Shown in pieces: positions 1 through 64,000 of a stretch of 64,000 nucleotides of DNA. How positions within the stretch are numbered: the stretch's first letter is position 1; each line of letters opens with the position of its first letter. The notes beneath the pieces were generated by a model that was not told the origin of the DNA, did no database searches, and was given only the letters and a program-made list of their open reading frames with translations. The position numbers and the translations under genes are program-made. This DNA is from Escherichia phage vB_EcoM_IME392, in the sequence record MH719082.1. One strand, 5' to 3'.

Positions 1-931
1 TCACATCCAGAGTTGATCCTGGTTGGAACTCTCGACCAACATCTTCCATTACGTATTCTAGAATACTGTGATCGCTATTATAACGAGAAGCAGCATCTTC
101 AAGAGTAGCGATGTAATGCTGGAAGTAGGTACGGATCTTATACCAGGAATTAAGTGATCCGAGATCAATCGTAGTTACCGGAGCTTCATTAATGTCGTCA
201 ACATAAGCTCGGATATTACTTACCTGCTTCTTGATGTTCGACACTTCCGGATACCAGTGGAGATCATCCGTCATCACCACATAGTTGCCCATATCTACTT
301 TGAGCATAGTTGCGATGATTTCCTGGATGATCGTGAACTCCACCAGATTAACGTTAGTCAATCCCCAGATTAGATCATTACTACGGTTGAATACCGTGCA
401 GTCCAGACCACCATTACGGTACTTAAACGATAGAGCAATGTTGCAGATCATATCTGCGGTATTGATGCTGCCGATGCTGTTTACCAAACCTACATCAGAA
501 TCACGGCTGGGATCGTGAATAGTAGCCACGCACTTACGGTTACCCAGGTCAGAACGGAGGCGGTCTGTTACAGTCTGGAGTTGATCGTAGTTATACAGAC
601 GCTCACCGTAAGCACCACGCCAGGTAACCATATCATCGCTAAACATCTTAGCGCGAGGAACCATAATCGACATCCAGTTATCGATTGCATAGCCACCAGA
701 CAGTACCCACAATACTTCCCCCATAATTCCGAGGATATTGTCTTTACGTTCTGGATGAGCCATCCAACGATTAATCGGATTACTTAACTCAACTACAGCA
801 TGACCGATGGATACTACCGCCGAAGAGTTAACAGAAGTTCTGGACTTCTGCAACTCACCAGCCTTATCCATAGTATTGATGCTGTTAACCAGGATTTCAG
901 TATTACTGTTACCGCGAATTACCGAGATCAT
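1..931 (-). CDS. Deoxypyrimidine-monophosphate hydroxymethylase / thymidylate-synthase-family enzyme (partial; 3' end beyond window start)
   Basis: Own translation of the minus strand from ATG 931..929 (overlaps upstream TGA as ATGA). The frame stays open to position 1. ThyA-family motifs are present: ...DLGNRKCVATIHDP..., catalytic-Cys region DMICNIALSFKY (T4 gp42-like rather than ThyA PCH), and LDCTVFNRSNDLIWGL (RSxD motif). It is absent from the ORF track because it runs off the window. Confidence 0.6.
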   Translation of the reverse strand, partial: MISVIRGNSNTEILVNSINTMDKAGELQKSRTSVNSSAVVSIGHAVVELSNPINRWMAHPERKDNILGIMGEVLWVLSGGYAIDNWMSIMVPRAKMFSDDMVTWRGAYGERLYNYDQLQTVTDRLRSDLGNRKCVATIHDPSRDSDVGLVNSIGSINTADMICNIALSFKYRNGGLDCTVFNRSNDLIWGLTNVNLVEFTIIQEIIATMLKVDMGNYVVMTDDLHWYPEVSNIKKQVSNIRAYVDDINEAPVTTIDLGSLNSWYKIRTYFQHYIATLEDAASRYNSDHSILEYVMEDVGREFQPGSTLDV

Positions 932-1662
932 TTAGAGTCCTTACGCACTGAATCAATAGACTTAACTGCAGAGGACAGTAACTCCAGACGGGCCTCCTGA
1001 GGGATCATACCAGATGGCTCATTCAGGATCATAATACCTTTACCAGTATTAGTAAAACGAGCTGTGATTGATCCAGGATACACCGGATGATTCAGAGTTA
1101 CAGAATTACACAACGCAGCACCGAATCGCTCCTCGTAGGCACGCATAGTTACCTTAAGGAGAGTAGAACTGACTGCTACAGAGTATTCCGGATCAACAAC
1201 ACGGAAGTTATTGTCCTCAATACTCTTATCCTTCGTATTGAAGAACAGAGTCATGTTATAATAATCAATAGACTCGTTACTGAGACGTAATGCCTCATCA
1301 CGAGCTTCCTGGCTAGCAAACATACTGTTATGCAGCAGGAAGTAAACGTACGAATCGAATACCGCACGATCACTGACGATCAACTCGCCACGATTGTAGG
1401 CATCCTTGAACATCTGAGTTCGCTGACGAATAAGACGCAGCTGGAACTCTACCGCTTCCATAGGATCTTCCACAGCTAAGCGCAGAATATCCATATGGGA
1501 TGTTACTCCCAGAGGAAGATGGTCACGAGTCTGTACTGCACGGAAGGTACATTCGGTTGATTCTTCCCAGCCTTTAGCCAGAGTAGATTTACCGGTACCC
1601 TGCGCACCAGACATAATTACACTGTAGCCTGGGATACTATAGTCTCTCATTATTCTCTCCAA
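928..1662 (-). CDS. P-loop nucleotide/nucleoside kinase (dNK-like); candidate hydroxymethyl-nucleotide or hydroxymethyl-DNA kinase
   Basis: Walker A GAQGTGKST. ELIVSDRAVFDSYVYF resembles the ERS-xxSDRYxF motif of dCK/dGK-type deoxynucleoside kinases. Start/stop are coupled to the hydroxymethylase gene. Confidence 0.55.
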   Translation of the reverse strand: MERIMRDYSIPGYSVIMSGAQGTGKSTLAKGWEESTECTFRAVQTRDHLPLGVTSHMDILRLAVEDPMEAVEFQLRLIRQRTQMFKDAYNRGELIVSDRAVFDSYVYFLLHNSMFASQEARDEALRLSNESIDYYNMTLFFNTKDKSIEDNNFRVVDPEYSVAVSSTLLKVTMRAYEERFGAALCNSVTLNHPVYPGSITARFTNTGKGIMILNEPSGMIPQEARLELLSSAVKSIDSVRKDSK

Positions 1663-1681
1663 TTAAGAATCTTTCCCACAT

Positions 1682-1713
1682 TTTAACAGCCTTTCAAGAC
1701 CCTAAAAGAGCGG
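1682..1713 (-). promoter_or_regulatory. Conserved promoter-like element (copy 1) upstream of kinase gene
   Basis: Plus-strand TTTAACAGCCTTTCAAGACCCTAAAAGAGCGG. On the transcribed strand this reads ...GGCTGTTAAAATG, an extended -10-like TGnTAAAAT, about 20 nt before the RBS. Confidence 0.5.
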
Positions 1714-1739
1714 ACTAAAAAGGCTGGTGTAAATGTGAA

Positions 1740-2711
1740 CTAGCTAAACTTATACCAGCGAGGTCTCATACGGATCTCGTGATTCAGTTTATGTAGTTTC
1801 GAGAATTCGCAGAATGAGTTGGTGAACATCTGACGAGTATAGAACCGCTCATCCTCCGGCATGAAGTGGAACCATTTCTCCGGCTCCCATGCATACCCGA
1901 AATGAGCACATATCTCTTTGATGTTCTGATACCACCATTCCACGAACATCTGGTAGCCGCAAGGAGGGTTCTGGTCATTAAGCATGTACCATACCCCATC
2001 CTGCGTCCCGGGTCCACATACGATAGCATCGTTATCTGTGTACGCAGTCTCTTTAGAGTAGGACATAGTTGCCCAGCATTGATATGCCATGAACGGACCT
2101 AATCCAGATACCTGTAACAGATGCTCGATGGCCTCGGTAGCGAACGGAGACTTCCATGCCAGTAAGATAGGATCACTGTAGGTCTTCACCAGATAGGCTC
2201 TGGCAGCTACACTGTACTTAATATCCTCTGGACATACTTCATTAGCCATCTTAACTGCTGTGCTAAGGAAGTAGGCATTTGATTGCTGTGGAGCAGTGAA
2301 CGGAGGACCATCCTCATAACGACGTAGCTCTTCACGACCCATGTTATGTATGTCGTCATAGCTCATCTCATAAAGAGGAAGGACTCTGCGGAAGCGATCC
2401 ATATATGAATCACCACGGTTTATCATCTGGAAGAGTACCACGTTAAGCGCCTTACTCTCCCAGCTTAGGGAATCGTTCTCCAGAATGTTCTTGATAGCCC
2501 ATACTGTTTCACGATCGTGCTTACGGAACACGTTAGTGAATTTAAACTTACTAATCCACTTATGTTCTGTCCACGGAGGAGGTAGCTTAAGTATCTCCTT
2601 CTTATAATAAACCTCAGTCCGCTCGCGGTTATACTCCACATACTCACGTAGCTCCTCGGGATTTATCATCCCGAGTAACCCGTCGAAGTGCAAACCTAAC
2701 GGTTTAGACAT
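1740..2711 (-). CDS. Hypothetical protein of the DNA-modification module (323 aa, Trp/Tyr-rich)
   Basis: ORF with an upstream promoter-like element and an RBS. Its position lies between the kinase and the BGT-like gene. No motif is recognised by eye. Confidence 0.45.
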   Translation of the reverse strand: MSKPLGLHFDGLLGMINPEELREYVEYNRERTEVYYKKEILKLPPPWTEHKWISKFKFTNVFRKHDRETVWAIKNILENDSLSWESKALNVVLFQMINRGDSYMDRFRRVLPLYEMSYDDIHNMGREELRRYEDGPPFTAPQQSNAYFLSTAVKMANEVCPEDIKYSVAARAYLVKTYSDPILLAWKSPFATEAIEHLLQVSGLGPFMAYQCWATMSYSKETAYTDNDAIVCGPGTQDGVWYMLNDQNPPCGYQMFVEWWYQNIKEICAHFGYAWEPEKWFHFMPEDERFYTRQMFTNSFCEFSKLHKLNHEIRMRPRWYKFS

Positions 2712-3790
2712 TAAAGAATACCTTCTTTGGTAAAGTAGTCTATTACTTCATCCTGAAGTTCTTGTGCGTAATCCTTGCGCAGATATAGATTCTCATACTG
2801 ATGTTTCAGCAGAGCATCACGATCTTTCAGTTTCTCTGCAATCTCCGCATTACTGGAGACGATCAGAGGAGCCAGTAGCTCTTCGGGGACGCCGCTCCGG
2901 ATTATTGTTCCAGCAGCATCTTTATCCACCAGCATCAGAGTACCAGAGCTCAGGTATTCGTAATAACGGTTAGGTGGGCTGGTATAGAACGAATTACTGG
3001 AGTTCCAGTCTTCGATAAGCAGTACCGCTGCATATTTAGCCACTTCATCCAGCATCTCTGACAGCTTAAACTTAGGCAGCCAGTTAATCGGAGCAGCAGG
3101 TCCCAGCCACTTACGTTCTTTAGGATCCAGCTCTTCCCAGTTTTCCTGCTCGTAGCCGTCAAATCCTGCAAGACCACCAGTATGTTTAGCGATGGACATC
3201 TGAGCTTTGTAGCTCGGCACCGACATAAACAGTTCCAGACCATCTTGCTGGGAGAAGTACTGAGTGAACTTATGGAAGCGGCCTTCACGAGCAGCACCGT
3301 AATACAGCAGGCTATTGTCCGGCTTATCTGACGATCCATAGCGAGGCTTACGACCAGGAACGTAGGTAAGACGGTTCCAGTTAATGTGATGATAGTTCTC
3401 TTCGCTAGGAGAATACTGATTACCCCAGGAAGTACGTTCAAATGCTGCTACAACTTTAAATACAGTAGCTGCGGTGATGTGTCTCCACTGCGGACCCTGG
3501 ATACGCATCTTAGACGAGTAATCCTGTCCAATCCAGTAGAACTTAGCTCCGACATCTGCCTGGTCTACCCAGAACTTATACATCTCGTCGCGGAACTTAC
3601 AGAAGGTAGGAACACCATTGATGGCGATAATCACGTCATATTTAGTGCCATCTTCCATAGCCTTAACGAACTTAGGAGTATCGTCCAACAGGTCAGCTTG
3701 AAGTCCGTAGGCTAACCAGGAAGCCAGAGTATTACTGGCAATGATGGATTTATCGCTGCATGGCGAAAAGTTAGTTACTGCAATCTTCAT
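2711..3790 (-). CDS. DNA beta-glucosyltransferase-like glycosyltransferase (T4 BGT-like, GT-B)
   Basis: N-term MKIAVTNF resembles T4 beta-gt MKIAIINMG. LLYYGAAREGRFHK matches T4 BGT DVIYGGSFRSGQRE. AVLLIEDWNSSNSFYTSPPNRYYEYLSSGTLMLVD matches BGT ALIIGDKNYNDNFITLRVWETMASDAVMLID. Length is 359 aa, against 351 aa for T4 BGT. RBS GGAGAAATTAAACATG. Confidence 0.6.
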   Translation of the reverse strand: MKIAVTNFSPCSDKSIIASNTLASWLAYGLQADLLDDTPKFVKAMEDGTKYDVIIAINGVPTFCKFRDEMYKFWVDQADVGAKFYWIGQDYSSKMRIQGPQWRHITAATVFKVVAAFERTSWGNQYSPSEENYHHINWNRLTYVPGRKPRYGSSDKPDNSLLYYGAAREGRFHKFTQYFSQQDGLELFMSVPSYKAQMSIAKHTGGLAGFDGYEQENWEELDPKERKWLGPAAPINWLPKFKLSEMLDEVAKYAAVLLIEDWNSSNSFYTSPPNRYYEYLSSGTLMLVDKDAAGTIIRSGVPEELLAPLIVSSNAEIAEKLKDRDALLKHQYENLYLRKDYAQELQDEVIDYFTKEGIL

Positions 3791-3815
3791 GTTTAATTTC
3801 TCCGTAGGCTGTCAC

Positions 3816-3848
3816 AATTTAACAGCCTTTTAGCTCATCAAAGAAGCG
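3816..3848 (-). promoter_or_regulatory. Conserved promoter-like element (copy 2) upstream of BGT-like gene
   Basis: CAATTTAACAGCCTTTTAGCTCATCAAAGAAGCG. Overlaps the 3' end of the GT2 gene. Confidence 0.5.
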
Positions 3849-4872
3849 AGTTAGCTGATGCCCAGCTCAGCCAGTTATCGTTGAGATCGGTCAGGTAGGA
3901 GTAATCCTTATTCAGACCGAATACAGTACGGTTAGTTCCGTCGAACTTCATTATACCAGCGCCAGGAGCTCTGATGATTGCATCTTCCGTAGCCAGACAA
4001 TATTCTTTCAAGTATTCCTGGATGTTGGGACGAATACGACGGAAGGAACTATCTGCCGAGTCATAGTGGAACATATCTGCGCAGTGCCACTGTACGTAGG
4101 ATTTATCCGGACGGCTGAGTAGTTCATTACGGGTAACCATATCTTTAGGAGAATATCCCAGCTTAGCTACAGTGACTTCGTGAATACCTCCACCATTAGA
4201 CGAAGTATCCATCAGCCAGTTTTCGTCCCAGTAGAACGAAGTACCAGTACCAGTTACCTGTCCAACCTTCCAGCCCATCGCCATACCTTTAAACAACAGG
4301 TAGCAATCTTCTCCTACGGTCAACTGTTGGAAGGTTATATCGAACAGCCAGAACATCTTCTCACTGGTCTTGACCATGATACCGAGGTCAGTGGCCGGAG
4401 CAGTGTTATTATGTGACTGACGATCGCATAGTTCAACAATCTTGTAGTTACGATTCTTGAAGCTACGGACGAACGCCATCTCAAACTCAGATCCCTCGAA
4501 GTCTATAACGGAACGGTCCAGATGGAAAATATTATCTGCGAACCAGACATCATCATCCACGAAGTAGCAGATGTCTGGACACCAGTTCTGATCCTCCATT
4601 AAAATCCATGCCTTATCAAGAGCATGAGCTCGGATTCTTCCGATTACCGGATTATCGTACTTAGGACGATGCCAGAAATTAAACTGCTCGTCCCCACCGA
4701 ACTGCTCTTCCAGAACTGCCTTATCTTCTTCGGAGGCATCCTGCATAAAGTAGAAGAAACGATACTCGATAGAGTCGTCAGTCTTCTTAGCATCTTTGAA
4801 CGACTGAATCTGACGGAGTACCGACTTCATACGATGATAGGTTGGGATGATAAAAGCCACTTTGGTAGTCAT
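3838..4872 (-). CDS. Family-2 glycosyltransferase (GT-A fold)
   Basis: N-terminal VAFIIPTYHR (GT2 IIPTYN-type motif) and DXD motif YFVDDDVWF. Confidence 0.65.
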   Translation of the reverse strand: MTTKVAFIIPTYHRMKSVLRQIQSFKDAKKTDDSIEYRFFYFMQDASEEDKAVLEEQFGGDEQFNFWHRPKYDNPVIGRIRAHALDKAWILMEDQNWCPDICYFVDDDVWFADNIFHLDRSVIDFEGSEFEMAFVRSFKNRNYKIVELCDRQSHNNTAPATDLGIMVKTSEKMFWLFDITFQQLTVGEDCYLLFKGMAMGWKVGQVTGTGTSFYWDENWLMDTSSNGGGIHEVTVAKLGYSPKDMVTRNELLSRPDKSYVQWHCADMFHYDSADSSFRRIRPNIQEYLKEYCLATEDAIIRAPGAGIMKFDGTNRTVFGLNKDYSYLTDLNDNWLSWASANSLL

Positions 4873-4878
4873 ATTTAT

Positions 4879-5490
4879 TTATCCAATTTGACGAACTAAG
4901 CGAAACCCTTCGGCGTACGGCCACTGGGCAGAATATCCACGTAAGGTGGCTAGAGCTAAGATACTCTGGGTATCTCGGTCTGACTTAATCTGGGAGTCGA
5001 ATCGTCCCATAGCCTGGCACTTACACTCAATATCGTCCTTATTCAGACGCTCGAAGTAATTAGGTTCCATCTGACCGAACTGGGTCAGGGACTCGGCATA
5101 CTCATATTCCAGGATAAGCCAGTTATACGCTCGGAGAGCTACACGAGCAGCATGATTAACTAGTTGATGGTCCTGGTGTAGGCTACTGAACGGAATATAG
5201 ACTACATCCGGCCTGATTTTAGCAACATAGTCCGCAATATCCTTAGCCAATTGCGGAATATCCTTCTGAGTCATACCATCGCCTGTGGAGGCATCGTTAC
5301 GCTCCAGGCAATGTACTTCTTTGATATTCGGATAGACACCGAATGCTGCTTCGGCTTCACCACGACGGGTCTCGTCCGGAGCAGTTACTTCGAGGATGAA
5401 AAATTGGTCGTCGCGGAATTTGCTCATAATACCTCCGCAACCCAGAATCTCATCATCGTGATGTGGGCTGATAATCAATCGTGACTTCAT
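4879..5490 (-). CDS. PIG-L/LmbE-family de-N-acetylase (GlcNAc deacetylase-like)
   Basis: Signature SPHHDDEILGCGG near the N-terminus and the second zinc-ligand motif HQDHQ. The 203-aa size is typical of MshB/BshB/LmbE proteins. Confidence 0.75.
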   Translation of the reverse strand: MKSRLIISPHHDDEILGCGGIMSKFRDDQFFILEVTAPDETRRGEAEAAFGVYPNIKEVHCLERNDASTGDGMTQKDIPQLAKDIADYVAKIRPDVVYIPFSSLHQDHQLVNHAARVALRAYNWLILEYEYAESLTQFGQMEPNYFERLNKDDIECKCQAMGRFDSQIKSDRDTQSILALATLRGYSAQWPYAEGFRLVRQIG

Positions 5491-5496
5491 TATTAA

Positions 5497-5532
5497 TCCT
5501 CGCTACACAAAAATGGGGTTAGGCCGTAGAGA
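5497..5532 (-). terminator. Hairpin + T-run (minus strand) between BCCT and PIG-L genes
   Basis: Minus strand: GGGGTTAGG-TCTCTACGG-CCTAACCCC followed by ATTTTTGTG. Confidence 0.5.
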
Positions 5533-5553
5533 CCTAACCCCGTACGCCTCTGA

Positions 5554-5588
5554 CACCTTAACAGCCTTTTAGGTCATCAAACAGGAGG
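5554..5588 (-). promoter_or_regulatory. Conserved promoter-like element (copy 3) upstream of PIG-L gene
   Basis: CACCTTAACAGCCTTTTAGGTCATCAAACAGGAGG. A hairpin/terminator follows at 5497..5532. Confidence 0.45.
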
Positions 5589-6959
5589 AGTTTCCTTAGC
5601 CAAGAATACTTTAGGTACAAAGATCTTGAGGAACCCGAATAGAATACACAATACCCCAATCAGTACCGGAACAGCCGATACAGCTACCAGAGTCTTCGTT
5701 ACAGTTACTACGTCACCACCTGCCCAGTTAAGTGCAGCAGCAACTACACCCATGCTTACAATCCAGAATACACGAGTTCTAGGAGCGGTCATGGACTCTA
5801 CCGTAATACCTGCTGAGTCATGACCTGTAATAAAGAACAGAATCACAGACACGAGGGTAATTACTGAGAATATCCATCCGCCTGGGAAATTAGCCAGAAG
5901 CTGGAAGATATCCTGAGCACCATGTTGCAAACCGGCTACACCGAATACGGTAAACCATACGTTACTGATAATGGTAGGGAACAGTACACATCCCAGGATC
6001 AGTTCGCGAATAGTACGGCCGTAAGAGATACGTGCCACAAACGCTCCGACGAATAATGCCCAACCTACCCAGGCTGCATAGTAAGCATAAGGCCAGCTAG
6101 CCAGCCATTGCTTCTCTTCAGCAGTACTGCCAATGTTTACCGACATAGGAATAATCTGGAGCAGATAGCTGCCAGAATAGGTGATGGTCTTCCAGAGGTA
6201 TTCAAAGAATGTACCACTTACAGCAACGAATGCCATAATAGATAGAGCTACGATTACATTATATCTGGATAACCACTTAACCCCACGATCGACACCAGTT
6301 ACGGCACTAAGTACAGTGCCCAGAGTCAGGAGTGCGATAATGGTGTAAGGACCAACATCCACACCAAGGAACTCTTTAAATCCAGAACTGATCGGGCCTA
6401 CTGCGTAGACGAACGACAGGGTTAAGCCTATGATGGTCGAGAAGAGTAAGCTTATCGTATTAAGGTTATTCAGAGTTCGGGACTTGAATAACTGATTAAG
6501 CGGACGGTCTTCACCACGTACATGCAGTAAGTACCCGAATGCCACCCCTACGACTGCATACACAGCCCATGCATTAAGTCCCCAGTCAAAGAAGGTAGTT
6601 ACCATATTCTGACGTTCGGACATACCCTCCTGATGATGGTACATAGGTTCGAGTACGCCATAATAAATCATGGATACACCCATACCGGTACTAAACATCA
6701 TAGAGTAATAGGTAAAGCGATTGTATTTCGGAGTACCTTTACCCAGCTTAATGTTACCATGTTTGCTGAATACAAAGAATGCCAGGAACGCCAGGAAGAT
6801 CAGCGAAGACCAGGTAAATATGAATCCATACTGAGATATAAATACAGACTTACTCCAGTCCATTACAGCACCAAACTGGGTGGGAGCAAACATAATGGCG
6901 AGTACAATACCCACCGTTACCAGCACCGTCCCCCAGGTAACTACCTTTGAATCGGACAT
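5577..6959 (-). CDS. BCCT-family (betaine/carnitine/choline) secondary transporter
   Basis: 460-aa polytopic membrane protein. N-terminal FSKHGNIKLG motif and the BCCT signature WPYAYYAAWVGWALFVGAFVARISYGRTIREL (cf. W..FYWAWW.SW.PFVG.FIARIS.GRTIRE). Confidence 0.85.
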   Translation of the reverse strand: MSDSKVVTWGTVLVTVGIVLAIMFAPTQFGAVMDWSKSVFISQYGFIFTWSSLIFLAFLAFFVFSKHGNIKLGKGTPKYNRFTYYSMMFSTGMGVSMIYYGVLEPMYHHQEGMSERQNMVTTFFDWGLNAWAVYAVVGVAFGYLLHVRGEDRPLNQLFKSRTLNNLNTISLLFSTIIGLTLSFVYAVGPISSGFKEFLGVDVGPYTIIALLTLGTVLSAVTGVDRGVKWLSRYNVIVALSIMAFVAVSGTFFEYLWKTITYSGSYLLQIIPMSVNIGSTAEEKQWLASWPYAYYAAWVGWALFVGAFVARISYGRTIRELILGCVLFPTIISNVWFTVFGVAGLQHGAQDIFQLLANFPGGWIFSVITLVSVILFFITGHDSAGITVESMTAPRTRVFWIVSMGVVAAALNWAGGDVVTVTKTLVAVSAVPVLIGVLCILFGFLKIFVPKVFLAKETPPV

Positions 6960-6962
6960 TGA

Positions 6963-7871
6963 TTATTCCTCAATTACGCCCTTAGCGATTAACTGGCGAC
7001 GGACGTATGCGTAGCCAGCAGGTGAAGTAGCGAGGACGATGTCCGCACTACGGAAGTTGGTTTCGATATAGAAGCACTCCTGAAGATCCCGAGTACAGAA
7101 GAGCTCAGTACTCATCATACCCTCGCGTACGTTACATGCATCTGCAACGAATTGCGCAACATCTTCGAAGTGGTCTACCGAATGACTATAGCCGAATCCA
7201 CGGGCATCAGTAGATATAACGTAGTTAGGGCAGTACGGAGTGAAGTCAGTATCTTCGTAGGATTTACCCTGGATAGTGAAGATATCTGCATAGTCCTTGA
7301 ACCCGCTCGGGCTAACCAGAAGATCCCAGGCAACTACCATACCATCGATAACATCTGCCTGAAGTACCAGAGAGGTAGTATATTCGTCCGGTGCCTTATC
7401 GCAGACCAAAATTGGGGAGTCTCCCAGAAGGTCCGACATAGTGCCCGCACCCTTGCCCCCGTGAACACGATCACGGCGTACAAACGCCTCCTGAGGCCTC
7501 TGGTACAGTCTGAACGACGGTACAATCAGCGAATCAGGCAGAGTTCCCAGGTTAGCTTCGGAGCGAAGGCAGGATAATTGGTCAGCTTTAGACCACGTAC
7601 TTTCGATAGCGTGCAGATCGTTACCGATTTTGGTATAGATATAGCTTTCCGGATTACGGCACTTACCCTGATTCAACTCTTCGATAACCGAGTCGAAATA
7701 AGGAAGTCGTACTGATCCCTCACGAGGAGCAGTTAACGCTACTGAGCCATGCTTGGTATGATCCTGATCAACTACCATAACCTGGTCCAGACTTACACCC
7801 ATCTTAAGAATCTGGGATAATGTAGCTGCCGTGTGATTAGTGCAGCCAATCATCAAATCTAACTTCTTCAT
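6963..7871 (-). CDS. Hypothetical protein (302 aa) of the modification module
   Basis: ORF tightly packed between the transporter and the methyltransferase, with a promoter-like element upstream. No confident family assignment. Confidence 0.45.
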   Translation of the reverse strand: MKKLDLMIGCTNHTAATLSQILKMGVSLDQVMVVDQDHTKHGSVALTAPREGSVRLPYFDSVIEELNQGKCRNPESYIYTKIGNDLHAIESTWSKADQLSCLRSEANLGTLPDSLIVPSFRLYQRPQEAFVRRDRVHGGKGAGTMSDLLGDSPILVCDKAPDEYTTSLVLQADVIDGMVVAWDLLVSPSGFKDYADIFTIQGKSYEDTDFTPYCPNYVISTDARGFGYSHSVDHFEDVAQFVADACNVREGMMSTELFCTRDLQECFYIETNFRSADIVLATSPAGYAYVRRQLIAKGVIEE

Positions 7872-7895
7872 TTTAATTCCTCAGTTAACTTGTAC

Positions 7896-7928
7896 AACCT
7901 AACAGCCTTTCGAACCCTAAAAAGAGCG
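7896..7928 (-). promoter_or_regulatory. Conserved promoter-like element (copy 4) upstream of gene 6963..7871
   Basis: ACCTAACAGCCTTTCGAACCCTAAAAAGAGCG. Confidence 0.5.
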
Positions 7929-7972
7929 AAATAATAGATATCTAGCCATCTCGTAAGATGGCTATGTATATA

Positions 7973-8713
7973 TTACTTTAATTCGGAGAGATCTGCGATC
8001 TTCACCTTAGCTGATACATCCCAGATTCCTTCACCAAATCCGGTATCTTCCAGCAGCTTAGGCACTTCACGTTTCTGTACCTTAGATTGCTCGTACTTAA
8101 GCAGAGGAATATTACCGGTCTTATCTGATTGATCCCACAGATAAGTAGCAGCACCGATGTTATCGAACAGTGCGAGATCTGGATTAAACTGGGTAAGGAG
8201 TCGGCAGTCCCAGTGAGACTTATGTTCCTCGAAAGGATTAGTTTCCGTGCCACGCTGACGATACTCATAGTTAGGAGTACCGATCACGATTTTAGCCTTA
8301 GACTGGAATAGCTTAGACAACACCATAAGCCCGTCTTCGCTATCCAGATGCTCCAACACATCCAGCCAGATAATAGTGCCGAATTTATCCAGCTCTTCAA
8401 TAGGAAGATCTTTCAACAGTTCAACGATATTGCAGATATAGATATCGCTATATACATTTACACTGCCTTTGATGTAGTCTTCGCAGATGTCCAGACCTGT
8501 AATCTGACCATCGAATCCTGCGTTACGGAGAGCAAGACCAATTTCTCCACGACCTAATCCCATATCCAGGATTGGCCCGGAGATAATTTCGTTACGGAGC
8601 ATCCATTGGAGAAAGTGCTTCTGGACTAAGTAGGAGGTGCCTCCGTTGCCCAGTGAAGCCTTCGTGACCTTAGTACCAGGAACGAAATTACACTCGATAT
8701 GTTTACCAAACAT
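7973..8713 (-). CDS. SAM-dependent methyltransferase (class I Rossmann)
   Basis: Motif I-like ILDMGLGRGEIGLAL (cf. VLDLGCGTG), and an acidic residue after beta-2 in GLDICED. Confidence 0.55.
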   Translation of the reverse strand: MFGKHIECNFVPGTKVTKASLGNGGTSYLVQKHFLQWMLRNEIISGPILDMGLGRGEIGLALRNAGFDGQITGLDICEDYIKGSVNVYSDIYICNIVELLKDLPIEELDKFGTIIWLDVLEHLDSEDGLMVLSKLFQSKAKIVIGTPNYEYRQRGTETNPFEEHKSHWDCRLLTQFNPDLALFDNIGAATYLWDQSDKTGNIPLLKYEQSKVQKREVPKLLEDTGFGEGIWDVSAKVKIADLSELK

Positions 8714-8736
8714 GTTCTGTCCTCATTAGTTTCGAC

Positions 8737-8770
8737 ACCTTAACAGCCTTTGGAGCCGTAAAAGAAGTGG
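8737..8770 (-). promoter_or_regulatory. Conserved promoter-like element (copy 5) upstream of methyltransferase gene
   Basis: CACCTTAACAGCCTTTGGAGCCGTAAAAGAAGTGG. Preceded, in the direction of transcription, by the terminator at 8781..8812. Confidence 0.5.
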
Positions 8771-8780
8771 TATTGTACAT

Positions 8781-8812
8781 ATTCAAAAATTAGGGTGGCC
8801 GAAGCCACCCTA
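8781..8812 (-). terminator. Rho-independent terminator after topoisomerase medium subunit
   Basis: Minus strand: TAGGGTGGC-UUCG-GCCACCCTA followed by ATTTTTGAAT. Confidence 0.7.
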
Positions 8813-8817
8813 GTTAG

Positions 8818-10065
8818 TTACAGTTTACCGATCATCTTCTGAATCATCTCGTCAGAAGTCTGATTCTCTACCTTAGCACGACGTTCTTGCAGATTAGCAA
8901 TGCGGTCGTCGTGATCTTTCTTACGTAGCATGCTGATGCTACGGCTAAGGCAGGAATTCAACACTTCCTGGGTAATACCGAGAGCTTTGATGATCTGAGC
9001 ATCAGACTTATCCTGCATAACCAGCTCGCCCACTTTAGGAAGAATCTGGTAAATCTCGATGTCTCGGTCAATCTTCTTAAGAGACTCAGTCTTATGGACG
9101 GAGAATGCCTGATTGTAGAGAGCCATCGTGACTGCAATCCAGTCGCGAATACCCATCGTCACCAGTTGACCATTGTAGGCTACCTGGATACGATGCGAGC
9201 GGTTCATGTAAGCAATATTCATGCATGCTTCGTGAACCTCGTCCATATCGATGGTCCTGATACGGGGAGCCTTCATTACTCGGATATAGATCTTATCCTT
9301 GGACATGTTCTTGACCAGGATCTTACCTTCTGATAACCACTTATTCAGGAACCCGATGCGAGGAGTAATTACCTCACCAGACCCGATGATGTCGATGGTG
9401 TCGGTATTGACGCGAGTTACCTTAAGGGTAAGGCCTAAGCGACCTACACCAGTTTCCCATAAGGACTTAAGGTCTGACTTACTCGGCACGATATCATACC
9501 CGTACTGAGCCTTAAGCAGATTATAATCGTCATGCTTGTAGGCTTCCAGCAGACTCTCGTAAGTGAATGCTGGGATACGGGACTGAATACCAGTAGCCCA
9601 TGAGAAGGTACCATACATCAGAGCATACGGAATAGGCACTGGAAGGTATGCGTATTCCATCTTCTCTTCACCTTCAACCTGCGGAACATAGTCCGCTAGA
9701 CCGAAGTAGTATTCTGCACGATCTTCGTTCAGGCCAACCTTCGTGTAACGAGGAGCAGCACCAGGAACTTCTTCCAGCAACTTAACGCCGAAAGATCCCT
9801 GACCATCAATAGCACCGATGCGAGCAAGACGGGAAATAGTCCCATCGATAGACTGGTCACCGAATGGGTGTAGCGACTGAGTTTCTGAGATAGCGCTCAG
9901 AGTCCCCACCAGCTTCCCACGAGCAATGCTATTCAGAGCCATGTAGATACGGCGCTGGGCAGGAATCAGGCCATCGATACCGGGAACTACACGATGAAGA
10001 GCACAATACACACTGTAGTCAGTGTAGTTCTTGGTGATGAATTCAGAAATCTTTACCTGTTCCAT
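8818..10065 (-). CDS. Type II DNA topoisomerase medium subunit (T4 gp52-like, GyrA-type cleavage domain)
   Basis: 415 aa, immediately downstream of the large subunit. The size and position match the T4 gene 39/52 arrangement. Confidence 0.65.
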   Translation of the reverse strand: MEQVKISEFITKNYTDYSVYCALHRVVPGIDGLIPAQRRIYMALNSIARGKLVGTLSAISETQSLHPFGDQSIDGTISRLARIGAIDGQGSFGVKLLEEVPGAAPRYTKVGLNEDRAEYYFGLADYVPQVEGEEKMEYAYLPVPIPYALMYGTFSWATGIQSRIPAFTYESLLEAYKHDDYNLLKAQYGYDIVPSKSDLKSLWETGVGRLGLTLKVTRVNTDTIDIIGSGEVITPRIGFLNKWLSEGKILVKNMSKDKIYIRVMKAPRIRTIDMDEVHEACMNIAYMNRSHRIQVAYNGQLVTMGIRDWIAVTMALYNQAFSVHKTESLKKIDRDIEIYQILPKVGELVMQDKSDAQIIKALGITQEVLNSCLSRSISMLRKKDHDDRIANLQERRAKVENQTSDEMIQKMIGKL

Positions 10066-10067
10066 AA

Positions 10068-12053
10068 TTACTCCTTAAACAGACCGTAGTCTTCTAACAG
10101 TTGGCGACGAGCACGAGATGAGTACAGCAACTTACGAGCGGCATCGAGATGCTCTTCATTATCATCGTAGGTTACCTGGATAAGACGGCGAGATTTCGAG
10201 TTAATGATGAATTGCTCAGTTTCTTCTTCGGTATATGACCCGAGTCCCTTACGACGTTCAACATAGCACTTATCGAAGTCGATCTTATCCTTCTCGTCAG
10301 CGTAGTAGAACTCGGTCTTCTTACCATTCTTAACTACATAGAACGGAGCTTCGAGTTTATACAGACGACCATCTTTAACCAGCTCTGGAGCATGGATAAG
10401 GAAGATTGAGCTAATGAGGTTACTGATGTGCTGACCATCAACATCAAGGTCGGTCATAATGATGATCTTACCGTAACGAGCCTTATCTATGTCAAACATC
10501 TGGCCCATACCACACCCGATAGTATTGATGATCGCCAGCAGCTCTGGGTTATTCACGAATTCCATGATATCCATGGAAGCCGAGTTACGCATCTTACCGC
10601 GAAGAGGAAGCACCGACTGATACTCATTACGCAACTTGATGATATTACCAGAAGCAGACGGACCCTCTGTGATGAACAGCTCACGAAGATCCCAGCGGTC
10701 GGACGGAGATTCGTAGATCTTCGCCATGTCACCATCCATAGCGGCCTTACGGTGATCATCACCCATCACCAGCTTAGACTTAATGAAGTCCATGTTGGAG
10801 AGTTTATTCAGGCTAGCTTTGTAAGCCAGGATCTTGGCAATCAGAGCATCAAAGAATTGCTTATTCTTCTCGTATACCAGGCTGAAGTAGAATGTGAGCT
10901 GACTCAGGCATTCTTTCTCGTAGAAGAAGTACTCGCCATAATAGTCGTAATCGTTGATTTGCTCATCATTCAGCATCAACTTATTCTTAGCCATGATTTC
11001 CCAGTCGCTCCAGGACATACCGAGGCCAGTTAACTTCTCCTTAGTCTGCGAGGAGAATGCTGTACGATAGCTGGAGAAGACGTTAGTGAACACGATCAAT
11101 CCCAGCTTAGCATCACCAACAGTGATAGCAGAGTTAACTTTATTCAGCATACCGCCGAGCGCTCTCGTGACCAGCTTCTCATGCAGACCACCATGCGGGT
11201 TATTGATCAAGTTGATCATGTCTACATGGGAGTAGGACATATTCTTATCAGAGTAGCCCAACTCACCAGAGAAGGTCAGACGATCGTTGAACGAGAACTC
11301 GTACTTGACTGTAGTATCGAGGAACAGCTTCTCATTCTCTGCAACATCACGACGAAAATCCCAGGTAGCCAGAGCTTCACCATTAACGGTGATAGTTGCA
11401 TCACGACCAATCAGGGAGATCTTCAGAGGAACAGTATCCACATCAGACCAGATGCTGCGGTACAGAGTCGCATCAGGCACCATGAAGACTGCTGTGGAGA
11501 AGTCGGTAGCCTTTAACGTCTCGAGCACTTCGTCTGGGAAGCCATCGTCGTGAAGATCATTCAGATCATTGATCACTCCATCGATTTCCATAACACCACG
11601 GCGGAATCCGAGGACATAGAACTGACCTGGCTCCATAGGGATGTGTGCCTTATCTCCCTGCATTACGCGACGGATTACAACGAATCGCTCGGACACTGCG
11701 TTAACAGCGGAGCTACCTACGCCATGGGTACCAGAGGTAATTTCACGGTTATCGCCCAGCTTAGAGCCAGCATGCAGATCTGTTACAGTAGAGAACAGAA
11801 TAGATTTAGACGGATCTTCCGGATCAGCGTAGATAGGAATACCACGTCCGTTATCGGTAACCAACTTGTAGGCTTCACGGTTAATGATCTGCACTAGGTT
11901 AGCATAACCATTAAGCAGCTCGTCCTCCGCATTATTGATTATTTCCTGGAGAGGATGAGTGTAGTTAATCGGGTCACCGAGATACATGGATACGTTCTGA
12001 CGAACGTTATCAGGGTAACGCAATCTTGTGATTTCAATAGCATGTTCTGACAT
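10068..12053 (-). CDS. Type II DNA topoisomerase large subunit (T4 gp39-like, GyrB-type ATPase + TOPRIM)
   Basis: GHKL ATPase motifs EIINNAEDE, DNGRGIP and GTHGVG. TOPRIM IIMTDLDVDGQHI. Confidence 0.85.
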   Translation of the reverse strand: MSEHAIEITRLRYPDNVRQNVSMYLGDPINYTHPLQEIINNAEDELLNGYANLVQIINREAYKLVTDNGRGIPIYADPEDPSKSILFSTVTDLHAGSKLGDNREITSGTHGVGSSAVNAVSERFVVIRRVMQGDKAHIPMEPGQFYVLGFRRGVMEIDGVINDLNDLHDDGFPDEVLETLKATDFSTAVFMVPDATLYRSIWSDVDTVPLKISLIGRDATITVNGEALATWDFRRDVAENEKLFLDTTVKYEFSFNDRLTFSGELGYSDKNMSYSHVDMINLINNPHGGLHEKLVTRALGGMLNKVNSAITVGDAKLGLIVFTNVFSSYRTAFSSQTKEKLTGLGMSWSDWEIMAKNKLMLNDEQINDYDYYGEYFFYEKECLSQLTFYFSLVYEKNKQFFDALIAKILAYKASLNKLSNMDFIKSKLVMGDDHRKAAMDGDMAKIYESPSDRWDLRELFITEGPSASGNIIKLRNEYQSVLPLRGKMRNSASMDIMEFVNNPELLAIINTIGCGMGQMFDIDKARYGKIIIMTDLDVDGQHISNLISSIFLIHAPELVKDGRLYKLEAPFYVVKNGKKTEFYYADEKDKIDFDKCYVERRKGLGSYTEEETEQFIINSKSRRLIQVTYDDNEEHLDAARKLLYSSRARRQLLEDYGLFKE

Positions 12054-12085
12054 AATTTCTCCGGTCAGGTTTAAATAAGCTCACA

Positions 12086-12120
12086 CAGTTTAACAGCCTT
12101 TGGAGGCCTCAAAGGAGCGG
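12086..12120 (-). promoter_or_regulatory. Conserved promoter-like element (copy 6) upstream of topoisomerase large subunit
   Basis: CAGTTTAACAGCCTTTGGAGGCCTCAAAGGAGCGG. Confidence 0.5.
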
Positions 12121-12752
12121 TTCACGAACAGGACTAAATCCTCTACTCTGGACTTATCTACCCACTCTGTTCTTCCTGGTAAGGACCTATTAGACTCGGA
12201 GAAGAAAGATAATCTCACTTTTGATTCTAAATCCACTCCCTCTTCTTTAGGCATCTCGATTAAGATTAGCGGGGTCATACCGATGCCTAATCCATCTAAT
12301 CTTCTTTCTATATTTGAAGTAATCCCATATTTAGCATTTCCAGATTGGTCCAATACGATATAAAAGACCACCTTACCTTCTGGAATGGTAGATATCGCTA
12401 GGTTCTTAATCACAGAGTTAGCGTATTCAGGATTCAACCATCGTTTATGATTTGAAGAGGATATCACTTTAGACATCTTCTTCTGGTAGTTCTCATCTTC
12501 CCACATTTTAATGTTGCGATTAGTCATGGAAACAGACCTAGCCCTGGTGGCGCATTCTGATCTTCCACATGTAGGACGATAGCCCTTAATCACGGATTTA
12601 AAGGAGCAGGGTTTTCCACATGAACATATTTTTACAGGAAAGAATTTTAAGTAATATTCATGCGGAGTTAAGCCATGAGATTTGGCATGGGAGGGAAATG
12701 CCTGGCCTCTTACTTCGGCAGAGCATATTCTACATTTATGATTCATAATCAT
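12090..12752 (-). CDS. Zn-finger / GIY-YIG-like endonuclease (homing-endonuclease-like)
   Basis: Several CxxC pairs at the N-terminus. The C-terminal VVFYIVLDQSGNAKYGITSNIERR fits GIY-(x9-11)-YIG...R. It sits directly upstream of the topoisomerase genes, a known homing-endonuclease hotspot in T4-like phages. Confidence 0.4.
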   Translation of the reverse strand: MIMNHKCRICSAEVRGQAFPSHAKSHGLTPHEYYLKFFPVKICSCGKPCSFKSVIKGYRPTCGRSECATRARSVSMTNRNIKMWEDENYQKKMSKVISSSNHKRWLNPEYANSVIKNLAISTIPEGKVVFYIVLDQSGNAKYGITSNIERRLDGLGIGMTPLILIEMPKEEGVDLESKVRLSFFSESNRSLPGRTEWVDKSRVEDLVLFVNRSFEASKGC

Positions 12753-12990
12753 ACCACTTAGTTAATTCAAGGAAGTCATCCATCGCGGAATTAAAGAAGG
12801 AGTCTATCTCCTTAGCCATTTCCTTGGCGAAGCGACCAGATTCGGTCGACATCACTACCTTAGCCTCGCCCATAGGGTGCTTGACCACTTCGTAGATTCC
12901 CAGATTTGGGTAATACACTATGCTGGATAGGAAGTTTACAGACTTAACCACCACAGTATTGAATTGAGTTACTTCCACCATCTTAATCAT
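12736..12990 (-). CDS. Hypothetical small protein
   Basis: 84-aa ORF in an operon-like array. No recognisable motifs. Confidence 0.35.
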   Translation of the reverse strand: MIKMVEVTQFNTVVVKSVNFLSSIVYYPNLGIYEVVKHPMGEAKVVMSTESGRFAKEMAKEIDSFFNSAMDDFLELTKWYDYES

Positions 12991-13301
12991 GCTTCACCTA
13001 CCATTTTCAGGAAGGTGTCTACCATAATCGGGTCGAAGCTATCGACATCGGCAGTATGCATCAGGGCGGAGAATAATGAGTTAGCCCAGTGCTCCGTAAC
13101 TCCGTCTTTACCTTCGAGAATTACGCAGTACTGATCTTTGGAAGGATGGTACTGAATCTTAGCAACATTGCGATTCGAGGTCAGGACCAAAATCTTGGTT
13201 CCCGAGATAGTGAAGATTCTAGACATATAATAATCCCAAATTAGAAGATCCGCAGCGGGAACGCCCCGCCACCCAAAAGAACGGGCTTTAGGAGGTCCCA
13301 T
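12987..13301 (-). CDS. Hypothetical small protein (true start may be internal)
   Basis: ORF follows a terminator hairpin. Start codon uncertain. Confidence 0.35.
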   Translation of the reverse strand: MGPPKARSFGWRGVPAADLLIWDYYMSRIFTISGTKILVLTSNRNVAKIQYHPSKDQYCVILEGKDGVTEHWANSLFSALMHTADVDSFDPIMVDTFLKMVGEA

Positions 13302-13342
13302 AAATCGTTTTATTTTTCATTATTTGAAAAATAAAATAATCT

Positions 13343-13368
13343 ACACAAAAATGGGGTCCGAAGACCCC
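13343..13368 (-). terminator. Rho-independent terminator after Mre11-Rad50 gene
   Basis: Minus strand: GGGGTC-UUCG-GACCCC followed by ATTTTTGTGTAG. Confidence 0.65.
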
Positions 13369-13373
13369 ATCAA

Positions 13374-16139
13374 CTACTCTTCCATAAACGTAGTTACGTT
13401 ATTGGAAAGGTAGGCACCAATTTTAGTGTTATATCTCTGGAAGGTAGGAACATGGGTAACCAGGATGATGTGGTTAACCGGAATGTCCTGAAGAGCATCA
13501 ATAGCTACGTCCAGAGTATTTACGTCCAGATTTCGCAGAGACTCATCCAGAATCAGACATCCTGCTCCCTTACTGAGGCTAATCAGCTTACCGATGAACA
13601 GTACGTCCACCAGGTTCTGTTGGCCACCAGACAGATCAGCATACGGAATTAACAGATCTCCAACTTTGTATTGAACATCGAAGTCAATCTTGATAGCTCC
13701 GTTAGCCTGTTCACGAACAGTAGAAATTACCATATCTCCACCAGTCATCATAGCAGCTACTTCTTTGAAGATAGAAGCAGTTACATCGCCGCTATTAGTG
13801 AACAGGCTCTGATACTCAACCAGTTTCTGATACTTAGGCTGGAGAATAGCCAACTGCGCATTAGCATCGTCGAGTTTCTTCTGAGCCTCGTCCATACGAG
13901 TCTTCAGACTACGAAGAGTAGCCATAGCGCCGATGGTAGAGTTGATCTCGATTAGCTCCTGCTCCAGCTTAGCCACTTCCTCTTCGAGAACCTGCACGGA
14001 AGGATAGGACTTAGTCTTACTCTTAAGCACTTCCACGTCGCTATTAACGGTATGGATCTTCTGACGAAGAGTAGCCACATCGTTCAGCAGACCGGACTTA
14101 CGTCTTAGTTCGGCTAATTCACTATTCTTAACGTTAAGCTTCTCTCTGAGTTCATCAGACTTAGGAGCCTTACTGATCTCAGCCTCGACAGCATCCAGCT
14201 TAGTAACAGATGCAGATCCTTGGGTTTCGAGATCATCCATCTTAGCTCTGATAGACTTCTCTACTTCTTTAATGTCCTCTTCCTTAAGGGACTGCTTACA
14301 GGTTGGGCACGTAGTAGGGATGTTGCGCATCTCGGTCTCGAGCTTAGTTAACTCCTTCTCTAAGCGAGTTAACTCATTAGTCAGAGATTCACTCTGATTA
14401 TGCAGTGACCGGATGTTACCTTCTACTTCAGATACCTCGGCATCCAGAGTAGTGATTTCGTCCCGGACCTTAGCGAGAGCGGAGTTAACCTCCTCTTCGT
14501 TAAAGTCAATCTTGAACGCAGCCAGAGAATCTTCCAGCATCTGGAGACTCTGTAGCTTACTGTCCAGATTACCCAGCTCACGGATCTTCTGACGAATATC
14601 ATCAATCTGTGGCAGGATTCGAGACTTATCTTCTTCCAGATTACTCACGTCCTTAAGTTTGGAGAAGTCGTGATCCTCCATGGTCTTAAGGACTTCTTCC
14701 TGAGCAGTTACCTGGGTCTGATAGTTACTGATCTCTACCTTACAGTTCTTAGCCGAGGCCTTTGCGACAGCTTCGTACTGGTTAATTACGGTAAGACCGA
14801 GCATCTTCGTGATCAGGTTAATACGTTCGTTGAATCCGAACTGGCTCAAGAACGGAGGACTATTCTGGGAACGATACAGAAGATCGAAGTGTTCGAGGAA
14901 TGGCAACATCTCCCAGAGCTTAGCTTCACGCTCTCGGATACTACCACCATCCATCTCATCACCATCAATCCAGACTCGGAAAGTCTGACCACCAGCCCAA
15001 TGGCGACTGATCAGGAATTCACGACCACCATACTCTAGCATCACTTCTACCAGAAGATGGTCTTGACCGCGTCTCACCACGTTACGAGGACTGTCGCTAC
15101 CAGTTAAGCAGTAGTTAAGAGCTCTCAGCAACGAGGATTTACCGTTACCAGTTTCGCCGTAGAGATAAGTAAGACCTCGCTTAAAGTTAAGCTCCAGCTT
15201 ATCAATACTGCGGAAGTTCTCTACCTTAATACTATTCAAGGTAAAGTTAAGGTCGAAGACCGACTCGGAACGATCAACGTGGGTAGACATCTCATCATGG
15301 ATATCTTTAAGACCCTTTGCCCGAACGACTTTGTCGATTACTTCTTCAACATCGATAGATTTAACTGAGATGCGTGAAGCATCCATCATCTGAGCTCTTT
15401 CACGAACTACCAGATGAGGGTAATTATCCATACCGGCAGGTACTTCATCTTCCCAGTACATCTTGAGGTATTTGTAGGAGTCAGACTCTACCGGAACCCG
15501 CTGCCAGGAAAGATCTTTAAGATCCAGCAGCACCAAGCTACCGTCCTGACAGTCACCCATCCCGTGAGGAATAGGTACGTTAACCGAGTGGGTATGACCG
15601 ATGCTGATAGGACGATGGATGTCACCAGCAAATCCCAGCTCATACTTAGTATCGTCGAACTCCTGACCAAACATAGAGGACAGAGTAATGTGGCCAATAA
15701 GGACATCTACTTTATCTTCGATAAAACTGAAGTCCTGGGTAGGACGCCAGTCGCTAAAGGCGACCTTACGGCCACCTAAGTTCAGGATTTTACCATCGAC
15801 ATATTCTGCCTTACCAGCGAGGATCGGCACCAGTGAGTTCTGGTAGTGATCAGCATCTACTGATTTGGAGTTAATGTCGTGGTTACCCAGAATATAATAA
15901 ATCTCGGTAAACTGCTCACCGAGGATCTCCATAAACTGGGATGTAGCGTGTGCAATTTTAGGCTCATGCTGAGCCTTATGCACTAAGTCGCCAGCGATAG
16001 ACAGACAGGTTACTTTATGTTCCCTGCCCATCTCCGCCATACGATGAGCTAAACCGATAAACTGCTTTAAGCGAAACCCTTCCGAGTTATGCTGCTGAAA
16101 TTCATGGATATGAATATCAGCTACGATCAACATTTTCAT
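13374..16139 (-). CDS. Fused Mre11/SbcD nuclease - Rad50/SbcC ATPase (T4 gp47+gp46 equivalents in one polypeptide)
   Basis: N-terminal phosphoesterase motifs DIHIH, GDLVH, GNHD, GHIT, GDIHRP and GHTH. From about aa 300 onward: Walker A GETGNGKSS, long coiled coils, zinc-hook CPTC, signature LSGGQQN and Walker B LILDE. Confidence 0.75.
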   Translation of the reverse strand: MKMLIVADIHIHEFQQHNSEGFRLKQFIGLAHRMAEMGREHKVTCLSIAGDLVHKAQHEPKIAHATSQFMEILGEQFTEIYYILGNHDINSKSVDADHYQNSLVPILAGKAEYVDGKILNLGGRKVAFSDWRPTQDFSFIEDKVDVLIGHITLSSMFGQEFDDTKYELGFAGDIHRPISIGHTHSVNVPIPHGMGDCQDGSLVLLDLKDLSWQRVPVESDSYKYLKMYWEDEVPAGMDNYPHLVVRERAQMMDASRISVKSIDVEEVIDKVVRAKGLKDIHDEMSTHVDRSESVFDLNFTLNSIKVENFRSIDKLELNFKRGLTYLYGETGNGKSSLLRALNYCLTGSDSPRNVVRRGQDHLLVEVMLEYGGREFLISRHWAGGQTFRVWIDGDEMDGGSIREREAKLWEMLPFLEHFDLLYRSQNSPPFLSQFGFNERINLITKMLGLTVINQYEAVAKASAKNCKVEISNYQTQVTAQEEVLKTMEDHDFSKLKDVSNLEEDKSRILPQIDDIRQKIRELGNLDSKLQSLQMLEDSLAAFKIDFNEEEVNSALAKVRDEITTLDAEVSEVEGNIRSLHNQSESLTNELTRLEKELTKLETEMRNIPTTCPTCKQSLKEEDIKEVEKSIRAKMDDLETQGSASVTKLDAVEAEISKAPKSDELREKLNVKNSELAELRRKSGLLNDVATLRQKIHTVNSDVEVLKSKTKSYPSVQVLEEEVAKLEQELIEINSTIGAMATLRSLKTRMDEAQKKLDDANAQLAILQPKYQKLVEYQSLFTNSGDVTASIFKEVAAMMTGGDMVISTVREQANGAIKIDFDVQYKVGDLLIPYADLSGGQQNLVDVLFIGKLISLSKGAGCLILDESLRNLDVNTLDVAIDALQDIPVNHIILVTHVPTFQRYNTKIGAYLSNNVTTFMEE

Positions 16140-16993
16140 GCCGACTCCAGTATCTTAGCCGTAACGGATCTGTTATATTTACCCAGTACACCATGGAAGT
16201 ACGGAGGGAATCTGAATCCTGGACAGAACTCTTCCAGAGTAGGTAGGATGCGCTGTTGCATCTGTACCTTAGACTCCTGTTCTTTAATGATGCTGTGGAC
16301 TTCTGTATCGGTTAGGATTCTGTCTAGACGCATCAGTTCCATATTAGAACGAATACGGAATTCAACCGATTGGCTTAAGCTACCATCTTTGTAGGCATTA
16401 ATCGCCTCCTTAACAGTGCTTAATCCAGTAGCCACTCCTGGAATGTTGTCGGAGCCGTCCCCGACGATGGCTTTGTAGATGAGATAATCCTTATGATCGT
16501 CCAGATCGTAGGTCTTCATTAACCAAGGAAGATCCACTAAACCATCGTCAGGATTTAAGACACAAGTATTCTCATTAATTGATAAGTACCAGTCACGGTC
16601 ACGAGAATGCAACATAACCGGACGTCCTGAATGAGCATAGTAGTAGCCTAAATCATCGGCTTCCACACCAGACACCTGGATACACTTAATACCCAATGCT
16701 GGGAAGATCTGCTCATGAAGTACATTCATAGCAGCCCACAATGCCTCAAAGCTCTCGTCATACTCACGATTAGCTTTATACTCCGGATTCTTATCTTTAG
16801 GCCTGTATCTCCACTTGCCTCGATCATATAGCATGATTAGCTCGGAGTTATATCCGTCTTCCTTAATCAACTTCGCTACACTACCAATAGTGGAGGAGAC
16901 CGTAGGACCTAAGTCCTGGGACTTACCGGCTGCGAACCAGTTACGAAGAGTCAGCCACTGACAATCGACTGGTATTAACGGGATGTCATTCAT
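16136..16993 (-). CDS. RNase H / 5'-3' flap endonuclease (T4 rnh / FEN family)
   Basis: Motifs YKANR and GVEADDLGYYY (cf. Pol I 5' nuclease GYEADD). Confidence 0.7.
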   Translation of the reverse strand: MNDIPLIPVDCQWLTLRNWFAAGKSQDLGPTVSSTIGSVAKLIKEDGYNSELIMLYDRGKWRYRPKDKNPEYKANREYDESFEALWAAMNVLHEQIFPALGIKCIQVSGVEADDLGYYYAHSGRPVMLHSRDRDWYLSINENTCVLNPDDGLVDLPWLMKTYDLDDHKDYLIYKAIVGDGSDNIPGVATGLSTVKEAINAYKDGSLSQSVEFRIRSNMELMRLDRILTDTEVHSIIKEQESKVQMQQRILPTLEEFCPGFRFPPYFHGVLGKYNRSVTAKILESA

Positions 16994-17007
16994 AGTCTAC
17001 CTAGAGC

Positions 17008-17036
17008 GTCAAAAATAAAGGGACCGAAGTCCCTTT
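17008..17036 (-). terminator. Rho-independent terminator after SSB-like gene
   Basis: Minus strand: AAAGGGAC-UUCG-GTCCCTTT followed by ATTTTTGACG. Confidence 0.7.
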
Positions 17037-17045
17037 ATTAGTTAA

Positions 17046-18056
17046 TTAATTTTTACGGAACTTGGCGAAACGGGAAGCTGCACCACCTTCTTCCTGACCT
17101 TCGTCAGACTTATCTTCGCCGGCATCTTCGACTTTATCTTCAGACTTCTCTTCGGACTTAGTTTCAGATTTATCTTCACCAGCTTCGTCAGACTTAGCCT
17201 GATCTTCGGTAGGCTCGGACTTAGCGTCAGACTTAGTATCTTCAACTTTATCGTCTGATTTAGCTTCTTCAGCCTTAGCCTCTTCCTCAGCTTTGAGCTC
17301 TTCGAAGCCATCTTCACCAACTAACGGCAGACCCTTAGCCTTACGCTGGGAGCGAATTTCGTCCAGATCTTTACGGACACGCTTAACCAGACCTACGTAC
17401 TTATCTTTATCGAAACCTTCACGAATATAAGCCTGAGACAGAGGCTGGTAAGTCTGATCCACAACTACCGGATCAGCTTTGCTGAACAGCGGAGTGAAAG
17501 TTACAGATCCCTGGTTACCACGTACCACGGTAATTTTAACCGGAGATCCTTTGACGTCTTTATCCAGCATACCTTCCAGAACTTCTGGAGAGTCTTCCGC
17601 CAGCGCCGTAATGAAGTCGGTCAGTGCGTTAGCCACTTTACCGTTACCGATCACCGCATACAGAGTATTCGGCTTCCAGTTATCAGACGGAGTGTCGGTT
17701 TTCTGCAGGAAGAAGTAGAACAGGATGTTGTACTTCAGACCGTATTTCCAGTGATTGTACTCATTCAGCTCTTCGAGCATGTCATCCAGCTCGGCATAGT
17801 TGAAGTTCTCAGGAAGATCTTCACAGTCAGACGGAGTCTGAATACCATAACTGAAGTAACCGTGAGTACGGACTTCGCGATACAGGTTACCGACAGGGTC
17901 AGTGATGATACGACCCTGATGGCTACCTTCTGGTAAGAACGTAGCATTTGGGAAGTTACCGGTACCGCCGGACTTCTCTTTACGTTCTTTCATTTTACCT
18001 GCGAGGGCTTTGATACCGGCTACGTCTAACTTCTTAACTTGAGTTTGTTCAGTCAT
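17046..18056 (-). CDS. Putative ssDNA-binding protein with an acidic C-terminal tail
   Basis: C-terminal about 70 aa are extremely D/E/K/S rich (EEAKAEEAKSDDKVED...). Position next to RNase H and replication genes. No clear gp32 Zn motif. Confidence 0.4.
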   Translation of the reverse strand: MTEQTQVKKLDVAGIKALAGKMKERKEKSGGTGNFPNATFLPEGSHQGRIITDPVGNLYREVRTHGYFSYGIQTPSDCEDLPENFNYAELDDMLEELNEYNHWKYGLKYNILFYFFLQKTDTPSDNWKPNTLYAVIGNGKVANALTDFITALAEDSPEVLEGMLDKDVKGSPVKITVVRGNQGSVTFTPLFSKADPVVVDQTYQPLSQAYIREGFDKDKYVGLVKRVRKDLDEIRSQRKAKGLPLVGEDGFEELKAEEEAKAEEAKSDDKVEDTKSDAKSEPTEDQAKSDEAGEDKSETKSEEKSEDKVEDAGEDKSDEGQEEGGAASRFAKFRKN

Positions 18057-18103
18057 CTTTGTGATCTCTATTTAAACAATGTTTCAACAATCATAATCAG
18101 AGT

Positions 18104-18140
18104 TGCCCTCTGACACCTTAACAGCCTTTCGACCCTCCAA
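18104..18140 (-). promoter_or_regulatory. Conserved promoter-like element (copy 7) upstream of SSB-like gene
   Basis: CACCTTAACAGCCTTTCGACCCTCCAAAAGAGCGGCG. Confidence 0.5.
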
Positions 18141-18152
18141 AAGAGCGGCGGA

Positions 18153-19193
18153 CTACACTTTACGCAATCGATCTATCATTTTAGCACGATGCTGCTCTTC
18201 TGTATTGATGATCGAGTACATACGAACCAACACTGACGGATCATTATCCACTCTGTTAGCCAACTTATCCAGAGCTCCTAAGTAGATACTGGTTTCTTCC
18301 TTGATTACCTTACGGACTGAGTCAGCGAAGGTAAATCCAATACTGTCTGGGTCGAACGTAATACCGTCCAGCATCACAGCCAGCATGACATTATCCTGGA
18401 AGATATCTGACTTAATGGAATCCAGCACGCTATTCTTGCGCACTGCTTCCAATATAGAAACTACCTTAGATACCTTCGGGAACCCTTTCCGGCCATTTAG
18501 TAATTCCAGGAAGGTAAAGAACTTGCCTATGTCTTTGATAGATGTGAGCAGCAGAAACAGTTCCGGATGGTGCTCTGCTAGGATCGACAGAAACATCATC
18601 TTCTCTGTATTCGTCTTAGGAATCAGATCCTGTATCGCTTTAATATCTACGTCGGTCACGATTGCTCCCATGTGTTCGAGTATGCGAGTCACGATGATCC
18701 TGTCTGTAAGATCAAGATGCTCGACCATAACCACTCCCCAGTCTAAATATAGCTGGATGATAGGTTTAAATCGTTTAGGGAGGAACTGATTCCAAAGATT
18801 AACATAGCGATGGACAGCTACCTCCTGTCGCACGCTGTAACTATTGCCTAACTCCAGAGCCTTGTAAAAATCTGAGTTCTCGGCTAATTCGGGTTCTAAC
18901 ATGTCGATCGATACTTGCTTTACTTCTTTCTTAATTATCGATTCTAGATGATCCCGAGTAACTTCTTCTGTAGTAGTTAACAGCATGTAGGTCAGGCTGG
19001 TTACTGCAGAAGATAATGCCTCTTCGGTCTGTCCTCTGAATTTATAATAAGTACACACCCGTCGGACGATCGCCAGGGATAGGGTGAATAGGGTACGAGA
19101 ATCCCTCTTCACTGAATTAATTTCCCTATTCACCAGTTCCACTAGCTTATCGACGGTAGCGTTCTCGAGGATCTCTACCATCTCTTTTATCAT
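18153..19193 (-). CDS. Hypothetical protein (346 aa)
   Basis: ORF with a promoter-like element downstream of its stop. Family unknown. Confidence 0.45.
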   Translation of the reverse strand: MIKEMVEILENATVDKLVELVNREINSVKRDSRTLFTLSLAIVRRVCTYYKFRGQTEEALSSAVTSLTYMLLTTTEEVTRDHLESIIKKEVKQVSIDMLEPELAENSDFYKALELGNSYSVRQEVAVHRYVNLWNQFLPKRFKPIIQLYLDWGVVMVEHLDLTDRIIVTRILEHMGAIVTDVDIKAIQDLIPKTNTEKMMFLSILAEHHPELFLLLTSIKDIGKFFTFLELLNGRKGFPKVSKVVSILEAVRKNSVLDSIKSDIFQDNVMLAVMLDGITFDPDSIGFTFADSVRKVIKEETSIYLGALDKLANRVDNDPSVLVRMYSIINTEEQHRAKMIDRLRKV

Positions 19194-19417
19194 TTAAATA
19201 TCTTCCTTAAGCCAGCATCTGGATCTCCTTCGTCAACCAGATCTTGCTTCATGCTAACAGCATCATTGATAGATATTTTGAACTCCTCGTCTGTTACACG
19301 AGTTATAGTTCCGTACTTACTTTCTATGGAATTACCTGGGCTGATGGAACTAAGCACCATGAATACCATAGCTTCGTTGGGCAGGGTACCTACGATATCG
19401 GACAGCTTTACACTCAT
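19190..19417 (-). CDS. Hypothetical small protein
   Basis: 75-aa ORF, translationally coupled to its neighbours. Confidence 0.35.
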   Translation of the reverse strand: MSVKLSDIVGTLPNEAMVFMVLSSISPGNSIESKYGTITRVTDEEFKISINDAVSMKQDLVDEGDPDAGLRKIFK

Positions 19418-19420
19418 ATA

Positions 19421-19870
19421 TTACCCCATACTTGATAAAGAGATAGACTTTTCGTCTAGTTCGCATACCTCCATGATTAAAATCAGGTATTCGTAATTAT
19501 CTTTATCGTTTATTAGTTTATCCATATTTAAGGTGATGGTGAACCGATCATCTATGCTAATAGCTTCCTTGACAGCATCTTCCACTGCTTTAATTAGGTT
19601 AGATACGTCACGAGTCCAGAATGACTGGCTAAACGAGAATATCATCCTAATATTCAGCATCACAGGCTTACCTTTATATACCAGGAAGTCTTCACGAGCT
19701 CCTTGCATATCTAGGGAGGATTTAACCCACTCTTTAAAGTCCTTGATGCTGGGGTCGAGATAGACCCATGATCTTCCTCCACGAGCCCTCCCGACTTTAT
19801 ACATCTCGTTTACGGAGGGGAAGTTCCCTCCGTATTGCAGCAGGTAGTTATGAGTTCCTAATACTTCCAT
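19421..19870 (-). CDS. Possible RusA-like Holliday-junction resolvase
   Basis: Weak resemblance: DVSNLIKAVEDAV resembles the RusA D.DN..K...DAL segment. Size is 149 aa. Confidence 0.3.
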   Translation of the reverse strand: MEVLGTHNYLLQYGGNFPSVNEMYKVGRARGGRSWVYLDPSIKDFKEWVKSSLDMQGAREDFLVYKGKPVMLNIRMIFSFSQSFWTRDVSNLIKAVEDAVKEAISIDDRFTITLNMDKLINDKDNYEYLILIMEVCELDEKSISLSSMG

Positions 19871-21129
19871 TAGTTCCTCCGGCCACCTCTGCCACCATAA
19901 GTCTGCATACGTGAGTATACATCACGACCGATCTGCTCGATTTCACCATGAGATCGCATAATCCATGGAGAACTAACTCCATCTTTACCACGACGGCATT
20001 TAGCTACTTTCAAGATCCCGCAGTGTTTCTCACTACGAGGACTCAGACCTACGGTTATCATCATATCCACGTTCTGCTGTTTACGAGCAGACTCACCAGC
20101 CGAGTCGATATTCAGTTCTTCCTCGCCCCAGTATTGAATCTTAGGCTGGGAAGCAACGAATACCAGACGAGCAGGTTCGTAGATAGGTTTAGCAATAGAT
20201 GTAAGTATGTCATAGATATGACCACCATCATCATACATGCTACCAGTTTCAGGACGCTTAAGGTTAGAGTCATAGTCGACTACCAGACAGTCATAGCGTT
20301 TCTTACCGCGGCAACTATCCAGATACTCTTCCAAATCTTCAGCACCTAAGCTACGAGACGGAACCGTAATCAGATCGATATAGTTCAGGATCTCACGAAC
20401 GTCGTCGGTGAGATGTTTATTAAGTTCGGCAACTACCTTGGCATAAGGAGTACCGGTGATCACTGCCGTAGCACGAGATAGGAAGTCATAGCGAGTTAAG
20501 TCTCCAAGAGCTACCCATAACGTGCGGCGACCCTGTGTAGCAAATCCGAGGACTTCCTGTAGCATGATAGCAGACTTACCACCACCAGGACGACCTACGA
20601 ACTGAATTACCTGACCAGGAATATAGCCATTGAATACTGATGCTTCAGTAACCACATCCAGAGTAGACTGGAATACGCCATCTAAACCACCGATGTCATG
20701 CTCCATTACAGTATCTACATCCAGACCACCCAGAGTATGTACCGGAATAGTTGAAGTAAGACTACGAGGAATCTCGCGAATCATATCAATCAACATTCCG
20801 GTATCTTCGGAGTTAGCCTTCATGATCTCGGTCAGTTTACGTTCCTGATAGAACTTGAAGAAGTTATTTACAATCTTCTCTATTTCTTTAGGATCCGTAA
20901 CCAGACGGAAGTTTTCAGCTAACTCCACAAAGTTAGATATGTCCTCGGCAGGACATATTTCACCAAGTATCGAATGAATTACAGCTGGGGTAGCATCCGG
21001 TAACTTAATACCGGACTCCACGAGGGCTCTTGCAATCTCAGTAGACCAGGGAAGATCATTAATAGTGAGTCCCATAGACTCTTTGATCTTAGGGTTAAAC
21101 AAACTTGCTACGTGTGTGATCTCTGACAT
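19870..21129 (-). CDS. DnaB-family replicative helicase (gp41-like)
   Basis: C-terminal RecA-like core with Walker A GRPGGGKS, ITGTP, and a Walker B-like LVVDYDSNL. Confidence 0.5.
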   Translation of the reverse strand: MSEITHVASLFNPKIKESMGLTINDLPWSTEIARALVESGIKLPDATPAVIHSILGEICPAEDISNFVELAENFRLVTDPKEIEKIVNNFFKFYQERKLTEIMKANSEDTGMLIDMIREIPRSLTSTIPVHTLGGLDVDTVMEHDIGGLDGVFQSTLDVVTEASVFNGYIPGQVIQFVGRPGGGKSAIMLQEVLGFATQGRRTLWVALGDLTRYDFLSRATAVITGTPYAKVVAELNKHLTDDVREILNYIDLITVPSRSLGAEDLEEYLDSCRGKKRYDCLVVDYDSNLKRPETGSMYDDGGHIYDILTSIAKPIYEPARLVFVASQPKIQYWGEEELNIDSAGESARKQQNVDMMITVGLSPRSEKHCGILKVAKCRRGKDGVSSPWIMRSHGEIEQIGRDVYSRMQTYGGRGGRRN

Positions 21130-21138
21130 TTCTATGTC

Positions 21139-22779
21139 CTATTTGCGAAATGATACCTTAGCGTGACTGATTACTTTCAGTCTACTTTTAATAGTTTCCA
21201 TCTTGGACTTCATCTGCTTATTCAGCATATAGTTATGCTTATCGAAGAAGAGTCCTACCTTAACTGCATCACCACGAGCCGAACGACCGATCGTCTGAAT
21301 TACGCTCTTGTATGACTTACCAGTTAATGGTATAATAGAATCTAAGTTAGGGATGTCGATCCCTTCGGTACCTACGGATGTAGTAATCAGCACTTTGAAT
21401 GCTAAATCCTGAGCTAGTTCCTTGAGTTCATCAAGTCCCAACCCATCCGCTTCGCCTACAGGTGTCCAAACTACCGAACTCGAGAAGAATACAGTATCAA
21501 TTCCAATAGCATTCAGATTCTTAGCGATCTGAACACCATCCTCGACCTGCACCATCGGGATATAGGTTATTCCTTTACCACCGAATACTTCATTATAGGT
21601 TCGTTTAATAGCCTCAGCAGTCATCATGCTACCCATATGCAGGTACAAACTACCTAACATATACTCGGGTCGCTCTTTCTGATACTTGGCAATAACAGAT
21701 CTGTCTTCTGACATCTCAACCAGTATTTCTGTCAACTCTACCGGAACAGGTAGGTCGTGCTCAATAATGGATGGTCCGCAATATGCTAATACAGCCATCC
21801 CTTTACTTGATGCTCCGAACTTAAATCCTTCTACGAGTAAACTGACGCCTTCCAGAGAATCTCCGGTAGCCGTAGTTCCCCAGATATACTCGGGATCAAT
21901 TAGTTCGGTAAGTCTCTGCCAACCAGATGCAGAGAAGTGGTGAGCCTCGTCGGCTATAATACAGTTTACCTGTTTAAAGAACTCGGCATACTCACCTTTC
22001 TTGTATTTATTAGTTCTCTGGAGTCCAGCAGGATTAATAACGTTAATCGGGCTATTTACATCCAGATCCCACGGAATAGTTACCCCGTACTTCTCAGCAC
22101 GTAGAATAATCTCTTCCTTAACTCTGTTAGCGAAAGTATAGATTAGTACTTTCTCTGTCAGACCCGCTTCCAGTACAGATTCGGCAGTACCGATCAGCAG
22201 TTCTGTCTTACCAGCACCGGTATATAAGCCAATAATTCCGAACTTAGAGTGGCAGATAGCATCTGCTGCACTCATCTGAATTTTACCCTTCTCTGGCTTA
22301 GGGTGATTCTGATAGATATCTATCCATTTCTGGCTAAAGTTAAATGCTGGATCTTCCAGACTATTATCGAACTGGGTAGGATCATCAGCAGTAGCGAACG
22401 CTGTAGCTCCTGGAATTACATCAGCTCCAGAGTTAATCAGCTGATATAACATCTGACCGACGCCTAATTGGCAGTTAACCTCTCCAGAGAATAGACTCGT
22501 ATATTTAATTTCTTTACGAGTCGGTAACATTCTCTTCATCCGCCAATTGTATTCCATAACATCTTCGATGGCGGTAGCGAACATGTGAATCTGTTTCAGA
22601 GCTTCCTGATCGTCAGCCGTGATCTTGCACAGCATACGAGGCTCGCGAGTAAAATGTACATTGTACGTTTTACCTACAGACTCGTTCTTAATCTTGGCCA
22701 GTTCCATGCGGATAGCTTTAGACACATCCGGATTTACTTTAGCCTTCTTACCTACAAGATCCTCTAGCTTTACAGACAT
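21139..22779 (-). CDS. SF2 DEAD/DEAH-box helicase (UvsW-like)
   Basis: Motif I TGAGKTE, motif II IIADEAHHF, motif III TATGD. Confidence 0.65.
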   Translation of the reverse strand: MSVKLEDLVGKKAKVNPDVSKAIRMELAKIKNESVGKTYNVHFTREPRMLCKITADDQEALKQIHMFATAIEDVMEYNWRMKRMLPTRKEIKYTSLFSGEVNCQLGVGQMLYQLINSGADVIPGATAFATADDPTQFDNSLEDPAFNFSQKWIDIYQNHPKPEKGKIQMSAADAICHSKFGIIGLYTGAGKTELLIGTAESVLEAGLTEKVLIYTFANRVKEEIILRAEKYGVTIPWDLDVNSPINVINPAGLQRTNKYKKGEYAEFFKQVNCIIADEAHHFSASGWQRLTELIDPEYIWGTTATGDSLEGVSLLVEGFKFGASSKGMAVLAYCGPSIIEHDLPVPVELTEILVEMSEDRSVIAKYQKERPEYMLGSLYLHMGSMMTAEAIKRTYNEVFGGKGITYIPMVQVEDGVQIAKNLNAIGIDTVFFSSSVVWTPVGEADGLGLDELKELAQDLAFKVLITTSVGTEGIDIPNLDSIIPLTGKSYKSVIQTIGRSARGDAVKVGLFFDKHNYMLNKQMKSKMETIKSRLKVISHAKVSFRK

Positions 22780-22781
22780 AA

Positions 22782-23300
22782 TTACTCCTCTTTACTCTGG
22801 TAAAGTAACTGGATATCTGCCGAGTTCTCGACATATTCCTGAGCTATTCGAATAGCTCTAACGACCATAGCCTTCTCTCCCCAGCTTAGGAATTCTGGGG
22901 TAGCAGCCATCTTAACTACTAACTCGCGAGAAAGATCTTCGATACACTTAATCTTGTTCGAGACCTTAGGGAACGCAAGTCTATTATTAATAGTTATACG
23001 ATCAGCAGGAATCTGGGTGAAGGTCTCGCTGAATAGTCTATCGAAATCTCCGATATTTAATTCAGTGAAATAACCCTTACCCTCTTCTGTATCGAATATA
23101 CCATGAACAACTACTTCTTGTCGAATAGATACATTTAGTAAGTACTTCGAGTTCAACAAGATAACGTAGATGCTCGAATAGCTCCGAAGATCTCGTTTCC
23201 ATGCTGATAGGGACTCAGTAGGTGATCCCTTGTATTCTACTCCCGAATTCAGAAGCATCTTACAAAATGGGTCTAGGCTGTTAATTACTACAGTACTCAT
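22782..23300 (-). CDS. Hypothetical protein (start likely ATG 23300 with RBS GAGGAGAATACA)
   Basis: ORF. The first in-frame start is GTG at 23321; ATG at 23300 has a strong RBS. Promoter-like element immediately upstream. Confidence 0.45.
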   Translation of the reverse strand: MSTVVINSLDPFCKMLLNSGVEYKGSPTESLSAWKRDLRSYSSIYVILLNSKYLLNVSIRQEVVVHGIFDTEEGKGYFTELNIGDFDRLFSETFTQIPADRITINNRLAFPKVSNKIKCIEDLSRELVVKMAATPEFLSWGEKAMVVRAIRIAQEYVENSADIQLLYQSKEE

Positions 23301-23321
23301 TGTATTCTCCTCACGTGCCAC

Positions 23322-23354
23322 AGTTTAACAGCCTTTCGACGCTAATTAAAGGTG
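23322..23354 (-). promoter_or_regulatory. Conserved promoter-like element (copy 8) upstream of gene 22782..23300
   Basis: CAGTTTAACAGCCTTTCGACGCTAATTAAAGGTGG. Confidence 0.45.
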
Positions 23355-23696
23355 GTCTTTAACAGTTCCCAGGATAGCTTCTCTGGTGTGGATTAGGCCA
23401 GATCGATTAATCTCTACTTTGGTGGTAGTCACCATTTCGAATACTTCCAGCTCAATACCAGGATGAGCCATGCATGTATGAATCAATACAGACAGAGCAT
23501 CATCATAGCTGGGATAACCAGTGGCATATTTATGATTGTCGTTCCACAGGCGGTCGGTTGCATGCCTGCGTTCGCTGATGTAAGATATCTTACCTTCTTT
23601 CATCCGGCCTACATAATACTTAGCTTCGGAATTATCCGAAATATGTAACGTTTCCATAATTTCTCCTAATGGGGAGTTTTTACCTCCCCCGAGCAA
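23346..23696 (-). CDS. Hypothetical protein
   Basis: 116-aa ORF. Confidence 0.4.
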   Translation of the reverse strand: MLGGGKNSPLGEIMETLHISDNSEAKYYVGRMKEGKISYISERRHATDRLWNDNHKYATGYPSYDDALSVLIHTCMAHPGIELEVFEMVTTTKVEINRSGLIHTREAILGTVKDHL

Positions 23697-23701
23697 AGGT
23701 A

Positions 23702-23947
23702 TTAGAATGGGCTATGACGAGATTCCGTTACTTGCAGACCGGAGAGGATCTGACCGATAAAGTCATAGCTTACACCATCTTCTACAGATGTAATCTTAAC
23801 TTCATTGGTATTTTCGATCTTCTGGCCAGTTGCCAGTAATCCGTTAGGGAGGACGACGCCTACGAATTCACGAGTATCGACTGGCTTACGAAAGTGCTTC
23901 TTAGCTGGTTTCTTATGTCTCATGAACGGATTGTTATTATAAGGCAT
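23702..23947 (-). CDS. Hypothetical small basic protein
   Basis: 81-aa ORF. Confidence 0.35.
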   Translation of the reverse strand: MPYNNNPFMRHKKPAKKHFRKPVDTREFVGVVLPNGLLATGQKIENTNEVKITSVEDGVSYDFIGQILSGLQVTESRHSPF

Positions 23948-24254
23948 TGTCTGATTCCCCTTTTATAGTATGATCTTTGAAAACTCTTAAACTATACGGA
24001 TTCTCTATTTCTTCGAACTGTAGACCATCAAAGCCATGTATCATATTCACATAGTTCATACTATACATAGTAATTCTGATTTGCCAGATCGTCGAATTAG
24101 AGGACTTACGAAATACTCTACACGGCTCACTAACTACAGCACCCTTAATCTTCCCAAGTTCCCTGAGAATACCAGTTATGTCCTCGATCTCGCAGAACGA
24201 TTGAAAGATGCGGGATGGACATCGTCTTATGGGACTAACGTCTGAACCATACAT
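23937..24254 (-). CDS. Hypothetical protein
   Basis: 105-aa ORF downstream of a promoter-like element. Confidence 0.35.
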   Translation of the reverse strand: MYGSDVSPIRRCPSRIFQSFCEIEDITGILRELGKIKGAVVSEPCRVFRKSSNSTIWQIRITMYSMNYVNMIHGFDGLQFEEIENPYSLRVFKDHTIKGESDNAL

Positions 24255-24304
24255 AATTTTACATAATAGGTAAGTTGGACACAGAAGGACGCAGTCACGC
24301 CTCC

Positions 24305-24340
24305 ACCGTTTTAACAGCCTTTTAGGTCATTAAAACGGCG
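24305..24340 (-). promoter_or_regulatory. Conserved promoter-like element (copy 9) embedded in a hairpin, upstream of gene 23937..24254
   Basis: CCGTTTTAA-CAGCCTTTTAGGTCA-TTAAAACGG. The core is flanked by a 9-bp inverted repeat. Confidence 0.45.
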
Positions 24341-24348
24341 GAGTTCAA

Positions 24349-25140
24349 TCAGTACCGAGGATCAGTATCCTGATAGTCGCGAATTAGGTCATAGACGAGC
24401 ACATCCAGACGAGTAGCATCTTCACGTTTCATGCGGGTAGGTCTGTACATATGGATACATACACAATGCTTAGACCAGACCTTAGCAGTCTGACGCTCCG
24501 TAAGTTCTTTACGGTCGATAATGTACTTCTCGAATGCGTGATAAGAGATAGGCTTTGATACTTCGACATGCTGGCACATATCGAGGAACTGCGGGTAGTC
24601 GTCAGTTAAGAAGCGACTGAATACGTCCTGGTAATAAGAGTAGTTAGGGAATTTACCACCCTGCTCCAGAGATAACGCATGAGTCTCGATCTCCTTCAAC
24701 ATCAGAGCCATAAATTCCTGATTATTGCTGGGAGAGGTCCACATGTTTATCTCGCAGTAATCTAACCGAGGGGAATAAACACGTACCTGAGTCTCGTGAG
24801 GAGTATACGTTTCGTGAGGGCTTCTGATAAAGAGAGTATCAGCATCTACATAGGAGTAACCACGAAGATCCATCATTACCTGAATCTTGAGTCGCAGATA
24901 GTCACATACAGAGGCCATCTTAGCCTTAGTTTTCAGGATATTATACGCCTTCTCCATAATAGGATCTCTGGCGAATAAATCCTGGATCATAACGCAACGG
25001 CAACCTTCGATAATATTCTCTTCGTTATCGATCACCAGTACATGATCATTAGGTCCGTATTTCTGTAAGGACTTAATGCATTCCCGAACATGGATAGGCA
25101 TTTTGGGTCCTACCCAAAGCTGGAAATAATTCTGACTCAT
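24349..25140 (-). CDS. Glycosyltransferase with DXD sugar-binding region (GT32 / Gly_transf_sug-like)
   Basis: N-terminal FQLWVGPKMP (cf. IHQIWIG). DYLRLKIQVMMDLRGYSYVDADTLF matches the D..R..L...GG.Y.D.D region. Confidence 0.5.
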   Translation of the reverse strand: MSQNYFQLWVGPKMPIHVRECIKSLQKYGPNDHVLVIDNEENIIEGCRCVMIQDLFARDPIMEKAYNILKTKAKMASVCDYLRLKIQVMMDLRGYSYVDADTLFIRSPHETYTPHETQVRVYSPRLDYCEINMWTSPSNNQEFMALMLKEIETHALSLEQGGKFPNYSYYQDVFSRFLTDDYPQFLDMCQHVEVSKPISYHAFEKYIIDRKELTERQTAKVWSKHCVCIHMYRPTRMKREDATRLDVLVYDLIRDYQDTDPRY

Positions 25141-25771
25141 AGTTACCTCTATGTTATTTATTTTAAACTGGATAGGGACTAATAAAGTAAATAGTAATTA
25201 AATACTTATTAATCTTCCTCTTATCTAATGCTAAGGGAAGCGTACTCGAGGAGTACAGAAGCTTAGCGAAGAGCGGAGTAACCATTTGATTTAAACAGTC
25301 ACCGTAGAGAGCGAAGGAGTCGCGCCCGCTTGAGGCGGCGCGACCTCCGCTTCACCAATCCTACCGGATGGACGCCTGCGACCACCCGAGCCTACCCCTG
25401 CCTCACTCACTAAAGCCACTTCGGGCTTTACCTCGTTCCGCTACGCGATACGCAGGCAGATAGCTACACTAAGTCCCCTGGAGATGGCTAGTAAGTATCC
25501 GTTACCAGACCATGTCCAACCTAACATTGACGAAGCCAGGGACTAGGCACTCCTCGCCAATAAGCTACATTAGGATTTATGTCCGTATTTCGAAGATAGG
25601 CCGATCGGGGAGACTATGCATTCATCTCTGCTCAACCAGGAAGCACCGATTAGGGTAAATACCCAAACTATCTTCTTAATGTCACTCCTCCCAGACCGCT
25701 TCGGGACTTAGCTTAAGTCTTATCCGAATAATCTGGCATCTACGACGGACCGTAGTGTATGGAGCGTACTG

Positions 25772-25806
25772 CAATTTAACAGCCTTTTGACTCATCAAAA
25801 GAGCGT
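25772..25806 (-). promoter_or_regulatory. Conserved promoter-like element (copy 10) upstream of a non-coding region (25200..25770)
   Basis: CAATTTAACAGCCTTTTGACTCATCAAAAGAGCG. Perfect dyad CTTTTGA-CTCA-TCAAAAG. No ORF lies downstream on the minus strand for about 570 nt. Confidence 0.5.
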
Positions 25807-25924
25807 AATTAGGGCCCGATTATTTCACTTAGCTTCCATCCGTTCGGGCCAACACGGATCGTACATGACGTTACCGTCGTTTCAAGTCACTCGGATTATT
25901 AGTTCCCGGTGCTCATATAAAGAT

Positions 25925-26004
25925 GGTGCCACGTAGGGAATCGAACCCTATATCAGGTAAACGTCTAGCCGTAGACTGCTGAGTGCCCTCAGCTACCCTA
26001 TCAC
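25925..26004 (-). ncRNA. tRNA-like element (T-arm TAGGG-TTCGATT-CCCTA plus CCA-like end), not foldable into a canonical cloverleaf
   Basis: GGGAATCGAACCC on the plus strand. The reverse complement ends ...CCCTACGTGGCACCA, but no complementary 5' acceptor strand was found. Two tight hairpins lie upstream. Confidence 0.3.
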
Positions 26005-26104
26005 TTAACCGAACCATCGGCAAATCTTTCACAGATACTTACACGTGATTTTCTCTGATCGGATCTGGTGATTCCTCGGAGTCGAACCGAGGAGTGGCAT
26101 AATA

Positions 26105-26180
26105 TGGTGGTCCATACTGGTTTCGAACCAGTGACCAAGCGATTATGAGTCGCCTGCTCTCACCACTGAGCTAATGGACC
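26105..26180 (-). tRNA. tRNA-Met (anticodon CAT; elongator type or Ile2-lysidine type)
   Basis: Reverse complement folds as a cloverleaf: acceptor GGTCCAT/ATGGACC, D arm GCTC-AGTGGTGA-GAGC, anticodon stem GGCGA/TCGCT with loop CTCATAA, T arm ACTGG-TTCGAAA-CCAGT, discriminator A, encoded CCA. Confidence 0.8.
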
Positions 26181-26190
26181 GAACTAGATT

Positions 26191-26280
26191 GAGCGATAGG
26201 CTATGGAGTACCTTACCATCGGGCGTCTTTCGCTAAATAGCCCATCATGGGCTACCGCAGGGGCATGACACCTATCGCTC
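26191..26280 (-). ncRNA. Stem-closed structured element (about 90 nt) immediately 5' of tRNA-Met
   Basis: 10-bp closing helix GAGCGATAGG / CCTATCGCTC, with an internal perfect hairpin TAGCCCA-TCA-TGGGCTA. No canonical T-loop, so not a standard tRNA. Confidence 0.35.
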
Positions 26281-26649
26281 AAATTGGTCGGGATCGTGGC
26301 CCACGTCGGAGGATTTGCCAAACTCCCCATTATCATAGCCTAAGCTATCCAGACGGCCGTAACTACCCTGCTCCGGTACATGCGATAATGGGGACGTATC
26401 CAAAGATGTGGAGATCCCGTTAAAATATCTTAAGCTTCTCGCTATGTGTGTCCTACACTCTACCCTTGCGGGGTACCGGAGGATGAATCCGAACTTCCTG
26501 CGACCACACACGGAGGCCCTTGCAGACGTGCTTTATTGCGCTCATCCTGGCATAGCGAGAACTTAAGATATCTATTGATGCGCACCAGATAAGTATTTCC
26601 CAAGCCATGAACTTAATCTGGGATCTTGACCTATCCAGTGCGACTTATG

Positions 26650-26725
26650 TGGTACTCCCTACTGGATTCGAACCAGTGACCGTCGGTTTAGAAGACCGAT
26701 GCTCTATCCTCTGAGCTAAGGGAGC
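26650..26725 (-). tRNA. tRNA-Arg (anticodon TCT)
   Basis: Reverse complement: acceptor GCTCCCT/AGGGAGT (G1-U72), D arm GCTC-AGAGGATA-GAGC, anticodon stem TCGGT/ACCGA with loop CTTCTAA, T arm ACTGG-TTCGAAT-CCAGT, CCA encoded. Confidence 0.8.
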
Positions 26726-26735
26726 TTAACTTTAG

Positions 26736-26802
26736 GATGACCTCTTAGCTTACCATCGCGAAAGCTACATGGAGTGTAGTTAACGTGAACTAAGAGGTCA
26801 TC
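26736..26802 (-). ncRNA. Stem-closed structured element (about 67 nt) immediately 5' of tRNA-Arg
   Basis: 13-bp closing helix GATGACCTCTTAG / CTAAGAGGTCATC, with an internal hairpin CTACA-CTCCA-TGTAG. Confidence 0.35.
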
Positions 26803-27297
26803 ATAAAATCAGTTACTGACGAATTATACTTTCCCAACCATCCACATATACTGCGTTGGCTATGTAAAGAATGCAGAACAAGCCAACGATTAAAGGATTA
26901 ATCATTGTACTTCTCCATTTAATTAAGTTACCTGCTTACTGTTACAGGGACGCCGTTCGTCGCGCCAGATTACCAATTGGCGTATTAAGCCAATCTCGCC
27001 AACCGCGTAACGCCATTGGCTGGTATCACATAGGCTTGTAGCCCTCAGTCAACCTATCCTGAGGATGAAGATCAGATACTCTCTAACGGCGGGATTGATA
27101 GTCCCAGAGTACGATCTCTTTGCCATTCTCGTATGACCTAGGAGACGACTGCCCTGGTTAAGGAGACCAGACAGCTGATATGGTTTAGTTTATTTTTAAT
27201 TTGAGTCCCACTCATACCTTACAGACTCAAGCACTGCAGACCACCATGAAGCCGACTCGTACGCTAACAGTCGACACCACGGATCCATGAAACTCCA

Positions 27298-27340
27298 ACA
27301 ATTTAACAGCCTTTCGACTCATCAAAAGAGTGTTAAATTG
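27298..27340 (-). promoter_or_regulatory. Conserved promoter-like element (copy 11) upstream of the structured non-coding region 26736..27290 and tRNA-Arg
   Basis: CAATTTAACA-GCCTTTCGACTCATCAAAAGAG-TGTTAAATTG. The core is enclosed by a 10-bp inverted repeat and is nearly identical to copy 10. Confidence 0.5.
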
Positions 27341-27481
27341 TCCGCTCCCTATCACCGAGCACTGTGATGATGGGAAAATAGGGAGCGAAGCGATTCCTAA
27401 GTTTTATCTCTTCTCTAAGTGATTAACCGTTACATACGATGTACCTTCTCGAAAGAATTAAGCCGGTATTGGCACTTCAGA

Positions 27482-27517
27482 CACTTTAACAGCCTTTCGA
27501 CCGTACAAAAGAGCGGC
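27482..27517 (-). promoter_or_regulatory. Conserved promoter-like element (copy 12)
   Basis: CACTTTAACAGCCTTTCGACCGTACAAAAGAGCGGCG, the consensus copy. A small hairpin RNA region (27336..27385) lies downstream. Confidence 0.45.
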
Positions 27518-27521
27518 GTAA

Positions 27522-28064
27522 TTAGACGCTCGCCTCAGGCACTTTAACAGCCTTTGGACGTGTAAAAAGAGCGGGATTATACCATTCTGGGGTACGATAG
27601 AAAGAGATCTTACGACCCTCTTTCTTCCAGAAGTAGAATTTATCGTTGAGGTAGTTACGGTACTTCTCGTAGACTGTCTCACCAGGAGCACCTGATACAC
27701 ATGCATACGGAGTCATATCGGTCTCTGGACCTACTACCAGATTTTTAGGTAGTGCCACAAGACGGGATAAAATTTCTTCGGTTGCATGGAGCCGTCCGGT
27801 ACGTTCAAAGAATAGCATGCATAAATAGCTTGCCAAGTCACGAACGAAGTTGTAGTTACCTGACGATTCACGAACCCACTTAGCACACGGATGATTAACA
27901 TGCGTCTGCTTATAAATACCCTCGATAGCGTTTTCGCCATCCAGAACATGATGAGCAGTAGATAATAACTGAGCACACTCAATAATCATTTTATTCTGGT
28001 GCATAGGCATACAGTGGTCCATAGCACATTCTAACGCATCTTCGTGAGTACGGAAAATATTCAC
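27522..28064 (-). CDS. Pyrimidine-dimer DNA glycosylase (T4 DenV / endonuclease V-like)
   Basis: Pyr_excise-like segment LSTAHHV...THVNHPCAKWVRESSGNY and C-terminal ...YRTPEWY (T4 denV ends RPTWYKYYG). Confidence 0.45.
   Translation of the reverse strand: MNIFRTHEDALECAMDHCMPMHQNKMIIECAQLLSTAHHVLDGENAIEGIYKQTHVNHPCAKWVRESSGNYNFVRDLASYLCMLFFERTGRLHATEEILSRLVALPKNLVVGPETDMTPYACVSGAPGETVYEKYRNYLNDKFYFWKKEGRKISFYRTPEWYNPALFTRPKAVKVPEASV
27540..27574 (-). promoter_or_regulatory. Conserved promoter-like element (copy 13), tandem with copy 12 and inside the 3' end of the DenV-like ORF
   Basis: CACTTTAACAGCCTTTGGACGTGTAAAAAGAGCGG. Confidence 0.4.
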
Positions 28065-28144
28065 AATAATTACTCCTAACGTGGTTGCTTACTTTAAGTC
28101 TCTCGTGAAAGATTTAGAGTAAGCATCGGAGGAATTACCTCCGA

Positions 28145-28179
28145 CACTTTAACAGCCTTTCGACGGCACAAAAGAGCGG
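28145..28179 (-). promoter_or_regulatory. Conserved promoter-like element (copy 14) upstream of DenV-like gene
   Basis: CACTTTAACAGCCTTTCGACGGCACAAAAGAGCGG. Confidence 0.5.
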
Positions 28180-28181
28180 TT

Positions 28182-28340
28182 TTAAATTTTACATGCATCT
28201 CCGCAGTCGTCGTCACCAGGCTGGCTGATAACTTCGTCTACGTTAACCATGCGATCTTCTACACGACGAGATGCCTCGTCTAATTCTTCCTGAGATGGGA
28301 GATTGGAGAAATCCAATTCTTCACCAGATTTATTGCCTGA
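28182..28340 (-). CDS. Small acidic hypothetical protein
   Basis: Part of ORF 28182..28388, with an internal start MSGNKSGEE. Overlaps the end of the upstream gene. Weak. Confidence 0.25.
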   Translation of the reverse strand, partial: SGNKSGEELDFSNLPSQEELDEASRRVEDRMVNVDEVISQPGDDDCGDACKI

Positions 28341-28812
28341 CATAATCACTCCACACGTTAATAACTTCTTTACCACAGGATTTAGCATAGGCTACACAGT
28401 TACCTGTGCCACCCGAACTACCATCCCATAGGGCTAATCCCATCTGACTACGGTTAACCATGTATCGGTTACGCACCATCATCTTGAAGGAATCATACCC
28501 AGGCTCGGACACTATAATTGTGCGACGACTTTTTCTGCATAGCTCAGTCCATTTTTCTGTATCTGCAGATCGCCACATTTTGGGTTGGTCAATCATAGGG
28601 ATTGTTGCAAAGTATGGTATTCCGAGATTGGCACATGCCTGAGCACATGCCATATCCCATCCTAACGCCATACCTATAAACCAGCAGTCCACGCTATTCT
28701 TAGCTGTAAGCTCCTGGATGTGATGTTCGGCAAACTGGGTAAGATGATCATGGCTAAAGTTATCCCATCCACCCAGCTTATCTGGCCTATGACCAGTCAC
28801 GAACATAAACAT
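28330..28812 (-). CDS. Hypothetical protein, possibly a SLOG/YpsA-like nucleotide-binding domain
   Basis: N-terminal MFMFVTGHRPDKLGG and a Gly-rich segment DGSSGGTGNCVAYA. The assignment is by pattern only. Confidence 0.3.
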   Translation of the reverse strand: MFMFVTGHRPDKLGGWDNFSHDHLTQFAEHHIQELTAKNSVDCWFIGMALGWDMACAQACANLGIPYFATIPMIDQPKMWRSADTEKWTELCRKSRRTIIVSEPGYDSFKMMVRNRYMVNRSQMGLALWDGSSGGTGNCVAYAKSCGKEVINVWSDYVRQ

Positions 28813-29153
28813 TACTTCTTGCCCATCTTAGCCTGCATAGCACGGACGGTATCCATGGCGCTGGCCAATTTGGCTGAAGTATCCTGCGGACCATCTTCTT
28901 CTAGCTGTTTCTTAAGGGACTCCATACGATCAGTAGTACCCTTAGTATCCATCTCGATTAATTCGTTGATGGTCGAACCACCCACGTTAGGTAACTTACC
29001 CAGCTGAGTAAGATCCTTAACTTCTGGGATTTTAACATGAAGTTGAATAGACTGGGATGCTCTCGCGAACGACCCAGCACGACGATTGTCTCCTACCTTA
29101 TTGTACAGGGAAGATAGGTTACCCAGGAACGTAATGATATCAGCAGTTTTCAT
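28812..29153 (-). CDS. Hypothetical protein (start MKTADIITF with RBS GGAGGA)
   Basis: ORF 28812..29195, trimmed to ATG 29153 preceded by GGAGGAATCAAAT. Promoter-like element at 29170..29203 is upstream. Confidence 0.45.
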   Translation of the reverse strand: MKTADIITFLGNLSSLYNKVGDNRRAGSFARASQSIQLHVKIPEVKDLTQLGKLPNVGGSTINELIEMDTKGTTDRMESLKKQLEEDGPQDTSAKLASAMDTVRAMQAKMGKK

Positions 29154-29169
29154 ATTTGATTCCTCCAAC

Positions 29170-29203
29170 AAGTTAACAGCCTTTCGACCGTACAAAAGAG
29201 CGG
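29170..29203 (-). promoter_or_regulatory. Conserved promoter-like element (copy 15) at the divergent early/late junction, upstream of gene 28812..29153
   Basis: AGTTAACAGCCTTTCGACCGTACAAAAGAGCGG. Confidence 0.5.
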
Positions 29204-29349
29204 TTTTTACTCAAAAAGACTCTTAAAATTATGTTTTCGAGCTTTACAGGACGCCCCTGCGGTCTAAAGATAGGCCTCAAAAGGGTGTTTTTGTGAAGGT
29301 TGTCCGAGGCCCGTCCGTGACGTCTTCAATTATAAACAGGAGAAATACA

Positions 29350-29823
29350 ATGGGCGAGTTAGCTAAGCAAAACTTAAGTACTATTCAAAAGGGTCTTTCC
29401 TTAGTTAATTCGGAGGGCTCTGAATCCGTAAACGTTAAAGCCCTACAAGGTAAAGAAATAGGCTTACAGATTCTTCAGTTAGGTCTGGCAGAATCCGAGG
29501 CTAACCGAGTAGCAAAGCTTAACGGGATTATAGAGATCCTGGAAAAGAAAATATTCGATCCTGAGCGATTAGATAGACTTACCGAGAAGGAGCAGATCGA
29601 GAGATATCAGCTGGCCTTAGCTAGCGCATCTCAATCGGCAGCATTCGTTAAATCGACCATCGGCTCGATTAACTGGACAGCTATCGAAGTTTCTCTCTTA
29701 AGTCTGGCATCCGCCATTGAGACAGCCAACGAAGGTCAGTCTCCTAAGGATCGTAAAGACATGTCTACTATTGCCAATAACTTGATTAAGCAGTTGGCAG
29801 AAGGCATTGGTCCTAAGGGGTAA
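29350..29823 (+). CDS. Hypothetical protein; candidate small terminase subunit
   Basis: 157-aa helical protein immediately upstream of the large terminase. RBS AGGAGAAATACAATG. Assignment by position only. Confidence 0.35.
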   Translation: MGELAKQNLSTIQKGLSLVNSEGSESVNVKALQGKEIGLQILQLGLAESEANRVAKLNGIIEILEKKIFDPERLDRLTEKEQIERYQLALASASQSAAFVKSTIGSINWTAIEVSLLSLASAIETANEGQSPKDRKDMSTIANNLIKQLAEGIGPKG

Positions 29824-29826
29824 GCC

Positions 29827-31653
29827 ATGGCTGATGCATTAGATGAGTTTATTGAAGCATGTGGCTCTAGACTCGAAGCTATGCATCAGTTAGCATTGAT
29901 GAGTGGCTACGAGGAGCGGGTTCCAACGATCCAAGAGTTCGTAATGGATCCATACTACCTGGGTAAGTCCTTGGTAGATGCTGATGGTGTCTGCTCGGTC
30001 TATCCTATTTGGATGGATGCTCTGGCTAAGATTTATCCTACTCCGTACACTTCACCAGCCGTAGAGATTTATCTCACTGGTGGTATCGGTCTTGGTAAGT
30101 CTACTGCTGCTAAGATTATCACTCTCTATGACTTGTGCAAATTGCTATGTCTTAGAGATCCTCGTGCACATTTTAAACTTCTGCCATCCACAGTAATTCG
30201 CTGGATGCTGATGAACGCCACTAAAGGTCTGTCCTACGATGTACTCTATGCAGAGATCATCGAGTGGATAGAGAATAGCCCATTCTTCAAAGGTAAGATG
30301 ACTGGTGGTAAGAATCCTCGTACTCTGTTCATTAAGAACGTAGACTTAGGATTCGGTTCTCGTGGTCAAGATGCTCTGGGTCAGGCTACCGTAGGTGCCA
30401 TCTTCTCAGAGATAAACGACATGACCGTAGTTCACGGTCAAGCAGAAGATAACTTTGATACCATCTATACTCGTATGAACTCTCGTTTCGGGGGTAAAGG
30501 GGTAGAGATGATTGGCCACTTGATTCTGGACTCTTCGAATAAGGGAAACCGTTCCTTTATCGATGTTCGTCTAGAGGATAAGGCCAAGAAAGGAATTCAC
30601 GACTATCTGTTATTCAGATACGCTCACTGGGAAGCTAAATGGCACCTCGGCGGGTATTCTGGGGAAATGTTCTACGTCTATGCTGGTGACCAGTATCGAG
30701 ATCCGTTTATCTTCGATGAGAATACTCTCAAGATTAAAGACGGTCTGGAGCCATCTCGTATTATCTCTGTACCTGTTGAACATAGACAGGAATTCGAGAC
30801 TAACATTGTTAAGTCTCTTAGGGATCTTGCAGGTGTGTCCACATTCGGTACATGGTCGTTCATCTCGTCCTACGAGGTGCTTAACCGAGCTGCTGATCAC
30901 ATTAACCCTACTGAATCTAACGTGGTGGTTCTGGACTTCTTCGATAAGGAGCAGACTCTTCACCAGACTATAGATATTCCTAGACTTGCCTTCCTTAATA
31001 AGAAGGATAGGTTCATCCATATTGACTTGGGTCTTAAGAACGACTCAACTGGTATAGCCTGTTCCTATCTCGATGGTTATGTTGACCAAGAGACTTACGA
31101 TCCTCTAACCAGTACGCGCATGGTTACTCGTGAACCTAAGATCGTTACTGAGTGGGCGTTAGAAATTACCTGCCAGCCTGGTCAGGAAGTTCCTATCTAC
31201 AAGATTAAGAACTTCTTAATAGAAGCATCTCAGCAGGGTTACCCAATTAAAATGGTAACCACCGATGGATACCAATCCACTAACTTACGTCAGGATTTAA
31301 CTCTGGCTGGGTTCGAGACTGCTCTGCTATCTGTTGACCGGACTAAAGATCCATATAACTACTTAAGGAACTCGATTCTCGAAGGTCGCAGCACTATTCC
31401 AGCTGTACCTAAGTTGATCAAAGAACTTAAGGAGCTAGAGGAAGGCGAAGGTAAATTCGACCATCCACCAGATGGCTCTAAGGATATCGCGGATGCCGTA
31501 TGTGGATCCCAATGGTCTGTTAAGGAGAATATCCATAAGATCGGGTCTACTGCTACGGTTGAAGATCTTCAAGTTGCACTCCACGAACTTAATAAGTCTA
31601 GGGATGCGAAGGAGATGTTTCGGAACATTATTAAGCAACGAGTGGGTGGCTAA
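29827..31653 (+). CDS. Terminase large subunit (gp17-like)
   Basis: Walker A IYLTGGIGLGKST and a C-terminal nuclease-domain segment containing DGSKDIADAV. 608 aa. Confidence 0.85.
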   Translation: MADALDEFIEACGSRLEAMHQLALMSGYEERVPTIQEFVMDPYYLGKSLVDADGVCSVYPIWMDALAKIYPTPYTSPAVEIYLTGGIGLGKSTAAKIITLYDLCKLLCLRDPRAHFKLLPSTVIRWMLMNATKGLSYDVLYAEIIEWIENSPFFKGKMTGGKNPRTLFIKNVDLGFGSRGQDALGQATVGAIFSEINDMTVVHGQAEDNFDTIYTRMNSRFGGKGVEMIGHLILDSSNKGNRSFIDVRLEDKAKKGIHDYLLFRYAHWEAKWHLGGYSGEMFYVYAGDQYRDPFIFDENTLKIKDGLEPSRIISVPVEHRQEFETNIVKSLRDLAGVSTFGTWSFISSYEVLNRAADHINPTESNVVVLDFFDKEQTLHQTIDIPRLAFLNKKDRFIHIDLGLKNDSTGIACSYLDGYVDQETYDPLTSTRMVTREPKIVTEWALEITCQPGQEVPIYKIKNFLIEASQQGYPIKMVTTDGYQSTNLRQDLTLAGFETALLSVDRTKDPYNYLRNSILEGRSTIPAVPKLIKELKELEEGEGKFDHPPDGSKDIADAVCGSQWSVKENIHKIGSTATVEDLQVALHELNKSRDAKEMFRNIIKQRVGG

Positions 31654-33231
31654 ATGGCAGAAAACGAAGTGGTCTCTAAGCAAGACTTAGATGACAAACC
31701 TGGTTCTCGCCAGGAGGTCTTAGCAAAGTTGCTAGACGATACCATCACTATGAAGCATAGTGATGGATTGTTGGGCACGGTACAGGCTTACCTTACCGAT
31801 CGCCTTACCAATATGGTAACCACTCGTGAAAAGTATTTCAACGAGCTGGCGAGATTTCGCTATAACTATATCACAGCTGGTATCTATGATATCATCTGCA
31901 ATGACGTGCTCACCAATACGGATGATGGTGGATTCGTCATAGAGATTGAAGGTGATGAAGAACTGACTCAGGAGGCGAACGAGCTAATTAAGGCTCTGGC
32001 CATCCCGGACTTCCTCACCTCCATTTTGCCGGAGTTACTGCACTATGGATCATACCCCTTAAGACCGTCACTGGAAGATGGCGAGGGATTGATTGGGTTG
32101 GTGGATGATTTTGATCCGCGTGATGTTATCGCAGTAACTGATTCATCCGGCCTTCCTATTTTCTTCTTCGTGAATTACACGACTAAAGATGCTGGGTACA
32201 TAGACTATGAGTCTCGTCAGAAGATGGAGTATCTAGGTCCTCAAGAGGTATCTTACCTCTCTCTGGATCAGAACTTCATTAAGCTGCCGATTCCCGATAA
32301 AGTCACTGCCCAGATGAAGCGTAAAATTACGGAAGAGTTGGGTGAAGACGAACCTATGGCTAAGCTCATGGGTAAGTCGATTAAAATTCGTTCGTCCTTG
32401 TCATTCTTATGGGGATCTCTGGATAAGCTCAAGAATATCTTGATGCTGGATAAGGTTAACGTCTATAAGACGCTGGCTAACCTCCTGAGTCCGTCTGTAA
32501 TCGGTGTTCCTCTCCCGAATAATAACGACATTAAGCAGATGAAGTCTATAGTCAACGACTATGACCAAATCATTAACAGTACTAACCTGTTTGCTGCTGA
32601 TATGAGTAACCTCCAGTTTAACCTGCAGGATATTGTATCAGTTAAAGTCGTTCCTATCTCTGGAGATCGGTCTGTACCTCAGATCCTGGATACTGGTAAG
32701 TCGGATAACACTATCGATCCAGAGAAGATCAGATCCGAGTTAGAGGTTCTGTTACAGTCCTATGGTATTCCTCTGGAATTATTCCTCGGAAGCCTTTCCT
32801 CTAAGGATAACCTAAGGACGAATATTCGTTATGCTAAGAAGATCAAGCGCATCGGTAAGAGCCTGTGTAAATGGCTGCAATATCTGCTGCTGTTACACTT
32901 CGGCTTTAAATACGAGAATCTGGATCTCGAGTTATCTGAAATTAAGGTAACACTGAAGTCCTCTATTAACGTAGATGCTCTTGAGAATATGGAGACTCAA
33001 GATCTTCTTATCACAAGTATTAATGGTATGACTGGGATGCTGGATTCTCTGAAGAACGAGATCGAGAACTCCAATTATACTATTGATAACGATGCTCTGC
33101 TTAAGGTAGTCGCGGATACTCTCGCAGACATAGGCTCTCCGTTCCACGGAGTAATTAAGCTTAAGTCCGAGGTCCCTATAACCCAGCAGACTCCTCCTGC
33201 TCCCCCAGAAGATGGTGAAGAGAATGAATAA
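31654..33231 (+). CDS. Portal protein (putative)
   Basis: 525 aa, translationally coupled to the terminase (TAAATG). Position and size as for T4 gp20. Confidence 0.55.
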   Translation: MAENEVVSKQDLDDKPGSRQEVLAKLLDDTITMKHSDGLLGTVQAYLTDRLTNMVTTREKYFNELARFRYNYITAGIYDIICNDVLTNTDDGGFVIEIEGDEELTQEANELIKALAIPDFLTSILPELLHYGSYPLRPSLEDGEGLIGLVDDFDPRDVIAVTDSSGLPIFFFVNYTTKDAGYIDYESRQKMEYLGPQEVSYLSLDQNFIKLPIPDKVTAQMKRKITEELGEDEPMAKLMGKSIKIRSSLSFLWGSLDKLKNILMLDKVNVYKTLANLLSPSVIGVPLPNNNDIKQMKSIVNDYDQIINSTNLFAADMSNLQFNLQDIVSVKVVPISGDRSVPQILDTGKSDNTIDPEKIRSELEVLLQSYGIPLELFLGSLSSKDNLRTNIRYAKKIKRIGKSLCKWLQYLLLLHFGFKYENLDLELSEIKVTLKSSINVDALENMETQDLLITSINGMTGMLDSLKNEIENSNYTIDNDALLKVVADTLADIGSPFHGVIKLKSEVPITQQTPPAPPEDGEENE

Positions 33232-33478
33232 ATCTGAGCTGCTTATGCAAGCTGTTGATGAGTCTGCTGCTACTACGTACACGCTGACTCGCCTTGCAAA
33301 AGATAACAGCGATACCGTAAATGGTGTGCTGGATAACTTCCTCCGTGACGTGCAGATCCACGATGCTGGCGCTACTGCATCTACCGATGACAATGGCGAT
33401 CTCACAGTAACTACTCGCCTCGGCGATGGTCTGACTTATATCATGGAAAAGTACGGCTTCAGCTACACTAAGTCGTAA
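33224..33478 (+). CDS. Hypothetical small head-morphogenesis protein
   Basis: ORF 33212..33478. The preferred start is ATG 33224 after the purine-rich GGTGAAGAGA. Confidence 0.4.
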   Translation: MNKSELLMQAVDESAATTYTLTRLAKDNSDTVNGVLDNFLRDVQIHDAGATASTDDNGDLTVTTRLGDGLTYIMEKYGFSYTKS

Positions 33479-33490
33479 TAAGGAACCGCT

Positions 33491-34927
33491 ATGGAAGTCG
33501 TAGACTCAGTCAATGCTGTTGACTTAGTTGAGGTATCCGAGGCAGTCCAATTCGACGTAGTTGAAAACGCATCCGAAGTTGATGGAAAATACGTCCTAGC
33601 GAAAGCTGTAGGTCCTGCGTTCTTTCCTGGTCAAACCTCTGGTAATAAAGTTTATTACCCCGAGGCGCTCTGGGAAAAAGTGCTGGCCGATGGGGACGTT
33701 AATTCCCGGCTGCAAAACCGTACCATGTTTGGTACGATTGGTCACGACATTGAGGATATCAATGACGAGGTCATCCGTCGAGGCGAACTGTCTCATATCG
33801 TAACTAAACTTTTTGTAGATGATGCTGGTGTAGGTCGAGCTGAGTATCTGGTGGTCAATACCCCGACTGGTCAGATTCTCAACACGCTACTCCGAGCAGG
33901 CTCTAAGCTGCGGGTGTCTACAAAGGCTAAGGGAGCGTTGTCCCATCCAGATGAGAATGGGGTCAAAACTCTCAGAAGCTACTATCTTAAAAGGATAGAC
34001 TTCGTACTTACCCCAGGATTCGAGCAGGCACTGCCCGAAGTAGCAGAGTCTCTGAACAAAATCCGTAACCAACTACCAGATCCCGTCGAGGAGAGTAAAA
34101 TGGAACAGAACGAATTCATTGAGCACCTTAAGACTGAGAACGCTCAGCTGAAGGCTCAGGTTGATGAATCCAAGCAGGCCAATACGGTCCTGAAAACTCA
34201 GCTGGATGAAGCGAAGACCCAACTGGCTACCGCTACCGCCCAGCTGGCTGAAGTTAACGAGTCCCTGGCTAAATACCAGACTCTGGGTACCTTCGAGCAG
34301 GTAGACGAAGCACTGACTAAAGGTGCGGAAACTATCACCACTCTGAAAGAGTCTCTGAACGAGGCTATCGAAGAGTCTGCTCACGACGTCCACGATCTGG
34401 AAGTCGTAGAAGAAGCTCTGGAGAAATACAAAGAGCTGGGTACTCCTGAAGAGATCTCCGAAGCTATCGCCACCCTGAATGGCTTGATCGAAGAGAAAGA
34501 GACCCAGGTCTGCGAATCTCTGGCCAAGAAATTCAAACGCAGCCCGAGCATGATTAAAACCATGCAGACTGCGCTGGGTGGCCTGGATAAAGTCGAAGAA
34601 GCTCTGGTAGCTGAAGCTGCCGAACTGGGCATCAAAATCGACGAATCCGACGATGGCGAAGATAAAGGCGACGGTAAAGACGATAAGGGTGATGACAAAT
34701 CCGACAAGAAAGATGGTGGGGATGACAAAGGCGACGATGCCGATGAATCCAAGAAAACTCCGTCTAAAGTCGAAGAGTCCCTGAATCGTGTAAATCGCCT
34801 GGGATCTCTGATGTCTACCAAACAGATCCGCACCAATCTGATTAATACCCAGAAAGTTGACGAGTCTGCTGGTAAAACTGCCGACGCGCCTCAATCTCGT
34901 GCCGGTAAACTGATGTCTCGTCGATAA
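33491..34927 (+). CDS. Prohead protease - scaffold fusion protein
   Basis: The N-terminal about 190 aa are globular with FGTIGHDIED (candidate catalytic His). The C-terminal about 290 aa are coiled-coil (EAL..LKESLNEAIEES...) and end in a D/K-rich acidic tail (DESDDGEDKGDGKDDKGDDKSDKKDGGDDKGDD). Confidence 0.5.
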   Translation: MEVVDSVNAVDLVEVSEAVQFDVVENASEVDGKYVLAKAVGPAFFPGQTSGNKVYYPEALWEKVLADGDVNSRLQNRTMFGTIGHDIEDINDEVIRRGELSHIVTKLFVDDAGVGRAEYLVVNTPTGQILNTLLRAGSKLRVSTKAKGALSHPDENGVKTLRSYYLKRIDFVLTPGFEQALPEVAESLNKIRNQLPDPVEESKMEQNEFIEHLKTENAQLKAQVDESKQANTVLKTQLDEAKTQLATATAQLAEVNESLAKYQTLGTFEQVDEALTKGAETITTLKESLNEAIEESAHDVHDLEVVEEALEKYKELGTPEEISEAIATLNGLIEEKETQVCESLAKKFKRSPSMIKTMQTALGGLDKVEEALVAEAAELGIKIDESDDGEDKGDGKDDKGDDKSDKKDGGDDKGDDADESKKTPSKVEESLNRVNRLGSLMSTKQIRTNLINTQKVDESAGKTADAPQSRAGKLMSRR

Positions 34928-34982
34928 CAGACTCAGTATCCGTAAGTGTAATTTGACTTTCCATGATTAAGGACTAATTTTC

Positions 34983-36410
34983 ATGACTAAGCAGAATATC
35001 GTGCTGTCTAACGTCGACGAGGCCTCCGCAGATGTAATGGCTAACGCCTACTTCGACAAATACAGCGAGCAAATGGATGCATACGCATCTAACTCCATCC
35101 TGGCGCGTGTTAACGAAAGCCTGTCTCCGTTCGAAATGATCGCAGTCGGCCAGACTCTGGACCAGTACCAGGGTTACCAGAAGTACGTCAACGAATCCAT
35201 GAGTGGCCTGGCATCTATGGGTGCTATTCCGGCAATCGCTCTGGACGTTATTACCGCATCTGTCGGTAACTCAATCCTGCCTCTGATCTGCTCTATCCAG
35301 CCGATCCCTGAAGAGCATGGTATTGTTTACTACCGTCAGATCAAAGCATCCCAGACCTCCGGCGGTTACAACGCAGGCGACGTGATCCGTGATCCGCTGT
35401 CTCGTGATAATCCTGGCGAAGGTACCCTGGGTGCCCAGCGTCGTCAGCAGGTAATCGGCACCGGTAACGGCACCGAAACTAACTTCGCTGCTACTCTGGA
35501 ACTGTATCCTGTTCGTCCGAACATGGTCTTCGTCAACATCCCTGGTGTTGGTAATGGTCAGGACGACGGTAACGGTAAGATCCTGGGCTTCGGCTTCGAT
35601 GGTACCATCAACTACAAAACTGGCGCGATCACTATCGCAGCTAAAGCAGCTGTTCCTAACACTGCTCAGGTTGCTGTTCGCTTCGACGTTGATGTTGATC
35701 TGCTGGATAACCTGGATAAAATCCAGGCTGGTCTGATCTCCAAAGATATCCGTGCGGAAATCTGGACCCTGGCTGCTGATATCGGCACCTTCGCTAACTT
35801 CGCCTTCCAGAATCGCTTCGGCCGTTCTGCAGAAGACGAAGTCGCATCCGACCTGTCCAACGAAATCACTAACGTCCTGAACGTTCGTGCTATCAAACAG
35901 ATCGCTGCGATGGCTATCGGAGAAACTATCTGGGATCAGACTCCTCCGGCTGGTGTTTCCTACGCTGAGCACAAACTGACTCTGGTTGATACCTTTGCTC
36001 GTGCTGAATCCGTGTTGCACAACAACGCTGGTGTAGGCTCTGTGAACCGTATCATCTGCGGTCGCTCTGCTGCTGCGGTATTCCGTGGTATGCCTGAGTT
36101 CACCCCAGCAGGTCAGTCTGTCGGTACTTCCGTATCTCTGTACGGCTTCTACGACGGCGTGCCGGTAATTCGTGCAACTGGTGTTATCGAAGATAACGCT
36201 GCGTATCTGATCTGCAACCCGGACGGTTACTTCAACTGCCCGCTGGCATACTCTCCGTTCATGCCGCTGATCGTTACCGATACCATCCAGAACCCGAACA
36301 ACCCGTTCCGTGGTACTAAAGCTGCTGGCGTTTGGGCGGGTATGACCCAGCTGAACCCGAACCTGGTAACCAAACTGACCTTCAAACTGGCTAACTTCTC
36401 TGGTAGCTAA
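34983..36410 (+). CDS. Major capsid protein (putative)
   Basis: 475 aa, follows the protease/scaffold. Strongly biased high-expression codon usage (ctg, ggt, cgt, aac) and a strong terminator directly downstream. Confidence 0.6.
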   Translation: MTKQNIVLSNVDEASADVMANAYFDKYSEQMDAYASNSILARVNESLSPFEMIAVGQTLDQYQGYQKYVNESMSGLASMGAIPAIALDVITASVGNSILPLICSIQPIPEEHGIVYYRQIKASQTSGGYNAGDVIRDPLSRDNPGEGTLGAQRRQQVIGTGNGTETNFAATLELYPVRPNMVFVNIPGVGNGQDDGNGKILGFGFDGTINYKTGAITIAAKAAVPNTAQVAVRFDVDVDLLDNLDKIQAGLISKDIRAEIWTLAADIGTFANFAFQNRFGRSAEDEVASDLSNEITNVLNVRAIKQIAAMAIGETIWDQTPPAGVSYAEHKLTLVDTFARAESVLHNNAGVGSVNRIICGRSAAAVFRGMPEFTPAGQSVGTSVSLYGFYDGVPVIRATGVIEDNAAYLICNPDGYFNCPLAYSPFMPLIVTDTIQNPNNPFRGTKAAGVWAGMTQLNPNLVTKLTFKLANFSGS

Positions 36411-36436
36411 GATTTGATGCGTTAAGTTGGCATTAG

Positions 36437-36476
36437 CTACGGCCTCTTATTGAGGCCGTAGTTTTTCTTGTTTTAA
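36437..36476 (+). terminator. Rho-independent terminator after the capsid gene
   Basis: GC-rich stem AGCTACGGCCTC / GAGGCCGTAGT with loop TTATT, followed by TTTTTCTTGTTTT. Confidence 0.8.
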
Positions 36477-36484
36477 TTTACTTT

Positions 36485-36514
36485 GACATATCTCGATTAG
36501 TCAAACTAAATTTA
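36485..36514 (+). promoter_or_regulatory. Sigma70-like promoter (TTGACA - 17/18 nt - TAAATT) upstream of gene 36560
   Basis: TTGACA at 36485..36490, TAAATT at 36509..36514. A similar TTGACT...TAATTT lies upstream of the capsid gene at about 34935..34965. Confidence 0.4.
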
Positions 36515-36559
36515 GTCAGGACGACACACTAGCACTAACCACCAACCAAAGAGGTAGAT

Positions 36560-37276
36560 ATGTATAAGGTAACTAATAAGTCCGAGTACACTGTTCAAGC
36601 TAACCTATCCGCAGACGGTCCGGTAAGCATCGCTCCTAAAGAGAGTCTGACCATTCGTAACCCGTCTCGCGATTTCGTTAAAGAGATCGGTCGCGTATCT
36701 AACCTGCTTTCCTATACGGAAGTAAGTGGTGATGCGTCTGGTGATCAGACCGATAAAGACGAAGTGGTCGTAGCTGAGCCAGAACATCCGAACTCGCTGG
36801 ACAAAGAGCCAGGTACTGTTATTCAGGGTACTGCTCTGACCAAAGAAGAAATTAACACTGCTGCTGAGCGCTCTGATCATAAGATCAATGACAAAGTGCC
36901 CGACACTGCGGTAGTTGGCGCTAACCAGGATGCTGCTGCACCTAAAACTGGTGGCGAGTCTAACGTCGCTCCTAAAGAAGTGACTGACGCAGAATTAAAT
37001 AACGCTGGCGCTGGCGCTGCTGCCGGTGGTGAAGATCAGGGTACTGGTAATGCGGAAGATGCTTCTGCAGATAAATCCGACTCTGGCATCCGTCAGTTTA
37101 CCGGTGAAGAACCTACCAAATCTGAAGATGACGGCGAAGGTGAGCAGTACACTCGCGAAGAGCTGGAATCTACTCACTGGGCTACCGTTAAGAGCATCGC
37201 GGAATCTAACGGTATTGACTACACCAACAAAGGTGAAGCGATCACCGCTATTCTGGATGCTAAAGTAACCAAGTAA
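36560..37276 (+). CDS. Virion-associated protein with a C-terminal HeH/LEM-like helix-extension-helix motif
   Basis: C-terminal ELESTHWATVKSIAESNGIDYTNKGEAITAILDAKV resembles HeH / Rho-N-like DNA-binding motifs. Codon usage matches the capsid gene. Confidence 0.35.
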   Translation: MYKVTNKSEYTVQANLSADGPVSIAPKESLTIRNPSRDFVKEIGRVSNLLSYTEVSGDASGDQTDKDEVVVAEPEHPNSLDKEPGTVIQGTALTKEEINTAAERSDHKINDKVPDTAVVGANQDAAAPKTGGESNVAPKEVTDAELNNAGAGAAAGGEDQGTGNAEDASADKSDSGIRQFTGEEPTKSEDDGEGEQYTREELESTHWATVKSIAESNGIDYTNKGEAITAILDAKVTK

Positions 37277-37309
37277 TAGCTAAAATTCAACGAGCCTACG
37301 GAGCATAGT

Positions 37310-37846
37310 ATGGATATTCGCAGTTTAGTTCTCCAGGGAACAGATACTCTCAGGAAGAATCAATATCCTACTGGTAAAGTAGGCTCGTTCGATTTTAACT
37401 ATGTTATGAGAAATAAACAGCTCATCGTTAAATCTCAGGCACGCCCTTCCAGTGGTGAATCGTATTCGGCATATCAGTCCCAGATTGTATTCTCTGGAGT
37501 AGGTTATTCTGATGTTCCGTCTCCTGATTTCCCTCTGACGTACAATTCTCCTAACGGGAAGATTTATCTTCAGAAGCCTACCACTCGGAATACTGTCCAG
37601 ATCAGATGTTCTTGTAAGGACGATTATTTCATGTGGCAGTACCCTAATAAGTCTAAGGGTGCTCTCCTGGGTAGATTTAAGCCGTATGTACGTAAAACAA
37701 CGGATCGTCCTCCTAGAAACCCAGGCAACGTACCAGGAATGTGTAAACATGCTCTGGCTCTCGTGAAGAATCTGTTTTCTATGGGAGTTCTCCAGCCTGA
37801 TTCTCAGGTACAAGAGTACTTATCAAGACCAACTAGGAGTATATAA
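37310..37846 (+). CDS. Hypothetical structural-module protein
   Basis: 178-aa ORF. Confidence 0.4.
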   Translation: MDIRSLVLQGTDTLRKNQYPTGKVGSFDFNYVMRNKQLIVKSQARPSSGESYSAYQSQIVFSGVGYSDVPSPDFPLTYNSPNGKIYLQKPTTRNTVQIRCSCKDDYFMWQYPNKSKGALLGRFKPYVRKTTDRPPRNPGNVPGMCKHALALVKNLFSMGVLQPDSQVQEYLSRPTRSI

Positions 37847-38133
37847 TGGTAACTGCAGCAGAAGTTCTTTCGTCTGTTGACGAAGCCACTTATACGATCA
37901 AGCGCATCAAACAGATTCGTGACGGTCGTCTGGTGATTCGTCAGAAGCGTCAGTACGCTGGTCCGGCACCTAAGCCAGGATTTAAGCGTAATCCTCAGAC
38001 TGGCAACATCGAGAAGATGACAGCTACTGAGCACCGTAAGCGTTCTAAAGCTGTCCGTAAGGTACAGCGTAAGGCCACGGTTAAGCTGAAACGCGCTAAA
38101 TCAATTCGTCGCAGAGAGGCTATGGGGTTATGA
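37846..38133 (+). CDS. Small highly basic protein (possible internal/DNA-binding virion protein)
   Basis: 95 aa with many K/R (KRSKAVRKVQRKATVKLKRAKSIRRRE). Confidence 0.4.
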   Translation: MVTAAEVLSSVDEATYTIKRIKQIRDGRLVIRQKRQYAGPAPKPGFKRNPQTGNIEKMTATEHRKRSKAVRKVQRKATVKLKRAKSIRRREAMGL

Positions 38134-38759
38134 GTCTGAGCTATGATGAACTCGTTGAATCGTTCCTGTTAGAATCAGGGCAATTTATTCTGGATAGTCT
38201 GGATGATACTGCTCTTACGCAGGACCGAGTGGAGCTTATCATAGCTAAAGAGCTAGCCACCTACTCCAGATATAAACCTAATCTGGTTACTGGAGCTTTG
38301 AATCTCTGGAATAACCGAAGATTTACTGGTAAGGATGAGCACGGTAATCCTGAGCCCATCCCTATCGTAATTCACCGACTATTCGTTAATGGTGGTTTTA
38401 CTCGCTTGATCACCAACAATAGATTCGGTACCATCTCCCAGAACTACTGGCGCTTCGATAACGGAGTGTTCAATATGTATATGGAAGATGGGCAGTACTT
38501 GTGTGAGTATGCAGTAGCGCACACCTATAATAAAGAAACTAAGTCAATCGACTCCTTAGACTTAACAGCAACTACGTTCATGAGTATGGTTCATGGTAAG
38601 ATGATGCAAGTCTTAGGCAGGTCCCGACGAGCCTTCCAGATCAGTGATAGTCCTATACTGATGGATGGTGATGCACTAATAGCGGACGGCCAACAGATGT
38701 ATGACCAGGCTATGGAAGATCTTAAAACCCAGAGCGATTACATGTTGGCTTCTATGTAA
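38130..38759 (+). CDS. Hypothetical head/neck protein
   Basis: 209-aa ORF, translationally coupled. Confidence 0.4.
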   Translation: MSLSYDELVESFLLESGQFILDSLDDTALTQDRVELIIAKELATYSRYKPNLVTGALNLWNNRRFTGKDEHGNPEPIPIVIHRLFVNGGFTRLITNNRFGTISQNYWRFDNGVFNMYMEDGQYLCEYAVAHTYNKETKSIDSLDLTATTFMSMVHGKMMQVLGRSRRAFQISDSPILMDGDALIADGQQMYDQAMEDLKTQSDYMLASM

Positions 38760-38768
38760 GAGGCTTTT

Positions 38769-39332
38769 ATGGAGAAGAGAACTCACCAGGATAGACTGGA
38801 GGAGGCTTCCCGCAAGTTCGCATTAGTTCAAATACCTTTAGCAGTGAAAACTGCTGGTATATATTGTCGGTTGTATCGTAAAGTCAACGACCTACGTGAT
38901 GAGGTCTACGGCAATTACGGAGGAGTCGACGAACTAATCCCCATTACAGCGAACTCGGTGTATTCTGGCATGGATAATGCAGTTGCATCGGCATCAGGTT
39001 CGTCGCTGGACTTATCCAGCTTGGGTACTTTAGAGGACGGTGCGCTAGCTCAGAACGAAATCGACGTCTCTTCGGGCTACGAAGTAGAAGACGAGTTCCG
39101 AGTGCTGCTTACCGCATCTCAATGGCGAATAGTAGCGGGCTATGAGGGAGGCTTCCTCGAGGATAGCGGGTATGCTTTTGCTCTTACCTCCAAGGACTTA
39201 AAGACAGGTGATGTCGTAGAGTTCGACAGGAAAGACGGAGCTCTCGCGAGATTCCGAGTAATTAAGCCGGTATCTCTTGGTCGAAAAGTGGATATCGTTA
39301 CCAGATTCCAATTATCAAACATAGGGGATTGA
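38769..39332 (+). CDS. Hypothetical head/neck protein
   Basis: 187-aa ORF. Confidence 0.4.
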   Translation: MEKRTHQDRLEEASRKFALVQIPLAVKTAGIYCRLYRKVNDLRDEVYGNYGGVDELIPITANSVYSGMDNAVASASGSSLDLSSLGTLEDGALAQNEIDVSSGYEVEDEFRVLLTASQWRIVAGYEGGFLEDSGYAFALTSKDLKTGDVVEFDRKDGALARFRVIKPVSLGRKVDIVTRFQLSNIGD

Positions 39333-39333
39333 T

Positions 39334-39999
39334 ATGGCTAGTTTGGCGATCACTCCTGCTGATGTAATTGCTGCTCTTAATAAGTGGTTAGCTACTAACT
39401 ATAAGACTGTTAAGAGTATCGTGTTTGATCCTATGGCTGGTTATGAAACATCCATAGAGAATGTCAGAGCCACGAGTATTCAATTGAATAACTATCGTGA
39501 GGCTAAATCCACGATGCCGATTCTGTCGTGGAACCGGACGCCCTTCCGCAGAGGAGATATGGGTAAAACCATATCCCAGAAGATGAAAGGTGCCGATGGT
39601 AAATGGTACAACGTAACTGTAGCCATGATGAAGATGGACTACAGATTCGTATTCTTCGCCACGAATATGAAAGATGTTGAGCAGTTTGAGGTTGACTGGT
39701 TAACACAGCGTGGGTTAAACGGGATTACGAATGCTACAGTGAACATGGGGCAGTCGCTAGGTGAATTTACCTTCGCCTTAAACTGGGGCATGTCTCTGGA
39801 AGATATAACCTTTAATCTGGAGACTAATTACTACAAAGCCTTAACTGGCTCTGCGGAGATTAGTGGACCGGTTATATCAGCCACGGAACTGGGTGAGGAT
39901 GACCTCAATAACCTTATCGAGGTGGTTGAGTTCCAACTCCAGTCCTGTAATGGCGGAGTACTTCCGGATAAGTTTACAATTACAGATCTCGGAGATTAA
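39334..39999 (+). CDS. Hypothetical neck/tail-completion protein
   Basis: 221-aa ORF immediately before the sheath operon. Confidence 0.4.
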   Translation: MASLAITPADVIAALNKWLATNYKTVKSIVFDPMAGYETSIENVRATSIQLNNYREAKSTMPILSWNRTPFRRGDMGKTISQKMKGADGKWYNVTVAMMKMDYRFVFFATNMKDVEQFEVDWLTQRGLNGITNATVNMGQSLGEFTFALNWGMSLEDITFNLETNYYKALTGSAEISGPVISATELGEDDLNNLIEVVEFQLQSCNGGVLPDKFTITDLGD

Positions 40000-40000
40000 G

Positions 40001-40192
40001 ATGTCTGAACAAAATAAAACCGACGCCCCAGTTAGCGAAAAGGTTCGCCTGTTCTCTATTGTGGATTATGACGTCGAGATCACCATTAAAGGTGGTCAAA
40101 CTATCCTCGTTCCTCCGAAGGGCATCCTGAAAGATGTTCCTAAAGAGTGGCTGGAAGATGTCAAACTTCCTGCTGGCGTTAAGATGAAATAA
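40001..40192 (+). CDS. Small hypothetical protein (63 aa, start MSEQNK)
   Basis: Internal ATG 40001 of ORF 39863..40192, preceded by GGAGATTAAG. Confidence 0.35.
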   Translation: MSEQNKTDAPVSEKVRLFSIVDYDVEITIKGGQTILVPPKGILKDVPKEWLEDVKLPAGVKMK

Positions 40193-40202
40193 GGAGATTT
40201 AA

Positions 40203-42002
40203 ATGTCTGCACCACGCGTAAGCTATGCGGAGCGCGATCTGAGTGCGTACGTTCCTGCCACTGAGACTATTTATGCGGCTATCGTAGTTGATGCTGTTAA
40301 AGGTCCGGTAGAGAAACCGATCGTGCCTGGCAATGCTCCCAACTTCCTGAAAATCTTTACGCCAAATGAGCAAATCGACATCGGTATGTCTACTGCGCAC
40401 TTCTCTGCGCTAACCGTGTTGGAGAAATACTCCAGCGTGGTGGTAGTTCGTGCTGCTTCTGCTGATGCTCGCTATTCAGGCGCTCTGGTAAATAAAGACG
40501 GTACCGTCGTTACTGCCAGTGATATTAAAGATCCGTCTGCAGTGGATATGGACGACGAGTCCTTCCTGATCGCAGCAGCTAACCAGGGTCTTTGGGGTGA
40601 TGAACTCCGCTTCCAGGTACTCGGCTATAAAGCTACTGAGACTGTCGCCGTAACTGGTGGTATTCTTAAGTCTACCCAGAAATGGGGTGCTGGTTATCCG
40701 GTTAAACTGGCTGGCTCTAACCTGCCTGCTGAAGTAAATGATTACACCACTTACTTCGCAGTACCTGCTGCTGGTGGTATTAAGCTGGCAACCAGCCGAG
40801 CTAATGCTACCGCATCTACTCCTGTTACATTGACCGTGTCCGATGCTACTGGAGTTATCGTATCTCCAGCTGTGGAGTACACCAAGATCCCTAATACCTT
40901 CAATCTGCGGGTATTTAAAGCGGACGATCTGGTTAATCCAGTGCTGGACGTAATCGGTTCTAAGATCAATGGTCTTAAGGATCAGGACAATAAGTCTCTG
41001 TACATCGAAGATGTTACTGCCGACAATATCTACGCTCAGGTGTTTAATAACCCTCTGAACACTGATCCGGTTACTGACATCGTTATCCCAGCAGCATTGG
41101 GTGGTGGTTCTAACGGATCTCCTGTTACCGATGGAGACTGTATTCGTGCTCTGAATAAGCTCAACAACCCTCGTGAATTCGCTATTAAAGTGATCATGAA
41201 CGGTGGTCGTACTTCTCAGGCATACGGTTCAGCGATCATCGCACTGGCAGAGTCCCGTGCTGACTGCGTCGGTATTACCTCGGTTCCTCTGACTGCACAG
41301 GGTGGTGTATCTCCTGCCCAGTCTATGGTTAACTATCGTAAGCACGACACTAACTGGGATACCAGTTATGCTGCCATGTATGCGCCTCACGTTAAGATCT
41401 ACGATCGTTACAACGACCGTAATCTGTGGGTATCTCCGGACGGCGTTGCGACGAAGGCTATCTTCGATACCGCATCTAACTTCGAGATCTGGTACCCAGT
41501 GGGTGGTAACAAGCGTGGCGTGGTTAACGTGCTGGATACGTACGTACACCTGCTAGACTCTGACCAGGATCTTCTGTATGATGCGGGTATTAACCCTATC
41601 GTATTCGAAGAAGGAGAAGGTATCAAGATCTGGGGTCAGAAGACTCTTCAGTATGCCAGCTCTATGCTGGATCGTCTGAATGTCCGACTCCTGCTGGTTA
41701 CCATCGGTCCGGCTATCCGTAAACTGCTGGCGAACTTCCTGTTCGAATTCAACGATGCGGATACTCGTGCGCTGGCTAAAGGTATGGTCGATACCTATAT
41801 GGATTCGATCATGGCTCGTCGCGGTGTTACTAAGTATGTCACTATCTGTGATGATACCAACAACACTGCAAGCGATGTGGATAACCATATCCTGCGAGTA
41901 AGCCTGCTGGTTTGCCCGAATAACTCGACCGAATACATCCCTCTGACTATTGGTATTACCAATAACAGTGTGGACTTCGATCTGGCCGCGGAAGCACTGT
42001 AA
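40203..42002 (+). CDS. Tail sheath protein
   Basis: 599 aa. The C-terminal conserved sheath segment DAGINPIVFEEGEGIKIWGQKTL is present. Highly biased codon usage. Confidence 0.8.
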   Translation: MSAPRVSYAERDLSAYVPATETIYAAIVVDAVKGPVEKPIVPGNAPNFLKIFTPNEQIDIGMSTAHFSALTVLEKYSSVVVVRAASADARYSGALVNKDGTVVTASDIKDPSAVDMDDESFLIAAANQGLWGDELRFQVLGYKATETVAVTGGILKSTQKWGAGYPVKLAGSNLPAEVNDYTTYFAVPAAGGIKLATSRANATASTPVTLTVSDATGVIVSPAVEYTKIPNTFNLRVFKADDLVNPVLDVIGSKINGLKDQDNKSLYIEDVTADNIYAQVFNNPLNTDPVTDIVIPAALGGGSNGSPVTDGDCIRALNKLNNPREFAIKVIMNGGRTSQAYGSAIIALAESRADCVGITSVPLTAQGGVSPAQSMVNYRKHDTNWDTSYAAMYAPHVKIYDRYNDRNLWVSPDGVATKAIFDTASNFEIWYPVGGNKRGVVNVLDTYVHLLDSDQDLLYDAGINPIVFEEGEGIKIWGQKTLQYASSMLDRLNVRLLLVTIGPAIRKLLANFLFEFNDADTRALAKGMVDTYMDSIMARRGVTKYVTICDDTNNTASDVDNHILRVSLLVCPNNSTEYIPLTIGITNNSVDFDLAAEAL

Positions 42003-42012
42003 GGAGATCAGG

Positions 42013-42537
42013 ATGCCGCCTATTACTTTGGATCAAGTCCGCAATCTGGGAGACTTCGCCACGATCGTCGACTGGGAATTACAGTTCATCACTGTACCTT
42101 CCGGCCTGAATAATCTGTCGGATGCAGTCTTCCTGCGTTGCGAATCTTCGGATATTCCGAAAAAGACTGGTACTTCCACATCTATCCAGATTCGTGGTCT
42201 GGTGCCAGTTAAACAGCCTGGGATTTACGCTCCTCCTCAGACTCTTACACTAACCTGTAACGAAACTGTGGATAACGCAATCGCTCAGCAGATTGCTAAC
42301 TGGCGTGAAATGTGCTACCAGACTGGTACTGGTGTTGCTGGTCGTACTCAGGATGTTAAGGCGAAACTGCGTCTTAAACGTCTGAATCGTCAGAAAGTCG
42401 GTATCTGGTATTATGATCTCGAAGGTGTATTCCTGGAAGATTATGATGCTGGTGGCCAGCTGGGCTCTACTTCGGCTGACGTACTGAAACCAGTCCTGAC
42501 GTTGTCCTACGACGACTTCAAGGAAGGAGCTCTTTAA
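42013..42537 (+). CDS. Tail tube protein (putative)
   Basis: 175 aa directly after the sheath. Start ATG 42013 with RBS GGAGATCAGG. Confidence 0.5.
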   Translation: MPPITLDQVRNLGDFATIVDWELQFITVPSGLNNLSDAVFLRCESSDIPKKTGTSTSIQIRGLVPVKQPGIYAPPQTLTLTCNETVDNAIAQQIANWREMCYQTGTGVAGRTQDVKAKLRLKRLNRQKVGIWYYDLEGVFLEDYDAGGQLGSTSADVLKPVLTLSYDDFKEGAL

Positions 42538-42551
42538 TAGAGAGGTAGACC

Positions 42552-43028
42552 GTGTTTTTGAATAATGTTCAACAAGTACGGTCTATCGAATGGGGACAAA
42601 TGCACTTGTGGGATGTAAGATTCCCTGATGCTCCGTCCCCATTCTCCGACTGGTTTCCTGCTACGGATTATCAGTTGAACTCAGTAACTGGGTTAGCTAT
42701 GTCTCAGCAGTTTTACATGCGAGATTTTAAGTTCCCCCAGAGTAAAGGATCTCCGGATTTAACATTCCAGGTATTGGACGATGAGAAGATGACACTCCAT
42801 GAGTGGTATCAGCATTGGTTCGATGAAATATACCAGGAATCTTCCGGAGTACTTACTTTAGCTGAGTGTGTTAGACCAGTTATAGTAGCTACCTTAAATC
42901 GTCAGAGACAGAGAGTGTTGTTAGAGACATTCTATGTATTCCCAGACGGTGCGGTAAACAGAAGTGGCTCGTCCAATTCGGATCAAGTCAACTTCACAAT
43001 GAACTTCATCATAGCAGGTAAGAACTAA
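42552..43028 (+). CDS. Tail tube paralogue / tube-initiator-like protein
   Basis: 158 aa with a GTG start after GAGAGG. Second tube-sized protein, analogous to T4 gp19 and gp48/54. Confidence 0.4.
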   Translation: MFLNNVQQVRSIEWGQMHLWDVRFPDAPSPFSDWFPATDYQLNSVTGLAMSQQFYMRDFKFPQSKGSPDLTFQVLDDEKMTLHEWYQHWFDEIYQESSGVLTLAECVRPVIVATLNRQRQRVLLETFYVFPDGAVNRSGSSNSDQVNFTMNFIIAGKN

Positions 43029-43034
43029 GGATCA

Positions 43035-43865
43035 ATGATGGAAACTGTATCTCGTGAAGAATTAGCGTCCCAGAAGGCTTCCGAGGAAGTCGTTGCTGCG
43101 ACTCCTGTAGTCGATCCGGCTACGTCAGACTCTACTGGTATTCTGATTACCGCGGAACAGCTTCCGTCTCGGTTCTTAGCTTACCCTGCTGGTACCACTA
43201 TTTCGTATAAGCCCTACAGCTTCGGCGAAGTAGAGAGATGGTCCCACGGTAAGATGACTCTTGAGCAGAAGATCGAACTAACCTTCGCCAACATCGAAAC
43301 TCGCGGTATAACTAAGGGACAGATCGTATTCGAAGATCTCCTCCTTATTATGGTACTCCGTAAGTTAACCACGTTCTCTAAGAACGAGTGGCGTCTTTCC
43401 TACACATGCCCAGGTTGCCAGGAATATATCTCCTCTAGCCGTAGCTTAAGCGAGATTATCTTCCAGGACTTAACCGAAATAGAAGAATTGCCTATTATCC
43501 TCGATCTTCCTAATGGGGATACTCTGGAATTCACCCCGTTTACGGTTGATGATATGATGGTGTGCCGTCGTATCTCTCCCGAGCGCTCTGCGGAAGTAGA
43601 GTTGCCTAAGATGGTCCGTAATAAGACCTACGAAGAAGCCAAGAAGATTATCCTCGAGAATAAAGACTCTGATATAATTCAGGCTCTTCAGATGATCGAC
43701 GAGATTCTTGACTTTGGTCGCCAGTATATTGAATGTGCTTGCCCTAAGTGTGGACATAAGGCCGAAGTAACGGTCAAGGGGGTAAGCCAACTGGCGGAAC
43801 CGTTTCGTAGAGATGAAGTCTCTATTAAACATCTCATCTCTTTTGGCAAGAAGAAACATGGTTGA
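43035..43865 (+). CDS. Putative tail assembly chaperone with Zn-ribbon
   Basis: CPGC ... CPKCGH cysteine pairs. Positioned between the tube genes and the tape measure. Confidence 0.3.
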   Translation: MMETVSREELASQKASEEVVAATPVVDPATSDSTGILITAEQLPSRFLAYPAGTTISYKPYSFGEVERWSHGKMTLEQKIELTFANIETRGITKGQIVFEDLLLIMVLRKLTTFSKNEWRLSYTCPGCQEYISSSRSLSEIIFQDLTEIEELPIILDLPNGDTLEFTPFTVDDMMVCRRISPERSAEVELPKMVRNKTYEEAKKIILENKDSDIIQALQMIDEILDFGRQYIECACPKCGHKAEVTVKGVSQLAEPFRRDEVSIKHLISFGKKKHG

Positions 43866-43943
43866 TCTTTACCACGTGAAAAGGATGGACTTTTCCGAGG
43901 CATTCCACCATTATCAAGAAATAGTTGCTGCGGAGAGTAAATA

Positions 43944-46802
43944 ATGGTTAGCATAGTTAGAGGCATATCTGGGATTGCTCGTACAGAAGCTACCGATCCG
44001 ATTAAGGATGCCTCTGATTACGAGCATGCCAGGTCTAAATTGGAAGAAGATCTTATCGGGATCCGTTCTACGGTTAAGATACTCTCCAGCAACGATGTAG
44101 ATGTAGGTCTTAGCTCCGATGAAGTTAAGACCCTGAATACACTGATGGGTAAGTTTTACGGCAGGGCTAAGTTCTCTACCCAGGAAGCTGAGCAGCTGAT
44201 CTCCTTAAGAGATAAAGTCGGCCAGGTTGCGGATATGTACGCTACTGCCGAGGATCAAAAGGCCATCGCTGCGGAATCTTTACTCGACACCTATCAGTCA
44301 ATATTAAATGACTCTAGACTTACTCGTGGCGTCCGTATGACTGCTATGAGAGAACTGAGTGGGTTACTTCGGGTACTTAACGTATCCAATTCCTCACTTA
44401 GTACTATCAATATGCGGAAGAATAACCGCATCATTGAGCAAGCTAGAGCTGAGTTAGCCAATCAGAACGTAAAGATTAAATATTCTGATACGGTAAAGGT
44501 TGCTAACTTAACGAACAGGAGTAAGGATGAGAGGGATACTCTTGACAGATTTAACATACGTCAAACTGGCCGTAATTTAAGGGATTCGTTCCTTAATACC
44601 CCATCGCAGTTTTCCGTAGGTTCTGTCCGCAAGGAAGCACTCTCATCAGGTCTAGGTGCCTTAGGTTTAGGGGACCTGGATAGTGTATTCGGTATATCTG
44701 ATAAATTGGATGGTGCCATATCATCCATGTTCCGTAAAAGGAAAGATGAACCGGATACTACTGACGAAGAATTAAAGGCCATATCTCGAGAGATTCTTAA
44801 ATCAGAAAATAAACCCGATGGAGAATCTTCCACTGAGGCCTCTGCTAAAGTCGACGGTAAAGAGGCTAAGGTCGAGATTACTACTCCAGATGCTACTGTA
44901 AATCCAAAACCCAGTTTCGGACCTACTCCAGAAGAGGAGCAGAATCAGAAGCTGGACGAGATTAACAACAGCATTCGAGAGTTAATTAATGAGACTAGGT
45001 CTGGCCAGGACGAACTGTCCCGTAAGCAGACTCAGTTAATTAATGGTCAGTCTACTTTGGTGGATATCGATGAGCAACTGGTATCGGTAACCAGAGCTAA
45101 TGGAAGAGCTAACCATGAAGAAATTGATCCTTTCGCTAACGAACAGAAGCAGGGTGCTGCTGATTCTATCTTTGATGATCTTATCGGTGGTGGCGATGAG
45201 CGTGGCCGCAGAGGTAGAAGAGGTAGGGGAAGAAGAGGCAGGACTCGTCTCGGTCGTGGACTCAGCAGGTTCGGTAGACTCGGCAGGATGGCAGGCAGAG
45301 CAGTCGACGCAGCTGCCACCGGAGGACTTGCGAGAGGTGCTGCTCGTGGAGGTGGTGCGCTTCTGAGAGCTGGCCTTAAGGGAGCTAAGTTCATCCCAGG
45401 AATCGGGTTAGCCGTAACTGCTGGTATGGGAGTTTATGATGCTGTCTCTGGATGGGATGGAGATAAGGCTAAGGAACTATTCGGTAGTGACGATAACTGG
45501 GCTAAGGCTGGCTCATCTGCAGCCTCACTATCCTCTGGGTTAACTTTAGGGTTAGCATCTCCAGAGGATGTAGTGAATGTCGCTAAGTCTGCTGTAGATA
45601 CTGTACAGAAGACATACGAAGGTGCGGTTAATATTGCAAATAACCTAACGGCGTCATTCTCAGGGATGTATAAGAATGCGTCCGACTGGCTTTCCAAGTC
45701 CGTCTCCGATACATCTAAGTGGTTCTCCGATAGTTACGACTCAGTAACCAAGTCCATAACCGGAGAAATCAGTGAATTATCTAACTTGGTTACAGAATTT
45801 ATAAATGATCCTATGAAGTCTATAGGTGAAGGTATTGGTGGCCTATTTGATTGGCTATCAGACCTACCGGTAGTCGGTGACTTCTTTAAAGGACTTAAGA
45901 AAGGAGCTGTTGCGGTATCCAATGGGATTATCGGAGCAGGTGCCTCCATAGTTAATGGCGCAAGAGCTGTTGGTGGAATAATATCCAATGGTTATGACAG
46001 TGCTGTTGATGCCGGTGGTAGTATCCTACAGTCCGCTATGCAGAATGCCTCTCGATACCTCCCAAGCTCTAAGGAGCAGACGGAGCGTAAGAACAATCTG
46101 GCAGAGTATGCTAAGCAGCAGGGAATCGACGATAAAGAATTGGCTCTATTCATGGGCCAGGTTCAGCATGAATCTGGTAACTTCCGTTATAATAAAGAAC
46201 TAGCCTCTGGTAAAGCGTACGAGGGTCGTAAAGACCTGGGTAACGTAAATCCTGGGGACGGGGTTCGTTATAAGGGTCGTGGCTGGATACAGCTTACTGG
46301 TAGGGCTAATTACCAGAAATATGGTAAGATGCTGGGTATAGATCTCGAAAATAATCCGGAGATGGCTGAAGATCCTGAAATCGCCAATAAGTTGGCGGTT
46401 GCATATTGGAAAGATCGTGTGCGACCACAGCTGGAGAAGAAAGGATCTACTGTTGAAGTGGCAACTAAGGCAGTCAATGGTGGGTATAATGGGTTAGCAG
46501 ACCGTGCTGCATATACTGCAGAATGGATGAAGAATGGTTCTGATGCTGAGGCATCTAAGTCAGGAGCTACCCAGGTTGCTCAGAACGTACCTCTCGAGGT
46601 CCCTAAAGCTCCTACCCCTACAGACGATGTTAATAAACAACGTCAAGATCAGAATAATCAATTGGCTGCTATGGCTGCTGGTTCCACCAGAAATCAGGAT
46701 CCTGCTGCTATAACTCCTAACGTACCTTCAGTGGTTACGGATAAGAGTGACACTATTGATGACTATGGTCTGGCGTTCTTCAACAAGATGGTGTTCTCAT
46801 AA
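43944..46802 (+). CDS. Tail tape-measure protein with a C-terminal glycoside-hydrolase (GH19/chitinase-like lysozyme) domain
   Basis: 952 aa. N-terminal coiled coils, a Gly/Arg-rich low-complexity segment (RGRRGRRGRGRRGRTRLGRGLSRFGRLGR) and Gly-rich putative TM segments. C-terminal GQVQHESGNFRYNKE...YKGRGWIQLTGRANY...AVNGGYNG is typical of COG3179/GH19-like lysozymes. Confidence 0.7.
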   Translation: MVSIVRGISGIARTEATDPIKDASDYEHARSKLEEDLIGIRSTVKILSSNDVDVGLSSDEVKTLNTLMGKFYGRAKFSTQEAEQLISLRDKVGQVADMYATAEDQKAIAAESLLDTYQSILNDSRLTRGVRMTAMRELSGLLRVLNVSNSSLSTINMRKNNRIIEQARAELANQNVKIKYSDTVKVANLTNRSKDERDTLDRFNIRQTGRNLRDSFLNTPSQFSVGSVRKEALSSGLGALGLGDLDSVFGISDKLDGAISSMFRKRKDEPDTTDEELKAISREILKSENKPDGESSTEASAKVDGKEAKVEITTPDATVNPKPSFGPTPEEEQNQKLDEINNSIRELINETRSGQDELSRKQTQLINGQSTLVDIDEQLVSVTRANGRANHEEIDPFANEQKQGAADSIFDDLIGGGDERGRRGRRGRGRRGRTRLGRGLSRFGRLGRMAGRAVDAAATGGLARGAARGGGALLRAGLKGAKFIPGIGLAVTAGMGVYDAVSGWDGDKAKELFGSDDNWAKAGSSAASLSSGLTLGLASPEDVVNVAKSAVDTVQKTYEGAVNIANNLTASFSGMYKNASDWLSKSVSDTSKWFSDSYDSVTKSITGEISELSNLVTEFINDPMKSIGEGIGGLFDWLSDLPVVGDFFKGLKKGAVAVSNGIIGAGASIVNGARAVGGIISNGYDSAVDAGGSILQSAMQNASRYLPSSKEQTERKNNLAEYAKQQGIDDKELALFMGQVQHESGNFRYNKELASGKAYEGRKDLGNVNPGDGVRYKGRGWIQLTGRANYQKYGKMLGIDLENNPEMAEDPEIANKLAVAYWKDRVRPQLEKKGSTVEVATKAVNGGYNGLADRAAYTAEWMKNGSDAEASKSGATQVAQNVPLEVPKAPTPTDDVNKQRQDQNNQLAAMAAGSTRNQDPAAITPNVPSVVTDKSDTIDDYGLAFFNKMVFS

Positions 46803-47437
46803 TGGCAGTATTAGACATCGAGAAGCTATACGCGAATCCAGATGCTAGAATTGTCTTAGTCCATCCTGGTAACAAGTCCCGTACTGTAGGTCTTATAGAG
46901 ACGGATTTCGGATTCGATATTTCGTCTCTGTTTGAATCTGGTGAAAACTTGATGGCTGGTACCTTAACGCGAGGTGCTAACGCGGTAGCTAATACCGTGG
47001 GTATGGATCAGATGGTTATACGAAATATTCGTGAAACTATCGCTCAGTGGCGAGGAAGTACCAAACCAGTATTTCCAGTGCCTCTGACAATTATCTCATA
47101 CAATCCATCCATCAGACCTTTGGACATAGTTAAAGAGTTCCTGGCTGGGGTAACATACACTACCAAGAACGGACTTATGTTCGGAGCTCCTAATGGGTAC
47201 TCTGTAACCAAGGCGACTGGTAATTTCAATCCGGATACCGCTATAACAGGTACATGGACTCTGCAGATCGGCCAGTGGTTCAGGGCAACTAGCCTTATAC
47301 TCGTGAACGTGTCGACTCAGTACAGCAAGGAAATAGCTCGCTCTACTGGTCAGCCGTTATGGGCTAAGGTGCAACTGTCCTTCACCCCAGCATATCTGCC
47401 GGATGAGGATCATGTAAGATCCTGGTTTATTAAATAG
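46802..47437 (+). CDS. Hypothetical baseplate/tail protein
   Basis: 211-aa ORF, translationally coupled to the tape-measure gene. Confidence 0.4.
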   Translation: MAVLDIEKLYANPDARIVLVHPGNKSRTVGLIETDFGFDISSLFESGENLMAGTLTRGANAVANTVGMDQMVIRNIRETIAQWRGSTKPVFPVPLTIISYNPSIRPLDIVKEFLAGVTYTTKNGLMFGAPNGYSVTKATGNFNPDTAITGTWTLQIGQWFRATSLILVNVSTQYSKEIARSTGQPLWAKVQLSFTPAYLPDEDHVRSWFIK

Positions 47438-47444
47438 GTGACTT

Positions 47445-47822
47445 ATGTTCAAGATAGACTCAGACAAATTGGCTCAGAGGTATGATATCTCTAAATTCAT
47501 GTCTAATGAGAATGGGTCTATCTTGGACTCTGTTGATTCTGAATTTATGTACAAACTGAAGAATCTTTCTCGGTATGGTACATATACAGTGATCTCAGAA
47601 GTGGGTAGACCCGACCTACTCTCAGAACGAATCTATGGTGCTGGATTGACTCAGTACTGGTGGATTCTTATGATGGTGAATGAGTTGCGGTTCCCATGGG
47701 ACTTAACCATGAACTTAGTTCTGAGATATCCACTGATTGACGATCTGGAAGATATTTACTTCTCGCTGACTCCAGATGTGTCATCTGTCTCCGCTACTGC
47801 TAAAGTGGAGAGCTTATCATGA
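47445..47822 (+). CDS. LysM-like tail protein (P2 gpX-like)
   Basis: YTVISEVGRPDLLSERIYG...QYWWILMMVNEL resembles the LysM / Phage_tail_X pattern. Confidence 0.45.
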   Translation: MFKIDSDKLAQRYDISKFMSNENGSILDSVDSEFMYKLKNLSRYGTYTVISEVGRPDLLSERIYGAGLTQYWWILMMVNELRFPWDLTMNLVLRYPLIDDLEDIYFSLTPDVSSVSATAKVESLS

Positions 47823-48943
47823 TAGGTGTAAAAGGTCAATATGTTGCCATGTTTAAGATTGGCGACTTTAAAGACTTCATCGGCCCTAGAGATCTTATCC
47901 AGTTTAAGATCATCGAAGAGGCTGGTAACGTTATGCCTACTTATGAGCTAGTTTTCGAGTGCCGAGATGAGCAAATAGTCTCAGTACTCAAGGAAGGCAA
48001 TTTCATTTATGCCAGTTTCGGTCGTAACGAAGCTAGCATGATTAACGTTAAGTTAGCCATCCTAAAACGTCAGAAAACTAATTTCGGAGTAGGGTCTCAA
48101 ATCCTCAGAGTACTGGGAGTCTTCGGAGCTGTTCCGTACAGAATAGATTCCCAGGCAGCAAGTCATACTGGTACCTCAATAGAGGTGATGAAGTCTATAG
48201 TCTCTAAGTATTTTAAGGCAGACTTCAATTGCCCAGCATCTGATAACAAGATGAACTGGCTGCAGAATAACATTAACGATCGAGATTTCGTTAACCAGTT
48301 ATGGCTTCACAGTAATTTAAACTCCGATACTCCATTGGTAGGTATTACTACTGATGGTTTGTTTAGGGTCCGGTCTATCTCTACAGCAGTGGACAGGAAT
48401 AATCCTAACTGGAAGTTAACTTCCCTAGAGACCAAAGATGCCGGTGCTATTTATTACGATAAGCCACCTAACATCTATAGCGATTCAGGAGCAGTAAATG
48501 CTCTTGGTGGCTATGCCAAATCCAGGATTGTTCACAATCAGAGCGACAATCAGTCGTTCTACTCCACTCCTCAGGGATCCCCTATCCTATCAGTATCGAG
48601 TAATCAGGAAGTCTCGGATACGGGACGGCGTCTGGGAGGAGTGTCCATCCTTAATGAGAATGTACATTCTTCCTACCATTCGTCCTTCGATTACAACATC
48701 CGAAACCTCCTCCGATTATCCATGATGAAAGCCAAGGTCGAGATTACTGGGTATTATTTCAATATCAGAGTTCTCGATTCTGTGTTACTTAAAGAAGACT
48801 CTGATGCTCGTCGTAAGGAAGCCAATATGGATTCGTCAGGTCTTTGGCTAACCCAGAAGGTGTGCAGGATCTTCACTAACAAAGACTTATGTACCGTCCT
48901 TACGTTATGCAGAGATGGGATGAATAATTCCAGAGAGGTTTAA
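47819..48943 (+). CDS. Baseplate hub / P2 gpD-like tail protein (putative)
   Basis: 374 aa, between the X-like and spike genes (P2 order X-D). Start ATGA-coupled. Confidence 0.3.
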   Translation: MIGVKGQYVAMFKIGDFKDFIGPRDLIQFKIIEEAGNVMPTYELVFECRDEQIVSVLKEGNFIYASFGRNEASMINVKLAILKRQKTNFGVGSQILRVLGVFGAVPYRIDSQAASHTGTSIEVMKSIVSKYFKADFNCPASDNKMNWLQNNINDRDFVNQLWLHSNLNSDTPLVGITTDGLFRVRSISTAVDRNNPNWKLTSLETKDAGAIYYDKPPNIYSDSGAVNALGGYAKSRIVHNQSDNQSFYSTPQGSPILSVSSNQEVSDTGRRLGGVSILNENVHSSYHSSFDYNIRNLLRLSMMKAKVEITGYYFNIRVLDSVLLKEDSDARRKEANMDSSGLWLTQKVCRIFTNKDLCTVLTLCRDGMNNSREV

Positions 48944-48945
48944 GT

Positions 48946-49605
48946 ATGATAAATATTATAGACCTCATGCGTAATGGTCAGGATCCTCTGAAGGCCATCC
49001 ATAAGGGAGTAGTCGTTGATAATAACGACCCTGCCCAAAAATGCAGAGTAAAGGTTAGGGTTCCTGGGGTACTCGATGGTGATGGTATCCCATGGGCCAT
49101 TCCTATTGCATCTGCATTCCTGGGGGATGGGGAATCTGACCGTGTGGAAATACCAGAAGTAGGTACCGAGGTATCTGTCTCGTTCCCCACAGGAGATCAG
49201 CATTTCCCATTCTACACTGGGAGATGGCACTCTAAGGAAGTCCCGGAAGAGTTTAAAGAGAATTATCCCAATAGGTACGGATTTAAGGATTCTACCGGCA
49301 CTGTATTCTATATAGATAAAGTGTCTAAGGAAGTTCATTTTAAGCACTGTTCTGGATTTCAGTTCGATATTGACCAAGAGGCTAATTTTACTCTCACCAC
49401 CCCAGGAGGAGGTAAGGTCGATATCGCTAAAGCTCTGGAGATAATCGCCAAAGAGCATATCAAACTGGATACTCCTCTTGTCGATGGAACAGGAGAGATC
49501 AAGGACAAGGTTCGCAAGATGTCGGAAGATCGCGCTATCTACAACGGTCACGATCATGTTGGCGATAGTGGTGGTAGTACATCTCCGCCTAACTCTAAAC
49601 AGTAG
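48946..49605 (+). CDS. Baseplate central spike protein (gp5 N-terminal OB / P2 gpV-like)
   Basis: GVVVDNNDPAQKCRVKVRVPGVLDGDGIPWAIPI...GTEVSVSFPTGDQHFPFYTGRW is the typical Phage_base_V OB-fold segment. Confidence 0.6.
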   Translation: MINIIDLMRNGQDPLKAIHKGVVVDNNDPAQKCRVKVRVPGVLDGDGIPWAIPIASAFLGDGESDRVEIPEVGTEVSVSFPTGDQHFPFYTGRWHSKEVPEEFKENYPNRYGFKDSTGTVFYIDKVSKEVHFKHCSGFQFDIDQEANFTLTTPGGGKVDIAKALEIIAKEHIKLDTPLVDGTGEIKDKVRKMSEDRAIYNGHDHVGDSGGSTSPPNSKQ

Positions 49606-49610
49606 GTTCA

Positions 49611-49981
49611 TGATGGTTCAGCCAATTTATCGAGATATAGACCAGACCCTTAAGCGTAACTCGCTTAAGGATGGTGATGCAGTATTTCAGGCCATAGTTA
49701 ATGTACTGAAGACTCGCAAAGGTACCAGAATGTTTAATATGGAGTTTGGTTCTAATCTCGAAGATATCATCATGGAACCATGCGACGATATCACTGGTCT
49801 GCAAGTTTATGCAGAGGTGGTCGACGCTGTTACGAGATGGGAGCCAAGAGCCCTGTTAGACCGAGGTAAAACTAAGGTTACTCCTGATCCGGATAATCAC
49901 ATATTCTGGGTAGACTTATGGTTCTCTGTCAAAGGAATCGATGGTCAAGAATTTAACTACGAGGTGGGTCTGAAACGATGA
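49611..49981 (+). CDS. Baseplate wedge protein gp25 / P2 gpW family
   Basis: RGTRMFNMEFGSNLEDIIMEPCDDITGLQVYAEVVDAVTRWEPRALL matches the GPW_gp25 pattern. Start ATG 49611 follows the stop of the spike gene; the upstream extension in the ORF track is rejected. Confidence 0.7.
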
Positions 49982-51351
49982 ACATAATTCAAGATTCCTC
50001 TCTATCCTTCGACCAGATCAGAACGGATTTAGAGAACTATATTAAGTCTCTTCCAGATTATGAGACTAAGTGGAAGGACTTCTACGAGGCTGGTGCTGGC
50101 GAAACAGTACTTAATACTGGTGCTGGTATCACTGCATTCTTAGCTTACGCTGCCTACATGAACCGCCGAGATTCGTTACTGGATTTCGGCAATATGACCT
50201 CGACCATCGTGTCTATTGGGTCTGCATTAGGTTACGTGTATAATCGTAAATCTGCTCCTCTTCTCCAGATTACGTTTACATCCACTGAGCAAGTTTACTG
50301 GGATAAGGAAGATCCTATCGGTAACTACATGGGTCGTTCTCTGGTTCTCACCAACTCCACCCAAATAGAAGTTGGCGTGAACACCATTGTGGTTGCTATA
50401 GGTGATTGGGTCTCTCAGGAGATAACCATCACTGATGCTAAGGATTTTAAAGGTATCAACGTACCTATTCAGCCTGATAATAATCTGGTTAACCTGTATA
50501 TCGATGGAGAGAAGATCTCCTACACCACAGCTGCGGAAGATATGGATTCGGACAATGTCCTAATTCGTTCTTACTTCTCGGGAATATTCATTATCTTCGG
50601 GAACGGGTCACTGGGCAGGAAGGCTGCTGTTAACCAGGTACTTAAGATAGAGTACGTTGCTCCCGCTGATAAACTAGATGGGTTAACTCTGGATCCTACC
50701 AAGATTCAGTTATACGTTGAAAATACGAGTAACTCATCTGAAGTTAAATACCCTGGGTCAGACCCTGATAGTCCTGAGAAGATCGTTGCTATTGCTCCTG
50801 GTTATTATTCAGCCAAGAGACGTCTGGTTACTCTGGACGATTACGCTTCGATAGGTGCTTCTTATCAGGGTGTGGTAAGTGCTAACGCTGCTCTTCCGAC
50901 TACTTCTTGCTGCTCGGTTAACGTCTCGTACCTACGAGCCGATGAATTAACCATGAATGATGCTATGAAGGCAGATTTCGAGAAGTATATGCTGCAGTAC
51001 GCCATGCTGGGTTCTAACATAAATGTTATAGACCCTATCAGGATCATGGTCGATGTTAAGATGCGAGTGGTTATTGACTCCGGAGCTGATACGGATGCCA
51101 TTACCAAGAAGATTCGTGAAACCATAAATAAAAAGTGCATGACTAACGGTGCATTCTTTACGGTTAACGATATGACTCTGCCAGAGTCTCTTCGCGTTAG
51201 ACGTATCTACATTAAGCAGCCTATTCTTGACCGACAGGCTAAGTACAATGAGTACTATAAGCTCCGCAAACTGGAGATCAGTTATACGGAAGATCGGACT
51301 CTGGTAGATTCCGGAGGCACAGATAAGAATGCGGGGTATGAGTATGGCTAA
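49978..51351 (+). CDS. Baseplate J-like protein (gp6 / P2 gpJ family, putative)
   Basis: 457 aa, ATGA-coupled to the gp25-like gene. Position as in P2/T4 W-J. Confidence 0.4.
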   Translation: MNIIQDSSLSFDQIRTDLENYIKSLPDYETKWKDFYEAGAGETVLNTGAGITAFLAYAAYMNRRDSLLDFGNMTSTIVSIGSALGYVYNRKSAPLLQITFTSTEQVYWDKEDPIGNYMGRSLVLTNSTQIEVGVNTIVVAIGDWVSQEITITDAKDFKGINVPIQPDNNLVNLYIDGEKISYTTAAEDMDSDNVLIRSYFSGIFIIFGNGSLGRKAAVNQVLKIEYVAPADKLDGLTLDPTKIQLYVENTSNSSEVKYPGSDPDSPEKIVAIAPGYYSAKRRLVTLDDYASIGASYQGVVSANAALPTTSCCSVNVSYLRADELTMNDAMKADFEKYMLQYAMLGSNINVIDPIRIMVDVKMRVVIDSGADTDAITKKIRETINKKCMTNGAFFTVNDMTLPESLRVRRIYIKQPILDRQAKYNEYYKLRKLEISYTEDRTLVDSGGTDKNAGYEYG

Positions 51352-52822
51352 GTTCAACACTCTAGATTACTTCTCTCCTAACCTTAGAGGGAACGAGTTA
51401 TATAAGTTCTTCTCGCAGGTGCTGGATCATGGTCTAGAGACTGTTGTCTTTCCGGAGATGGATAAAAATACGGCGATTTATGATCCTAGTAAACCGTCTT
51501 ATGATCCGATTTATATCCTGGAGCTACTGGGTCAACCAGACTTAGCAGATCTCATAACTACCGAGGTAGACCAGAACTCAGTATCTGTACTCCTCCCAAG
51601 TATCCTTGATAACAAGGGTATGAAGGATGGGGTTGATCTTATCTTTAAGCTGATAAATGTAGAGATAGAAGAGATATTGTATCAGAAGACTCCGGAAGGC
51701 TGCTCACTGGCAACCATCCTGCTTCCTAAGAACGTGATCTTGTCTACTCGGCAGATTAAGCTAATTGATCGTCTGTCGCGTAAGGTATTTCCGATATGCG
51801 TAAGACTTACCGGTATCGCTAACTGTCTTCCAGATGGCGTTGAATCTCTCGGAAGCGCCTCCTTGGACACCAGTTGGTTGCTAGACACATCAATCCTGGA
51901 TGGTTCAGTAGGTATACGAGTCCCAGATATTTCGGATACTCTATGGCTGCGATTCTGTCTCGATATTATGTCGGAGATGGAAGTACCTCTTGAAGTGTTG
52001 ATTGATCGCTTCTCGGATCGTCTGATGAACTCTTATCTGACTGTATTCGATAGGAGAACTATCAAGCTAGATAATGGTCTTATTCTGGATATGGGTACAT
52101 ACTTAGATCTCCAGAATACCGACACTGCTCACAGCAGACTCTATAGCTCATTGGCTAAGTTTAATGTAGATTTAAGCGCCGATTCCAGAACTACTGAGAT
52201 TGAGTCCTTACTGGACTTATCAGACTTGGTAGCTGGGTTGGAGTTTAAGTCCTCTATGCTGCGTGAGATCTTCCTGTTCTTGGATATCGACCTCTCAGAG
52301 TTCGGATTCCAGAATTACATGGATAGGAAGATAGAGCACTTATCCAAGGGGATAGAGCAAGTAAATTATGGATATGAGGGTGGTAATTACGCTGATGGTT
52401 ACGATTTAACTAACTATCAGGGTTTCGAATACGAGAACTTATACGTAATCCAATCTCATCGTGATGGCCAAACTCAGCGTAGCGGGACGGCTTATTACGG
52501 ATTGCCGGAAATAGACTGGCTACACTTCGAAGGTATGGACTTCATTAATGGGTCTTACCTGCTGGATGGTACTCGTTATCTTCACCAGGAGTTCATTAAA
52601 AAGATCAAAGTGTACGATTGGTATACTCATTGGTCTAGCTACCGAGAAGCTATGTTCCTAACCACTCATAAGACCGAAAGACTCTTAGAGAAACGGGATG
52701 GGACTATTCTCCATGACGGAACTTATAATCGCGGTGAGAAAGTAACTCGTTACGGATTCGAACCTCTGTACAACGACGTTATTAGTCACGATGATACTTA
52801 CTATCGCGATGCCAATCTATAG
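51344..52822 (+). CDS. Baseplate wedge / P2 gpI-like protein (putative)
   Basis: Start ATG 51344 (MAKFNT) overlaps the stop of the J-like gene. 492 aa. Confidence 0.3.
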   Translation: MAKFNTLDYFSPNLRGNELYKFFSQVLDHGLETVVFPEMDKNTAIYDPSKPSYDPIYILELLGQPDLADLITTEVDQNSVSVLLPSILDNKGMKDGVDLIFKLINVEIEEILYQKTPEGCSLATILLPKNVILSTRQIKLIDRLSRKVFPICVRLTGIANCLPDGVESLGSASLDTSWLLDTSILDGSVGIRVPDISDTLWLRFCLDIMSEMEVPLEVLIDRFSDRLMNSYLTVFDRRTIKLDNGLILDMGTYLDLQNTDTAHSRLYSSLAKFNVDLSADSRTTEIESLLDLSDLVAGLEFKSSMLREIFLFLDIDLSEFGFQNYMDRKIEHLSKGIEQVNYGYEGGNYADGYDLTNYQGFEYENLYVIQSHRDGQTQRSGTAYYGLPEIDWLHFEGMDFINGSYLLDGTRYLHQEFIKKIKVYDWYTHWSSYREAMFLTTHKTERLLEKRDGTILHDGTYNRGEKVTRYGFEPLYNDVISHDDTYYRDANL

Positions 52823-52830
52823 GTGATTAG

Positions 52831-53598
52831 ATGAGCAATTATACTGGGGCATTTAACTTTCATGCTCAGGTGTACCAATTTGAAGAAAGTGATGTGGTTA
52901 AAGGTGGCCCGGACGGCATTGATAACGTGCCTCTTACCCAGCTGTCAGATCGTACGTTTTATCTTAAGGCTCTTGCTGACTTTACATTCCTTAAGCTATT
53001 CAATCTTAATCCTCTCGGCTCGTTCAAACAAGGATTCCAGATTAACGTGGCTGGGTATGCGGTCTTCGACGAGGCCTCCGGTAAGTGGTTTAAGTGGACA
53101 GGATCTCTACCTAAAGTAGTGGTTAAGTCTTCTAAGCCAGAAACTACTGGAGGTATCTATGATCCAACCACCAATCCGAGCGGTAAGTGGGTGGCTATTG
53201 ACTTCAGTGTTCTAGACCTTGGCGCTGGGGTTAAGATCCCTACAGCAGCTGCTCCTGGTAATCTGTATAGCGGTAAGTACAATCCAGCCTTCGTTAAGAT
53301 TGAGAATGTCTCCAATCTAGACATAGCAGAAGCCATATATACCAGACTAGGGAATGTGGTTACTGTTAATGGCAAGATCACTGCTTCTGCTACCGATGCC
53401 GGAGAAGTAATGAAAATAGGAATTGGCTTACCTATTAACGCTACCTTCTCAGATGACTCAAGCCTCTCAGGAGTTGGCGTTGGTATAGTAGCTGGTCAGA
53501 TTTATGCCGATGTGGACAGTAGTGTGGCTGTTCTTGAGATTAATCAGGGTAGTACAGACGAGCTGTCTCTGAGATACACGTTCTCTTACACTATATAA
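52831..53598 (+). CDS. Tail fibre/tailspike-associated protein with shared N-terminal anchor module
   Basis: N-terminal ...GGPDGIDNVPLTQLSDRTFYLKAL... and G.W.KW.GSLPK.V motifs are shared with 53611, 59505 and 62616. Confidence 0.45.
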   Translation: MSNYTGAFNFHAQVYQFEESDVVKGGPDGIDNVPLTQLSDRTFYLKALADFTFLKLFNLNPLGSFKQGFQINVAGYAVFDEASGKWFKWTGSLPKVVVKSSKPETTGGIYDPTTNPSGKWVAIDFSVLDLGAGVKIPTAAAPGNLYSGKYNPAFVKIENVSNLDIAEAIYTRLGNVVTVNGKITASATDAGEVMKIGIGLPINATFSDDSSLSGVGVGIVAGQIYADVDSSVAVLEINQGSTDELSLRYTFSYTI

Positions 53599-53610
53599 TA
53601 GGATATCGAA

Positions 53611-54528
53611 ATGGGTACTTATCAGGGTAAAAATCAGTACGTAGAGGACATCTATACCTTCGAACGTACTGACAAAGTGTCGGGTGGTGATGACGGTATT
53701 GATAACGTACCCATTAAGAATCTTACCGACAGAACTACATATCTCCGTAGTCTAGCATTGAATTCATTCCTGGATATCTATGGGATTAACCCAGTAGGTA
53801 CTTTCGGGATAGGATTTGATCTCCAGGACTCTGGGGATGGTGTGTATGACGAGGTGTCTGGCAAGTGGTATTACTGGCTAGGCTCCTTCCCCAAATCTGT
53901 TGCCGAGAATTCTTCTCCGGAAGATACTGGTGGTATCTTCGACCCAGAAAGTAATCCAGATGGATTATGGACTGAGGTAATTCCGGTAAACCAGCGTCAG
54001 GTAGATATGGCTGCTCGGGCATTCCGAGTTAAGACCGAAGAAGTCCAGTTCATGAAAGTAGGTCGTCCTCTCGACGGCTTTCGTGTATTGTATGACTTAG
54101 CTTCCCAGGAAGCTTATCGTTTACCTATGGATATCCCTGAAGGATCAACTATTGTTAGCTTAACAGACGGAGGGTGGCTAGAGCATAGCAATGGCAGGGT
54201 AAACTTATCTGCTTACGCCGTCGAATTAGAAGAGTATAAGTACTTTACCGGAGGCGACTTCAGTACCGGCTTTACTCTACGTCAGAACCACTGCATAGTT
54301 ATGCATGATGGTGTTCTGTATCGCTGGGATGGCGATTTTCCGAAGACCGTAAATGCTAACAGTACTCCAGAATCAGACGGTATTGGTGATGGTAAATGGG
54401 TTCCTGTTAAGACTGGTGCCCTGTATCGCTATGCTACTGTTGCCCAGTTAGATAGTGTTGAGAATGCTCTAACTACTCGCATAAACGAAGTAGAGAGCGC
54501 CGCTTTTGTTAACGCATTACTGTTCTAA
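53611..54528 (+). CDS. Tail fibre/tailspike-associated protein (paralogue of 52831)
   Basis: N-terminal 120 aa are paralogous to 52831. The G.Y.W.G.FPK.V...S.P...G module occurs twice. Confidence 0.45.
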   Translation: MGTYQGKNQYVEDIYTFERTDKVSGGDDGIDNVPIKNLTDRTTYLRSLALNSFLDIYGINPVGTFGIGFDLQDSGDGVYDEVSGKWYYWLGSFPKSVAENSSPEDTGGIFDPESNPDGLWTEVIPVNQRQVDMAARAFRVKTEEVQFMKVGRPLDGFRVLYDLASQEAYRLPMDIPEGSTIVSLTDGGWLEHSNGRVNLSAYAVELEEYKYFTGGDFSTGFTLRQNHCIVMHDGVLYRWDGDFPKTVNANSTPESDGIGDGKWVPVKTGALYRYATVAQLDSVENALTTRINEVESAAFVNALLF

Positions 54529-54537
54529 GGAATACCC

Positions 54538-54879
54538 ATGGCAGCTAAATTTAAACGAGCTAGCGCTACGCTAACTAAATCTGAATCTACCATTTATACT
54601 ACTCCGGCTACTGGTGCTATAATCGTTGGAATCCTGGCAGCCCATAATGGTGTTACAGATGCTGCAGCTCAGTTTCAGCTTAAGATTAAACCTGCATCTG
54701 GAAATGATGTATACCTGCTAGGTAAAGACACTAATCTTCCTCAGAAGTCGGCATTGAATATCGATTCTGCTAAGGTAATTCTCATGGATGGTGATCAGGT
54801 AGTAGCTTCAGCATCTGCTGTAGATACTTCTAATAACTCGAACATGGTAGACCTGACTCTTTCCATTGTGGAGAACTAA
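54538..54879 (+). CDS. Small hypothetical tail-fibre-cluster protein
   Basis: 113-aa ORF with RBS AAGGA. Confidence 0.4.
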   Translation: MAAKFKRASATLTKSESTIYTTPATGAIIVGILAAHNGVTDAAAQFQLKIKPASGNDVYLLGKDTNLPQKSALNIDSAKVILMDGDQVVASASAVDTSNNSNMVDLTLSIVEN

Positions 54880-54880
54880 T

Positions 54881-56227
54881 ATGGGTGGTTATATTGGTTT
54901 CAATCCATCTGATGGTGCTGGTGAACTTCGTAATGAATTGACTCCTAAGATCAAGAACAACCAGGATAACATCATCGAGTTGTGGGCGAATGACTTAGCC
55001 GATTGTGGTTACAATCTGGCAGCTACTTTCGAGTTCGGTGGTATCTTATCTAACCGATTCGATCTGGTAGTATCTCTTGATCGTCAGCGTGCATATTCAT
55101 GGAAGGGTAACTTTCCAGTAGATATTGCAAACGCACCTATCACCCATTCTAATTGGGTACCTTGGTCGATCGACCAAATGGGTGCTGGTAACTTATTGGA
55201 AGTTAAGTGGGTATCCTCTCGTAAGTTATTAGGGTCACCATTATGGGGTGGATTCGTAGCAGCTGATGGTGGTATCTTCTCACGTATCTTGTATCCTGAT
55301 ACTTGGGCAGCAGTCAATGCTGGACTAGTACAAGTATGTCCTGAAGCTGACTGGGTAGCTGATCCTACTAAGCGCCACTGCTATACTACTGGTGATGGTA
55401 CTACTACCTTCCGAGTACCTGACTTAAATGGTGCGTACCGTCATCCTAGTGACTCCTCTAAGAACTCCATTCCAGGATTATTCTTACGTGGTGATAATGG
55501 TAGTGACTACGGATACGTCCAGCGTAATGCTGCACCTAATATTACTGGTATTATACAAGGTCGTACTTCTGGTACTTATGGTCGACTATTCAGTCAATCT
55601 ACTATTAATAGTGGAGCATTACAAACTAGTGATGAGAATGGTGGTGAATTCGCTACTGGTACAGTAACTGCATCGACTCCATCTGATCGTATGAGTAAGT
55701 TACTATTTGATGCATCAAAATCACTTACACCAGGTGCTGAGGCTTACGGTCGTGCTGAACCTAATGGTGCACCTGCTGATGAAGTCCGACCTAACAGTGC
55801 AGTAGGTTGTTACGCTATCCGTCTACAAGGTCGAGTTGTGAATCCCGGTACGGTGGATCTGTTATCATTAGTTGATACAGTTGCAGGTATGACTATAGGT
55901 AATACACCTAGCAGTAATCAGATTCCTAACATGAAGCATTGGACTCGTGGAGGGTCAGGTCGTGCATGGTGGAGGAAAGAACCTGATGGATTCATTAGAC
56001 AGGGAGGATTCTTTACTGCTAATGTTAGACCTGGTTCAGGTACTAAAGTGTACGTTGATGTAACATGGGCTATACCATTCCCTAATGAATGTAACTCAGT
56101 AACCGTAGGTGATGCTGGATTCGGTGATGGTAATATGTGGGGCGCCACTAATATCACCAGGACTGGAGCTCGTTTATGGTGTAGCGCAGTAGGCGAGGGT
56201 GGTTACTACTTGGCTGAGGGCTACTAA
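54881..56227 (+). CDS. Tail fibre protein with phage tail-collar-like domain
   Basis: Start ATG 54881 after GGAGAA. The ORF-track start 54866 is TTG. ...KRHCYTTGDGTTTFRVPDLNGAYRHP...LFLRGDNGSDYGYVQRNAAPN is paralogous to 56667. Confidence 0.55.
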   Translation: MGGYIGFNPSDGAGELRNELTPKIKNNQDNIIELWANDLADCGYNLAATFEFGGILSNRFDLVVSLDRQRAYSWKGNFPVDIANAPITHSNWVPWSIDQMGAGNLLEVKWVSSRKLLGSPLWGGFVAADGGIFSRILYPDTWAAVNAGLVQVCPEADWVADPTKRHCYTTGDGTTTFRVPDLNGAYRHPSDSSKNSIPGLFLRGDNGSDYGYVQRNAAPNITGIIQGRTSGTYGRLFSQSTINSGALQTSDENGGEFATGTVTASTPSDRMSKLLFDASKSLTPGAEAYGRAEPNGAPADEVRPNSAVGCYAIRLQGRVVNPGTVDLLSLVDTVAGMTIGNTPSSNQIPNMKHWTRGGSGRAWWRKEPDGFIRQGGFFTANVRPGSGTKVYVDVTWAIPFPNECNSVTVGDAGFGDGNMWGATNITRTGARLWCSAVGEGGYYLAEGY

Positions 56228-56655
56228 TGGCTAATTATCTATATAGCAATTCTCGTAAATCGTTCTATCCAGTATCGTTAATAGAAAATTATCAAAATAG
56301 CATAAACGGATTACCTGAAGATTTAGTAGAAGTCAGTGATTCTGACTTTAATGAATTTTCTCAGAGTCGTACTAATGAGTGCTGTAATTTAACTGAATCA
56401 GGATTCGAGTGGATTCCTAAAGGTCCTGAACCAGTATCAGTCGAAGATGCTCATCGTATCAAGAGTATCTTGATAAATAGTGCTAATAAGACTATTAGTA
56501 CCTGGCAGACTAAGTTGATGCTTAATAGACTATCTGACGAAGATAAAGTCAAACTGAATGCTTGGTTGGACTACATCGATGAGCTGGAAGCTATCAATCC
56601 TGACTCAGTAGAAGATACATCAGCTATCCCGTGGCCTACTGCTCCTGAAGCATAA
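56227..56655 (+). CDS. Tail fibre assembly chaperone (Tfa-like)
   Basis: C-terminal LNRLSDEDKVKLNAWLDYIDELEAINPDSVEDTSAIPWPTAPEA matches the Caudovirales tail-fibre-assembly-protein C-terminal pattern (...W.DY...L.....P..WP..P). Confidence 0.55.
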   Translation: MANYLYSNSRKSFYPVSLIENYQNSINGLPEDLVEVSDSDFNEFSQSRTNECCNLTESGFEWIPKGPEPVSVEDAHRIKSILINSANKTISTWQTKLMLNRLSDEDKVKLNAWLDYIDELEAINPDSVEDTSAIPWPTAPEA

Positions 56656-56666
56656 AGAGGTATAAA

Positions 56667-58118
56667 ATGTCAAATGGATATATTGGTACCTACCCTAAAT
56701 TCGCTATTTATTCTCCTGAGAAATTGGCGAAAGGTACCACCACTAAGACTCTGCAGTATGCTCCAGGATCAGCTTATGCAATTCTGGTAGTAGTAGGCGG
56801 GGCGATTCAGGAACCTAACGTAGCCTATACTGTAGCAGGTAATGTCATTACTTTCACGGAGACGCTCCCGTACGATGGATGGGTTCAGTACCGTGGACTT
56901 GAAGGTAAGGATGCTACTGACTTTATCGCAGCTGCAGGTGATCCAGTACTATCAGCACGTTGGGCATTCTCACGTGATCATATCTGGGATGGATTCGTTC
57001 CACTAGATGGTCAGGAATTATCTCGTGCTATGTACCCGTCAGCATGGGAGGCTATCAATGCTGGATTAGTACCAGTCGAGGATGATGCTGCATGGTTGGC
57101 TGATCCCAAGAAACGTGCATCGTTTACTAAGGGTGATGGTACTTCAACATTCCGAGTACCTGACCTTAATGGTAAGTTGGGTGATTCTATAAAGGGACTG
57201 CACATCCGTGGAGATAATGGTGATTCAGCTCGTACCGGTAAAGTACTCCAGAATGGCGCTCCGAATATTACAGGATACACTAATTTATTAGGGTATAACA
57301 CATGGGCAAATAATGCCGGAGCGGCCAACGGTGCATTAAACTTAAGCCAGGGTTTAGCATTCTCCAACGGTACCGATTTAGTTGTAAACTCTTCTTACAG
57401 AGAATTAAGAGCTAATTTAGATGCATCTAAATCTAATGCATCTTATGGTCGTGACGGCACTGATGAAGTGCGTCCTAATGCAGCTATTGGATGCTGGGTA
57501 GTCAAGTTATTCGCAGGTATCGCTAATGCTGGTGTAGCTGATCTGCAGCAAGTGCTAGTCACGTTAGCTGGTAAGATGGATAAGACCAAGTACGAATTCG
57601 GTGTACCAATGATTGGCGTACCATTCTACTGGCCATCGGATAAGATGCCTGATGAAGTATATCCTGAGCTGAAAGGTATGCACTTCATCCAAGCTCGTGG
57701 TGATAACTTCGATGCTGAACTGTATCCTAAGTTAGCTACTGTTTATCCTAATAATAAGTTACCAGATTTACGTGGTGAATTCATCCGTGGTTGGGATGAC
57801 GGACGTGAAGTGGATACTGGACGAGCTCTGCTATCGCGTCAATCACATTCAATTATTGAACACTCACACTATATGGAGTTGTGGACAGGTGACGTACTTC
57901 ATTCTGGGGATGCTAGAGATGGGGTAAATGCAGGAGTACTGGCTACCTATGGTGATGGTGGGTCAATTAAATCTGACGAATCAGGTAATCATGTACCCTC
58001 CTTAGTACGAGCTATTAATACTCGTAATATTAATCGTTACAACGTAAATAGCGAAAATATAAGCACAGAAAACCGTCCACGTAACGTAGCATATAACATC
58101 ATTGTAAGGGCATTATAA
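56667..58118 (+). CDS. Tail fibre protein with phage tail-collar domain
   Basis: ...KKRASFTKGDGTSTFRVPDLNG... and C-terminal LPDLRGEFIRGWDDGREVDTGRAL, the canonical collar-domain motif. Confidence 0.65.
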   Translation: MSNGYIGTYPKFAIYSPEKLAKGTTTKTLQYAPGSAYAILVVVGGAIQEPNVAYTVAGNVITFTETLPYDGWVQYRGLEGKDATDFIAAAGDPVLSARWAFSRDHIWDGFVPLDGQELSRAMYPSAWEAINAGLVPVEDDAAWLADPKKRASFTKGDGTSTFRVPDLNGKLGDSIKGLHIRGDNGDSARTGKVLQNGAPNITGYTNLLGYNTWANNAGAANGALNLSQGLAFSNGTDLVVNSSYRELRANLDASKSNASYGRDGTDEVRPNAAIGCWVVKLFAGIANAGVADLQQVLVTLAGKMDKTKYEFGVPMIGVPFYWPSDKMPDEVYPELKGMHFIQARGDNFDAELYPKLATVYPNNKLPDLRGEFIRGWDDGREVDTGRALLSRQSHSIIEHSHYMELWTGDVLHSGDARDGVNAGVLATYGDGGSIKSDESGNHVPSLVRAINTRNINRYNVNSENISTENRPRNVAYNIIVRAL

Positions 58119-58726
58119 TGAGCATTGAATTTAACGATCAAGGTTTTGCCACCACTTCTGGTAAAGTGATGGTTTATAACTACAATGAAGATACTCGTGA
58201 ATTCACATTTAATCGTGAAGAGTTTATCTACGTAGGTGTATCGGTACCAGCTCACTCCACAATCGTTCCAGTGCCTGCAGAACGTGAAGGATATGCTCGA
58301 GTGTATCATGAAGATACCAAGAAGTGGGAATATGTAGAAGATCACCGTGGAGTAGAAGTTTACTCAAAAGCTGATCAAACTAAAGTAACTATCCAGGAAC
58401 TCGGACCTATCGACGATATCTACACTACGATTGCTCCTACTTCAATCCATGATAATTGGGATGAAGATACTGGTGCATGGGTACTAGATGAAGTTGCTGA
58501 GCACGAAGCTAAGGTGGTTGCGGCTGATGCCAAGAAAGTAACATTGATTGAGGATGCTAATGCTTATATCAATAGTAAGCAGTGGCCATCCAAACTGGCA
58601 ATGGGCCGACTGAGCGATGCTGATAAAGTCAAGTTCAATTTGTGGCTAGATTATCAGGAGGAAGTAGAAGCTATTGAAACTACTGATCCTGATACTATCG
58701 TATGGCCAGAAGCACCTGCTAAGTAA
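58118..58726 (+). CDS. Tail fibre assembly chaperone (Tfa-like), paralogue of 56227
   Basis: C-terminal MGRLSDADKVKFNLWLDYQEEVEAIETTDPDTIVWPEAPAK. Confidence 0.55.
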   Translation: MSIEFNDQGFATTSGKVMVYNYNEDTREFTFNREEFIYVGVSVPAHSTIVPVPAEREGYARVYHEDTKKWEYVEDHRGVEVYSKADQTKVTIQELGPIDDIYTTIAPTSIHDNWDEDTGAWVLDEVAEHEAKVVAADAKKVTLIEDANAYINSKQWPSKLAMGRLSDADKVKFNLWLDYQEEVEAIETTDPDTIVWPEAPAK

Positions 58727-58801
58727 TATTTATTAAGGGGTAGTTATGTCAATTAATTACATGACTCCAGATAGTATCGTGATTGTAAGTGAGGTGTCAA
58801 T

Positions 58802-59425
58802 ATGAGCCTCACCCGTCTTAAGTATTTAATGAACGAAGGTACAGATGCTGAAGTTGAAGCGTATCTACGCCAGCTGGGTATCGGTAATGGAGCTCCATTA
58901 ATAGGAGTACCGTTCCCGTGGGTTCATCCTACCAAGATGCCTGATGAGATATTTACTTCAATGAAGGGTATGCGATTTCTGAAGATGAATGGTCAGACAT
59001 TCGATCCAGAAACATACCCAGAACTGGCTAAGCTATGGACAACTAATCAGTTACAAGATCTACGTGCACAATTTATCCGTGGATGGGATGACGGTCGAGG
59101 CATGGATGCAGGACGAACGATCAATACTGGTCAGTCAGATTCTGCCCCAGAAATATCTGGTTGGTTCAGGACTGTTAATACTGAGAATGCATCAATCTGG
59201 GAAAGCATAACATCAGGATTTGGTTCTGGAGCTCTCTACGGTACTAATACTAAAGGTCAGTATTATAGATTAGCGGGACTTCCAATGGATATTAACGCTA
59301 CCTATAAGTATCCTACAGTAATTAACTTCTTGGCATCACGATCATCTTCAGTATATGGACGAAACGGCACCAATGAAATTGTACCTAAAAACGTAGCATT
59401 TCTGTACATCGTTCGAGCTAAATAA
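58802..59425 (+). CDS. Short tail fibre protein with tail-collar domain
   Basis: LQDLRAQFIRGWDDGRGMDAGRTIN collar motif. 207 aa. Confidence 0.6.
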   Translation: MSLTRLKYLMNEGTDAEVEAYLRQLGIGNGAPLIGVPFPWVHPTKMPDEIFTSMKGMRFLKMNGQTFDPETYPELAKLWTTNQLQDLRAQFIRGWDDGRGMDAGRTINTGQSDSAPEISGWFRTVNTENASIWESITSGFGSGALYGTNTKGQYYRLAGLPMDINATYKYPTVINFLASRSSSVYGRNGTNEIVPKNVAFLYIVRAK

Positions 59426-59504
59426 ATAAATAGCTACAATAGCAGGTGCAACTTGTACATGGGTTATGATAAACGAAGTGTTGACAATATCATAGGGTGA
59501 TTAA

Positions 59505-62492
59505 ATGTCTTATAATCCAATTGTAGAAGGGTCAACTTGGCCCGAGACTATTCGCCGCTTAGAAAAGACGGATAGGGCAGAAGGCGGTCAACTAGTTACT
59601 AATTCTAAGGATGAACCAGTATCCGGACATATTAATCATCCAATAACCCAATTAGCTACTAGAACCTCCATTTTAAAAAAGTCTAATTTATCGATAATTA
59701 ATAATACTAAAGAACAGTGGAAGTTATTACTCGGTGACTTAGGACTAACTCTTGTTGGCACTTTTGAAGAAGGTGCTACAGTAAACAGTAAAAAGGATGC
59801 TGTCTGGCATATTGATGGTGGCCAGTGCTACGTGTGGGGTGGCGTGCTCCCTAAGACTGTATATGCTAACTCCTCACCGCTAACTACTGGTGGTGTCTCT
59901 TCTGATGCTTGGGTTAGTATTGGTGATACCGCACTGCGAGGGCAAATATCAGACCCGGATGGTGCAACAAAATACCCCGAATTGCAGATTGCTCGATGGC
60001 GTGACATTTTCGACCCTCGTGGTTGGGGAGCTAAAGGTGATGGATTAGTCGATGATACTGTGGCTCTTAATAATCTGTTAAGCGCTGCTCCAGTAGGTCA
60101 GAAAATTAATGGTAACGGCAGAACCTATAAAGTATCCGCACTTCCAGATATTAGCAGATTCGTTAACACTCGTTTCGTTTATGAGCGTATTCCTGGCCAG
60201 CCGCTTTATTATGTATCTGACGAGTTTGTTCAGGGTGAGTTAATTAAAATAACCGATACCCCTTATTACAATGCTTGGCCTCAGGATAAAGCGTTCGTTT
60301 ACGACGATGTTATTTACTGTCCGTTCATGGCTAGCGATCGGCACGGGGTTAGCAGGCTTCATGTATCCTGGGTTCGCTCAGGTGATGACGGACAGACCTG
60401 GACGACCCCGGAGTGGCTAACTGACCTACACCCTAATTACCCAACAGTTAACTACCACTGTATGAGTATGGGGGTGATGCGTAATCGTCTCTTTGCGATG
60501 ATTGAGACCCGTACTTTAGCAGCTAACGCATTAGTGACCTGTGAGTTGTGGGATCGCCCCATGTCCCGTAACTACCATCTGACAGGTGGTATAACAAAAG
60601 CTGCCAACCAGCCTGTGGCTGTAATTACCATCCCTGAACACGGTCTTTTTGCTGGGGATTTTGTTAACTTCTCGAACTCTGGGGTGACTGGCGTTTCTGG
60701 GAATATGACTGTAACTTCAGTTATTGACCGCAACACGTTTACAGTTACCACGCCAAATCAACAAGCATTCGACCAAAATAACTCTACCAGCCGCTGGCAT
60801 ATGGGGACATCGTTCCATCAGTCACCATGGCGTAAAACCAGCCTTGGATTGATCCCTATGGTTACCGAGGTTCACAGTTTTACCGCCATCAATAACGATT
60901 CATTCATGATGGGGTACCATCAGGGTGATGTTGCTCCGCGTGAAGTAGGTATGTTGTATTTCCCTGATGCATTTAACAATCCTGGGCATTATATAAAACG
61001 ACGTATCCCTGCTGAATATGAGCCGGATGCGGCAGAACCCTGTGTTAAATATTTTGACGGTGTTCTTTATGTTGTAACCCGTGGAACTCGGTCGGACCGT
61101 CTGGGTAGTTCGCTTCATCGTAGTAATGATTTGGGTATAACCTGGCAATCATTGAGGTTCCCGAATAATGTCCACCACTCCACCCTGCCATTCGCTAAGG
61201 TAGGAAACGAACTGATTCTTTTCGGCACTGAACGCGCCGACAACGAGTGGGAAGCAAACGCACCCGACCAGCGATATTTTAGTTCTTACCCACGAACGTT
61301 TTACACGCGAGTGAACCTCGACACCTGGAACCTGGATAATACTCAGTGGGTGAATATCACTGACCAGATTTATCAGGGTGGTATTGTTAACTCTGGCGTC
61401 GGTGTCGGATCGGTCGTCGTGAAAGATAGTTATATCTATTACATGTTCGGTGGGGAAGACCATCTGAACCCATGGACATATGGAGATAACTTAGAGAAAG
61501 ACCCATTCAAATCAGACGGTCATCCCTCAGATTTGTATTGTTACAAAATGCAGATCGGTCCAGACAATCGTGTTTCTCGTGATTTCAGGTACGGTGCTGT
61601 ACCTGACAGAGCGGTTCCAGTGTTTTTTGATACGAATGGAGTTCGCACTGTTCCTGCTCCAATGGAATTTACAGGGGATTTGGGTTTAGGTCATGTGACC
61701 ATTAGAGCCAGCACCAGTAGTAACATTCGCTCTGAAGTTTTAATGGAAGGTGAGTATGGGTTTATCGGGAAATCTGTACCGACTAATAACCCTGCAGGTC
61801 AGCGCATCATATTTTGCGGAGGCGACGGTACCAGTTCTTCTACTGGTGCACAGATTACGCTTTACGGTGCGAGTAACACAGCTTCTCGCAGGATAGTTTA
61901 CAACGGAGATGAGCATCTGTTTCGGAGTGCTGATGTTAAGCCTTATAACGATAACGTCATTGCGCTTGGTGGGCCTAGCAACCGTTTCACCACTGCATAC
62001 CTCGGAAGCAACCCTATTGTTACTTCTAACGGAGAGAAGAAAACAGAGCCGGTAGTTTTTGATGATGCTTTTTTAGATGCTTGGGGCGATGTTCATTACA
62101 TCATGTATCAGTGGTTGGATTCTGTACACCTGAAAGGAAATGACGCTAGAATCCATTTTGGCGTAATTGCTCAGCAGATCCGCGATGTATTCATTGCTCA
62201 CGGTCTGATGGATGAGAACAGCACGGATTGCCGCTATGCTGTTCTGTGTTACGACAAATATCCTCGCATGACAGACATGGTGTTCTCTCACTATGAAATA
62301 GTTGAACACACTGACGAGGAGGGTAATGTCACTACCACGGAAGAACCTGTATACACCGAGGTGGTTATTCACGAAGAGGGTGAGGAGTGGGGTGTGAGGC
62401 CTGATGGAATTTTCTTTGCTGAGGCAGCATTCCAGAGAAGAAGACTGGAAAGAATCGAAGCCAGACTTTCCGATCTTGAAAAGAAGCAGTAA
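59505..62492 (+). CDS. Tailspike/depolymerase-like protein: N-terminal anchor module, pectate-lyase-like beta-helix, C-terminal S74 intramolecular chaperone domain
   Basis: WGAKGDGLVDDTVALNNLLSAAP (pectate-lyase_3-like). The C-terminal ...SNGEKKTEPVVFDDAFLDAWGDVHYIMYQWLD...IHFGVIAQQI...RLERIEARLSDLEKKQ is typical of the peptidase-S74 autocleaving chaperone domain. Confidence 0.65.
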   Translation: MSYNPIVEGSTWPETIRRLEKTDRAEGGQLVTNSKDEPVSGHINHPITQLATRTSILKKSNLSIINNTKEQWKLLLGDLGLTLVGTFEEGATVNSKKDAVWHIDGGQCYVWGGVLPKTVYANSSPLTTGGVSSDAWVSIGDTALRGQISDPDGATKYPELQIARWRDIFDPRGWGAKGDGLVDDTVALNNLLSAAPVGQKINGNGRTYKVSALPDISRFVNTRFVYERIPGQPLYYVSDEFVQGELIKITDTPYYNAWPQDKAFVYDDVIYCPFMASDRHGVSRLHVSWVRSGDDGQTWTTPEWLTDLHPNYPTVNYHCMSMGVMRNRLFAMIETRTLAANALVTCELWDRPMSRNYHLTGGITKAANQPVAVITIPEHGLFAGDFVNFSNSGVTGVSGNMTVTSVIDRNTFTVTTPNQQAFDQNNSTSRWHMGTSFHQSPWRKTSLGLIPMVTEVHSFTAINNDSFMMGYHQGDVAPREVGMLYFPDAFNNPGHYIKRRIPAEYEPDAAEPCVKYFDGVLYVVTRGTRSDRLGSSLHRSNDLGITWQSLRFPNNVHHSTLPFAKVGNELILFGTERADNEWEANAPDQRYFSSYPRTFYTRVNLDTWNLDNTQWVNITDQIYQGGIVNSGVGVGSVVVKDSYIYYMFGGEDHLNPWTYGDNLEKDPFKSDGHPSDLYCYKMQIGPDNRVSRDFRYGAVPDRAVPVFFDTNGVRTVPAPMEFTGDLGLGHVTIRASTSSNIRSEVLMEGEYGFIGKSVPTNNPAGQRIIFCGGDGTSSSTGAQITLYGASNTASRRIVYNGDEHLFRSADVKPYNDNVIALGGPSNRFTTAYLGSNPIVTSNGEKKTEPVVFDDAFLDAWGDVHYIMYQWLDSVHLKGNDARIHFGVIAQQIRDVFIAHGLMDENSTDCRYAVLCYDKYPRMTDMVFSHYEIVEHTDEEGNVTTTEEPVYTEVVIHEEGEEWGVRPDGIFFAEAAFQRRRLERIEARLSDLEKKQ

Positions 62493-62615
62493 ATAAAGAC
62501 TTTTACCGTAGGTAGGAGAAGGTAGAGGCTTCAATTTAAGATTTAACTTAAACTAATCACCACTCTAAAGTTACTAAGTGTTTGTACATCATGTAATATT
62601 TTATGGAGATCACCA

Positions 62616-64000
62616 ATGGGCGGTCGTTCTAAGTTATTTAGCGAACTGGGCGGAGCTCCTCTTAATACTTATCAGCATGATAACCAGACTCTCGATATTC
62701 GCGAGTTAGAAAATCAGCAGAAAGTATTAGACGAGACTCTTGCCGAAACAATAGGCAACGTTAACGAGTTGCAACAGACTGCTGGTCAGTCTATGTATAT
62801 CCTCGGTAACTATGCCTCCGGAATGGTGATCGAGAACGACCGCCAGTACGTCAGATATGATAATCTGCTGTACTATTGGACTGGTCCTGTACCGTTCACT
62901 ACCACCGGCAACTTCTACGAAGAATCCTACTGGACTGGTGGGGTACAGAGCGGTATCGAGTGGAGTTACGAGGTACAGGAAGATGGGGAATTCGAGTTTA
63001 ATATTCCTTACTCCTTTACCAACGTACGTCTATTCGTAGGTGGTGTCCGCCTTACTCGCGTAGAAGATTACACTATCGATGTGATTAATCGCAAGATCAC
63101 TCTGACTAAGGTTAAGCTGTCGAAGGGTGTCCTGGTGACTGCCGAGCTGAACTCTCGTGATGCTCTTAGCGTTACCCAGGATCGCATCGATAGCCTTACC
63201 AGAGAGATCTCAGAGAAAGTAGGTTTCGTTAATTACAAACTTACTGATCTGTCTGAAGGTCAGAGCCTGACTCTCACTACCAGAGTCCAGACTGTAAGCT
63301 TCTCAGTAAATGGGGAGTATTATAAATGGGATGGCGTTCTTCCTAAAGTTGTTAATTATGGAGATCCGGAGCCATCTCAATCTGAACAGGGGACTGGTAA
63401 GTGGATTCCTGTAGGTTCTGGTGCTCTTAAGTCAGAGCTCATGACTGCTGGCGAAACTACTGGTGCTGCTATTGTCTATCTGAGATATGGTGGCACGGTG
63501 GCTGATGGTATTCGATACATCACCCCAGAAATGGCTCGAGCTAAAGGCGACGGTACTACGGACGATACAGCAGCTCTTCGCTCTGCTGTTACCCTGGCTA
63601 AGACTTATGGTCTTAAGCTTATGGGTATGGGTACTTACAAGATCTCTAACCAATCGGTGGATATTTCCGGGGTAGTGATCGAGAACCTAACCATAGTTGG
63701 TACCGGTGCTAGTTCACAGCTGCTGGTTAATGGCGATACGGACATAACTAAGCTGAACCTTAGCAAATGCGGTATTCGTCACATCAACGGTATCTTTAAA
63801 CTCGACCAGTTCGAAATTAATGACTGTTCTGCGACTGCTGCTCTGCTGTGTCAGCAATTAGCAGCTAATAGCCAACTGTTCGTCACTAATGGTATTATGC
63901 GTCGCTGTAACTATGGTTACCTCCGTCAGGGTAGTCCTGCATCTTCCAAGCCGCTCACTGCGACTCTGCTACAGAACTTACAGTTCTTCGACATGAAGAG
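62616..64000 (+). CDS. Second tailspike-like protein (partial; continues beyond window end)
   Basis: ATG 62616 after GGAGA. The frame is open to 64000 by own translation. MARAKGDGTTDDTAALRSAVTLAKTYGLKLMG is a pectate-lyase-like motif, and the YKWDGVLPKVV anchor-module variant is present. Confidence 0.5.
   Translation, partial: MGGRSKLFSELGGAPLNTYQHDNQTLDIRELENQQKVLDETLAETIGNVNELQQTAGQSMYILGNYASGMVIENDRQYVRYDNLLYYWTGPVPFTTTGNFYEESYWTGGVQSGIEWSYEVQEDGEFEFNIPYSFTNVRLFVGGVRLTRVEDYTIDVINRKITLTKVKLSKGVLVTAELNSRDALSVTQDRIDSLTREISEKVGFVNYKLTDLSEGQSLTLTTRVQTVSFSVNGEYYKWDGVLPKVVNYGDPEPSQSEQGTGKWIPVGSGALKSELMTAGETTGAAIVYLRYGGTVADGIRYITPEMARAKGDGTTDDTAALRSAVTLAKTYGLKLMGMGTYKISNQSVDISGVVIENLTIVGTGASSQLLVNGDTDITKLNLSKCGIRHINGIFKLDQFEINDCSATAALLCQQLAANSQLFVTNGIMRRCNYGYLRQGSPASSKPLTATLLQNLQFFDMK

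Follow-up and report, generated by a model that had tools for sequence, protein, structure and literature searches.

A candidate thymidine hypermodification cluster with its own transporter gene in Escherichia phage vB_EcoM_IME392

Nine contiguous genes on the minus strand of Escherichia phage vB_EcoM_IME392 (MH719082.1) raise the question of which DNA base this phage modifies and what it attaches to that base. We analyzed a stretch of 64,000 nucleotides (hereafter the window), in which all nine predicted open reading frames were recovered (Table 1). The window is 93% identical to EP_H11, and both phages have previously been predicted to be T-modified (bioRxiv 10.1101/2025.03.26.645540; PMC12686479). 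We consider it probable that the genes form a rare kind of cluster for DNA hypermodification of thymidine (by way of 5-hydroxymethyl-deoxyuridine). Most likely it swaps thymine for hydroxymethyl-uracil, to which sugars and, possibly, a small molecule that is imported are then attached. The observations behind the original prediction were partly confirmed and its interpretation was partly supported.

The module limits of 1..8713 were not borne out. A gene for a YfbR-like HD nucleotidase is found past the edge of the window, and further glycosyltransferase candidates are encoded both at 24349..25140 and in the remainder of the genome that the window does not cover. The candidate at 24349..25140 is GT32-like (Gly_transf_sug, 5.5e-4, under the cut-off), shows 29% identity to the product of a 260-aa gene located within the clusters of the phage-like contigs L004 and L024, and is possibly a member of the same pathway. 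The window start truncates the ThyA-like gene, so that the C-terminal ~47 residues are missing, and the start codon of this gene (ATG at 931-929) overlaps the stop codon of the kinase gene.

Table 1. Genes and promoter-like elements of the cluster and one additional glycosyltransferase candidate.
Feature	Position	Strand	Basis or context
ThyA-family enzyme, probable dUMP hydroxymethylase	1..931	-	PF00303, phrog_3676
P-loop kinase, probable 5-hmdUMP (nucleotide) kinase	928..1662	-	AAA_28 / phrog_2107
PF18723 HMUDK_hel protein (formerly aGPT-Pplase1), helical	1740..2711	-	PF18723
Remote T4 beta-glucosyltransferase (BGT) homologue (GT-B), candidate DNA glycosyltransferase on 5-hmdU	2711..3790	-	hhalign
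Probable GT-A-fold glycosyltransferase, tentative	3838..4872	-	motifs, AF2 model, weak Foldseek
PIG-L/LmbE-family zinc de-N-acetylase	4879..5490	-	PF02585, phrog_11796
BCCT-family secondary transporter, phage clade, degenerate Trp box	5577..6959	-	PF02028
Orphan 302-aa enzyme, tentatively ATP-grasp-like ligase or kinase	6963..7871	-	conserved residues, Foldseek list
Class-I SAM-dependent methyltransferase, weak call; variable cluster end	7973..8713	-	sub-cut-off Pfam
GT32-like (DXD) glycosyltransferase candidate, outside 1..8713	24349..25140	-	Gly_transf_sug
Promoter-like element copy	1684..1694	-	upstream of kinase
Promoter-like element copy	3820..3830	-	upstream of BGT-like gene
Promoter-like element copy, then terminator-like hairpin 5515-5541	5559..5569	-	upstream of PIG-L
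Promoter-like element copy, preceded by hairpin 7943-7964	7900..7910	-	upstream of 302-aa gene
Promoter-like element copy, preceded by terminator-like hairpin 8791-8812	8741..8751	-	upstream of methyltransferase

The ThyA-like enzyme matches PF00303 (E 6e-12, exceeding the curated cut-off) and phrog_3676 (2.6e-70), and is by its sequence a probable dUMP hydroxymethylase. It has the gp42-like context of the catalytic cysteine (D-x-x-C) reported in the original prediction, but overall it is nearer to PaMx11 gp51: the full-length orthologue in EP_H11 is 29% identical to that protein, as compared to 19% for T4 gp42 and 20% for E. coli ThyA. Near the base-specificity position, the enzyme has Asn instead of Asp. 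One of two proteins previously left without assignment, 1740..2711, matches PF18723 across the entire model (3.2e-35), in agreement with the suggestion that it be compared to aGPT-Pplase profiles, whereas the other, 6963..7871, stays an orphan family. PF18723 is a hallmark of 5-hmdU (thymidine-hypermodifying) phages, and the family also takes in PaMx11 gp50 and an Ackermannviridae protein; the M6 counterpart, gp55, is dispensable in vitro (PMC8989533). The gene order resembles the kinase, PF18723, ThyA, HD order of PaMx11. In EP_H11, the HD nucleotidase gene adjoins the ThyA gene, and a dUTPase gene and two DCD-like (dCTP-deaminase-like) genes are located elsewhere in the genome. Together with the closer relationship to PaMx11 gp51, these features argue for 5-hydroxymethyl-uracil, and not hydroxymethyl-cytosine, as the most likely modified base. 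The proposal of a hydroxymethyl-pyrimidine DNA modification cluster is upheld, with the pyrimidine narrowed to a probable thymidine replacement.

The kinase is a P-loop kinase (AAA_28, 2e-9; phrog_2107, 1e-11); dNK, the family named in the earlier description, gave a match at only 0.012. The alternative that it is a 5-hmdU DNA kinase is unlikely, as it falls in neither of the known families, PF18748/phrog_800 and PF18747; the 5-HMUDK homologue of PaMx11, gp49, belongs to phrog_800/PF18748, unlike the phrog_2107 kinase of this phage. Homologues of the kinase gene adjoin ThyA-like and/or HD genes in Ab1-TPeters, RP13, L004, L025 and L028. Of these, L028 has both a phrog_2107-type kinase and a PF18747 "5-hmdU DNA kinase 2", and no PF18723 homologue was detectable in the whole genome of Ab1-TPeters, although a phrog_2107-type kinase is present there. 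The kinase accompanies ThyA-like and HD genes even beside a separate PF18747 protein or without PF18723, and it looks like a nucleotide kinase, probably for 5-hmdUMP. No PF18748 or PF18747 DNA kinase was found in a Pfam scan of the module, the larger minus-strand open reading frames at 8.8-29.2 kb and the larger open reading frames of the remaining EP_H11 genome. The amino-acid:DNA transferase ADDT (aGPT-Pplase2) was likewise absent from these sequences, and from the window when searched by tblastn with PaMx11 gp46.

The alignability of 2711..3790 to T4 beta-glucosyltransferase was upheld by a profile-profile comparison. Against an alignment of seven BGT family members, hhalign gave a probability of 95.9% and an E-value of 5.8e-9 over 302 columns, end to end (residues 1-351 of both), and D90, R168, R275 and E278 were aligned as the counterparts of T4 D100, R191, R269 and E272. 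This sequence relationship confirms a true remote homologue of T4 BGT, yet the protein has no HMMER match in Pfam or among PDB sequences and just two homologues among 5.8 billion proteins. T4 BGT is inactive on matched 5hmU:A (PMC5741180), and action of the BGT-like protein on 5-hmdU would therefore be a new specificity for the family.

The protein at 3838..4872, described as a GT2 glycosyltransferase, has the IIPTYHR and DDD motifs but no Pfam or PDB sequence match. In the AF2 model, the N-terminal 110 residues (pLDDT 70-85; 44.7 for the whole model) form a beta-alpha-beta-alpha-beta-alpha-beta arrangement followed by DDD at 106-108, and the best Foldseek matches were mostly GT-A enzymes, all weak and without significance (lowest E 0.0076). 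The model tentatively suggests a GT-A-fold glycosyltransferase, of which L004 and L024 contain a paralogue. The PIG-L/LmbE assignment was sustained by PF02585 (6.7e-14, above the cut-off), phrog_11796 (2.5e-21) and the PHHDDE and HQDH motifs, with a weak similarity to BshB1. In L004, L024 and L025, the gene for its orthologue comes right after that for BCCT. The class-I SAM methyltransferase has the ILDMGLGRGE motif, but Methyltransf_25 (4e-5, the best match) and related models all scored under their curated cut-offs; a weak UbiG-like similarity was also observed. The methyltransferase gene is missing from L004 and L024, where its slot holds genes for GT32-like, GT-A paralogue, PS-decarboxylase-like, weakly ATP-grasp_3-like and CxxCxxCC proteins.

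The BCCT protein clearly belongs to its family (PF02028, 1e-92), with a glycine-betaine BCCT as the top NCBIfam match (244 bits versus a cut-off of 650), but it does not carry the family signature ascribed to it. What we take to be the Trp-box pattern matches NWTLFFWAWW in E. coli BetT and not SWPYAYYAAW in the phage protein, and a Trp box so degenerate gives no lead to the cargo. The protein is 42% identical to the products of genes in L025 and L028, and 25-30% identical to those of BCCT genes in other records of the phage collection, which are mostly unannotated fragments or host-like stretches.

The adjacent 302-aa protein has no Pfam, PHROG, NCBIfam or PDB sequence match, and only nine matches among 1.84 billion representatives. 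Within this family, E256, E270 and R274 are invariant, N272 is conserved in eight of nine members (D in one), and an F-x-R-x5-G-x-K motif is present. From a low-confidence model (pLDDT 39.5), a Foldseek list enriched in ATP-grasp enzymes, with no significant E-value, tentatively suggests an ATP-grasp-like ligase or kinase. Comparisons with DdlB and GshB by hhalign gave probabilities below 1%; these values, and the low-confidence models behind both the ATP-grasp and GT-A assignments, count against the overall sugar reading.

A transporter gene accompanies the 302-aa gene in nearly all cases. L004, L024, L025 and L028 have the 302-aa gene directly upstream of a BCCT gene, and L029 has it directly upstream of a gene for an MFS sugar transporter. 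The transporter stays adjacent in five contexts of falling similarity, which substantiates the claim that it is tied to the function of the cluster. Conserved down to about 30% identity, and in most cases joined by PIG-L, the 302-aa/BCCT pair is always beside kinase, ThyA and HD genes, and in L028 also beside ADDT, PF18747 and PF18723 genes; this conserved linkage within 5-hmdU clusters, and the MFS replacement, tie transport to the pathway. In L025, the triad with PIG-L has no BGT-like or GT-A genes nearby, and PIG-L may thus act on the imported molecule instead of a DNA-bound sugar. Homologues of the cluster's three orphan proteins (2-4 each among 5.8 billion proteins) were found in phage-like contigs only and in no host surface-polysaccharide operon.

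The promoter-like element AAAGGCTGTTA occurs in 15 exact copies (expected 0.95), which span 1684 to 29184 and all have minus-strand orientation. It had been thought to precede most genes of the module; five of the nine have a copy 5' of the gene (kinase, BGT-like, PIG-L, 302-aa and methyltransferase). It is a general element of the leftward early/middle region of the genome and not one peculiar to the module.

The chemical steps and the final base are a proposal built on the gene families, the BGT homology, the conserved linkage and the absence of canonical kinase and transferase genes. For the nucleotide stage, family membership and conserved gene order suggest that the ThyA-like enzyme would convert dUMP to 5-hmdUMP, which the adjacent kinase would phosphorylate towards 5-hmdUTP. 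The YfbR-like HD nucleotidase, the dUTPase and the two dCTP-deaminase-like enzymes would together skew the pool of nucleotides, and the phage polymerase would put 5-hmdU where T would be. In DNA, the PF18723 protein probably aids base access, and the BGT-like GT-B enzyme may use a host nucleotide-sugar to glycosylate 5-hmdU at its hydroxymethyl group, giving a base-J-like O-glycoside. This sugar could be lengthened by the GT-A-like enzyme, perhaps with help from GT32-like and GT4-like enzymes whose genes lie elsewhere, and PIG-L may de-N-acetylate a hexosamine. Import of a small molecule, and its attachment or activation, would fall to the BCCT transporter and the neighboring 302-aa enzyme, which is possibly a ligase of the ATP-grasp type, and the methyltransferase may cap the final structure. 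The overall reading is supported by the family assignments and by the full-length BGT homology with conserved counterparts of the catalytic Asp and UDP-binding Arg/Glu. It is also supported by two GT4 glycosyltransferase genes in the slot after topoisomerase II in Ab1-TPeters, a relative in the lineage, and by the placement of the phage in the SP15-like polymerase group, whose members SP-15, YerA41 and Carin-5 have sugar-bearing hypermodified thymidine. The modifications of these three phages contain phosphate, an observation that counts against the main reading.

PF18723 proteins are the usual companions of the phosphorylated (5-PmdU) route, a route that would be skipped if 5-hmdU were O-glycosylated directly, and this too speaks against the main reading. 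The kinase and PF18723 protein might form a non-canonical 5-hmdU DNA kinase producing 5-phosphomethyl-dU, which would either be substituted by an imported amine or alcohol (the BCCT cargo, possibly deacetylated by PIG-L and activated by the 302-aa enzyme) or be retained as a phosphodiester link to sugars, the arrangement in SP-15, YerA41 and Carin-5. The PF18723 gene is directly upstream of the kinase gene in this phage and in L004, the Pfam name now designates the helical domain of 5-hmdU DNA kinase, and the phosphate in the related phages and the L025 triad are consistent with such a route. In SP10 gp186, a kinase is joined to an aG/PT-PPlase domain, which is of the M6 gp51 (ADDT) type and not the PF18723 type (PMC5889632). 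We nevertheless regard this route as unlikely, given the family of the kinase, its presence in Ab1-TPeters without a detectable PF18723 homologue, its co-occurrence with a separate PF18747 DNA kinase in L028, and the failure to find ADDT in the scanned open reading frames of the window or the larger remaining ones of EP_H11.

BCCT transporters are normally osmoprotective, and PIG-L and GT-A enzymes are frequent in surface-glycan pathways. Only the ThyA-like, kinase, PF18723 and BGT-like proteins might modify DNA, while the GT-A, PIG-L, BCCT, 302-aa and methyltransferase proteins alter host envelope sugars or osmolyte uptake; the EP_H11 copy of the transporter is annotated as a choline uptake protein, and a BCCT-like gene of Vibrio phage 1.031.O is beside a LicD phosphocholine transferase gene. 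Such a division is improbable in view of the confinement of the 302-aa/BCCT pair to phage-like contigs, between replication and 5-hmdU genes, its position in L028 between kinase-ThyA-HD and ADDT/PF18747/PF18723, the lack of host operons with cluster genes among the 5.8 billion proteins, the promoter element shared with replication genes, and the degenerate quaternary-amine-binding Trp box. A T4-type route to glucosyl-hydroxymethylcytosine by dCMP hydroxymethylase, dNMP kinase and beta-glucosyltransferase would agree with the BGT homology and the D-x-x-C motif. It is very improbable, however, considering the gp42 and PaMx11 identities, the Asn residue, the PF18723 marker, the supply of dUMP by dCTP-deaminase-like enzymes and dUTPase, and the PaMx11-like placement of the nucleotidase.

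The cluster resembles those of ViI, M6, PaMx11, PhiW-14 and SH-Ab 15599 (Lee et al. 2018, 2021; PMC5889632, PMC8989533, PMC13458397) in the ThyA-family hydroxymethylase beside an HD nucleotidase and PF18723, in an order like PaMx11 gp49-gp52, and in the clustering of post-replicative tailoring genes with hydroxymethylase genes. In place of a detected PF18748/PF18747 kinase and ADDT/aGPT-Pplase2, it has BGT-like GT-B, GT-A-like, PIG-L, BCCT and orphan proteins. With SP-15, YerA41 and Carin-5, it shares the polymerase-defined phage group and the presence of several glycosyltransferase genes, whereas bases of the SP-15 type contain phosphate and a dihydroxypentyl linker, and a transporter, a 302-aa enzyme and a BGT-like enzyme are not described for those phages in PMC12686479 and bioRxiv 10.1101/2025.03.26.645540. 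No SP-15, YerA41 or Carin-5 record was among the matches listed in tblastn searches with the kinase, PF18723, PIG-L and BCCT proteins. The T-even system that makes glucosyl-hmC has the same hydroxymethylase, kinase and DNA glycosyltransferase logic, and the remote BGT homology is full-length with catalytic and UDP-binding counterparts kept; here, the base is most likely hmU and not hmC, the BGT similarity is under HMMER detection, and tailoring enzymes and a transporter are added. The predicted first product would have the linkage type of kinetoplastid base J (beta-D-glucosyl-hydroxymethyluracil), an O-glycoside of 5-hmU in DNA. Base J arises from T within DNA through JBP dioxygenases and JGT, said to be a GT-A enzyme, whereas in this phage hmU would come from the nucleotide pool, and the transferase candidate is a member of the BGT (GT-B) family.

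The modification was originally presented as previously undescribed, which holds only in part: T-modification had been predicted for EP_H11 and this phage, and the relatives Carin-5 and YerA41 have glycan-modified thymidine, the Carin-5 glycan including N-acetylhexosamine and a deacetylase gene being located near its glycosyltransferase genes (bioRxiv 10.1101/2025.03.26.645540; PMC12686479). What makes the cluster unusual is that it encodes the phage's own membrane transporter.

The nine contiguous reading frames of the original prediction are all present on the minus strand at positions 1-8713, and they form a genuine and rare cluster. The first 8.8 kb of the window have 93% DNA identity to Escherichia phage EP_H11 (OP688485), the sole close relative in the phage collection, in which seven of the nine module genes are annotated as hypothetical. 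The reading frame of the ThyA-like protein runs past the window start, and its ATG at 931-929 overlaps the stop codon of the kinase gene. The proposed ThyA-family membership was borne out, as was the PIG-L/LmbE de-N-acetylase, which scored 52.9 bits (curated cut-off 28.2) and contains PHHDDE and HQDH (motifs defined as (A/P)H(P/H)DDE and HxDH). For the suggested dNK-like kinase, the P-loop kinase assignment held, with AAA_28 as the main match and dNK itself at just 0.012, and the suggested class-I SAM methyltransferase matched several models but reached none of their curated cut-offs. Searches against PHROGs and NCBIfam were consistent with the Pfam assignments and gave nothing further for the orphan proteins.

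Positions of the module genes and of other features in the window and in related genomes
Record	Position	Strand	Feature	Match or description
Window	1..931	-	ThyA-like protein	Thymidylat_synt (PF00303), 6e-12
Window	928..1662	-	P-loop kinase	AAA_28, 2e-9; dNK just 0.012
Window	1740..2711	-	PF18723 (HMUDK_hel) protein	3.2e-35, model positions 5-277 of 281
Window	2711..3790	-	BGT-like protein	weak Glyco_trans_1_2 match as only Pfam match
Window	3838..4872	-	GT-A-like protein	no Pfam match
Window	4879..5490	-	PIG-L	PF02585, 6.7e-14
Window	5577..6959	-	BCCT transporter	BCCT model, 1e-92, residues 7-446
Window	6963..7871	-	302-aa orphan	no Pfam match
Window	7973..8713	-	Methyltransferase	several methyltransferase models
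Window	5515-5541; 7943-7964; 8791-8812		Terminator-like hairpins
Window	5515-5569		Element and hairpin 5' of PIG-L	11 pairs, then T-run
Window	1684-29184	-	Range of AAAGGCTGTTA copies
Window	13374-16139	-	Mre11/Rad50-like protein	921 aa, single ORF
Window	24349-25140	-	GT32-like protein	DXD sugar-binding region, E 5.5e-4
Window	26105-26180	-	tRNA-Met	CAT
Window	26650-26725	-	tRNA-Arg	TCT
Window	28330-29195	-	YpsA/SLOG-family and HHH_8 proteins
L019 (EP_H11)	6677-8245		RNA polymerase beta'-like protein
L019 (EP_H11)	20415-21383 (EP_H11 43414-44382)		GT-B candidate	Glycos_transf_1, 2.2e-5
L004	3750-4406		Phosphatidylserine decarboxylase-like protein	PF02666, 2e-7
L024	3602-4258		Phosphatidylserine decarboxylase-like protein	PF02666, 2e-7
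L025	1635-2468		FolD-like protein
L025	9312-11708		Intein with HNH domain
L013 (Vibrio phage 1.031.O)	9917-11822		BCCT-like membrane protein, 5' of a LicD-family gene

The full-length ThyA-like orthologue from EP_H11 is 29% identical to gp51 of PaMx11, a phage whose 5-hmdU-derived modification has been reconstituted (PMC8989533), as compared to 19% to gp42 of T4 and 20% to ThyA of E. coli. Like PaMx11 gp51, and in contrast to the hydroxymethylcytosine system of T4, the enzyme has Asn rather than Asp in the specificity region; the Asp expected at the base-specificity position of a dCMP hydroxymethylase is absent, with an alignment that is uncertain by one residue. The EP_H11 gene just past the window edge encodes a YfbR-like HD nucleotidase, in the same arrangement as PaMx11 gp51-gp52, and the remainder of that genome encodes one dUTPase and two dCTP-deaminase-like proteins. 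In addition, the PF18723 family takes in PaMx11 gp50 and a protein conserved in the Ackermannviridae. Several lines thus point to uracil over cytosine as the modified pyrimidine, and the ThyA-family enzyme of the module is predicted to be a dUMP hydroxymethylase.

The window kinase belongs to a family (phrog_2107/AAA_28) different from that of PaMx11 gp49 (phrog_800, weakly PF18748), a protein that corresponds to the proven kinase gp54 of M6. Its homologues adjoin ThyA-like and/or HD nucleotidase genes in Ab1-TPeters (Acinetobacter), RP13 (Ralstonia) and the metagenomic contigs L004, L025 and L028. It could be a DNA kinase that acts together with the PF18723 protein, but no PF18723 homologue was detectable across the whole genome of Ab1-TPeters, which has this kinase, and L028 carries a separate PF18747 "5-hmdU DNA kinase 2" besides it. 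A 5-hmdU DNA kinase, which had been offered as an alternative, was rejected as the primary reading. Considering its family and neighbours as well, the kinase is best read as a nucleotide-level enzyme that would act on 5-hmdUMP.

Comparison of the PF18723 protein with aGPT-Pplase profiles had been proposed, and the family that it matches was formerly named aGPT-Pplase1. A control scan showed that the old aGPT-Pplase2 is now the Pfam family ADDT (PF18724), to which PaMx11 gp46 belongs, and that PF18723 is now HMUDK_hel. The module shares a ThyA-family enzyme and a PF18723 protein with the ViI/M6/PaMx11-type pathway, whereas Pfam searches for the PF18748/PF18747 kinases and the PF18724 transferase found none in the module, in larger minus-strand ORFs between 8.8 and 29.2 kb, in the flanking part of EP_H11 or in the 23 larger ORFs elsewhere in that genome. 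For the plus-strand half (31.6-64 kb), which apparently codes for structural proteins, the coverage was by tblastn with PaMx11 proteins, and gp46 of PaMx11 had no match better than E 0.1 in the window as a whole.

The predicted alignability of the BGT-like protein to T4 beta-glucosyltransferase was confirmed at the profile level. The T4 b-gt query was 100% identical to the T4 record, and the search with it yielded a set of seven family members with 28-100% identity. When this set was compared by hhalign to the BGT-like protein and its two relatives, the probability was 95.9% (E 5.8e-9) over 302 columns, spanning residues 1-351 of both. The alignment pairs D90, R168, R275 and E278 with D100, R191, R269 and E272 of T4 BGT, which act there as catalytic base and in UDP binding. 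The kinship is too distant for HMMER, with the T4 BGT model absent from the Pfam matches at E<=0.1 and no BGT chain among PDB sequences at E<=10. The BGT-like profile gave no hhalign signal against the 364-aa gene that follows the BCCT gene in L028.

The GT-A-like protein had been predicted to be a GT2 glycosyltransferase, and its motifs and beta-alpha pattern fit that assignment, but Pfam offers no match. In the AlphaFold2 model (pLDDT 44.7), residues 1-110 (pLDDT 70-85) form a beta-alpha-beta-alpha-beta-alpha-beta arrangement followed by DDD at 106-108. The top Foldseek matches were mostly GT-A glycosyltransferases and non-significant (best E 0.0076, none <=0.001). Further candidates lie elsewhere: the GT32-like protein of the window is 29% identical to a gene within the modification cluster of L004/L024, a GT-B candidate is located in EP_H11 outside the window (L019), and one other of the 23 EP_H11 ORFs scanned has a weak MptE-like match (5e-4). 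The genome may encode four or five glycosyltransferases in total.

The BCCT transporter was correctly placed in its family, but the family signature that it was thought to carry is degenerate. Its best NCBIfam model, a glycine-betaine BCCT, scored 244 bits where the cut-off is 650, and the BetT model scored 155 bits. A search with the Trp-box signature, [GSDN]-W-T-[LIVM]-x-[FY]-W-x-W-W, matched NWTLFFWAWW in E. coli BetT, and the corresponding stretch of the phage protein and of its L004 orthologue reads SWPYAYYAAW. An annotation as choline transporter (BetT) found no support, in view of the low model score and the degenerate Trp box. The transporter is 42% identical to the BCCT proteins of L025 and L028 and just 25-30% identical to those of other records in the phage collection, mostly unannotated fragments or host-like stretches. 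A BCCT-like gene in Vibrio phage 1.031.O, 25% identical to that of the window, lies directly 5' of a LicD-family (phosphocholine transferase) gene, a further phage example of a transporter next to an enzyme of group transfer.

The three orphans are very rare. Word-indexed searches of 5.8 billion proteins recovered two homologues of the BGT-like, three of the GT-A-like and four of the 302-aa protein, and an exhaustive search of 1.84 billion representatives identified nine members of the 302-aa family. The proposed comparison of the 302-aa protein with family profiles was unproductive, as none of the nine members has a Pfam match, and neither the three orphans nor small profiles of each gave anything significant against PDB sequences (HMMER). 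Residues E256, E270, R274 and F-x-R-x5-G-x-K are invariant in the 302-aa family, with position 272 being N in eight of the nine members and D in one, and to our eye the conserved residues resemble ATP-grasp motifs, among which is the metal-binding E...E-x-N. The Foldseek list for the AlphaFold2 model (pLDDT 39.5) is rich in ATP-grasp enzymes (RizA, CPS, PsnB, Ddl, TTL) but non-significant, with a best E of 0.05. Both this model and that of the GT-A-like protein are poor because, with so few relatives, the alignments were shallow. By hhalign, the family scored <1% against E. coli DdlB and GshB, and there was no signal against an L004 protein with a weak ATP-grasp_3 match. We treat the possible ATP-grasp-like nature of the 302-aa protein as a lead only.

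We also compared the gene order around the 302-aa homologues. In L004 and L024 (~71-72% identity) the module order is kept from the 302-aa gene to the polymerase, as seen in full in L004, while L024 stops inside the GT-A-like gene. The methyltransferase slot is taken by genes for a GT32-like protein, a GT-A paralogue, a phosphatidylserine decarboxylase-like protein, the ATP-grasp_3-weak protein and a CxxCxxCC protein. The decarboxylase-like and ATP-grasp_3-weak genes among them hint at another tailoring chemistry, in which an amino acid would be attached and then decarboxylated. L025 (~30%) has the order 302-aa - BCCT - PIG-L, topoisomerase II, kinase - ThyA - HD. L028 (~30%) has kinase - ThyA - HD - primase-like - 302-aa - BCCT - unknown - GT4, and then cupin - cytidylyltransferase-like - unknown - ADDT (3e-8) - inositol-1-P-synthase-like - PF18747 (6e-16) - PF18723. 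In L029 (24% in the family alignment, 28% over 225 aa by tblastn) the homologue is followed by an MFS sugar-type transporter (3e-37). Ab1-TPeters has no 302-aa homologue, and two GT4 glycosyltransferases occupy the slot after topoisomerase II. Close to its cluster, L025 also has a gene for a FolD-like methylene-THF dehydrogenase/cyclohydrolase, and the medium subunit of its topoisomerase II contains an intein.

It follows from these gene orders that the orphan enzyme and the transporter are conserved as a functional pair, to which PIG-L is usually added, that this pair is embedded in 5-hmdU clusters, and that the region beside topoisomerase II is a variable modification island of this phage lineage. 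The gene orders thus speak against the rival view that the transporter and the sugar enzymes serve the host envelope. Within a role in DNA modification, the substrate of PIG-L might be the imported compound and not a sugar, because the triad in L025 has no adjacent BGT-like or GT-A genes. A phosphate route to the modified thymidine also stays in play, as related phages have phosphate in their thymidine modifications.

The promoter-like element noted in the original prediction is real: AAAGGCTGTTA occurs in 15 exact copies as compared to 0.95 expected, all on the minus strand and upstream of early or middle genes, within a longer conserved stretch of ~35 nt (CCGCTCTTTT-N(8-10)-AAAGGCTGTTAA-NN-TGT). 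Only five copies lie in the module, 5' of the kinase, BGT-like, PIG-L, 302-aa and methyltransferase genes, and the element is therefore a genome-wide signal that marks leftward early/middle genes in general, the module being one case among them. Sigma-70-type promoters were not enriched (16 found, 17.2 expected). A phage-specific transcription machinery may use the element as its promoter, since EP_H11 encodes an RNA polymerase beta'-like protein. Terminator-like hairpins break the cluster up into short units of transcription, and the 302-aa and BCCT genes make up one of these. Upstream of PIG-L the element precedes a strong hairpin, the reverse of the order in other intergenic regions, and this arrangement may serve as an attenuator or form a structured 5' leader. 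The early region also contains two tRNA genes, of which tRNA-Met is the sole stretch of the window that matches many unrelated phages at the DNA level. A further minus-strand gene encodes a protein that joins an Mre11-like phosphoesterase to a Rad50/SbcC-like ATPase and a zinc hook. A YpsA/SLOG-family protein adjoins a small HHH_8 (polymerase-X-type helix-hairpin-helix) protein where the leftward and rightward gene blocks diverge.

The Delarue laboratory placed EP_H11 and IME392 among the phages with SP15-like polymerases and predicted both to be T-modified from an aGPT-Pplase gene, with no 5-HMUDK detected (PMC12686479; bioRxiv 10.1101/2025.03.26.645540); the gene name used there is explained by the renaming of the PF18723 family to HMUDK_hel. 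In Carin-5 and YerA41 the thymidine bears phosphate and several sugars besides a linker, and Carin-5 has an N-acetylhexosamine in the modification and a deacetylase gene beside glycosyltransferases (PMC12686479; bioRxiv 10.1101/2025.03.26.645540). Sugar-decorated thymidine as a general concept is therefore nothing new in this group. With SP-15, YerA41 and Carin-5 (pentyl-type linker, phosphate and sugars on thymidine) the window phage has the polymerase group and glycosyltransferase genes in common. Beyond the two mentions by the Delarue laboratory, we found nothing on the DNA chemistry of IME392 or EP_H11, and the literature searched held no description of a BGT-family enzyme in a 5-hmdU context, of a conserved transporter/orphan-enzyme/PIG-L unit, or of the absence of both the canonical kinase and transferase.

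In the pathway that we propose, 5-hmdU would reach the DNA via the nucleotide pool and be glycosylated there by the BGT-like enzyme, for which a new specificity would be required because T4 BGT is inactive on matched 5hmU:A (PMC5741180). The sugar would be extended by the GT-A-like and other glycosyltransferases, PIG-L would expose an amine, the transporter and the orphan enzyme would provide a small molecule and attach or activate it, and the methyltransferase would finish the structure. A more far-reaching form of this scheme, which we consider rather unlikely, is that an external molecule is imported by the phage transporter and coupled covalently, by a possibly ATP-grasp-type orphan enzyme, to a de-N-acetylated amino sugar placed on 5-hydroxymethyluracil by the BGT-family enzyme. 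If so, the product would be a base-J-like glycoside bearing an imported acyl or amine group, the first DNA modification to depend on virus-encoded nutrient uptake, and the work of the first BGT-family enzyme active on matched hmU:A.

Such DNA would likely be resistant to restriction enzymes and may hamper sequencing, as for YerA41 and Carin-5, and for 5-hmU mapping a BGT-family enzyme able to glycosylate matched 5-hmU would offer a useful reagent. If the product is confirmed, it would represent a new branch of phage thymidine hypermodification, one that relies on glycosyltransferases, a deacetylase and an imported metabolite in place of the known kinase/amino-acid-transferase chemistry. The transporter and the orphan enzyme would then be a compact unit that ties the composition of the virus DNA to uptake by the infected cell.

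Follow-up and report, generated by a model that had tools for sequence, protein, structure and literature searches.

The left end of the 64,000-nucleotide stretch of the Escherichia phage vB_EcoM_IME392 genome that we analysed (record MH719082.1; hereafter the window) carries a gene of the thymidylate synthase (ThyA) superfamily (gene A) next to a gene for a small P-loop kinase (gene B), which raises the question of what modified nucleotide the two enzymes make. The original prediction had left three routes for the pair: hm-dCTP as in T4, hm-dUTP as in SPO1, or phosphorylation of 5-hydroxymethyldeoxyuridine (5-hmdU) already in DNA as in ViI. We consider it probable (about 60%) that genes B and A act together before replication, as a translationally coupled pair, to supply 5-hydroxymethyl-dUTP, and the hydroxymethyl-uracil nucleotide is most likely used by the phage in place of thymidine.

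Gene A (1..931, minus strand; AXY86077.1) is represented by the 310 N-terminal codons of a protein of ~357 amino acids, and its 3' end is outside the window, past position 1. Comparison with the 357-aa orthologue of the sister phage EP_H11 (WBU87640.1) indicated that only the C-terminal ~47 residues are missing; the window covers the codons of the catalytic Cys, of the RSxD motif, and of the base-specifying residue. Gene B (928..1650, minus strand) encodes a 240-aa protein identical to AXY86078.1, which is annotated as a 'hypothetical protein'. Its start codon is the ATG at 1650 and not the TTG at 1662 given in the ORF list, and the 240-aa start matches all homologues. Since both genes are read from the minus strand, the kinase gene is upstream (1650..928) and the hydroxymethylase gene downstream (931..<1), the reverse of the order originally assumed. 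The proposed coupling itself was borne out, as the stop codon of gene B (TGA, 930..928) and the start codon of gene A (ATG, 931..929) overlap in an ATGA at 928..931 of the minus strand. Shine-Dalgarno sequences precede gene A (AAGGA, 942..938, minus strand) and gene B (GGAGAG, 1655..1660, minus strand, 4 nt 5' of the ATG at 1650). Both ORFs are real genes, with homologue E-values down to 1e-50 for gene A and 1e-47 for gene B. Further upstream is gene C (1740..2711, minus strand; AXY86079.1), an aGPT-Pplase clade 1 gene of the Pfam family HMUDK_hel (PF18723, E 3e-35). A scan of positions 1-3000 revealed no promoter beyond the shuffled expectation and no convincing terminator between genes C, B, and A, and the three genes are presumably co-transcribed.

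Gene A belongs to the ThyA superfamily by both profile and residues. It matched Pfam Thymidylat_synt (PF00303) with an E-value of 3e-12 (46.6 bits, cutoff 24.3) and PHROG 3676 with an E-value of 6e-71, and E72, Y108, C163, R183, D186, H225, and Y227 are invariant in the alignment. The predicted nucleophile Cys163 (codon 443..445, minus strand), in the context D-M-I-C-N, occupies the column of E. coli ThyA Cys146 and T4 gp42 Cys148, and Arg183/Asp186 are part of an 'NRSND' motif; the partial ThyA-family ORF with DMICN and RSND motifs that had been noticed at the window edge is thus confirmed. The closest relatives are hydroxymethylases from phages known to have hmdU-derived DNA. In tblastn searches, gene A was 38-42% identical to hydroxymethylases of ViI-like phages (E~1e-50) and matched the SPO1-like SP82G hydroxymethylase with an E-value of 4e-30, and it showed 33% identity to M6 gp58 (E 2e-26). 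A neighbor-joining tree grouped gene A with the phage dUMP hydroxymethylases and left T4 gp42 and ThyA outside. Judged from these comparisons, gene A is an ordinary member of the known phage dUMP hydroxymethylase clade. With SPO1 gp29 and its SP82G orthologue, the ViI/Cba120 'thymidylate synthase' orf073, and M6 gp58 (27-42% identity), it shares the fold, the catalytic residues, the cysteine context D-x-(I/V/P)-C-N, a one-residue insertion giving the pattern G-x4-N, and a C-terminal extension of ~100 aa in place of the ThyA C-terminus. Gene A differs from these enzymes in having Ile before the Cys, where they have Pro or Val, and an R-K instead of an R-Q or R-R dimer-partner arginine pair. The extension of its clade, seen in the EP_H11 orthologue as ~100 aa unrelated to the ThyA C-terminus, can be aligned only inside the immediate clade. 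AXY86077.1 is also listed as a thymidylate synthase variant for 5hmdUMP (PMC12686479, Table 1).

The residues around the active site bear directly on the base that is recognized. Mutagenesis of ThyA and gp42 has established that ThyA N177 and gp42 D179 set the base specificity. Alignment by flanking residues placed Asn195 of gene A (codon 347..349, minus strand) at the ThyA Asn177 position, so that it is predicted to be a uracil-type, base-specifying residue. Asn was found in this column in all nine dUMP hydroxymethylase-like sequences, whereas gp42 (Asp179) and MilA, a CMP hydroxymethylase, have the Asp of cytosine enzymes. Likewise, the residue following the Cys is Asn in gene A and in every dUMP hydroxymethylase examined but Thr in gp42 and MilA. 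The D-x-I-C-N context and the invariant Asn point to a uracil substrate, and together the two Asn residues make the T4-style hm-dCTP option very unlikely.

That gene A is nevertheless a T4-style dCMP hydroxymethylase, or a plain thymidylate synthase, is suggested by its RSND motif and the lack of Pro before the Cys, both reminiscent of gp42, by the GenBank name 'thymidylate synthase' of the EP_H11 orthologue, and by the fact that the best match among solved structures is the cytosine enzyme MilA (E 2.6e-13). We regard this as highly improbable. The verified T4 gp42 sequence gave no phmmer match to gene A, ThyA matched it with an E-value of only 0.005, gene A has I-C-N and no P-C-H, and besides the two Asn residues and the replaced ThyA C-terminus, the aGPT-Pplase in the neighborhood and the dCTP deaminase and dUTPase of the sister genome indicate a dUMP-based route (PMC12686479). 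The description of gene A as gp42-like rather than ThyA-like hence holds in that it is of the pyrimidine hydroxymethylase type, lacking P-C-H and the ThyA C-terminus, but fails for gp42 itself. The two findings that would have made gene A a canonical ThyA can also be set aside: a P-C-H motif cannot occur in the missing portion, since the catalytic Cys is encoded within the window, and ThyA falls outside the gene A clade in the tree. What gene A shares with gp42 and MilA is the superfamily, the RS(N/A)ND motif, and the absence of P-C-H. Both of these enzymes hydrate the methylene intermediate instead of reducing it, and gene A would do the same.

Gene B has the fold of the deoxynucleoside kinase/thymidylate kinase (dNK/TMPK) superfamily. 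It matched Pfam AAA_28 (E 2e-9; 38.3 bits, cutoff 27) and PHROG 2107 'thymidylate kinase' (E 1e-11), and a Foldseek search of the PDB with its AF2 model (pLDDT 86.5) returned deoxynucleoside kinases and thymidylate kinases as the top matches, with a probability of 1.0 and a TM-score of ~0.5. [quoted passage not shown] A sequence search against solved structures gave no match, and a search with the family profile gave only P-loop matches to AAA+ ATPases, which were uninformative. The key residues are the P-loop K21, T41-R42, F69-Q70, R77, D94-R95, D99, Y103, the lid R150, and R221, and the motif E..SDR..F that had been pointed out before is present as 'ELIVSDRAVF' (E89..S93-D94-R95..F98). By hhalign, the family profile aligned to S. 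aureus TMK over 124 columns with a probability of 82%, matching T41-R42 to T35-R36, D94-R95 to D91-R92, and D99/Y103 to D95/Y100, and F69-Q70 corresponded to F80-Q81 of Drosophila dNK (Dm-dNK). The order of motifs (P-loop, T-R, F-Q, D-R, D-S..Y, and lid Arg) is that of S. aureus TMK (2CCJ), Drosophila dNK (1OT3), and their superfamily, and the fold is also that of AAA_28 (NadR-type) proteins. Gene B differs from these enzymes in its low identity (12-18%), with AAA_28 the sole curated threshold passed, in lacking E-G before the P-loop, and in having an extra three-stranded sheet and a helix at its C-terminus (residues ~183-236). It gave no match to Thymidylate_kin (PF02223), and TIGR00041 was touched weakly by only three of the 87 relatives sampled. 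By its motifs, gene B thus appears to work like a thymidylate kinase, while a formal assignment to the thymidylate kinase family is below threshold.

The kinase was also correctly foreseen to be dNK-like and not T4 gp1-like: its P-loop, GAQGTGKST, is not the gp1-type G-x-K-R-S-G-K-D, and hhalign probabilities were 0.2% for the gp1-like Cba120 orf072 and 19.8% for Ab1 CDS0059. The gene B family is small and uncharacterized; a word-indexed search found five relatives and an exhaustive HMMER scan 287. In the sample of 87 homologues, AAA_28 was matched by every member and Pfam dNK by 31, and PF18748, the 5-HMUDK family, was not among the families listed (25 of 27 with a match).

We next consider whether gene B might be a kinase of deoxynucleoside salvage, or one for dNMPs in general, that raises the dNTP supply, its adjacency to gene A merely reflecting clustering of nucleotide-metabolism genes. 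The matches of the 31 homologues to dNK are in line with this idea, as is the presence of deoxyadenosine, multisubstrate deoxynucleoside, and NadR-type riboside kinases among the top structural matches, and distant relatives of gene B are found in replication modules, between FEN and SbcCD nuclease genes, with no ThyA-family neighbor. However, gene B has a TMPK-like T-R in place of the catalytic Glu that follows strand 2 in dNKs, a nucleoside kinase beside an HD 5'-nucleotidase would create a futile cycle, and the gene pair is conserved. In six lineages, down to ~25% identity, a homologue of gene B directly precedes a dUMP hydroxymethylase gene, and in many cases the stop codon of the first overlaps the start codon of the second. 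The 4-nt overlap recurs in EP_H11, L006, and L007, the two genes are 1-11 nt apart in Ab1-TPeters, L010, L012, and L014, and one lineage has the gene order dUTPase-kinase-hydroxymethylase. The adjoining hydroxymethylases all have the C-N motif, and all but that of L012 match the G-x4-N pattern. Thus, a role in salvage or general dNTP supply seems quite improbable.

A more serious competitor is that gene B is a non-orthologous 5-HMUDK, which would add phosphate to the hydroxymethyl group once hmU is in DNA, as in ViI and M6, and so create a leaving group for gene C and transferases, while the host enzymes Tmk and Ndk make hm-dUTP. Gene position fits this reading equally well, since ViI-like phages, which hypermodify T, have a genuine 5-HMUDK (PF18748, E 5e-113), likewise a small P-loop kinase, in the same slot immediately 5' of the hydroxymethylase gene, with a gp1-like nucleotide kinase gene 3' of it. 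Gene C or its counterpart, an aGPT-Pplase clade 1 gene, lies directly upstream of gene B or its homologue in four of the six lineages, and the same clade co-occurs with 5-HMUDKs. The whole EP_H11 genome encodes no small P-loop kinase other than that of gene B, and no PF18748-like protein was found there. Ab1-TPeters, similar to ViI, encodes a separate gp1-like dNMP kinase beside the gene B homologue, along with another P-loop protein, so that dNMP phosphorylation in this phage does not depend on the homologue alone. Furthermore, a 5-HMUDK 'could not be detected' in the phage group despite the presence of aGPT-Pplase (bioRxiv 10.1101/2025.03.26.645540), and E. coli host kinases already suffice to convert hmdUMP to hmdUTP (PMC13458397), so that a dedicated phage kinase is not strictly required. 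The replication-module relatives next to FEN and SbcCD genes also make a DNA-directed activity conceivable somewhere in the wider family.

The protein itself argues against such an activity. Two true 5-HMUDKs aligned with gene B over the P-loop only (29-34 columns by hhalign, and P-loop only by BLASTP as well), and gene B did not match PF18748 at E<0.01, whereas the positive controls M6 gp54 and Cba120 orf074 did so with E-values of 8e-18 and 5e-113. Gene B lacks the 5-HMUDK motifs FEG and RNGG and instead retains the base- and phosphate-binding motifs TR, FQ, DR, and DS..Y, as expected of a buried mononucleotide site; FQ, DR, and DS..Y are absent from 5-HMUDKs. The charge is opposite as well: the median pI of the acidic gene B family is 5.8, close to the 5.3 of gp1-type dNMP kinases, compared with 8.7-8.9 for the two 5-HMUDKs. 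In addition, Ab1-TPeters keeps the kinase-hydroxymethylase-HD arrangement with no detectable aGPT-Pplase. Nor was an enzyme found that would use 5-PmdU, the product of a kinase acting on DNA: ADDT (aGPT-Pplase clade 2), which consumes phosphorylated hmU in DNA, was detectable neither in EP_H11 nor in the window. Because homology to 5-HMUDKs is confined to the P-loop, the substrate-site motifs are those of TMPK, the protein is acidic, and its constant partner is the hydroxymethylase and not the aGPT-Pplase, we favor a nucleotide kinase and consider a DNA kinase unlikely. The choice between an SPO1-style nucleotide kinase and a ViI-style DNA kinase posed at the outset is therefore tilted toward the former, although the latter is what occupies the same position in ViI-like phages.

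Gene C is in the same Pfam family as M6 gp55, and 371 phage records, mostly of ViI-like phages, match this family. The presence of aGPT-Pplase clade 1 marks phages whose 5-hmdU is modified post-replicatively; our literature search found no functional data on it. The Pfam name 'HMUDK_hel' brought up the idea that genes B and C form an obligate split 5-HMUDK. We rejected it because M6 gp55 is separate from the M6 kinase gp54, the B and C genes are 18 kb apart in RP13, and Ab1-TPeters retains gene B with gene C undetectable. The neighborhood also encodes two glycosyltransferase-like proteins, a PIG-L deacetylase, and others. A 359-aa protein beside gene C was considered as a divergent ADDT/clade 2 enzyme on account of a weak phmmer match to M6 gp51 (E 0.5 and 0.024), which did not support the assignment. 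Three of its divergent homologues gave consistent sub-threshold matches to Glyco_trans_1_2, by which the protein looks glycosyltransferase-like; an AF2 model from a two-sequence alignment had a pLDDT of 38.7. Just beyond the equivalent of the window edge, EP_H11 encodes an HD 5'-deoxynucleotidase, a dCTP deaminase, and a dUTPase. Counterparts of these three enzymes and of the EP_H11 DNA polymerase were not found in the 64-kb window.

From the family and catalytic residues of gene A, the fold and conserved motifs of gene B, and the gene order and its conservation, we infer the substrates of both enzymes and every later step as follows. As a dUMP hydroxymethylase, gene A would attack C6 of dUMP with Cys163 and receive a methylene group from methylene-tetrahydrofolate, and hydration, not reduction, of the exocyclic methylene would yield 5-hm-dUMP. 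Gene B, as a thymidylate-kinase-like mononucleotide kinase, would phosphorylate 5-hm-dUMP to 5-hm-dUDP, and the host nucleoside-diphosphate kinase would generate the triphosphate, to be incorporated in place of dTTP by an SP15-like family-A DNA polymerase of the phage. The HD 5'-deoxynucleotidase, dCTP deaminase, and dUTPase, as found in EP_H11, would feed dUMP and presumably remove dTMP. After replication, hmU in the DNA may be elaborated by the adjacent aGPT-Pplase clade 1 enzyme, the two glycosyltransferase-like proteins, the PIG-L deacetylase, and others.

The phage group is defined by an SP15/YerA41-like DNA polymerase, and the thymine modifications of its members are bulky and block both sequencing and restriction. 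The predicted uracil specificity of gene A would mean that the pathway starts from hmU and not from hmC. Gene B, which has never been annotated and has no other small kinase gene beside it in the sister genome, comes from a small family whose members accompany dUMP hydroxymethylase genes; its substrate would tell whether hmU is modified by way of a phosphorylated intermediate in DNA, the ViI and M6 route, or is glycosylated directly, in the manner of hmC in T4. A more speculative and rather doubtful idea is that gene B represents a second class of kinases for the 5-hydroxymethyl group of hmU, in DNA or in the mononucleotide, which would have evolved independently from a thymidylate-kinase-like ancestor. 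If so, it would be the 'missing' kinase of SP15/RP13/YerA41-like hypermodifying phages, and together with aGPT-Pplase clade 1 and the glycosyltransferases, it would build a phosphate-containing sugar modification on thymine.

All genes within the first ~29 kb of the window lie on the minus strand. The hydroxymethylase-type gene of the ThyA superfamily (gene A) begins with the ATG at 931..929 and continues past window position 1, leaving 310 codons inside. The P-loop kinase gene (gene B; 1650..928, minus strand) encodes 240 aa, as do its homologues in all cases, with GGAGAG just upstream of its ATG at 1650. The predicted ATGA overlap was confirmed, the TGA of gene B (930..928) lying over the start of gene A, and an AAGGA Shine-Dalgarno sequence was found 6 nt 5' of that start. 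However, the original prediction took the kinase gene for the downstream one, and on the minus strand it is the upstream gene. The motifs DMICN and NRSND in gene A and ELIVSDRAVF in gene B were all present as claimed. Gene A, described as partial, does run off the window but lacks only the C-terminal ~47 residues, because its orthologue in the sister phage EP_H11 has 357 aa. EP_H11 is 93-96% identical to the window (93% nucleotide identity across 1-8000) and collinear with positions 3-51957 after joining of its linear-record ends; IME392 (vB_EcoM_IME392, MH719082), the phage of the window, was absent from the phage BLAST collection. Gene B and the aGPT-Pplase clade 1 gene (gene C; 1740..2711, minus strand) are identical to AXY86078.1 and AXY86079.1, respectively, both annotated as 'hypothetical protein', and the 359-aa protein beside gene C likewise matches IME392 at 100%.

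Gene A matched Pfam Thymidylat_synt and PHROG 3676 (E 6e-71), and tblastn against 50,697 phage records gave 606 matches. After EP_H11, the best were 'thymidylate synthases' of ViI-like Ackermannviridae (38-42% identity, E~1e-50), followed by those of SPO1-like Bacillus phages (SP82G, 33%, 4e-30) and M6/YuA-like Pseudomonas phages (M6 gp58, 33% identity, 2e-26). These relatives are dUMP hydroxymethylases of phages with hmdU or its derivatives in DNA (PMC5889632, PMC8989533). We aligned nine phage sequences with the MilA core, T4 gp42, and E. coli ThyA, the references being confirmed against PDB chains (gp42, 1B49, 246/246 residues; ThyA, 1AOB, 264/264). E72, Y108, C163, R183, D186, H225, and Y227 (window numbering) were invariant. 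The cysteine context was D-x-(I/V/P)-C-N in every dUMP-hydroxymethylase-like sequence aligned, C-T in the cytosine enzymes gp42 and MilA, and P-C-H in ThyA. In the phage clade, an extra residue lies between the conserved Gly190 and an invariant Asn, Asn195, which by its flanking residues is the counterpart of ThyA Asn177 and is replaced by Asp in gp42 (Asp179) and MilA. Mutagenesis (ThyA N177D and gp42 D179N) has established that the residue at this position determines whether the enzyme is specific for uracil or cytosine. In a neighbor-joining tree of the core, the window protein clustered with those of Acinetobacter phage Ab1-TPeters, two metagenomic relatives, RP13, Cba120, SP82G, and M6, with MilA, gp42, and ThyA outside. 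Taking homology, cysteine context, Asn195, and tree together, gene A therefore belongs to the phage dUMP hydroxymethylase clade, and on these sequence features it very probably encodes a dUMP hydroxymethylase. It had been called gp42-like and not ThyA-like; the second half holds, as ThyA was reached by phmmer (Z=1e6) only at E 0.005 and P-C-H is missing, but the first does not, since gp42 was undetected in that search. Membership in canonical ThyA is contradicted by the tree. The assignment is not new, being already implied in the literature: Table 1 of PMC12686479 gives AXY86077.1 and WBU87640.1 as the variants of thymidylate synthase expected to produce 5hmdUMP. Gene A thus adds an ordinary member to a known family.

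The gene B family is rare. By tblastn only three phage records were found, EP_H11, Ab1-TPeters (38%), and Ralstonia phage RP13 (35%); a word-indexed search of 5.8 billion proteins gave five relatives, and an exhaustive profile scan of 1.84 billion representatives gave 287 at E<=1e-3, 27 of them below 1e-30. Gene B matched AAA_28 alone in Pfam and PHROG 2107 'thymidylate kinase' (1e-11), and a search of solved structures by its sequence found none. Among 87 sampled relatives, AAA_28 was matched by all and dNK by 31, and models of cytidylate or thymidylate kinases were hit by a few; PF18748, the family of the 5-hmdU DNA kinases (5-HMUDKs), was not among the 25 families listed of the 27 matched. 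An AlphaFold model built from six sequences was confident (pLDDT 86.5), and Foldseek related it to deoxyadenosine kinases, Drosophila dNK, NDUFA10, and many thymidylate kinases in the PDB and to NadR-type, dNK, and dTMP kinases in BFVD. By hhalign, the family profile aligned over 124 columns with sequence-verified S. aureus TMK and over 123 with Drosophila dNK. T35-R36, D91-R92, and D95/Y100 of TMK corresponded to T41-R42, D94-R95, and D99/Y103 of gene B, and F80-Q81 and E104-R105 of dNK to F69-Q70 and D94-R95; in those enzymes these residues bind the acceptor phosphate and the base. Folds and motifs alike support the prediction of a dNK-like rather than gp1-like kinase, and by this comparison thymidylate kinase is the closest functional analogy.

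In six lineages, the gene directly 3' of the gene B homologue is of the dUMP-hydroxymethylase type; all of these neighbors carry the C-N motif, and a G-x4-N pattern search matched all except that of L012. With HD denoting an HD 5'-deoxynucleotidase gene, the order is C-B-A-HD in IME392/EP_H11, L006, and L007, B-A-HD in Ab1-TPeters and L010, dUTPase-B-A in L012, and GT8-C-GT-like-B-A in L014 (~25% identity). In RP13, the homologue comes after an HD nucleotidase gene, A and C being 8 kb and 18 kb away, respectively. In Ab1-TPeters, no C, ADDT (aGPT-Pplase clade 2, the consumer of phosphorylated hmU in DNA), or PF18748 kinase was detected, and a gp1-like dNMP kinase is encoded elsewhere in the genome. 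The constant partner of gene B is therefore A, a mononucleotide enzyme, and not C. Distant relatives in the metagenomic loci L019, L020, and L021 (E 1e-14 to 2e-8) adjoin FEN exonuclease and/or SbcD-like Metallophos nuclease genes, the complete order FEN-kinase-SbcD-SbcC occurring in L021 only, and no ThyA-family gene was found near them, which points to a distinct subfamily whose role may relate to DNA.

We predict that gene B is a thymidylate-kinase-like 5-hm-dUMP kinase (probability about 0.6). Context alone is not decisive, because true DNA kinases cluster with A too: in Cba120, a 5-HMUDK lies directly 5' of the hydroxymethylase gene in the arrangement of gene B and gene A, with a gp1-like dNMP kinase (GRKRSGKD) and a dUTPase on the 3' side. 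Moreover, gene B is the only small Walker-A kinase among all ORFs of EP_H11 and the window, a scan that detected no PF18748-like, ADDT-like, or gp1-like protein, and in a study of the SP15-like polymerase phage group a 5-HMUDK 'could not be detected' despite aGPT-Pplase (10.1101/2025.03.26.645540). Nevertheless, a non-orthologous hmU DNA kinase appears unlikely. Characterized 5-HMUDKs match PF18748 (M6 gp54, 8e-18; Cba120 orf074, of the ViI gp67 type, 5e-113) and gene B does not; BLASTP and hhalign between them cover only 23-42 residues around the P-loop, and the downstream motifs differ. The two 5-HMUDKs are basic (pI 8.7-8.9), whereas gene B is acidic (5.7; family median 5.8), like gp1-type dNMP kinases. 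A generic dN/dNMP kinase is a still less likely reading of gene B. In Cba120, the 5-hmdU DNA kinase, dUMP hydroxymethylase, gp1-like dNMP kinase, and dimeric dUTPase genes form a compact ViI-like block (5333-8149), in which the dNMP kinase is annotated as hypothetical and the DNA kinase, like M6 gp54, as 'terminase small subunit'.

Pfam now names aGPT-Pplase clade 1 'HMUDK_hel, 5-hmdU DNA kinase helical domain' and clade 2 'ADDT'. Gene C and M6 gp55 fall in the former, whose protein was not needed in the M6 and ViI reconstitutions (PMC8989533). Because in M6, RP13, and the window clade 1 is encoded by a gene of its own and has no P-loop domain, the name is not evidence of kinase activity. Three minus-strand genes lie 5' of gene C (2711-5490). 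The 359-aa protein (2711-3790), adjoining gene C, and its L006 and L014 counterparts gave consistent sub-threshold matches to Glyco_trans_1_2 (GT-B), its AF2 model having a pLDDT of 38.7. The 344-aa protein, with two paralogues in L006, had no Pfam match and by eye shows a GT-A-like N-terminus (IIPTYHR...DDD). The third is a PIG-L/LmbE deacetylase (E 7e-14). Together, the three genes suggest that GlcNAc is transferred to hmU and then de-N-acetylated, and the lack of a detectable ADDT would fit a route in which hmU is glycosylated directly and not by way of a phospho-intermediate. Beyond PIG-L lie genes for a BCCT transporter, an orphan, and a methyltransferase. The full-length BCCT (betaine/carnitine/choline) transporter (5577-6959, minus strand; Pfam E 1e-92; BetT in the EP_H11 annotation), situated between the deacetylase and the orphan 302-aa gene within the presumed DNA-modification cluster, is unusual phage cargo and could import a base-modification precursor. 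Directly upstream of the cluster (8818-12053, minus strand), as in L006 and Ab1-TPeters, are genes for the A (415 aa, DNA_topoisoIV E 6e-19) and B (661 aa) subunits of a topoisomerase II/gyrase-like enzyme. In Ab1-TPeters (11704-16832 and 35525-36663), synteny with IME392 holds for the region of the topoisomerase and replication genes, but two GT-B glycosyltransferases and a 516-aa orphan stand in place of the aGPT-Pplase/PIG-L/BCCT cluster, and there are two extra kinases, one gp1-like and one a 182-aa P-loop protein. The modification module appears to be exchanged among relatives, with retention of the kinase-hydroxymethylase-HD core.

Genes A and B would accordingly form an SPO1-style pair acting at the nucleotide level, and the adjacent cluster would then elaborate hmU post-replicatively. 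Although the most probable answer for gene B, a 5-hm-dUMP kinase, is conventional, its family is relevant to a gap explicitly acknowledged in the literature, the 5-HMUDK of this phage group.

Follow-up and report, generated by a model that had tools for sequence, protein, structure and literature searches.

A strand-specific intergenic element as the likely promoter of the non-structural arm of an Escherichia coli phage

We describe a conserved 36-base element of an E. coli phage, which is most likely the promoter of its genes for replication, DNA modification and tRNAs. In the window (the whole stretch of 64,000 nucleotides that was analysed), the element forms a discrete set of copies on one strand, which are intergenic and head the arm. 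Its downstream half is invariant down to 58% protein identity and recognisable at about 37%. To this reading as a whole, that is, a promoter of the non-structural arm with the anatomy and the kind of reader proposed below, we assign a probability of roughly 80%. The arm that the element would serve holds genes for replication, recombination, nucleotides and thymidine modification, together with tRNAs and small genes. The element is a new representative of a known phage-promoter type.

Copies in the window and in related phages

Exactly 15 copies of CCGCTCTTTTG-N5-TCGAAAGGCTGTTAAnnTGT were detected, all on the minus strand, and their span (1682-29203) matches that of the preliminary description. 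The core AAAGGCTGTTAA with at most one mismatch gave 15 matches, again only on the minus strand, where 0.24 were expected by chance; the largest count among 100 shuffles was 2. The 35-nt full consensus with at most three mismatches gave 9 matches versus 0.00 expected. A position weight matrix was made from the 15 window sites (about 41 bits of information) and used to scan both strands. The same 15 sites were recovered at 47-66 bits, and everything else scored 12 bits or less. Thus, the set is discrete and strictly strand-specific, and the mismatch search, the shuffles and the matrix all confirm the number of conserved copies claimed earlier. The conservation between copies ends about 40 nt out, and the flanks beyond differ, which marks the element as a short motif rather than a longer repeat.

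In plus-strand coordinates of the first base, the cores start at 1694, 3830, 5569, 7910, 8751, 12101, 18129, 23336, 24322, 25787, 27314, 27497, 27555, 28160 and 29184; individual copies are named by these numbers below. The copies and the associated features are as follows.

29168..29203, minus strand: copy 1, 56.7 bits; opposite the structural operon in the divergent region, with an ATG 16 nt past the TAACTT hexamer
28144..28179, minus strand: copy 2, 66.4 bits; consensus matched perfectly, followed by a GGAGGTAATTCCTCC hairpin
27539..27574, minus strand: copy 3, within the final codons of ORF 27522-28064; of the three copies facing the tRNA/non-coding region, the first
27481..27516, minus strand: copy 4, perfect match; on a 58-bp insertion missing in EP_H11 (promoter duplication)
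27298..27333, minus strand: copy 5, 5' of tRNA-Arg (26650-26725); inside a 21-bp near-perfect palindrome (CAATTTAACA...TGTTAAATTG)
25771..25806, minus strand: copy 6, the sole copy with a perfect CTTTTGA-N4-TCAAAAG; then about 640 nt of non-coding DNA before ORF 24349-25140
24306..24341, minus strand: copy 7, a 14-bp inverted repeat is formed by the upstream box with the -10 region and bases downstream; hexamer TAAAAC, final T absent
23320..23355, minus strand: copy 8, upstream box degenerate (CCACCTTTAAT); ATG 21 nt past the hexamer
18113..18148, minus strand: copy 9, flanked by ORFs 18153-19193 and 17046-18056
12085..12120, minus strand: copy 10, 5' of the topoisomerase II large subunit gene (10068-12053); EP_H11 homology begins exactly at the motif
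8735..8770, minus strand: copy 11, right after the terminator at 8791-8812; methyltransferase gene downstream
7894..7929, minus strand: copy 12, core AAAGGCTGTTAG, hexamer TAGGTT; 5' of ORF 6963-7871
5553..5588, minus strand: copy 13, immediately past the stop codon of the BCCT transporter gene; strong hairpin and T-run next
3814..3849, minus strand: copy 14, 5' of ORF 2711-3790; hairpin GGCTGT...ACAGCC spanning the -10 region
1678..1713, minus strand: copy 15, between a 5-hmdU DNA kinase gene and, downstream, an AAA_28 ATPase gene (928-1662)
5515..5541, minus strand: terminator-like hairpin of 11 pairs, then ATTTTTGTG; entirely downstream of copy 13
8791..8812, minus strand: hairpin resembling an intrinsic terminator; its end is 20 nt 5' of copy 11, in the classical order of terminator, then promoter
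26105..26725, minus strand: tRNA-Met (26105-26180) and tRNA-Arg (26650-26725); no other RNAs were recognised in the 2.3-kb non-coding unit behind copies 3-5

Every copy lies in a gap between minus-strand ORFs or overlaps the ORF upstream at its 3' end alone. An equal occurrence on both strands in coding regions, which had been named as a sign against a regulatory signal, was not seen: the copies are confined to one strand and to gaps or last codons. For seven copies, the distance from the TAAnnT hexamer to the start codon is 16-33 nt. The distance to the ribosome-binding site had been given as 15-30 nt and was measured as 3-25 nt. In the divergent region, copy 29184 is the first of the minus-strand arm, and no gene of that strand lies upstream of it. 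This behaviour supports the earlier proposal of a class of phage-specific promoters serving the non-structural arm on the minus strand, with the tRNA/non-coding unit included.

The window is a relative (94%) of Escherichia phage EP_H11, whose genome is 111 kb. EP_H11 carries 27 motif copies, all on the strand of its 73-kb non-structural arm, and none were found in the structural arm (59678-97324). As first described, the plus-strand structural arm lacks the element; this holds for the window and for the complete EP_H11 genome. Orthologous motifs of the two phages are 94.7% identical and their flanks 85% and 91%; the differences within motifs fall mainly on the N5 spacer and on the 'nn' positions of the hexamer, a pattern that points to selection. 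In the Logan contigs L011 (79% protein identity) and L012 (58%), (T)AAAAGGCTGTTAAnnTG is retained at four intergenic sites each. AAAAGGCTGTTAAnnTG is unchanged at both distances, and the upstream half decays. Acinetobacter phage Ab1-TPeters (about 37% identity) has about 19 intergenic sites on one strand, AAAA(G/C)CTGTT(T)AAnnTGT, with two types of upstream box. In the window, in Ab1-TPeters and in both contigs, the element is orientation-specific and intergenic, lies 5' of genes and heads units, as a promoter does.

Anatomy of the element

Over 35 distinct copies, the hexamer is at least 90% conserved at each of T1, A2 and T6; its third position is mostly A, and the fourth and fifth vary freely. 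A2 and T6 of a TAnnnT hexamer are present in 14 of the 15 window copies, the exception being 24322 (TAAAAC). In EP_H11 copy 99298, the critical hexamer A is replaced by G. These two exceptions, with C for the final T in 24322, weigh against the promoter reading. A TG lies one base 5' of the hexamer, and GCTGTTAA is invariant across the E. coli-phage lineage. The variation in the TGnTAAnnT segment follows the pattern of a sigma-70-family extended -10, as the preliminary description had read it. In the type-A sites of Ab1-TPeters, an extra T displaces the TG by one base relative to the hexamer; a strict extended -10 would not tolerate this shift, which counts against the promoter reading.

The -35-like segment TTTTGTAC, placed about 17 nt upstream, did not stand: only three copies have GTAC, which falls within the variable N5 spacer. 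TTGTAC was rejected as a -35 because it is 14 nt from the hexamer, inside that spacer. A canonical -35/-10 sigma-70 promoter was rejected as well, since the 17-nt spacing gives CTTTTG, with 1/6 matches to TTGACA. A sigma-70 promoter scanner listed 0 of the 15 motif sites, and consensus sigma-70 sites were not enriched in 1-32000, the part scanned. The idea of sigma-70-like promoters in the late arm came out weak: by eye, a good candidate was seen at 36483-36512 and a weak one at 29243-29270, and no others.

Extended -10 promoters work without a -35. The element resembles the extended -10 (TGn) sigma-70 promoters of E. coli in its TG one base before TAnnnT, in the dispensable -35 and in the discriminator G. 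However, it has about 20 more conserved positions, and its total of about 41 bits is far above that of host promoters. The statement that conservation reaches far beyond what sigma-70 requires was upheld.

With TAAnnT numbered -12 to -7, we propose the following anatomy. An extended -10-like block, TG-T-TAAnnT, would be followed by an invariant G at -6. AAAGGC at -21 to -16 would form an invariant lineage-specific block, and the region from about -40 to -31 would hold a looser upstream box, CCGCTCTTTT. A free 5-nt spacer would separate this box from the remainder, and there would be no -35 hexamer. Transcription would probably start a few bases past TGT, often at GGAGG, giving leaders of about 9-26 nt.

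Dyad symmetry, hairpins and homology breakpoints

The dyad symmetry of the element is real, yet it is mostly explained by base composition. CTTTTGA-N4-TCAAAAG, reported as perfect in two copies, is perfect in 25787, and 27314 has one G-T. The copies enclosed by inverted repeats are 27314 and 24322; the repeats are 10-14 bp in size, not 9-10 bp. In the 7-bp dyad, 79.6% of cells pair, versus 77.1% after the partners were shuffled among copies. Since the shuffled pairing is still this high, the dyad mostly reflects a T-run facing an A-run. Faint covariation was detected in the three inner pairs only, where columns 18/25 show G-C, A-T and G-T, and these inner pairs are unpaired in 10-14 of the 35 copies.

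The dyad might itself be the functional part, either as the operator of a dimeric phage regulator or as an extruded hairpin/cruciform promoter, as in N4 early promoters. The invariant inverted repeat CTTT...AAAG, the palindromes of 7-21 bp at 25787, 27314 and 24322, the compensatory inner-pair changes and the type II topoisomerase encoded by the phage itself agree with this idea. However, besides the pairing figures given above, the partner segments of the long palindromes differ between copies, and the upstream arm is lost or replaced in L012 and in the Ab1 type-A sites, whereas the downstream half persists. Furthermore, the polymerase genes present are of the multisubunit type, and no N4-type polymerase was seen among the proteins scanned. 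We therefore consider a functional dyad quite improbable. The dimeric regulator suggested earlier has the presence of the dyad in its favour, and the near-equality with shuffled pairing and the faintness of the covariation leave it weak. As in N4, where a hairpin is read by the virion RNA polymerase, a conserved inverted repeat lies within a phage-specific promoter and a type II topoisomerase is involved, N4 relying on host gyrase and the present phage encoding its own. In contrast to N4, with its single-subunit polymerase, the dyad here is statistically weak and is not kept in relatives. An N4-type hairpin promoter was rejected on the pairing and inner-pair values.

Several copies overlap or precede hairpin-plus-T-run structures. 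At five to six sites, the 5' arm of a terminator hairpin begins within the -10 region or core (for example, EP_H11 32906 and 15295, L011 2653, and L012 3006 and 1149). Therefore, read-through transcripts would terminate, and transcripts started at the motif would be without that arm, an arrangement that favours the promoter reading. The hairpin at 5515..5541 lies wholly past copy 5569 and is thus in the leader of any transcript begun there; this complete strong terminator counts against the promoter reading.

The homology between the window and EP_H11 breaks exactly at motifs 12101, 27555 and 29184. Orthologous copies also show spacer block swaps, and there is the 58-bp duplication. Thus, copies exchange sequence. 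These breakpoints, the copy on the 58-bp insertion and the hairpins would also fit a signal acting on the RNA (in 3'-end formation, processing or stability of the transcript from upstream) or an element that is mainly a hot spot of recombination or a boundary between cassettes. Such a role is, in our estimation, highly improbable. Upstream of copy 29184, at the head of the arm, there is nothing to process or terminate; most copies are without an associated terminator, and the paired part is not the invariant part. In addition, the spacing to start codons is short and constant and the variation is -10-like, both of which are properties of promoters. Recombination at repeated promoters would be a secondary consequence compatible with the promoter reading; it is a known side effect at the promoter-early stem-loops (PeSLs) of T4-type phages. 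PeSLs are likewise repeated promoter-containing elements at mosaic boundaries of related genomes. Unlike the present element, they are host sigma-70 early promoters with a stem-loop, and the boundary effect here looks like a by-product.

Polymerase genes and candidate readers

The phage encodes a split, catalytically intact β′ of the bacterial type. Its N and C halves are both present and close to bacterial β′ (E 4e-51). A β subunit was not found using E. coli RpoB, YerA41 β or a profile of both. A complete phage β and β′ set of the phiKZ/AR9 type was thus not seen; there are β′ halves only. The β′ genes are in an operon that is itself behind a motif copy, EP_H11 22480. Therefore, a purely phage-dependent promoter needs a bootstrap step, and the first round would come from host RNA polymerase acting on the extended -10 alone or from a virion-delivered protein.

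Pfam and NCBIfam gave no sigma-like protein in the ten ORFs between EP_H11 copies 22480 and 32906. Sigma-family HMMs run on all ORFs of the window, EP_H11, Ab1-TPeters, L011, L012 and a 50-kb stretch of RP13 gave a best E of 0.28, and hhalign profile-profile comparison of three candidate families with sigma gave probabilities of at most 0.3%. These two results gave no support for a phage-encoded sigma-70-family factor as the reader. The lack of a sigma-like protein and of a β subunit in these searches counts against the main reading, as does the bootstrap step. A related Vibrio phage does encode a sigma-family protein. MotA and AsiA had no Pfam match in 50 proteins (30 of the window and 20 of EP_H11, the latter without the small genes at 33-60 kb).

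We consider it unlikely that the element is an ordinary host promoter, in which E. coli sigma-70 holoenzyme alone would read TGnTAAnnT and the other conserved bases would have spread as a copy-and-paste cassette. The hexamer varies exactly as a sigma-70 -10, with the TG one base upstream, the G at -6 and no need for a -35; the host polymerase must read at least some copies first because RNA polymerase genes lie behind the motif; a phage sigma was not found in the HMM and profile-profile searches; and the exchange of sequence between copies fits such spreading. However, AAAGGC and flanking bases are invariant at 58% protein identity, where neighbouring intergenic DNA has wholly diverged, so that copy-and-paste is insufficient. 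The Acinetobacter phage retains the same core, with the TG displaced by one base in its type-A sites. The more distant β′-carrying phages RP13 and Vibrio phage 1.031.O carry other, unrelated long motifs between genes, in which TAnnnT is not conserved, although the hosts of these phages share the sigma-70 rules. Moreover, EP_H11 is predicted to carry hypermodified thymidine, a modification also predicted for the present phage (preprint 10.1101/2025.03.26.645540), and this would place bulky groups on T bases read by sigma-70.

The different motifs in the distant phages favour a phage-encoded specificity component for the extra invariant positions, and so do the lack of enrichment of the sigma-70 consensus and the split β′. 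Thus, for the promoter of the non-structural arm that we propose, the firing enzyme would be a phage-modified polymerase and not the plain host holoenzyme. Melting may proceed through a sigma-70-family-type reading of TAAnnT, and the reader of the extra invariant positions could be the split β′ subunit or another phage partner protein.

Known phage systems show parts of this arrangement. T4 middle promoters (MotA box and sigma-70 -10, with sigma appropriation by AsiA) share the TAnnnT -10, the absent -35 hexamer, many copies along one genome arm and a phage-specific upstream box marking non-late genes (wwwTGCTTtA there, aaaCCGCTCTTTT here). In contrast, the box here ends 18 bp from the hexamer and that of T4 about 12 bp, and T4 has neither the invariant AAAGGC-TG block, which here is directly upstream of the hexamer, nor β′ genes. 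This spacing does not fit a MotA-dependent middle promoter, in which the box is centred near -30, and aaaCCGCTCTTTT is only loosely MotA-like. The SPO1 gp28 promoters (hydroxymethyluracil DNA; AGGAGA-N17-TTTnTTT) are alike in the bipartite phage-specific consensus, the replication-type genes and the modified thymidine, whereas the sequences are unrelated and a sigma-family protein was not detected here. The phiKZ and AR9/PBS2 polymerases also have a β′-type subunit split in two genes, with lineage-specific motifs; unlike the near-bacterial β′ alone found here, these enzymes are very divergent, with β and β′ halves. The promoters of phiKZ and AR9 are short AT-rich motifs without a known sigma-70-like -10.

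A more specific version, which we put forward tentatively as an unlikely but concrete one, is that the reader is a hybrid RNA polymerase with the phage split β′ in the host core (β, α and ω) and host sigma-70. Sigma-70 would read TGnTAAnnT, and AAAGGC at -21 to -16 would be read by the zipper/zinc-binding region of phage β′ or, alternatively, by a conserved protein of about 200 amino acids encoded just upstream of β′-N. The host β′ zipper reportedly contacts spacer DNA in the same -21 to -16 region. At first, weak firing from the extended -10 would come from the host enzyme, which the hybrid enzyme would later replace. If this is true, the hybrid enzyme would redirect transcription to the thymidine-hypermodified phage DNA without a phage sigma or β.

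Distribution of the motif in the window and EP_H11

The core AAAGGCTGTTAA was found 15 times in the window with up to one mismatch, and all 15 copies were on the minus strand (0.24 expected by chance), as the preliminary description had claimed. With the full 35-nt consensus and up to three mismatches, nine matches were detected, against 0.00 expected. Alignment of the copies gave the consensus CCGCTCTTTTG-N5-TCGAAAGGCTGTTAAnnTGT, often followed by GGAGG, and the flanks farther out were unconserved. A weight matrix built on the 15 sites (about 41 bits) was scanned over both strands; the same 15 sites scored 47-66 bits and everything else 12 bits or less. The motif is a real, discrete and strictly oriented element.

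Every copy (named here by the plus-strand coordinate of its first core base) lies between minus-strand ORFs or overlaps the final few codons of the preceding ORF. Occurrence on both strands in coding regions, by which the preliminary description would have recognized a mere repeat, was not seen. In seven copies, the -10-like hexamer TAAnnT precedes the start codon by 16-33 nt. Copy 29184 heads the entire minus arm, in a 97-bp divergent region facing the first structural gene. Three copies (27555, 27497 and 27314) point into a non-coding stretch, and copy 25787 has another 640 nt of non-coding sequence downstream.

25140-27460, minus strand: ORF-free 2.3-kb stretch; the only recognized RNAs are tRNA-Arg and tRNA-Met

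Rfam at permissive thresholds matched only these two tRNAs in the unit. The stretch also contains GC-rich, structured-looking sequence and tRNA-like 3′ halves ending in CCA (25924-25948 and 26066-26088), and low-threshold ARAGORN called two odd tRNA-like elements in it.

The window shares 94% identity with the 111-kb Escherichia phage EP_H11, which has been grouped with RP13-like phages and is predicted to carry hypermodified thymidine (10.1101/2025.03.26.645540; PMC12686479). In the complete EP_H11 genome, 27 copies of the motif were detected. All share the strand of the non-structural genes, whose 73-kb arm runs from 97487 across the record ends to 55406, and none was present in the structural arm (59678-97324). 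The minus-arm genes of the window encode a type II topoisomerase, an SbcCD-like nuclease, helicases and an exonuclease, together with the following two.

1740-2711, minus strand: 5-hmdU DNA kinase helical domain (PF18723, E 3e-35), a clear match
5577-6959, minus strand: full-length BCCT (BetT-like betaine/choline/carnitine) transporter (Pfam E 1e-92)

The kinase domain was also matched in L011 and L012, two contigs from relatives in the Logan samples SRR21194222 and SRR17866140. This kinase has been reported as undetectable in a description of RP13, where the preceding sentence names EP_H11 and IME392 (10.1101/2025.03.26.645540). The transporter gene sits in a cluster of thymidine-modification genes, in a lytic phage, and its product may import a precursor for base modification.

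The structural genes of the plus arm form a T4-like module. In the region 36430-36512 (plus strand), the major capsid gene is followed by a strong terminator hairpin, TAGCTACGGCCTC...GAGGCCGTAG with T5 behind it, and then by TTGACA-N18-TAAATT; no other good sigma-70-like promoter candidate was seen in this arm.

Conservation of the motif and its relation to terminators

Between the window and EP_H11, orthologous copies of the motif share 94.7% identity, compared with 85% for the upstream and 91% for the downstream flanks. The differences are concentrated in the N5 spacer, which is sometimes block-swapped, and in the two free hexamer positions. At copies 12101, 27555 and 29184, homology between the two phages starts or stops exactly at the motif. 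A 58-bp insertion in the window (27481-27538, minus strand), missing from EP_H11 (99116-99180), carries the extra perfect copy 27497 and results in two tandem copies spaced 58 bp.

Contigs L011 and L012 (79% and 58% protein identity), obtained through a protein search, have four intergenic copies apiece with (T)AAAAGGCTGTTAAnnTG unaltered and a degraded upstream box, such as GGCTCTTTATTTAAGCTA in L012. Acinetobacter phage Ab1-TPeters (about 37% identity), in which the genome layout is alike, has about 19 intergenic sites on a single strand, AAAA(G/C)CTGTT(T)AAnnTGT, with upstream boxes of two types. The long one-strand intergenic motifs of two phages that are more distant and also carry beta′ differ: AACGACTCTATAG-N8-aGACCTTGTa in RP13 (for example, L008 12420-12450 and 44255-44290), and AACCCCT-N4-GAGTCTT-N3-AACCCCTTTCTTTTGTGG in Vibrio phage 1.031.O (for example, L014 27505-27560). 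The latter motif has a conserved TTAATCTATTGGAGAT translation-start region after it.

No match to the motif was found in IMG/VR. BLAST of a 45-nt consensus against 50,697 phage records, a collection without IME392 (MH719082), returned EP_H11 alone, plus chance 17-mers. Literature searches found no description of the motif or its sequence, and nothing on EP_H11 or IME392 promoters or polymerase.

The classical order of terminator followed by motif was observed at 8812-8791. At EP_H11 32906 and 15295, L011 2653, and L012 3006 and 1149, the 5′ arm of a hairpin with a T-run begins within the core or the -10 region. At EP_H11 32906-32960, the core AGGCTGTTAAC doubles as the 5′ arm, forming AGGCTGTTAAC-N15-GTTAACAGCCT with ATTTTTATTT after it, a design in which terminator and promoter overlap. 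The shared arrangement fits a transcription start just 3′ of the motif: read-through RNA would terminate at such hairpins, and RNA begun a few bases past TGT would be free of the 5′ arm. Copy 5569 is an exception: its predicted leader contains the whole of a strong terminator (5541-5515), and EP_H11 has kept this arrangement.

We conclude, with a probability of about 0.8, that the element serves as promoter for the non-structural arm. It joins a familiar class, that of phage-specific promoter consensus elements.

Reading of the -10 region, the upstream block and the dyad

Across 35 distinct copies, the hexamer positions are T, A, mostly A, free, free and T; TG is located one base 5′ of the hexamer, and an invariant G lies 3′ of it. 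Such variation is typical of sigma-70-family -10 elements that have an extended TG, and plain recognition by the host sigma-70 would predict it. Neither the invariant AAAGGC, directly 5′ of the TG, nor the CCGCTCTTTT box belongs to a sigma-70 promoter. The -35-like segment proposed in the preliminary description was not borne out: TTGTAC falls in the variable spacer, 14 nt from the hexamer, and CTTTTG is at 17 nt. A consensus sigma-70 scan listed none of the 15 motif sites, and canonical sigma-70 promoters were not enriched (24 against 27.9 expected; 31 against 30.6 expected). Host sigma-70 acting alone is a serious rival that we regard as unlikely.

Readings by eye as sigma-54, sigma-28, sigma-32 or sigma-E promoters were rejected because spacing and bases misfit. 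The likeness of the upstream box GCTCTT to the core GCTGTT, as a direct repeat, was treated as a coincidence, since their spacing varies by lineage (18, 21 and 24 bp).

The preliminary description had also suggested a dimeric regulator from the dyad symmetry. The 7-bp stem CTTTTGn/nCRAAAG does pair in 79.6% of cells, and shuffling of partners still gives 77.1%. No covariation was detected in any of the four outer pairs. At the three inner positions, 10-14 of the 35 copies have no pair, and covariation is faint (0.185 against 0.149, reached by 2 of 500 shuffles), a level that relatedness alone can explain. Long palindromes occur in single copies (27314, 21 bp; 24322, 14 bp; 25787, 7 bp perfect) and draw on different partner segments. 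The dyad is lost in L012 and in the Ab1 type-A sites. A dimeric operator or hairpin promoter is possible but weakly supported.

We lean, at somewhat better than even odds, towards a phage-encoded component being needed besides the sigma-70-type reading of the -10 region, because the invariant non-sigma-70 positions outlast deep divergence, because the motifs are lineage-specific in other beta′-carrying phages, and because thymidine modification is predicted.

Polymerase genes and candidate readers of the motif

EP_H11 (L002) and Ab1-TPeters encode a split beta′.

EP_H11 29676-31244 and 26582-28096: beta′ halves, bacterial-type, E 4e-51 to E. coli beta′
Ab1-TPeters (L005/L006) 22684-24207 and 62831-64147: beta′ halves

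The zinc-binding cysteines and three catalytic aspartates are retained in EP_H11 beta′, and a motif copy at 22480 precedes its operon. The Ab1 beta′-N frame (L006 12831-14678, record 62831-64678) breaks inside the catalytic NADFDGD and resumes about 350 nt later, suggesting that the active-site region is interrupted by an inserted element (an intron, intein or endonuclease). IMG/VR gave no match to beta′-N relatives.

E. coli RpoB, YerA41 beta and a small profile of both (tblastn, phmmer --max) detected no beta in EP_H11, the window or Ab1, and database-wide tblastn confined beta to the YerA41, Carin-5, Arash and D69 branches. Searches for a sigma-like ORF were negative. The Vibrio phage relative carries a sigma-like protein, of which no homologue was found here. 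A "sigma factor" has been reported among the YerA41 virion proteins (PMC7354516); in the two stretches covering 60000-145577 of the complete record, this annotation is gone. Polymerase subunits are also reported from YerA41 virions (PMC7354516), which suggests one bootstrap route.

A conserved protein of about 200 aa adjoins the beta′ genes in all the lineages listed below, directly 5′ of beta′-N but 3′ of beta′-C in RP13.

EP_H11 28905-29660: beta′ neighbour of about 200 aa
L012 14476-15129: the same
Ab1-TPeters 62243-62824: the same
RP13 27139-27699: the same
Vibrio phage 19235-19870: the same

It had no similarity to sigma by hhalign and could be a partner or specificity factor of the polymerase.

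A 483-aa protein beside the DNA polymerase gene was tested as a candidate beta or sigma: its faint Rpb2_3 Pfam match (E 0.089) was ascribed to chance because it was seen in only 1 of 25 members of the family. The family has no recognizable fold, its profile search of PDB sequences was empty, and a JGI metagenome scan gave no match. Between these two genes in EP_H11 (22571-23482) is a 303-aa ORF with a faint GIY-YIG match; it is not at that place in L011 and L012, and is therefore probably a homing-endonuclease insertion.

The split beta′, with no detectable beta or recognizable sigma, is possibly part of a hybrid host-phage polymerase. A specific version, in which the phage subunit takes the place of host beta′ and recognizes the spacer block, seems doubtful.

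The motif provides a transcription-unit map for the poorly studied EP_H11, IME392, Ab1-TPeters and RP13-like phages, in which hypermodified thymidine is predicted and which have resisted ordinary sequencing and PCR. The promoter is compact, information-rich and portable over at least Escherichia and Acinetobacter phages, and it offers access to an unusual set of genes, in which a split bacterial-type beta′ is accompanied by neither a detectable beta nor a detectable sigma. If host sigma-70 alone is enough, the element is merely a well-conserved extended -10 promoter family. If the motif needs the phage beta′ or its conserved neighbour, this would be a new viral re-targeting of the host polymerase by core-subunit swap, and promoter reading on bulky-thymine DNA would become testable.
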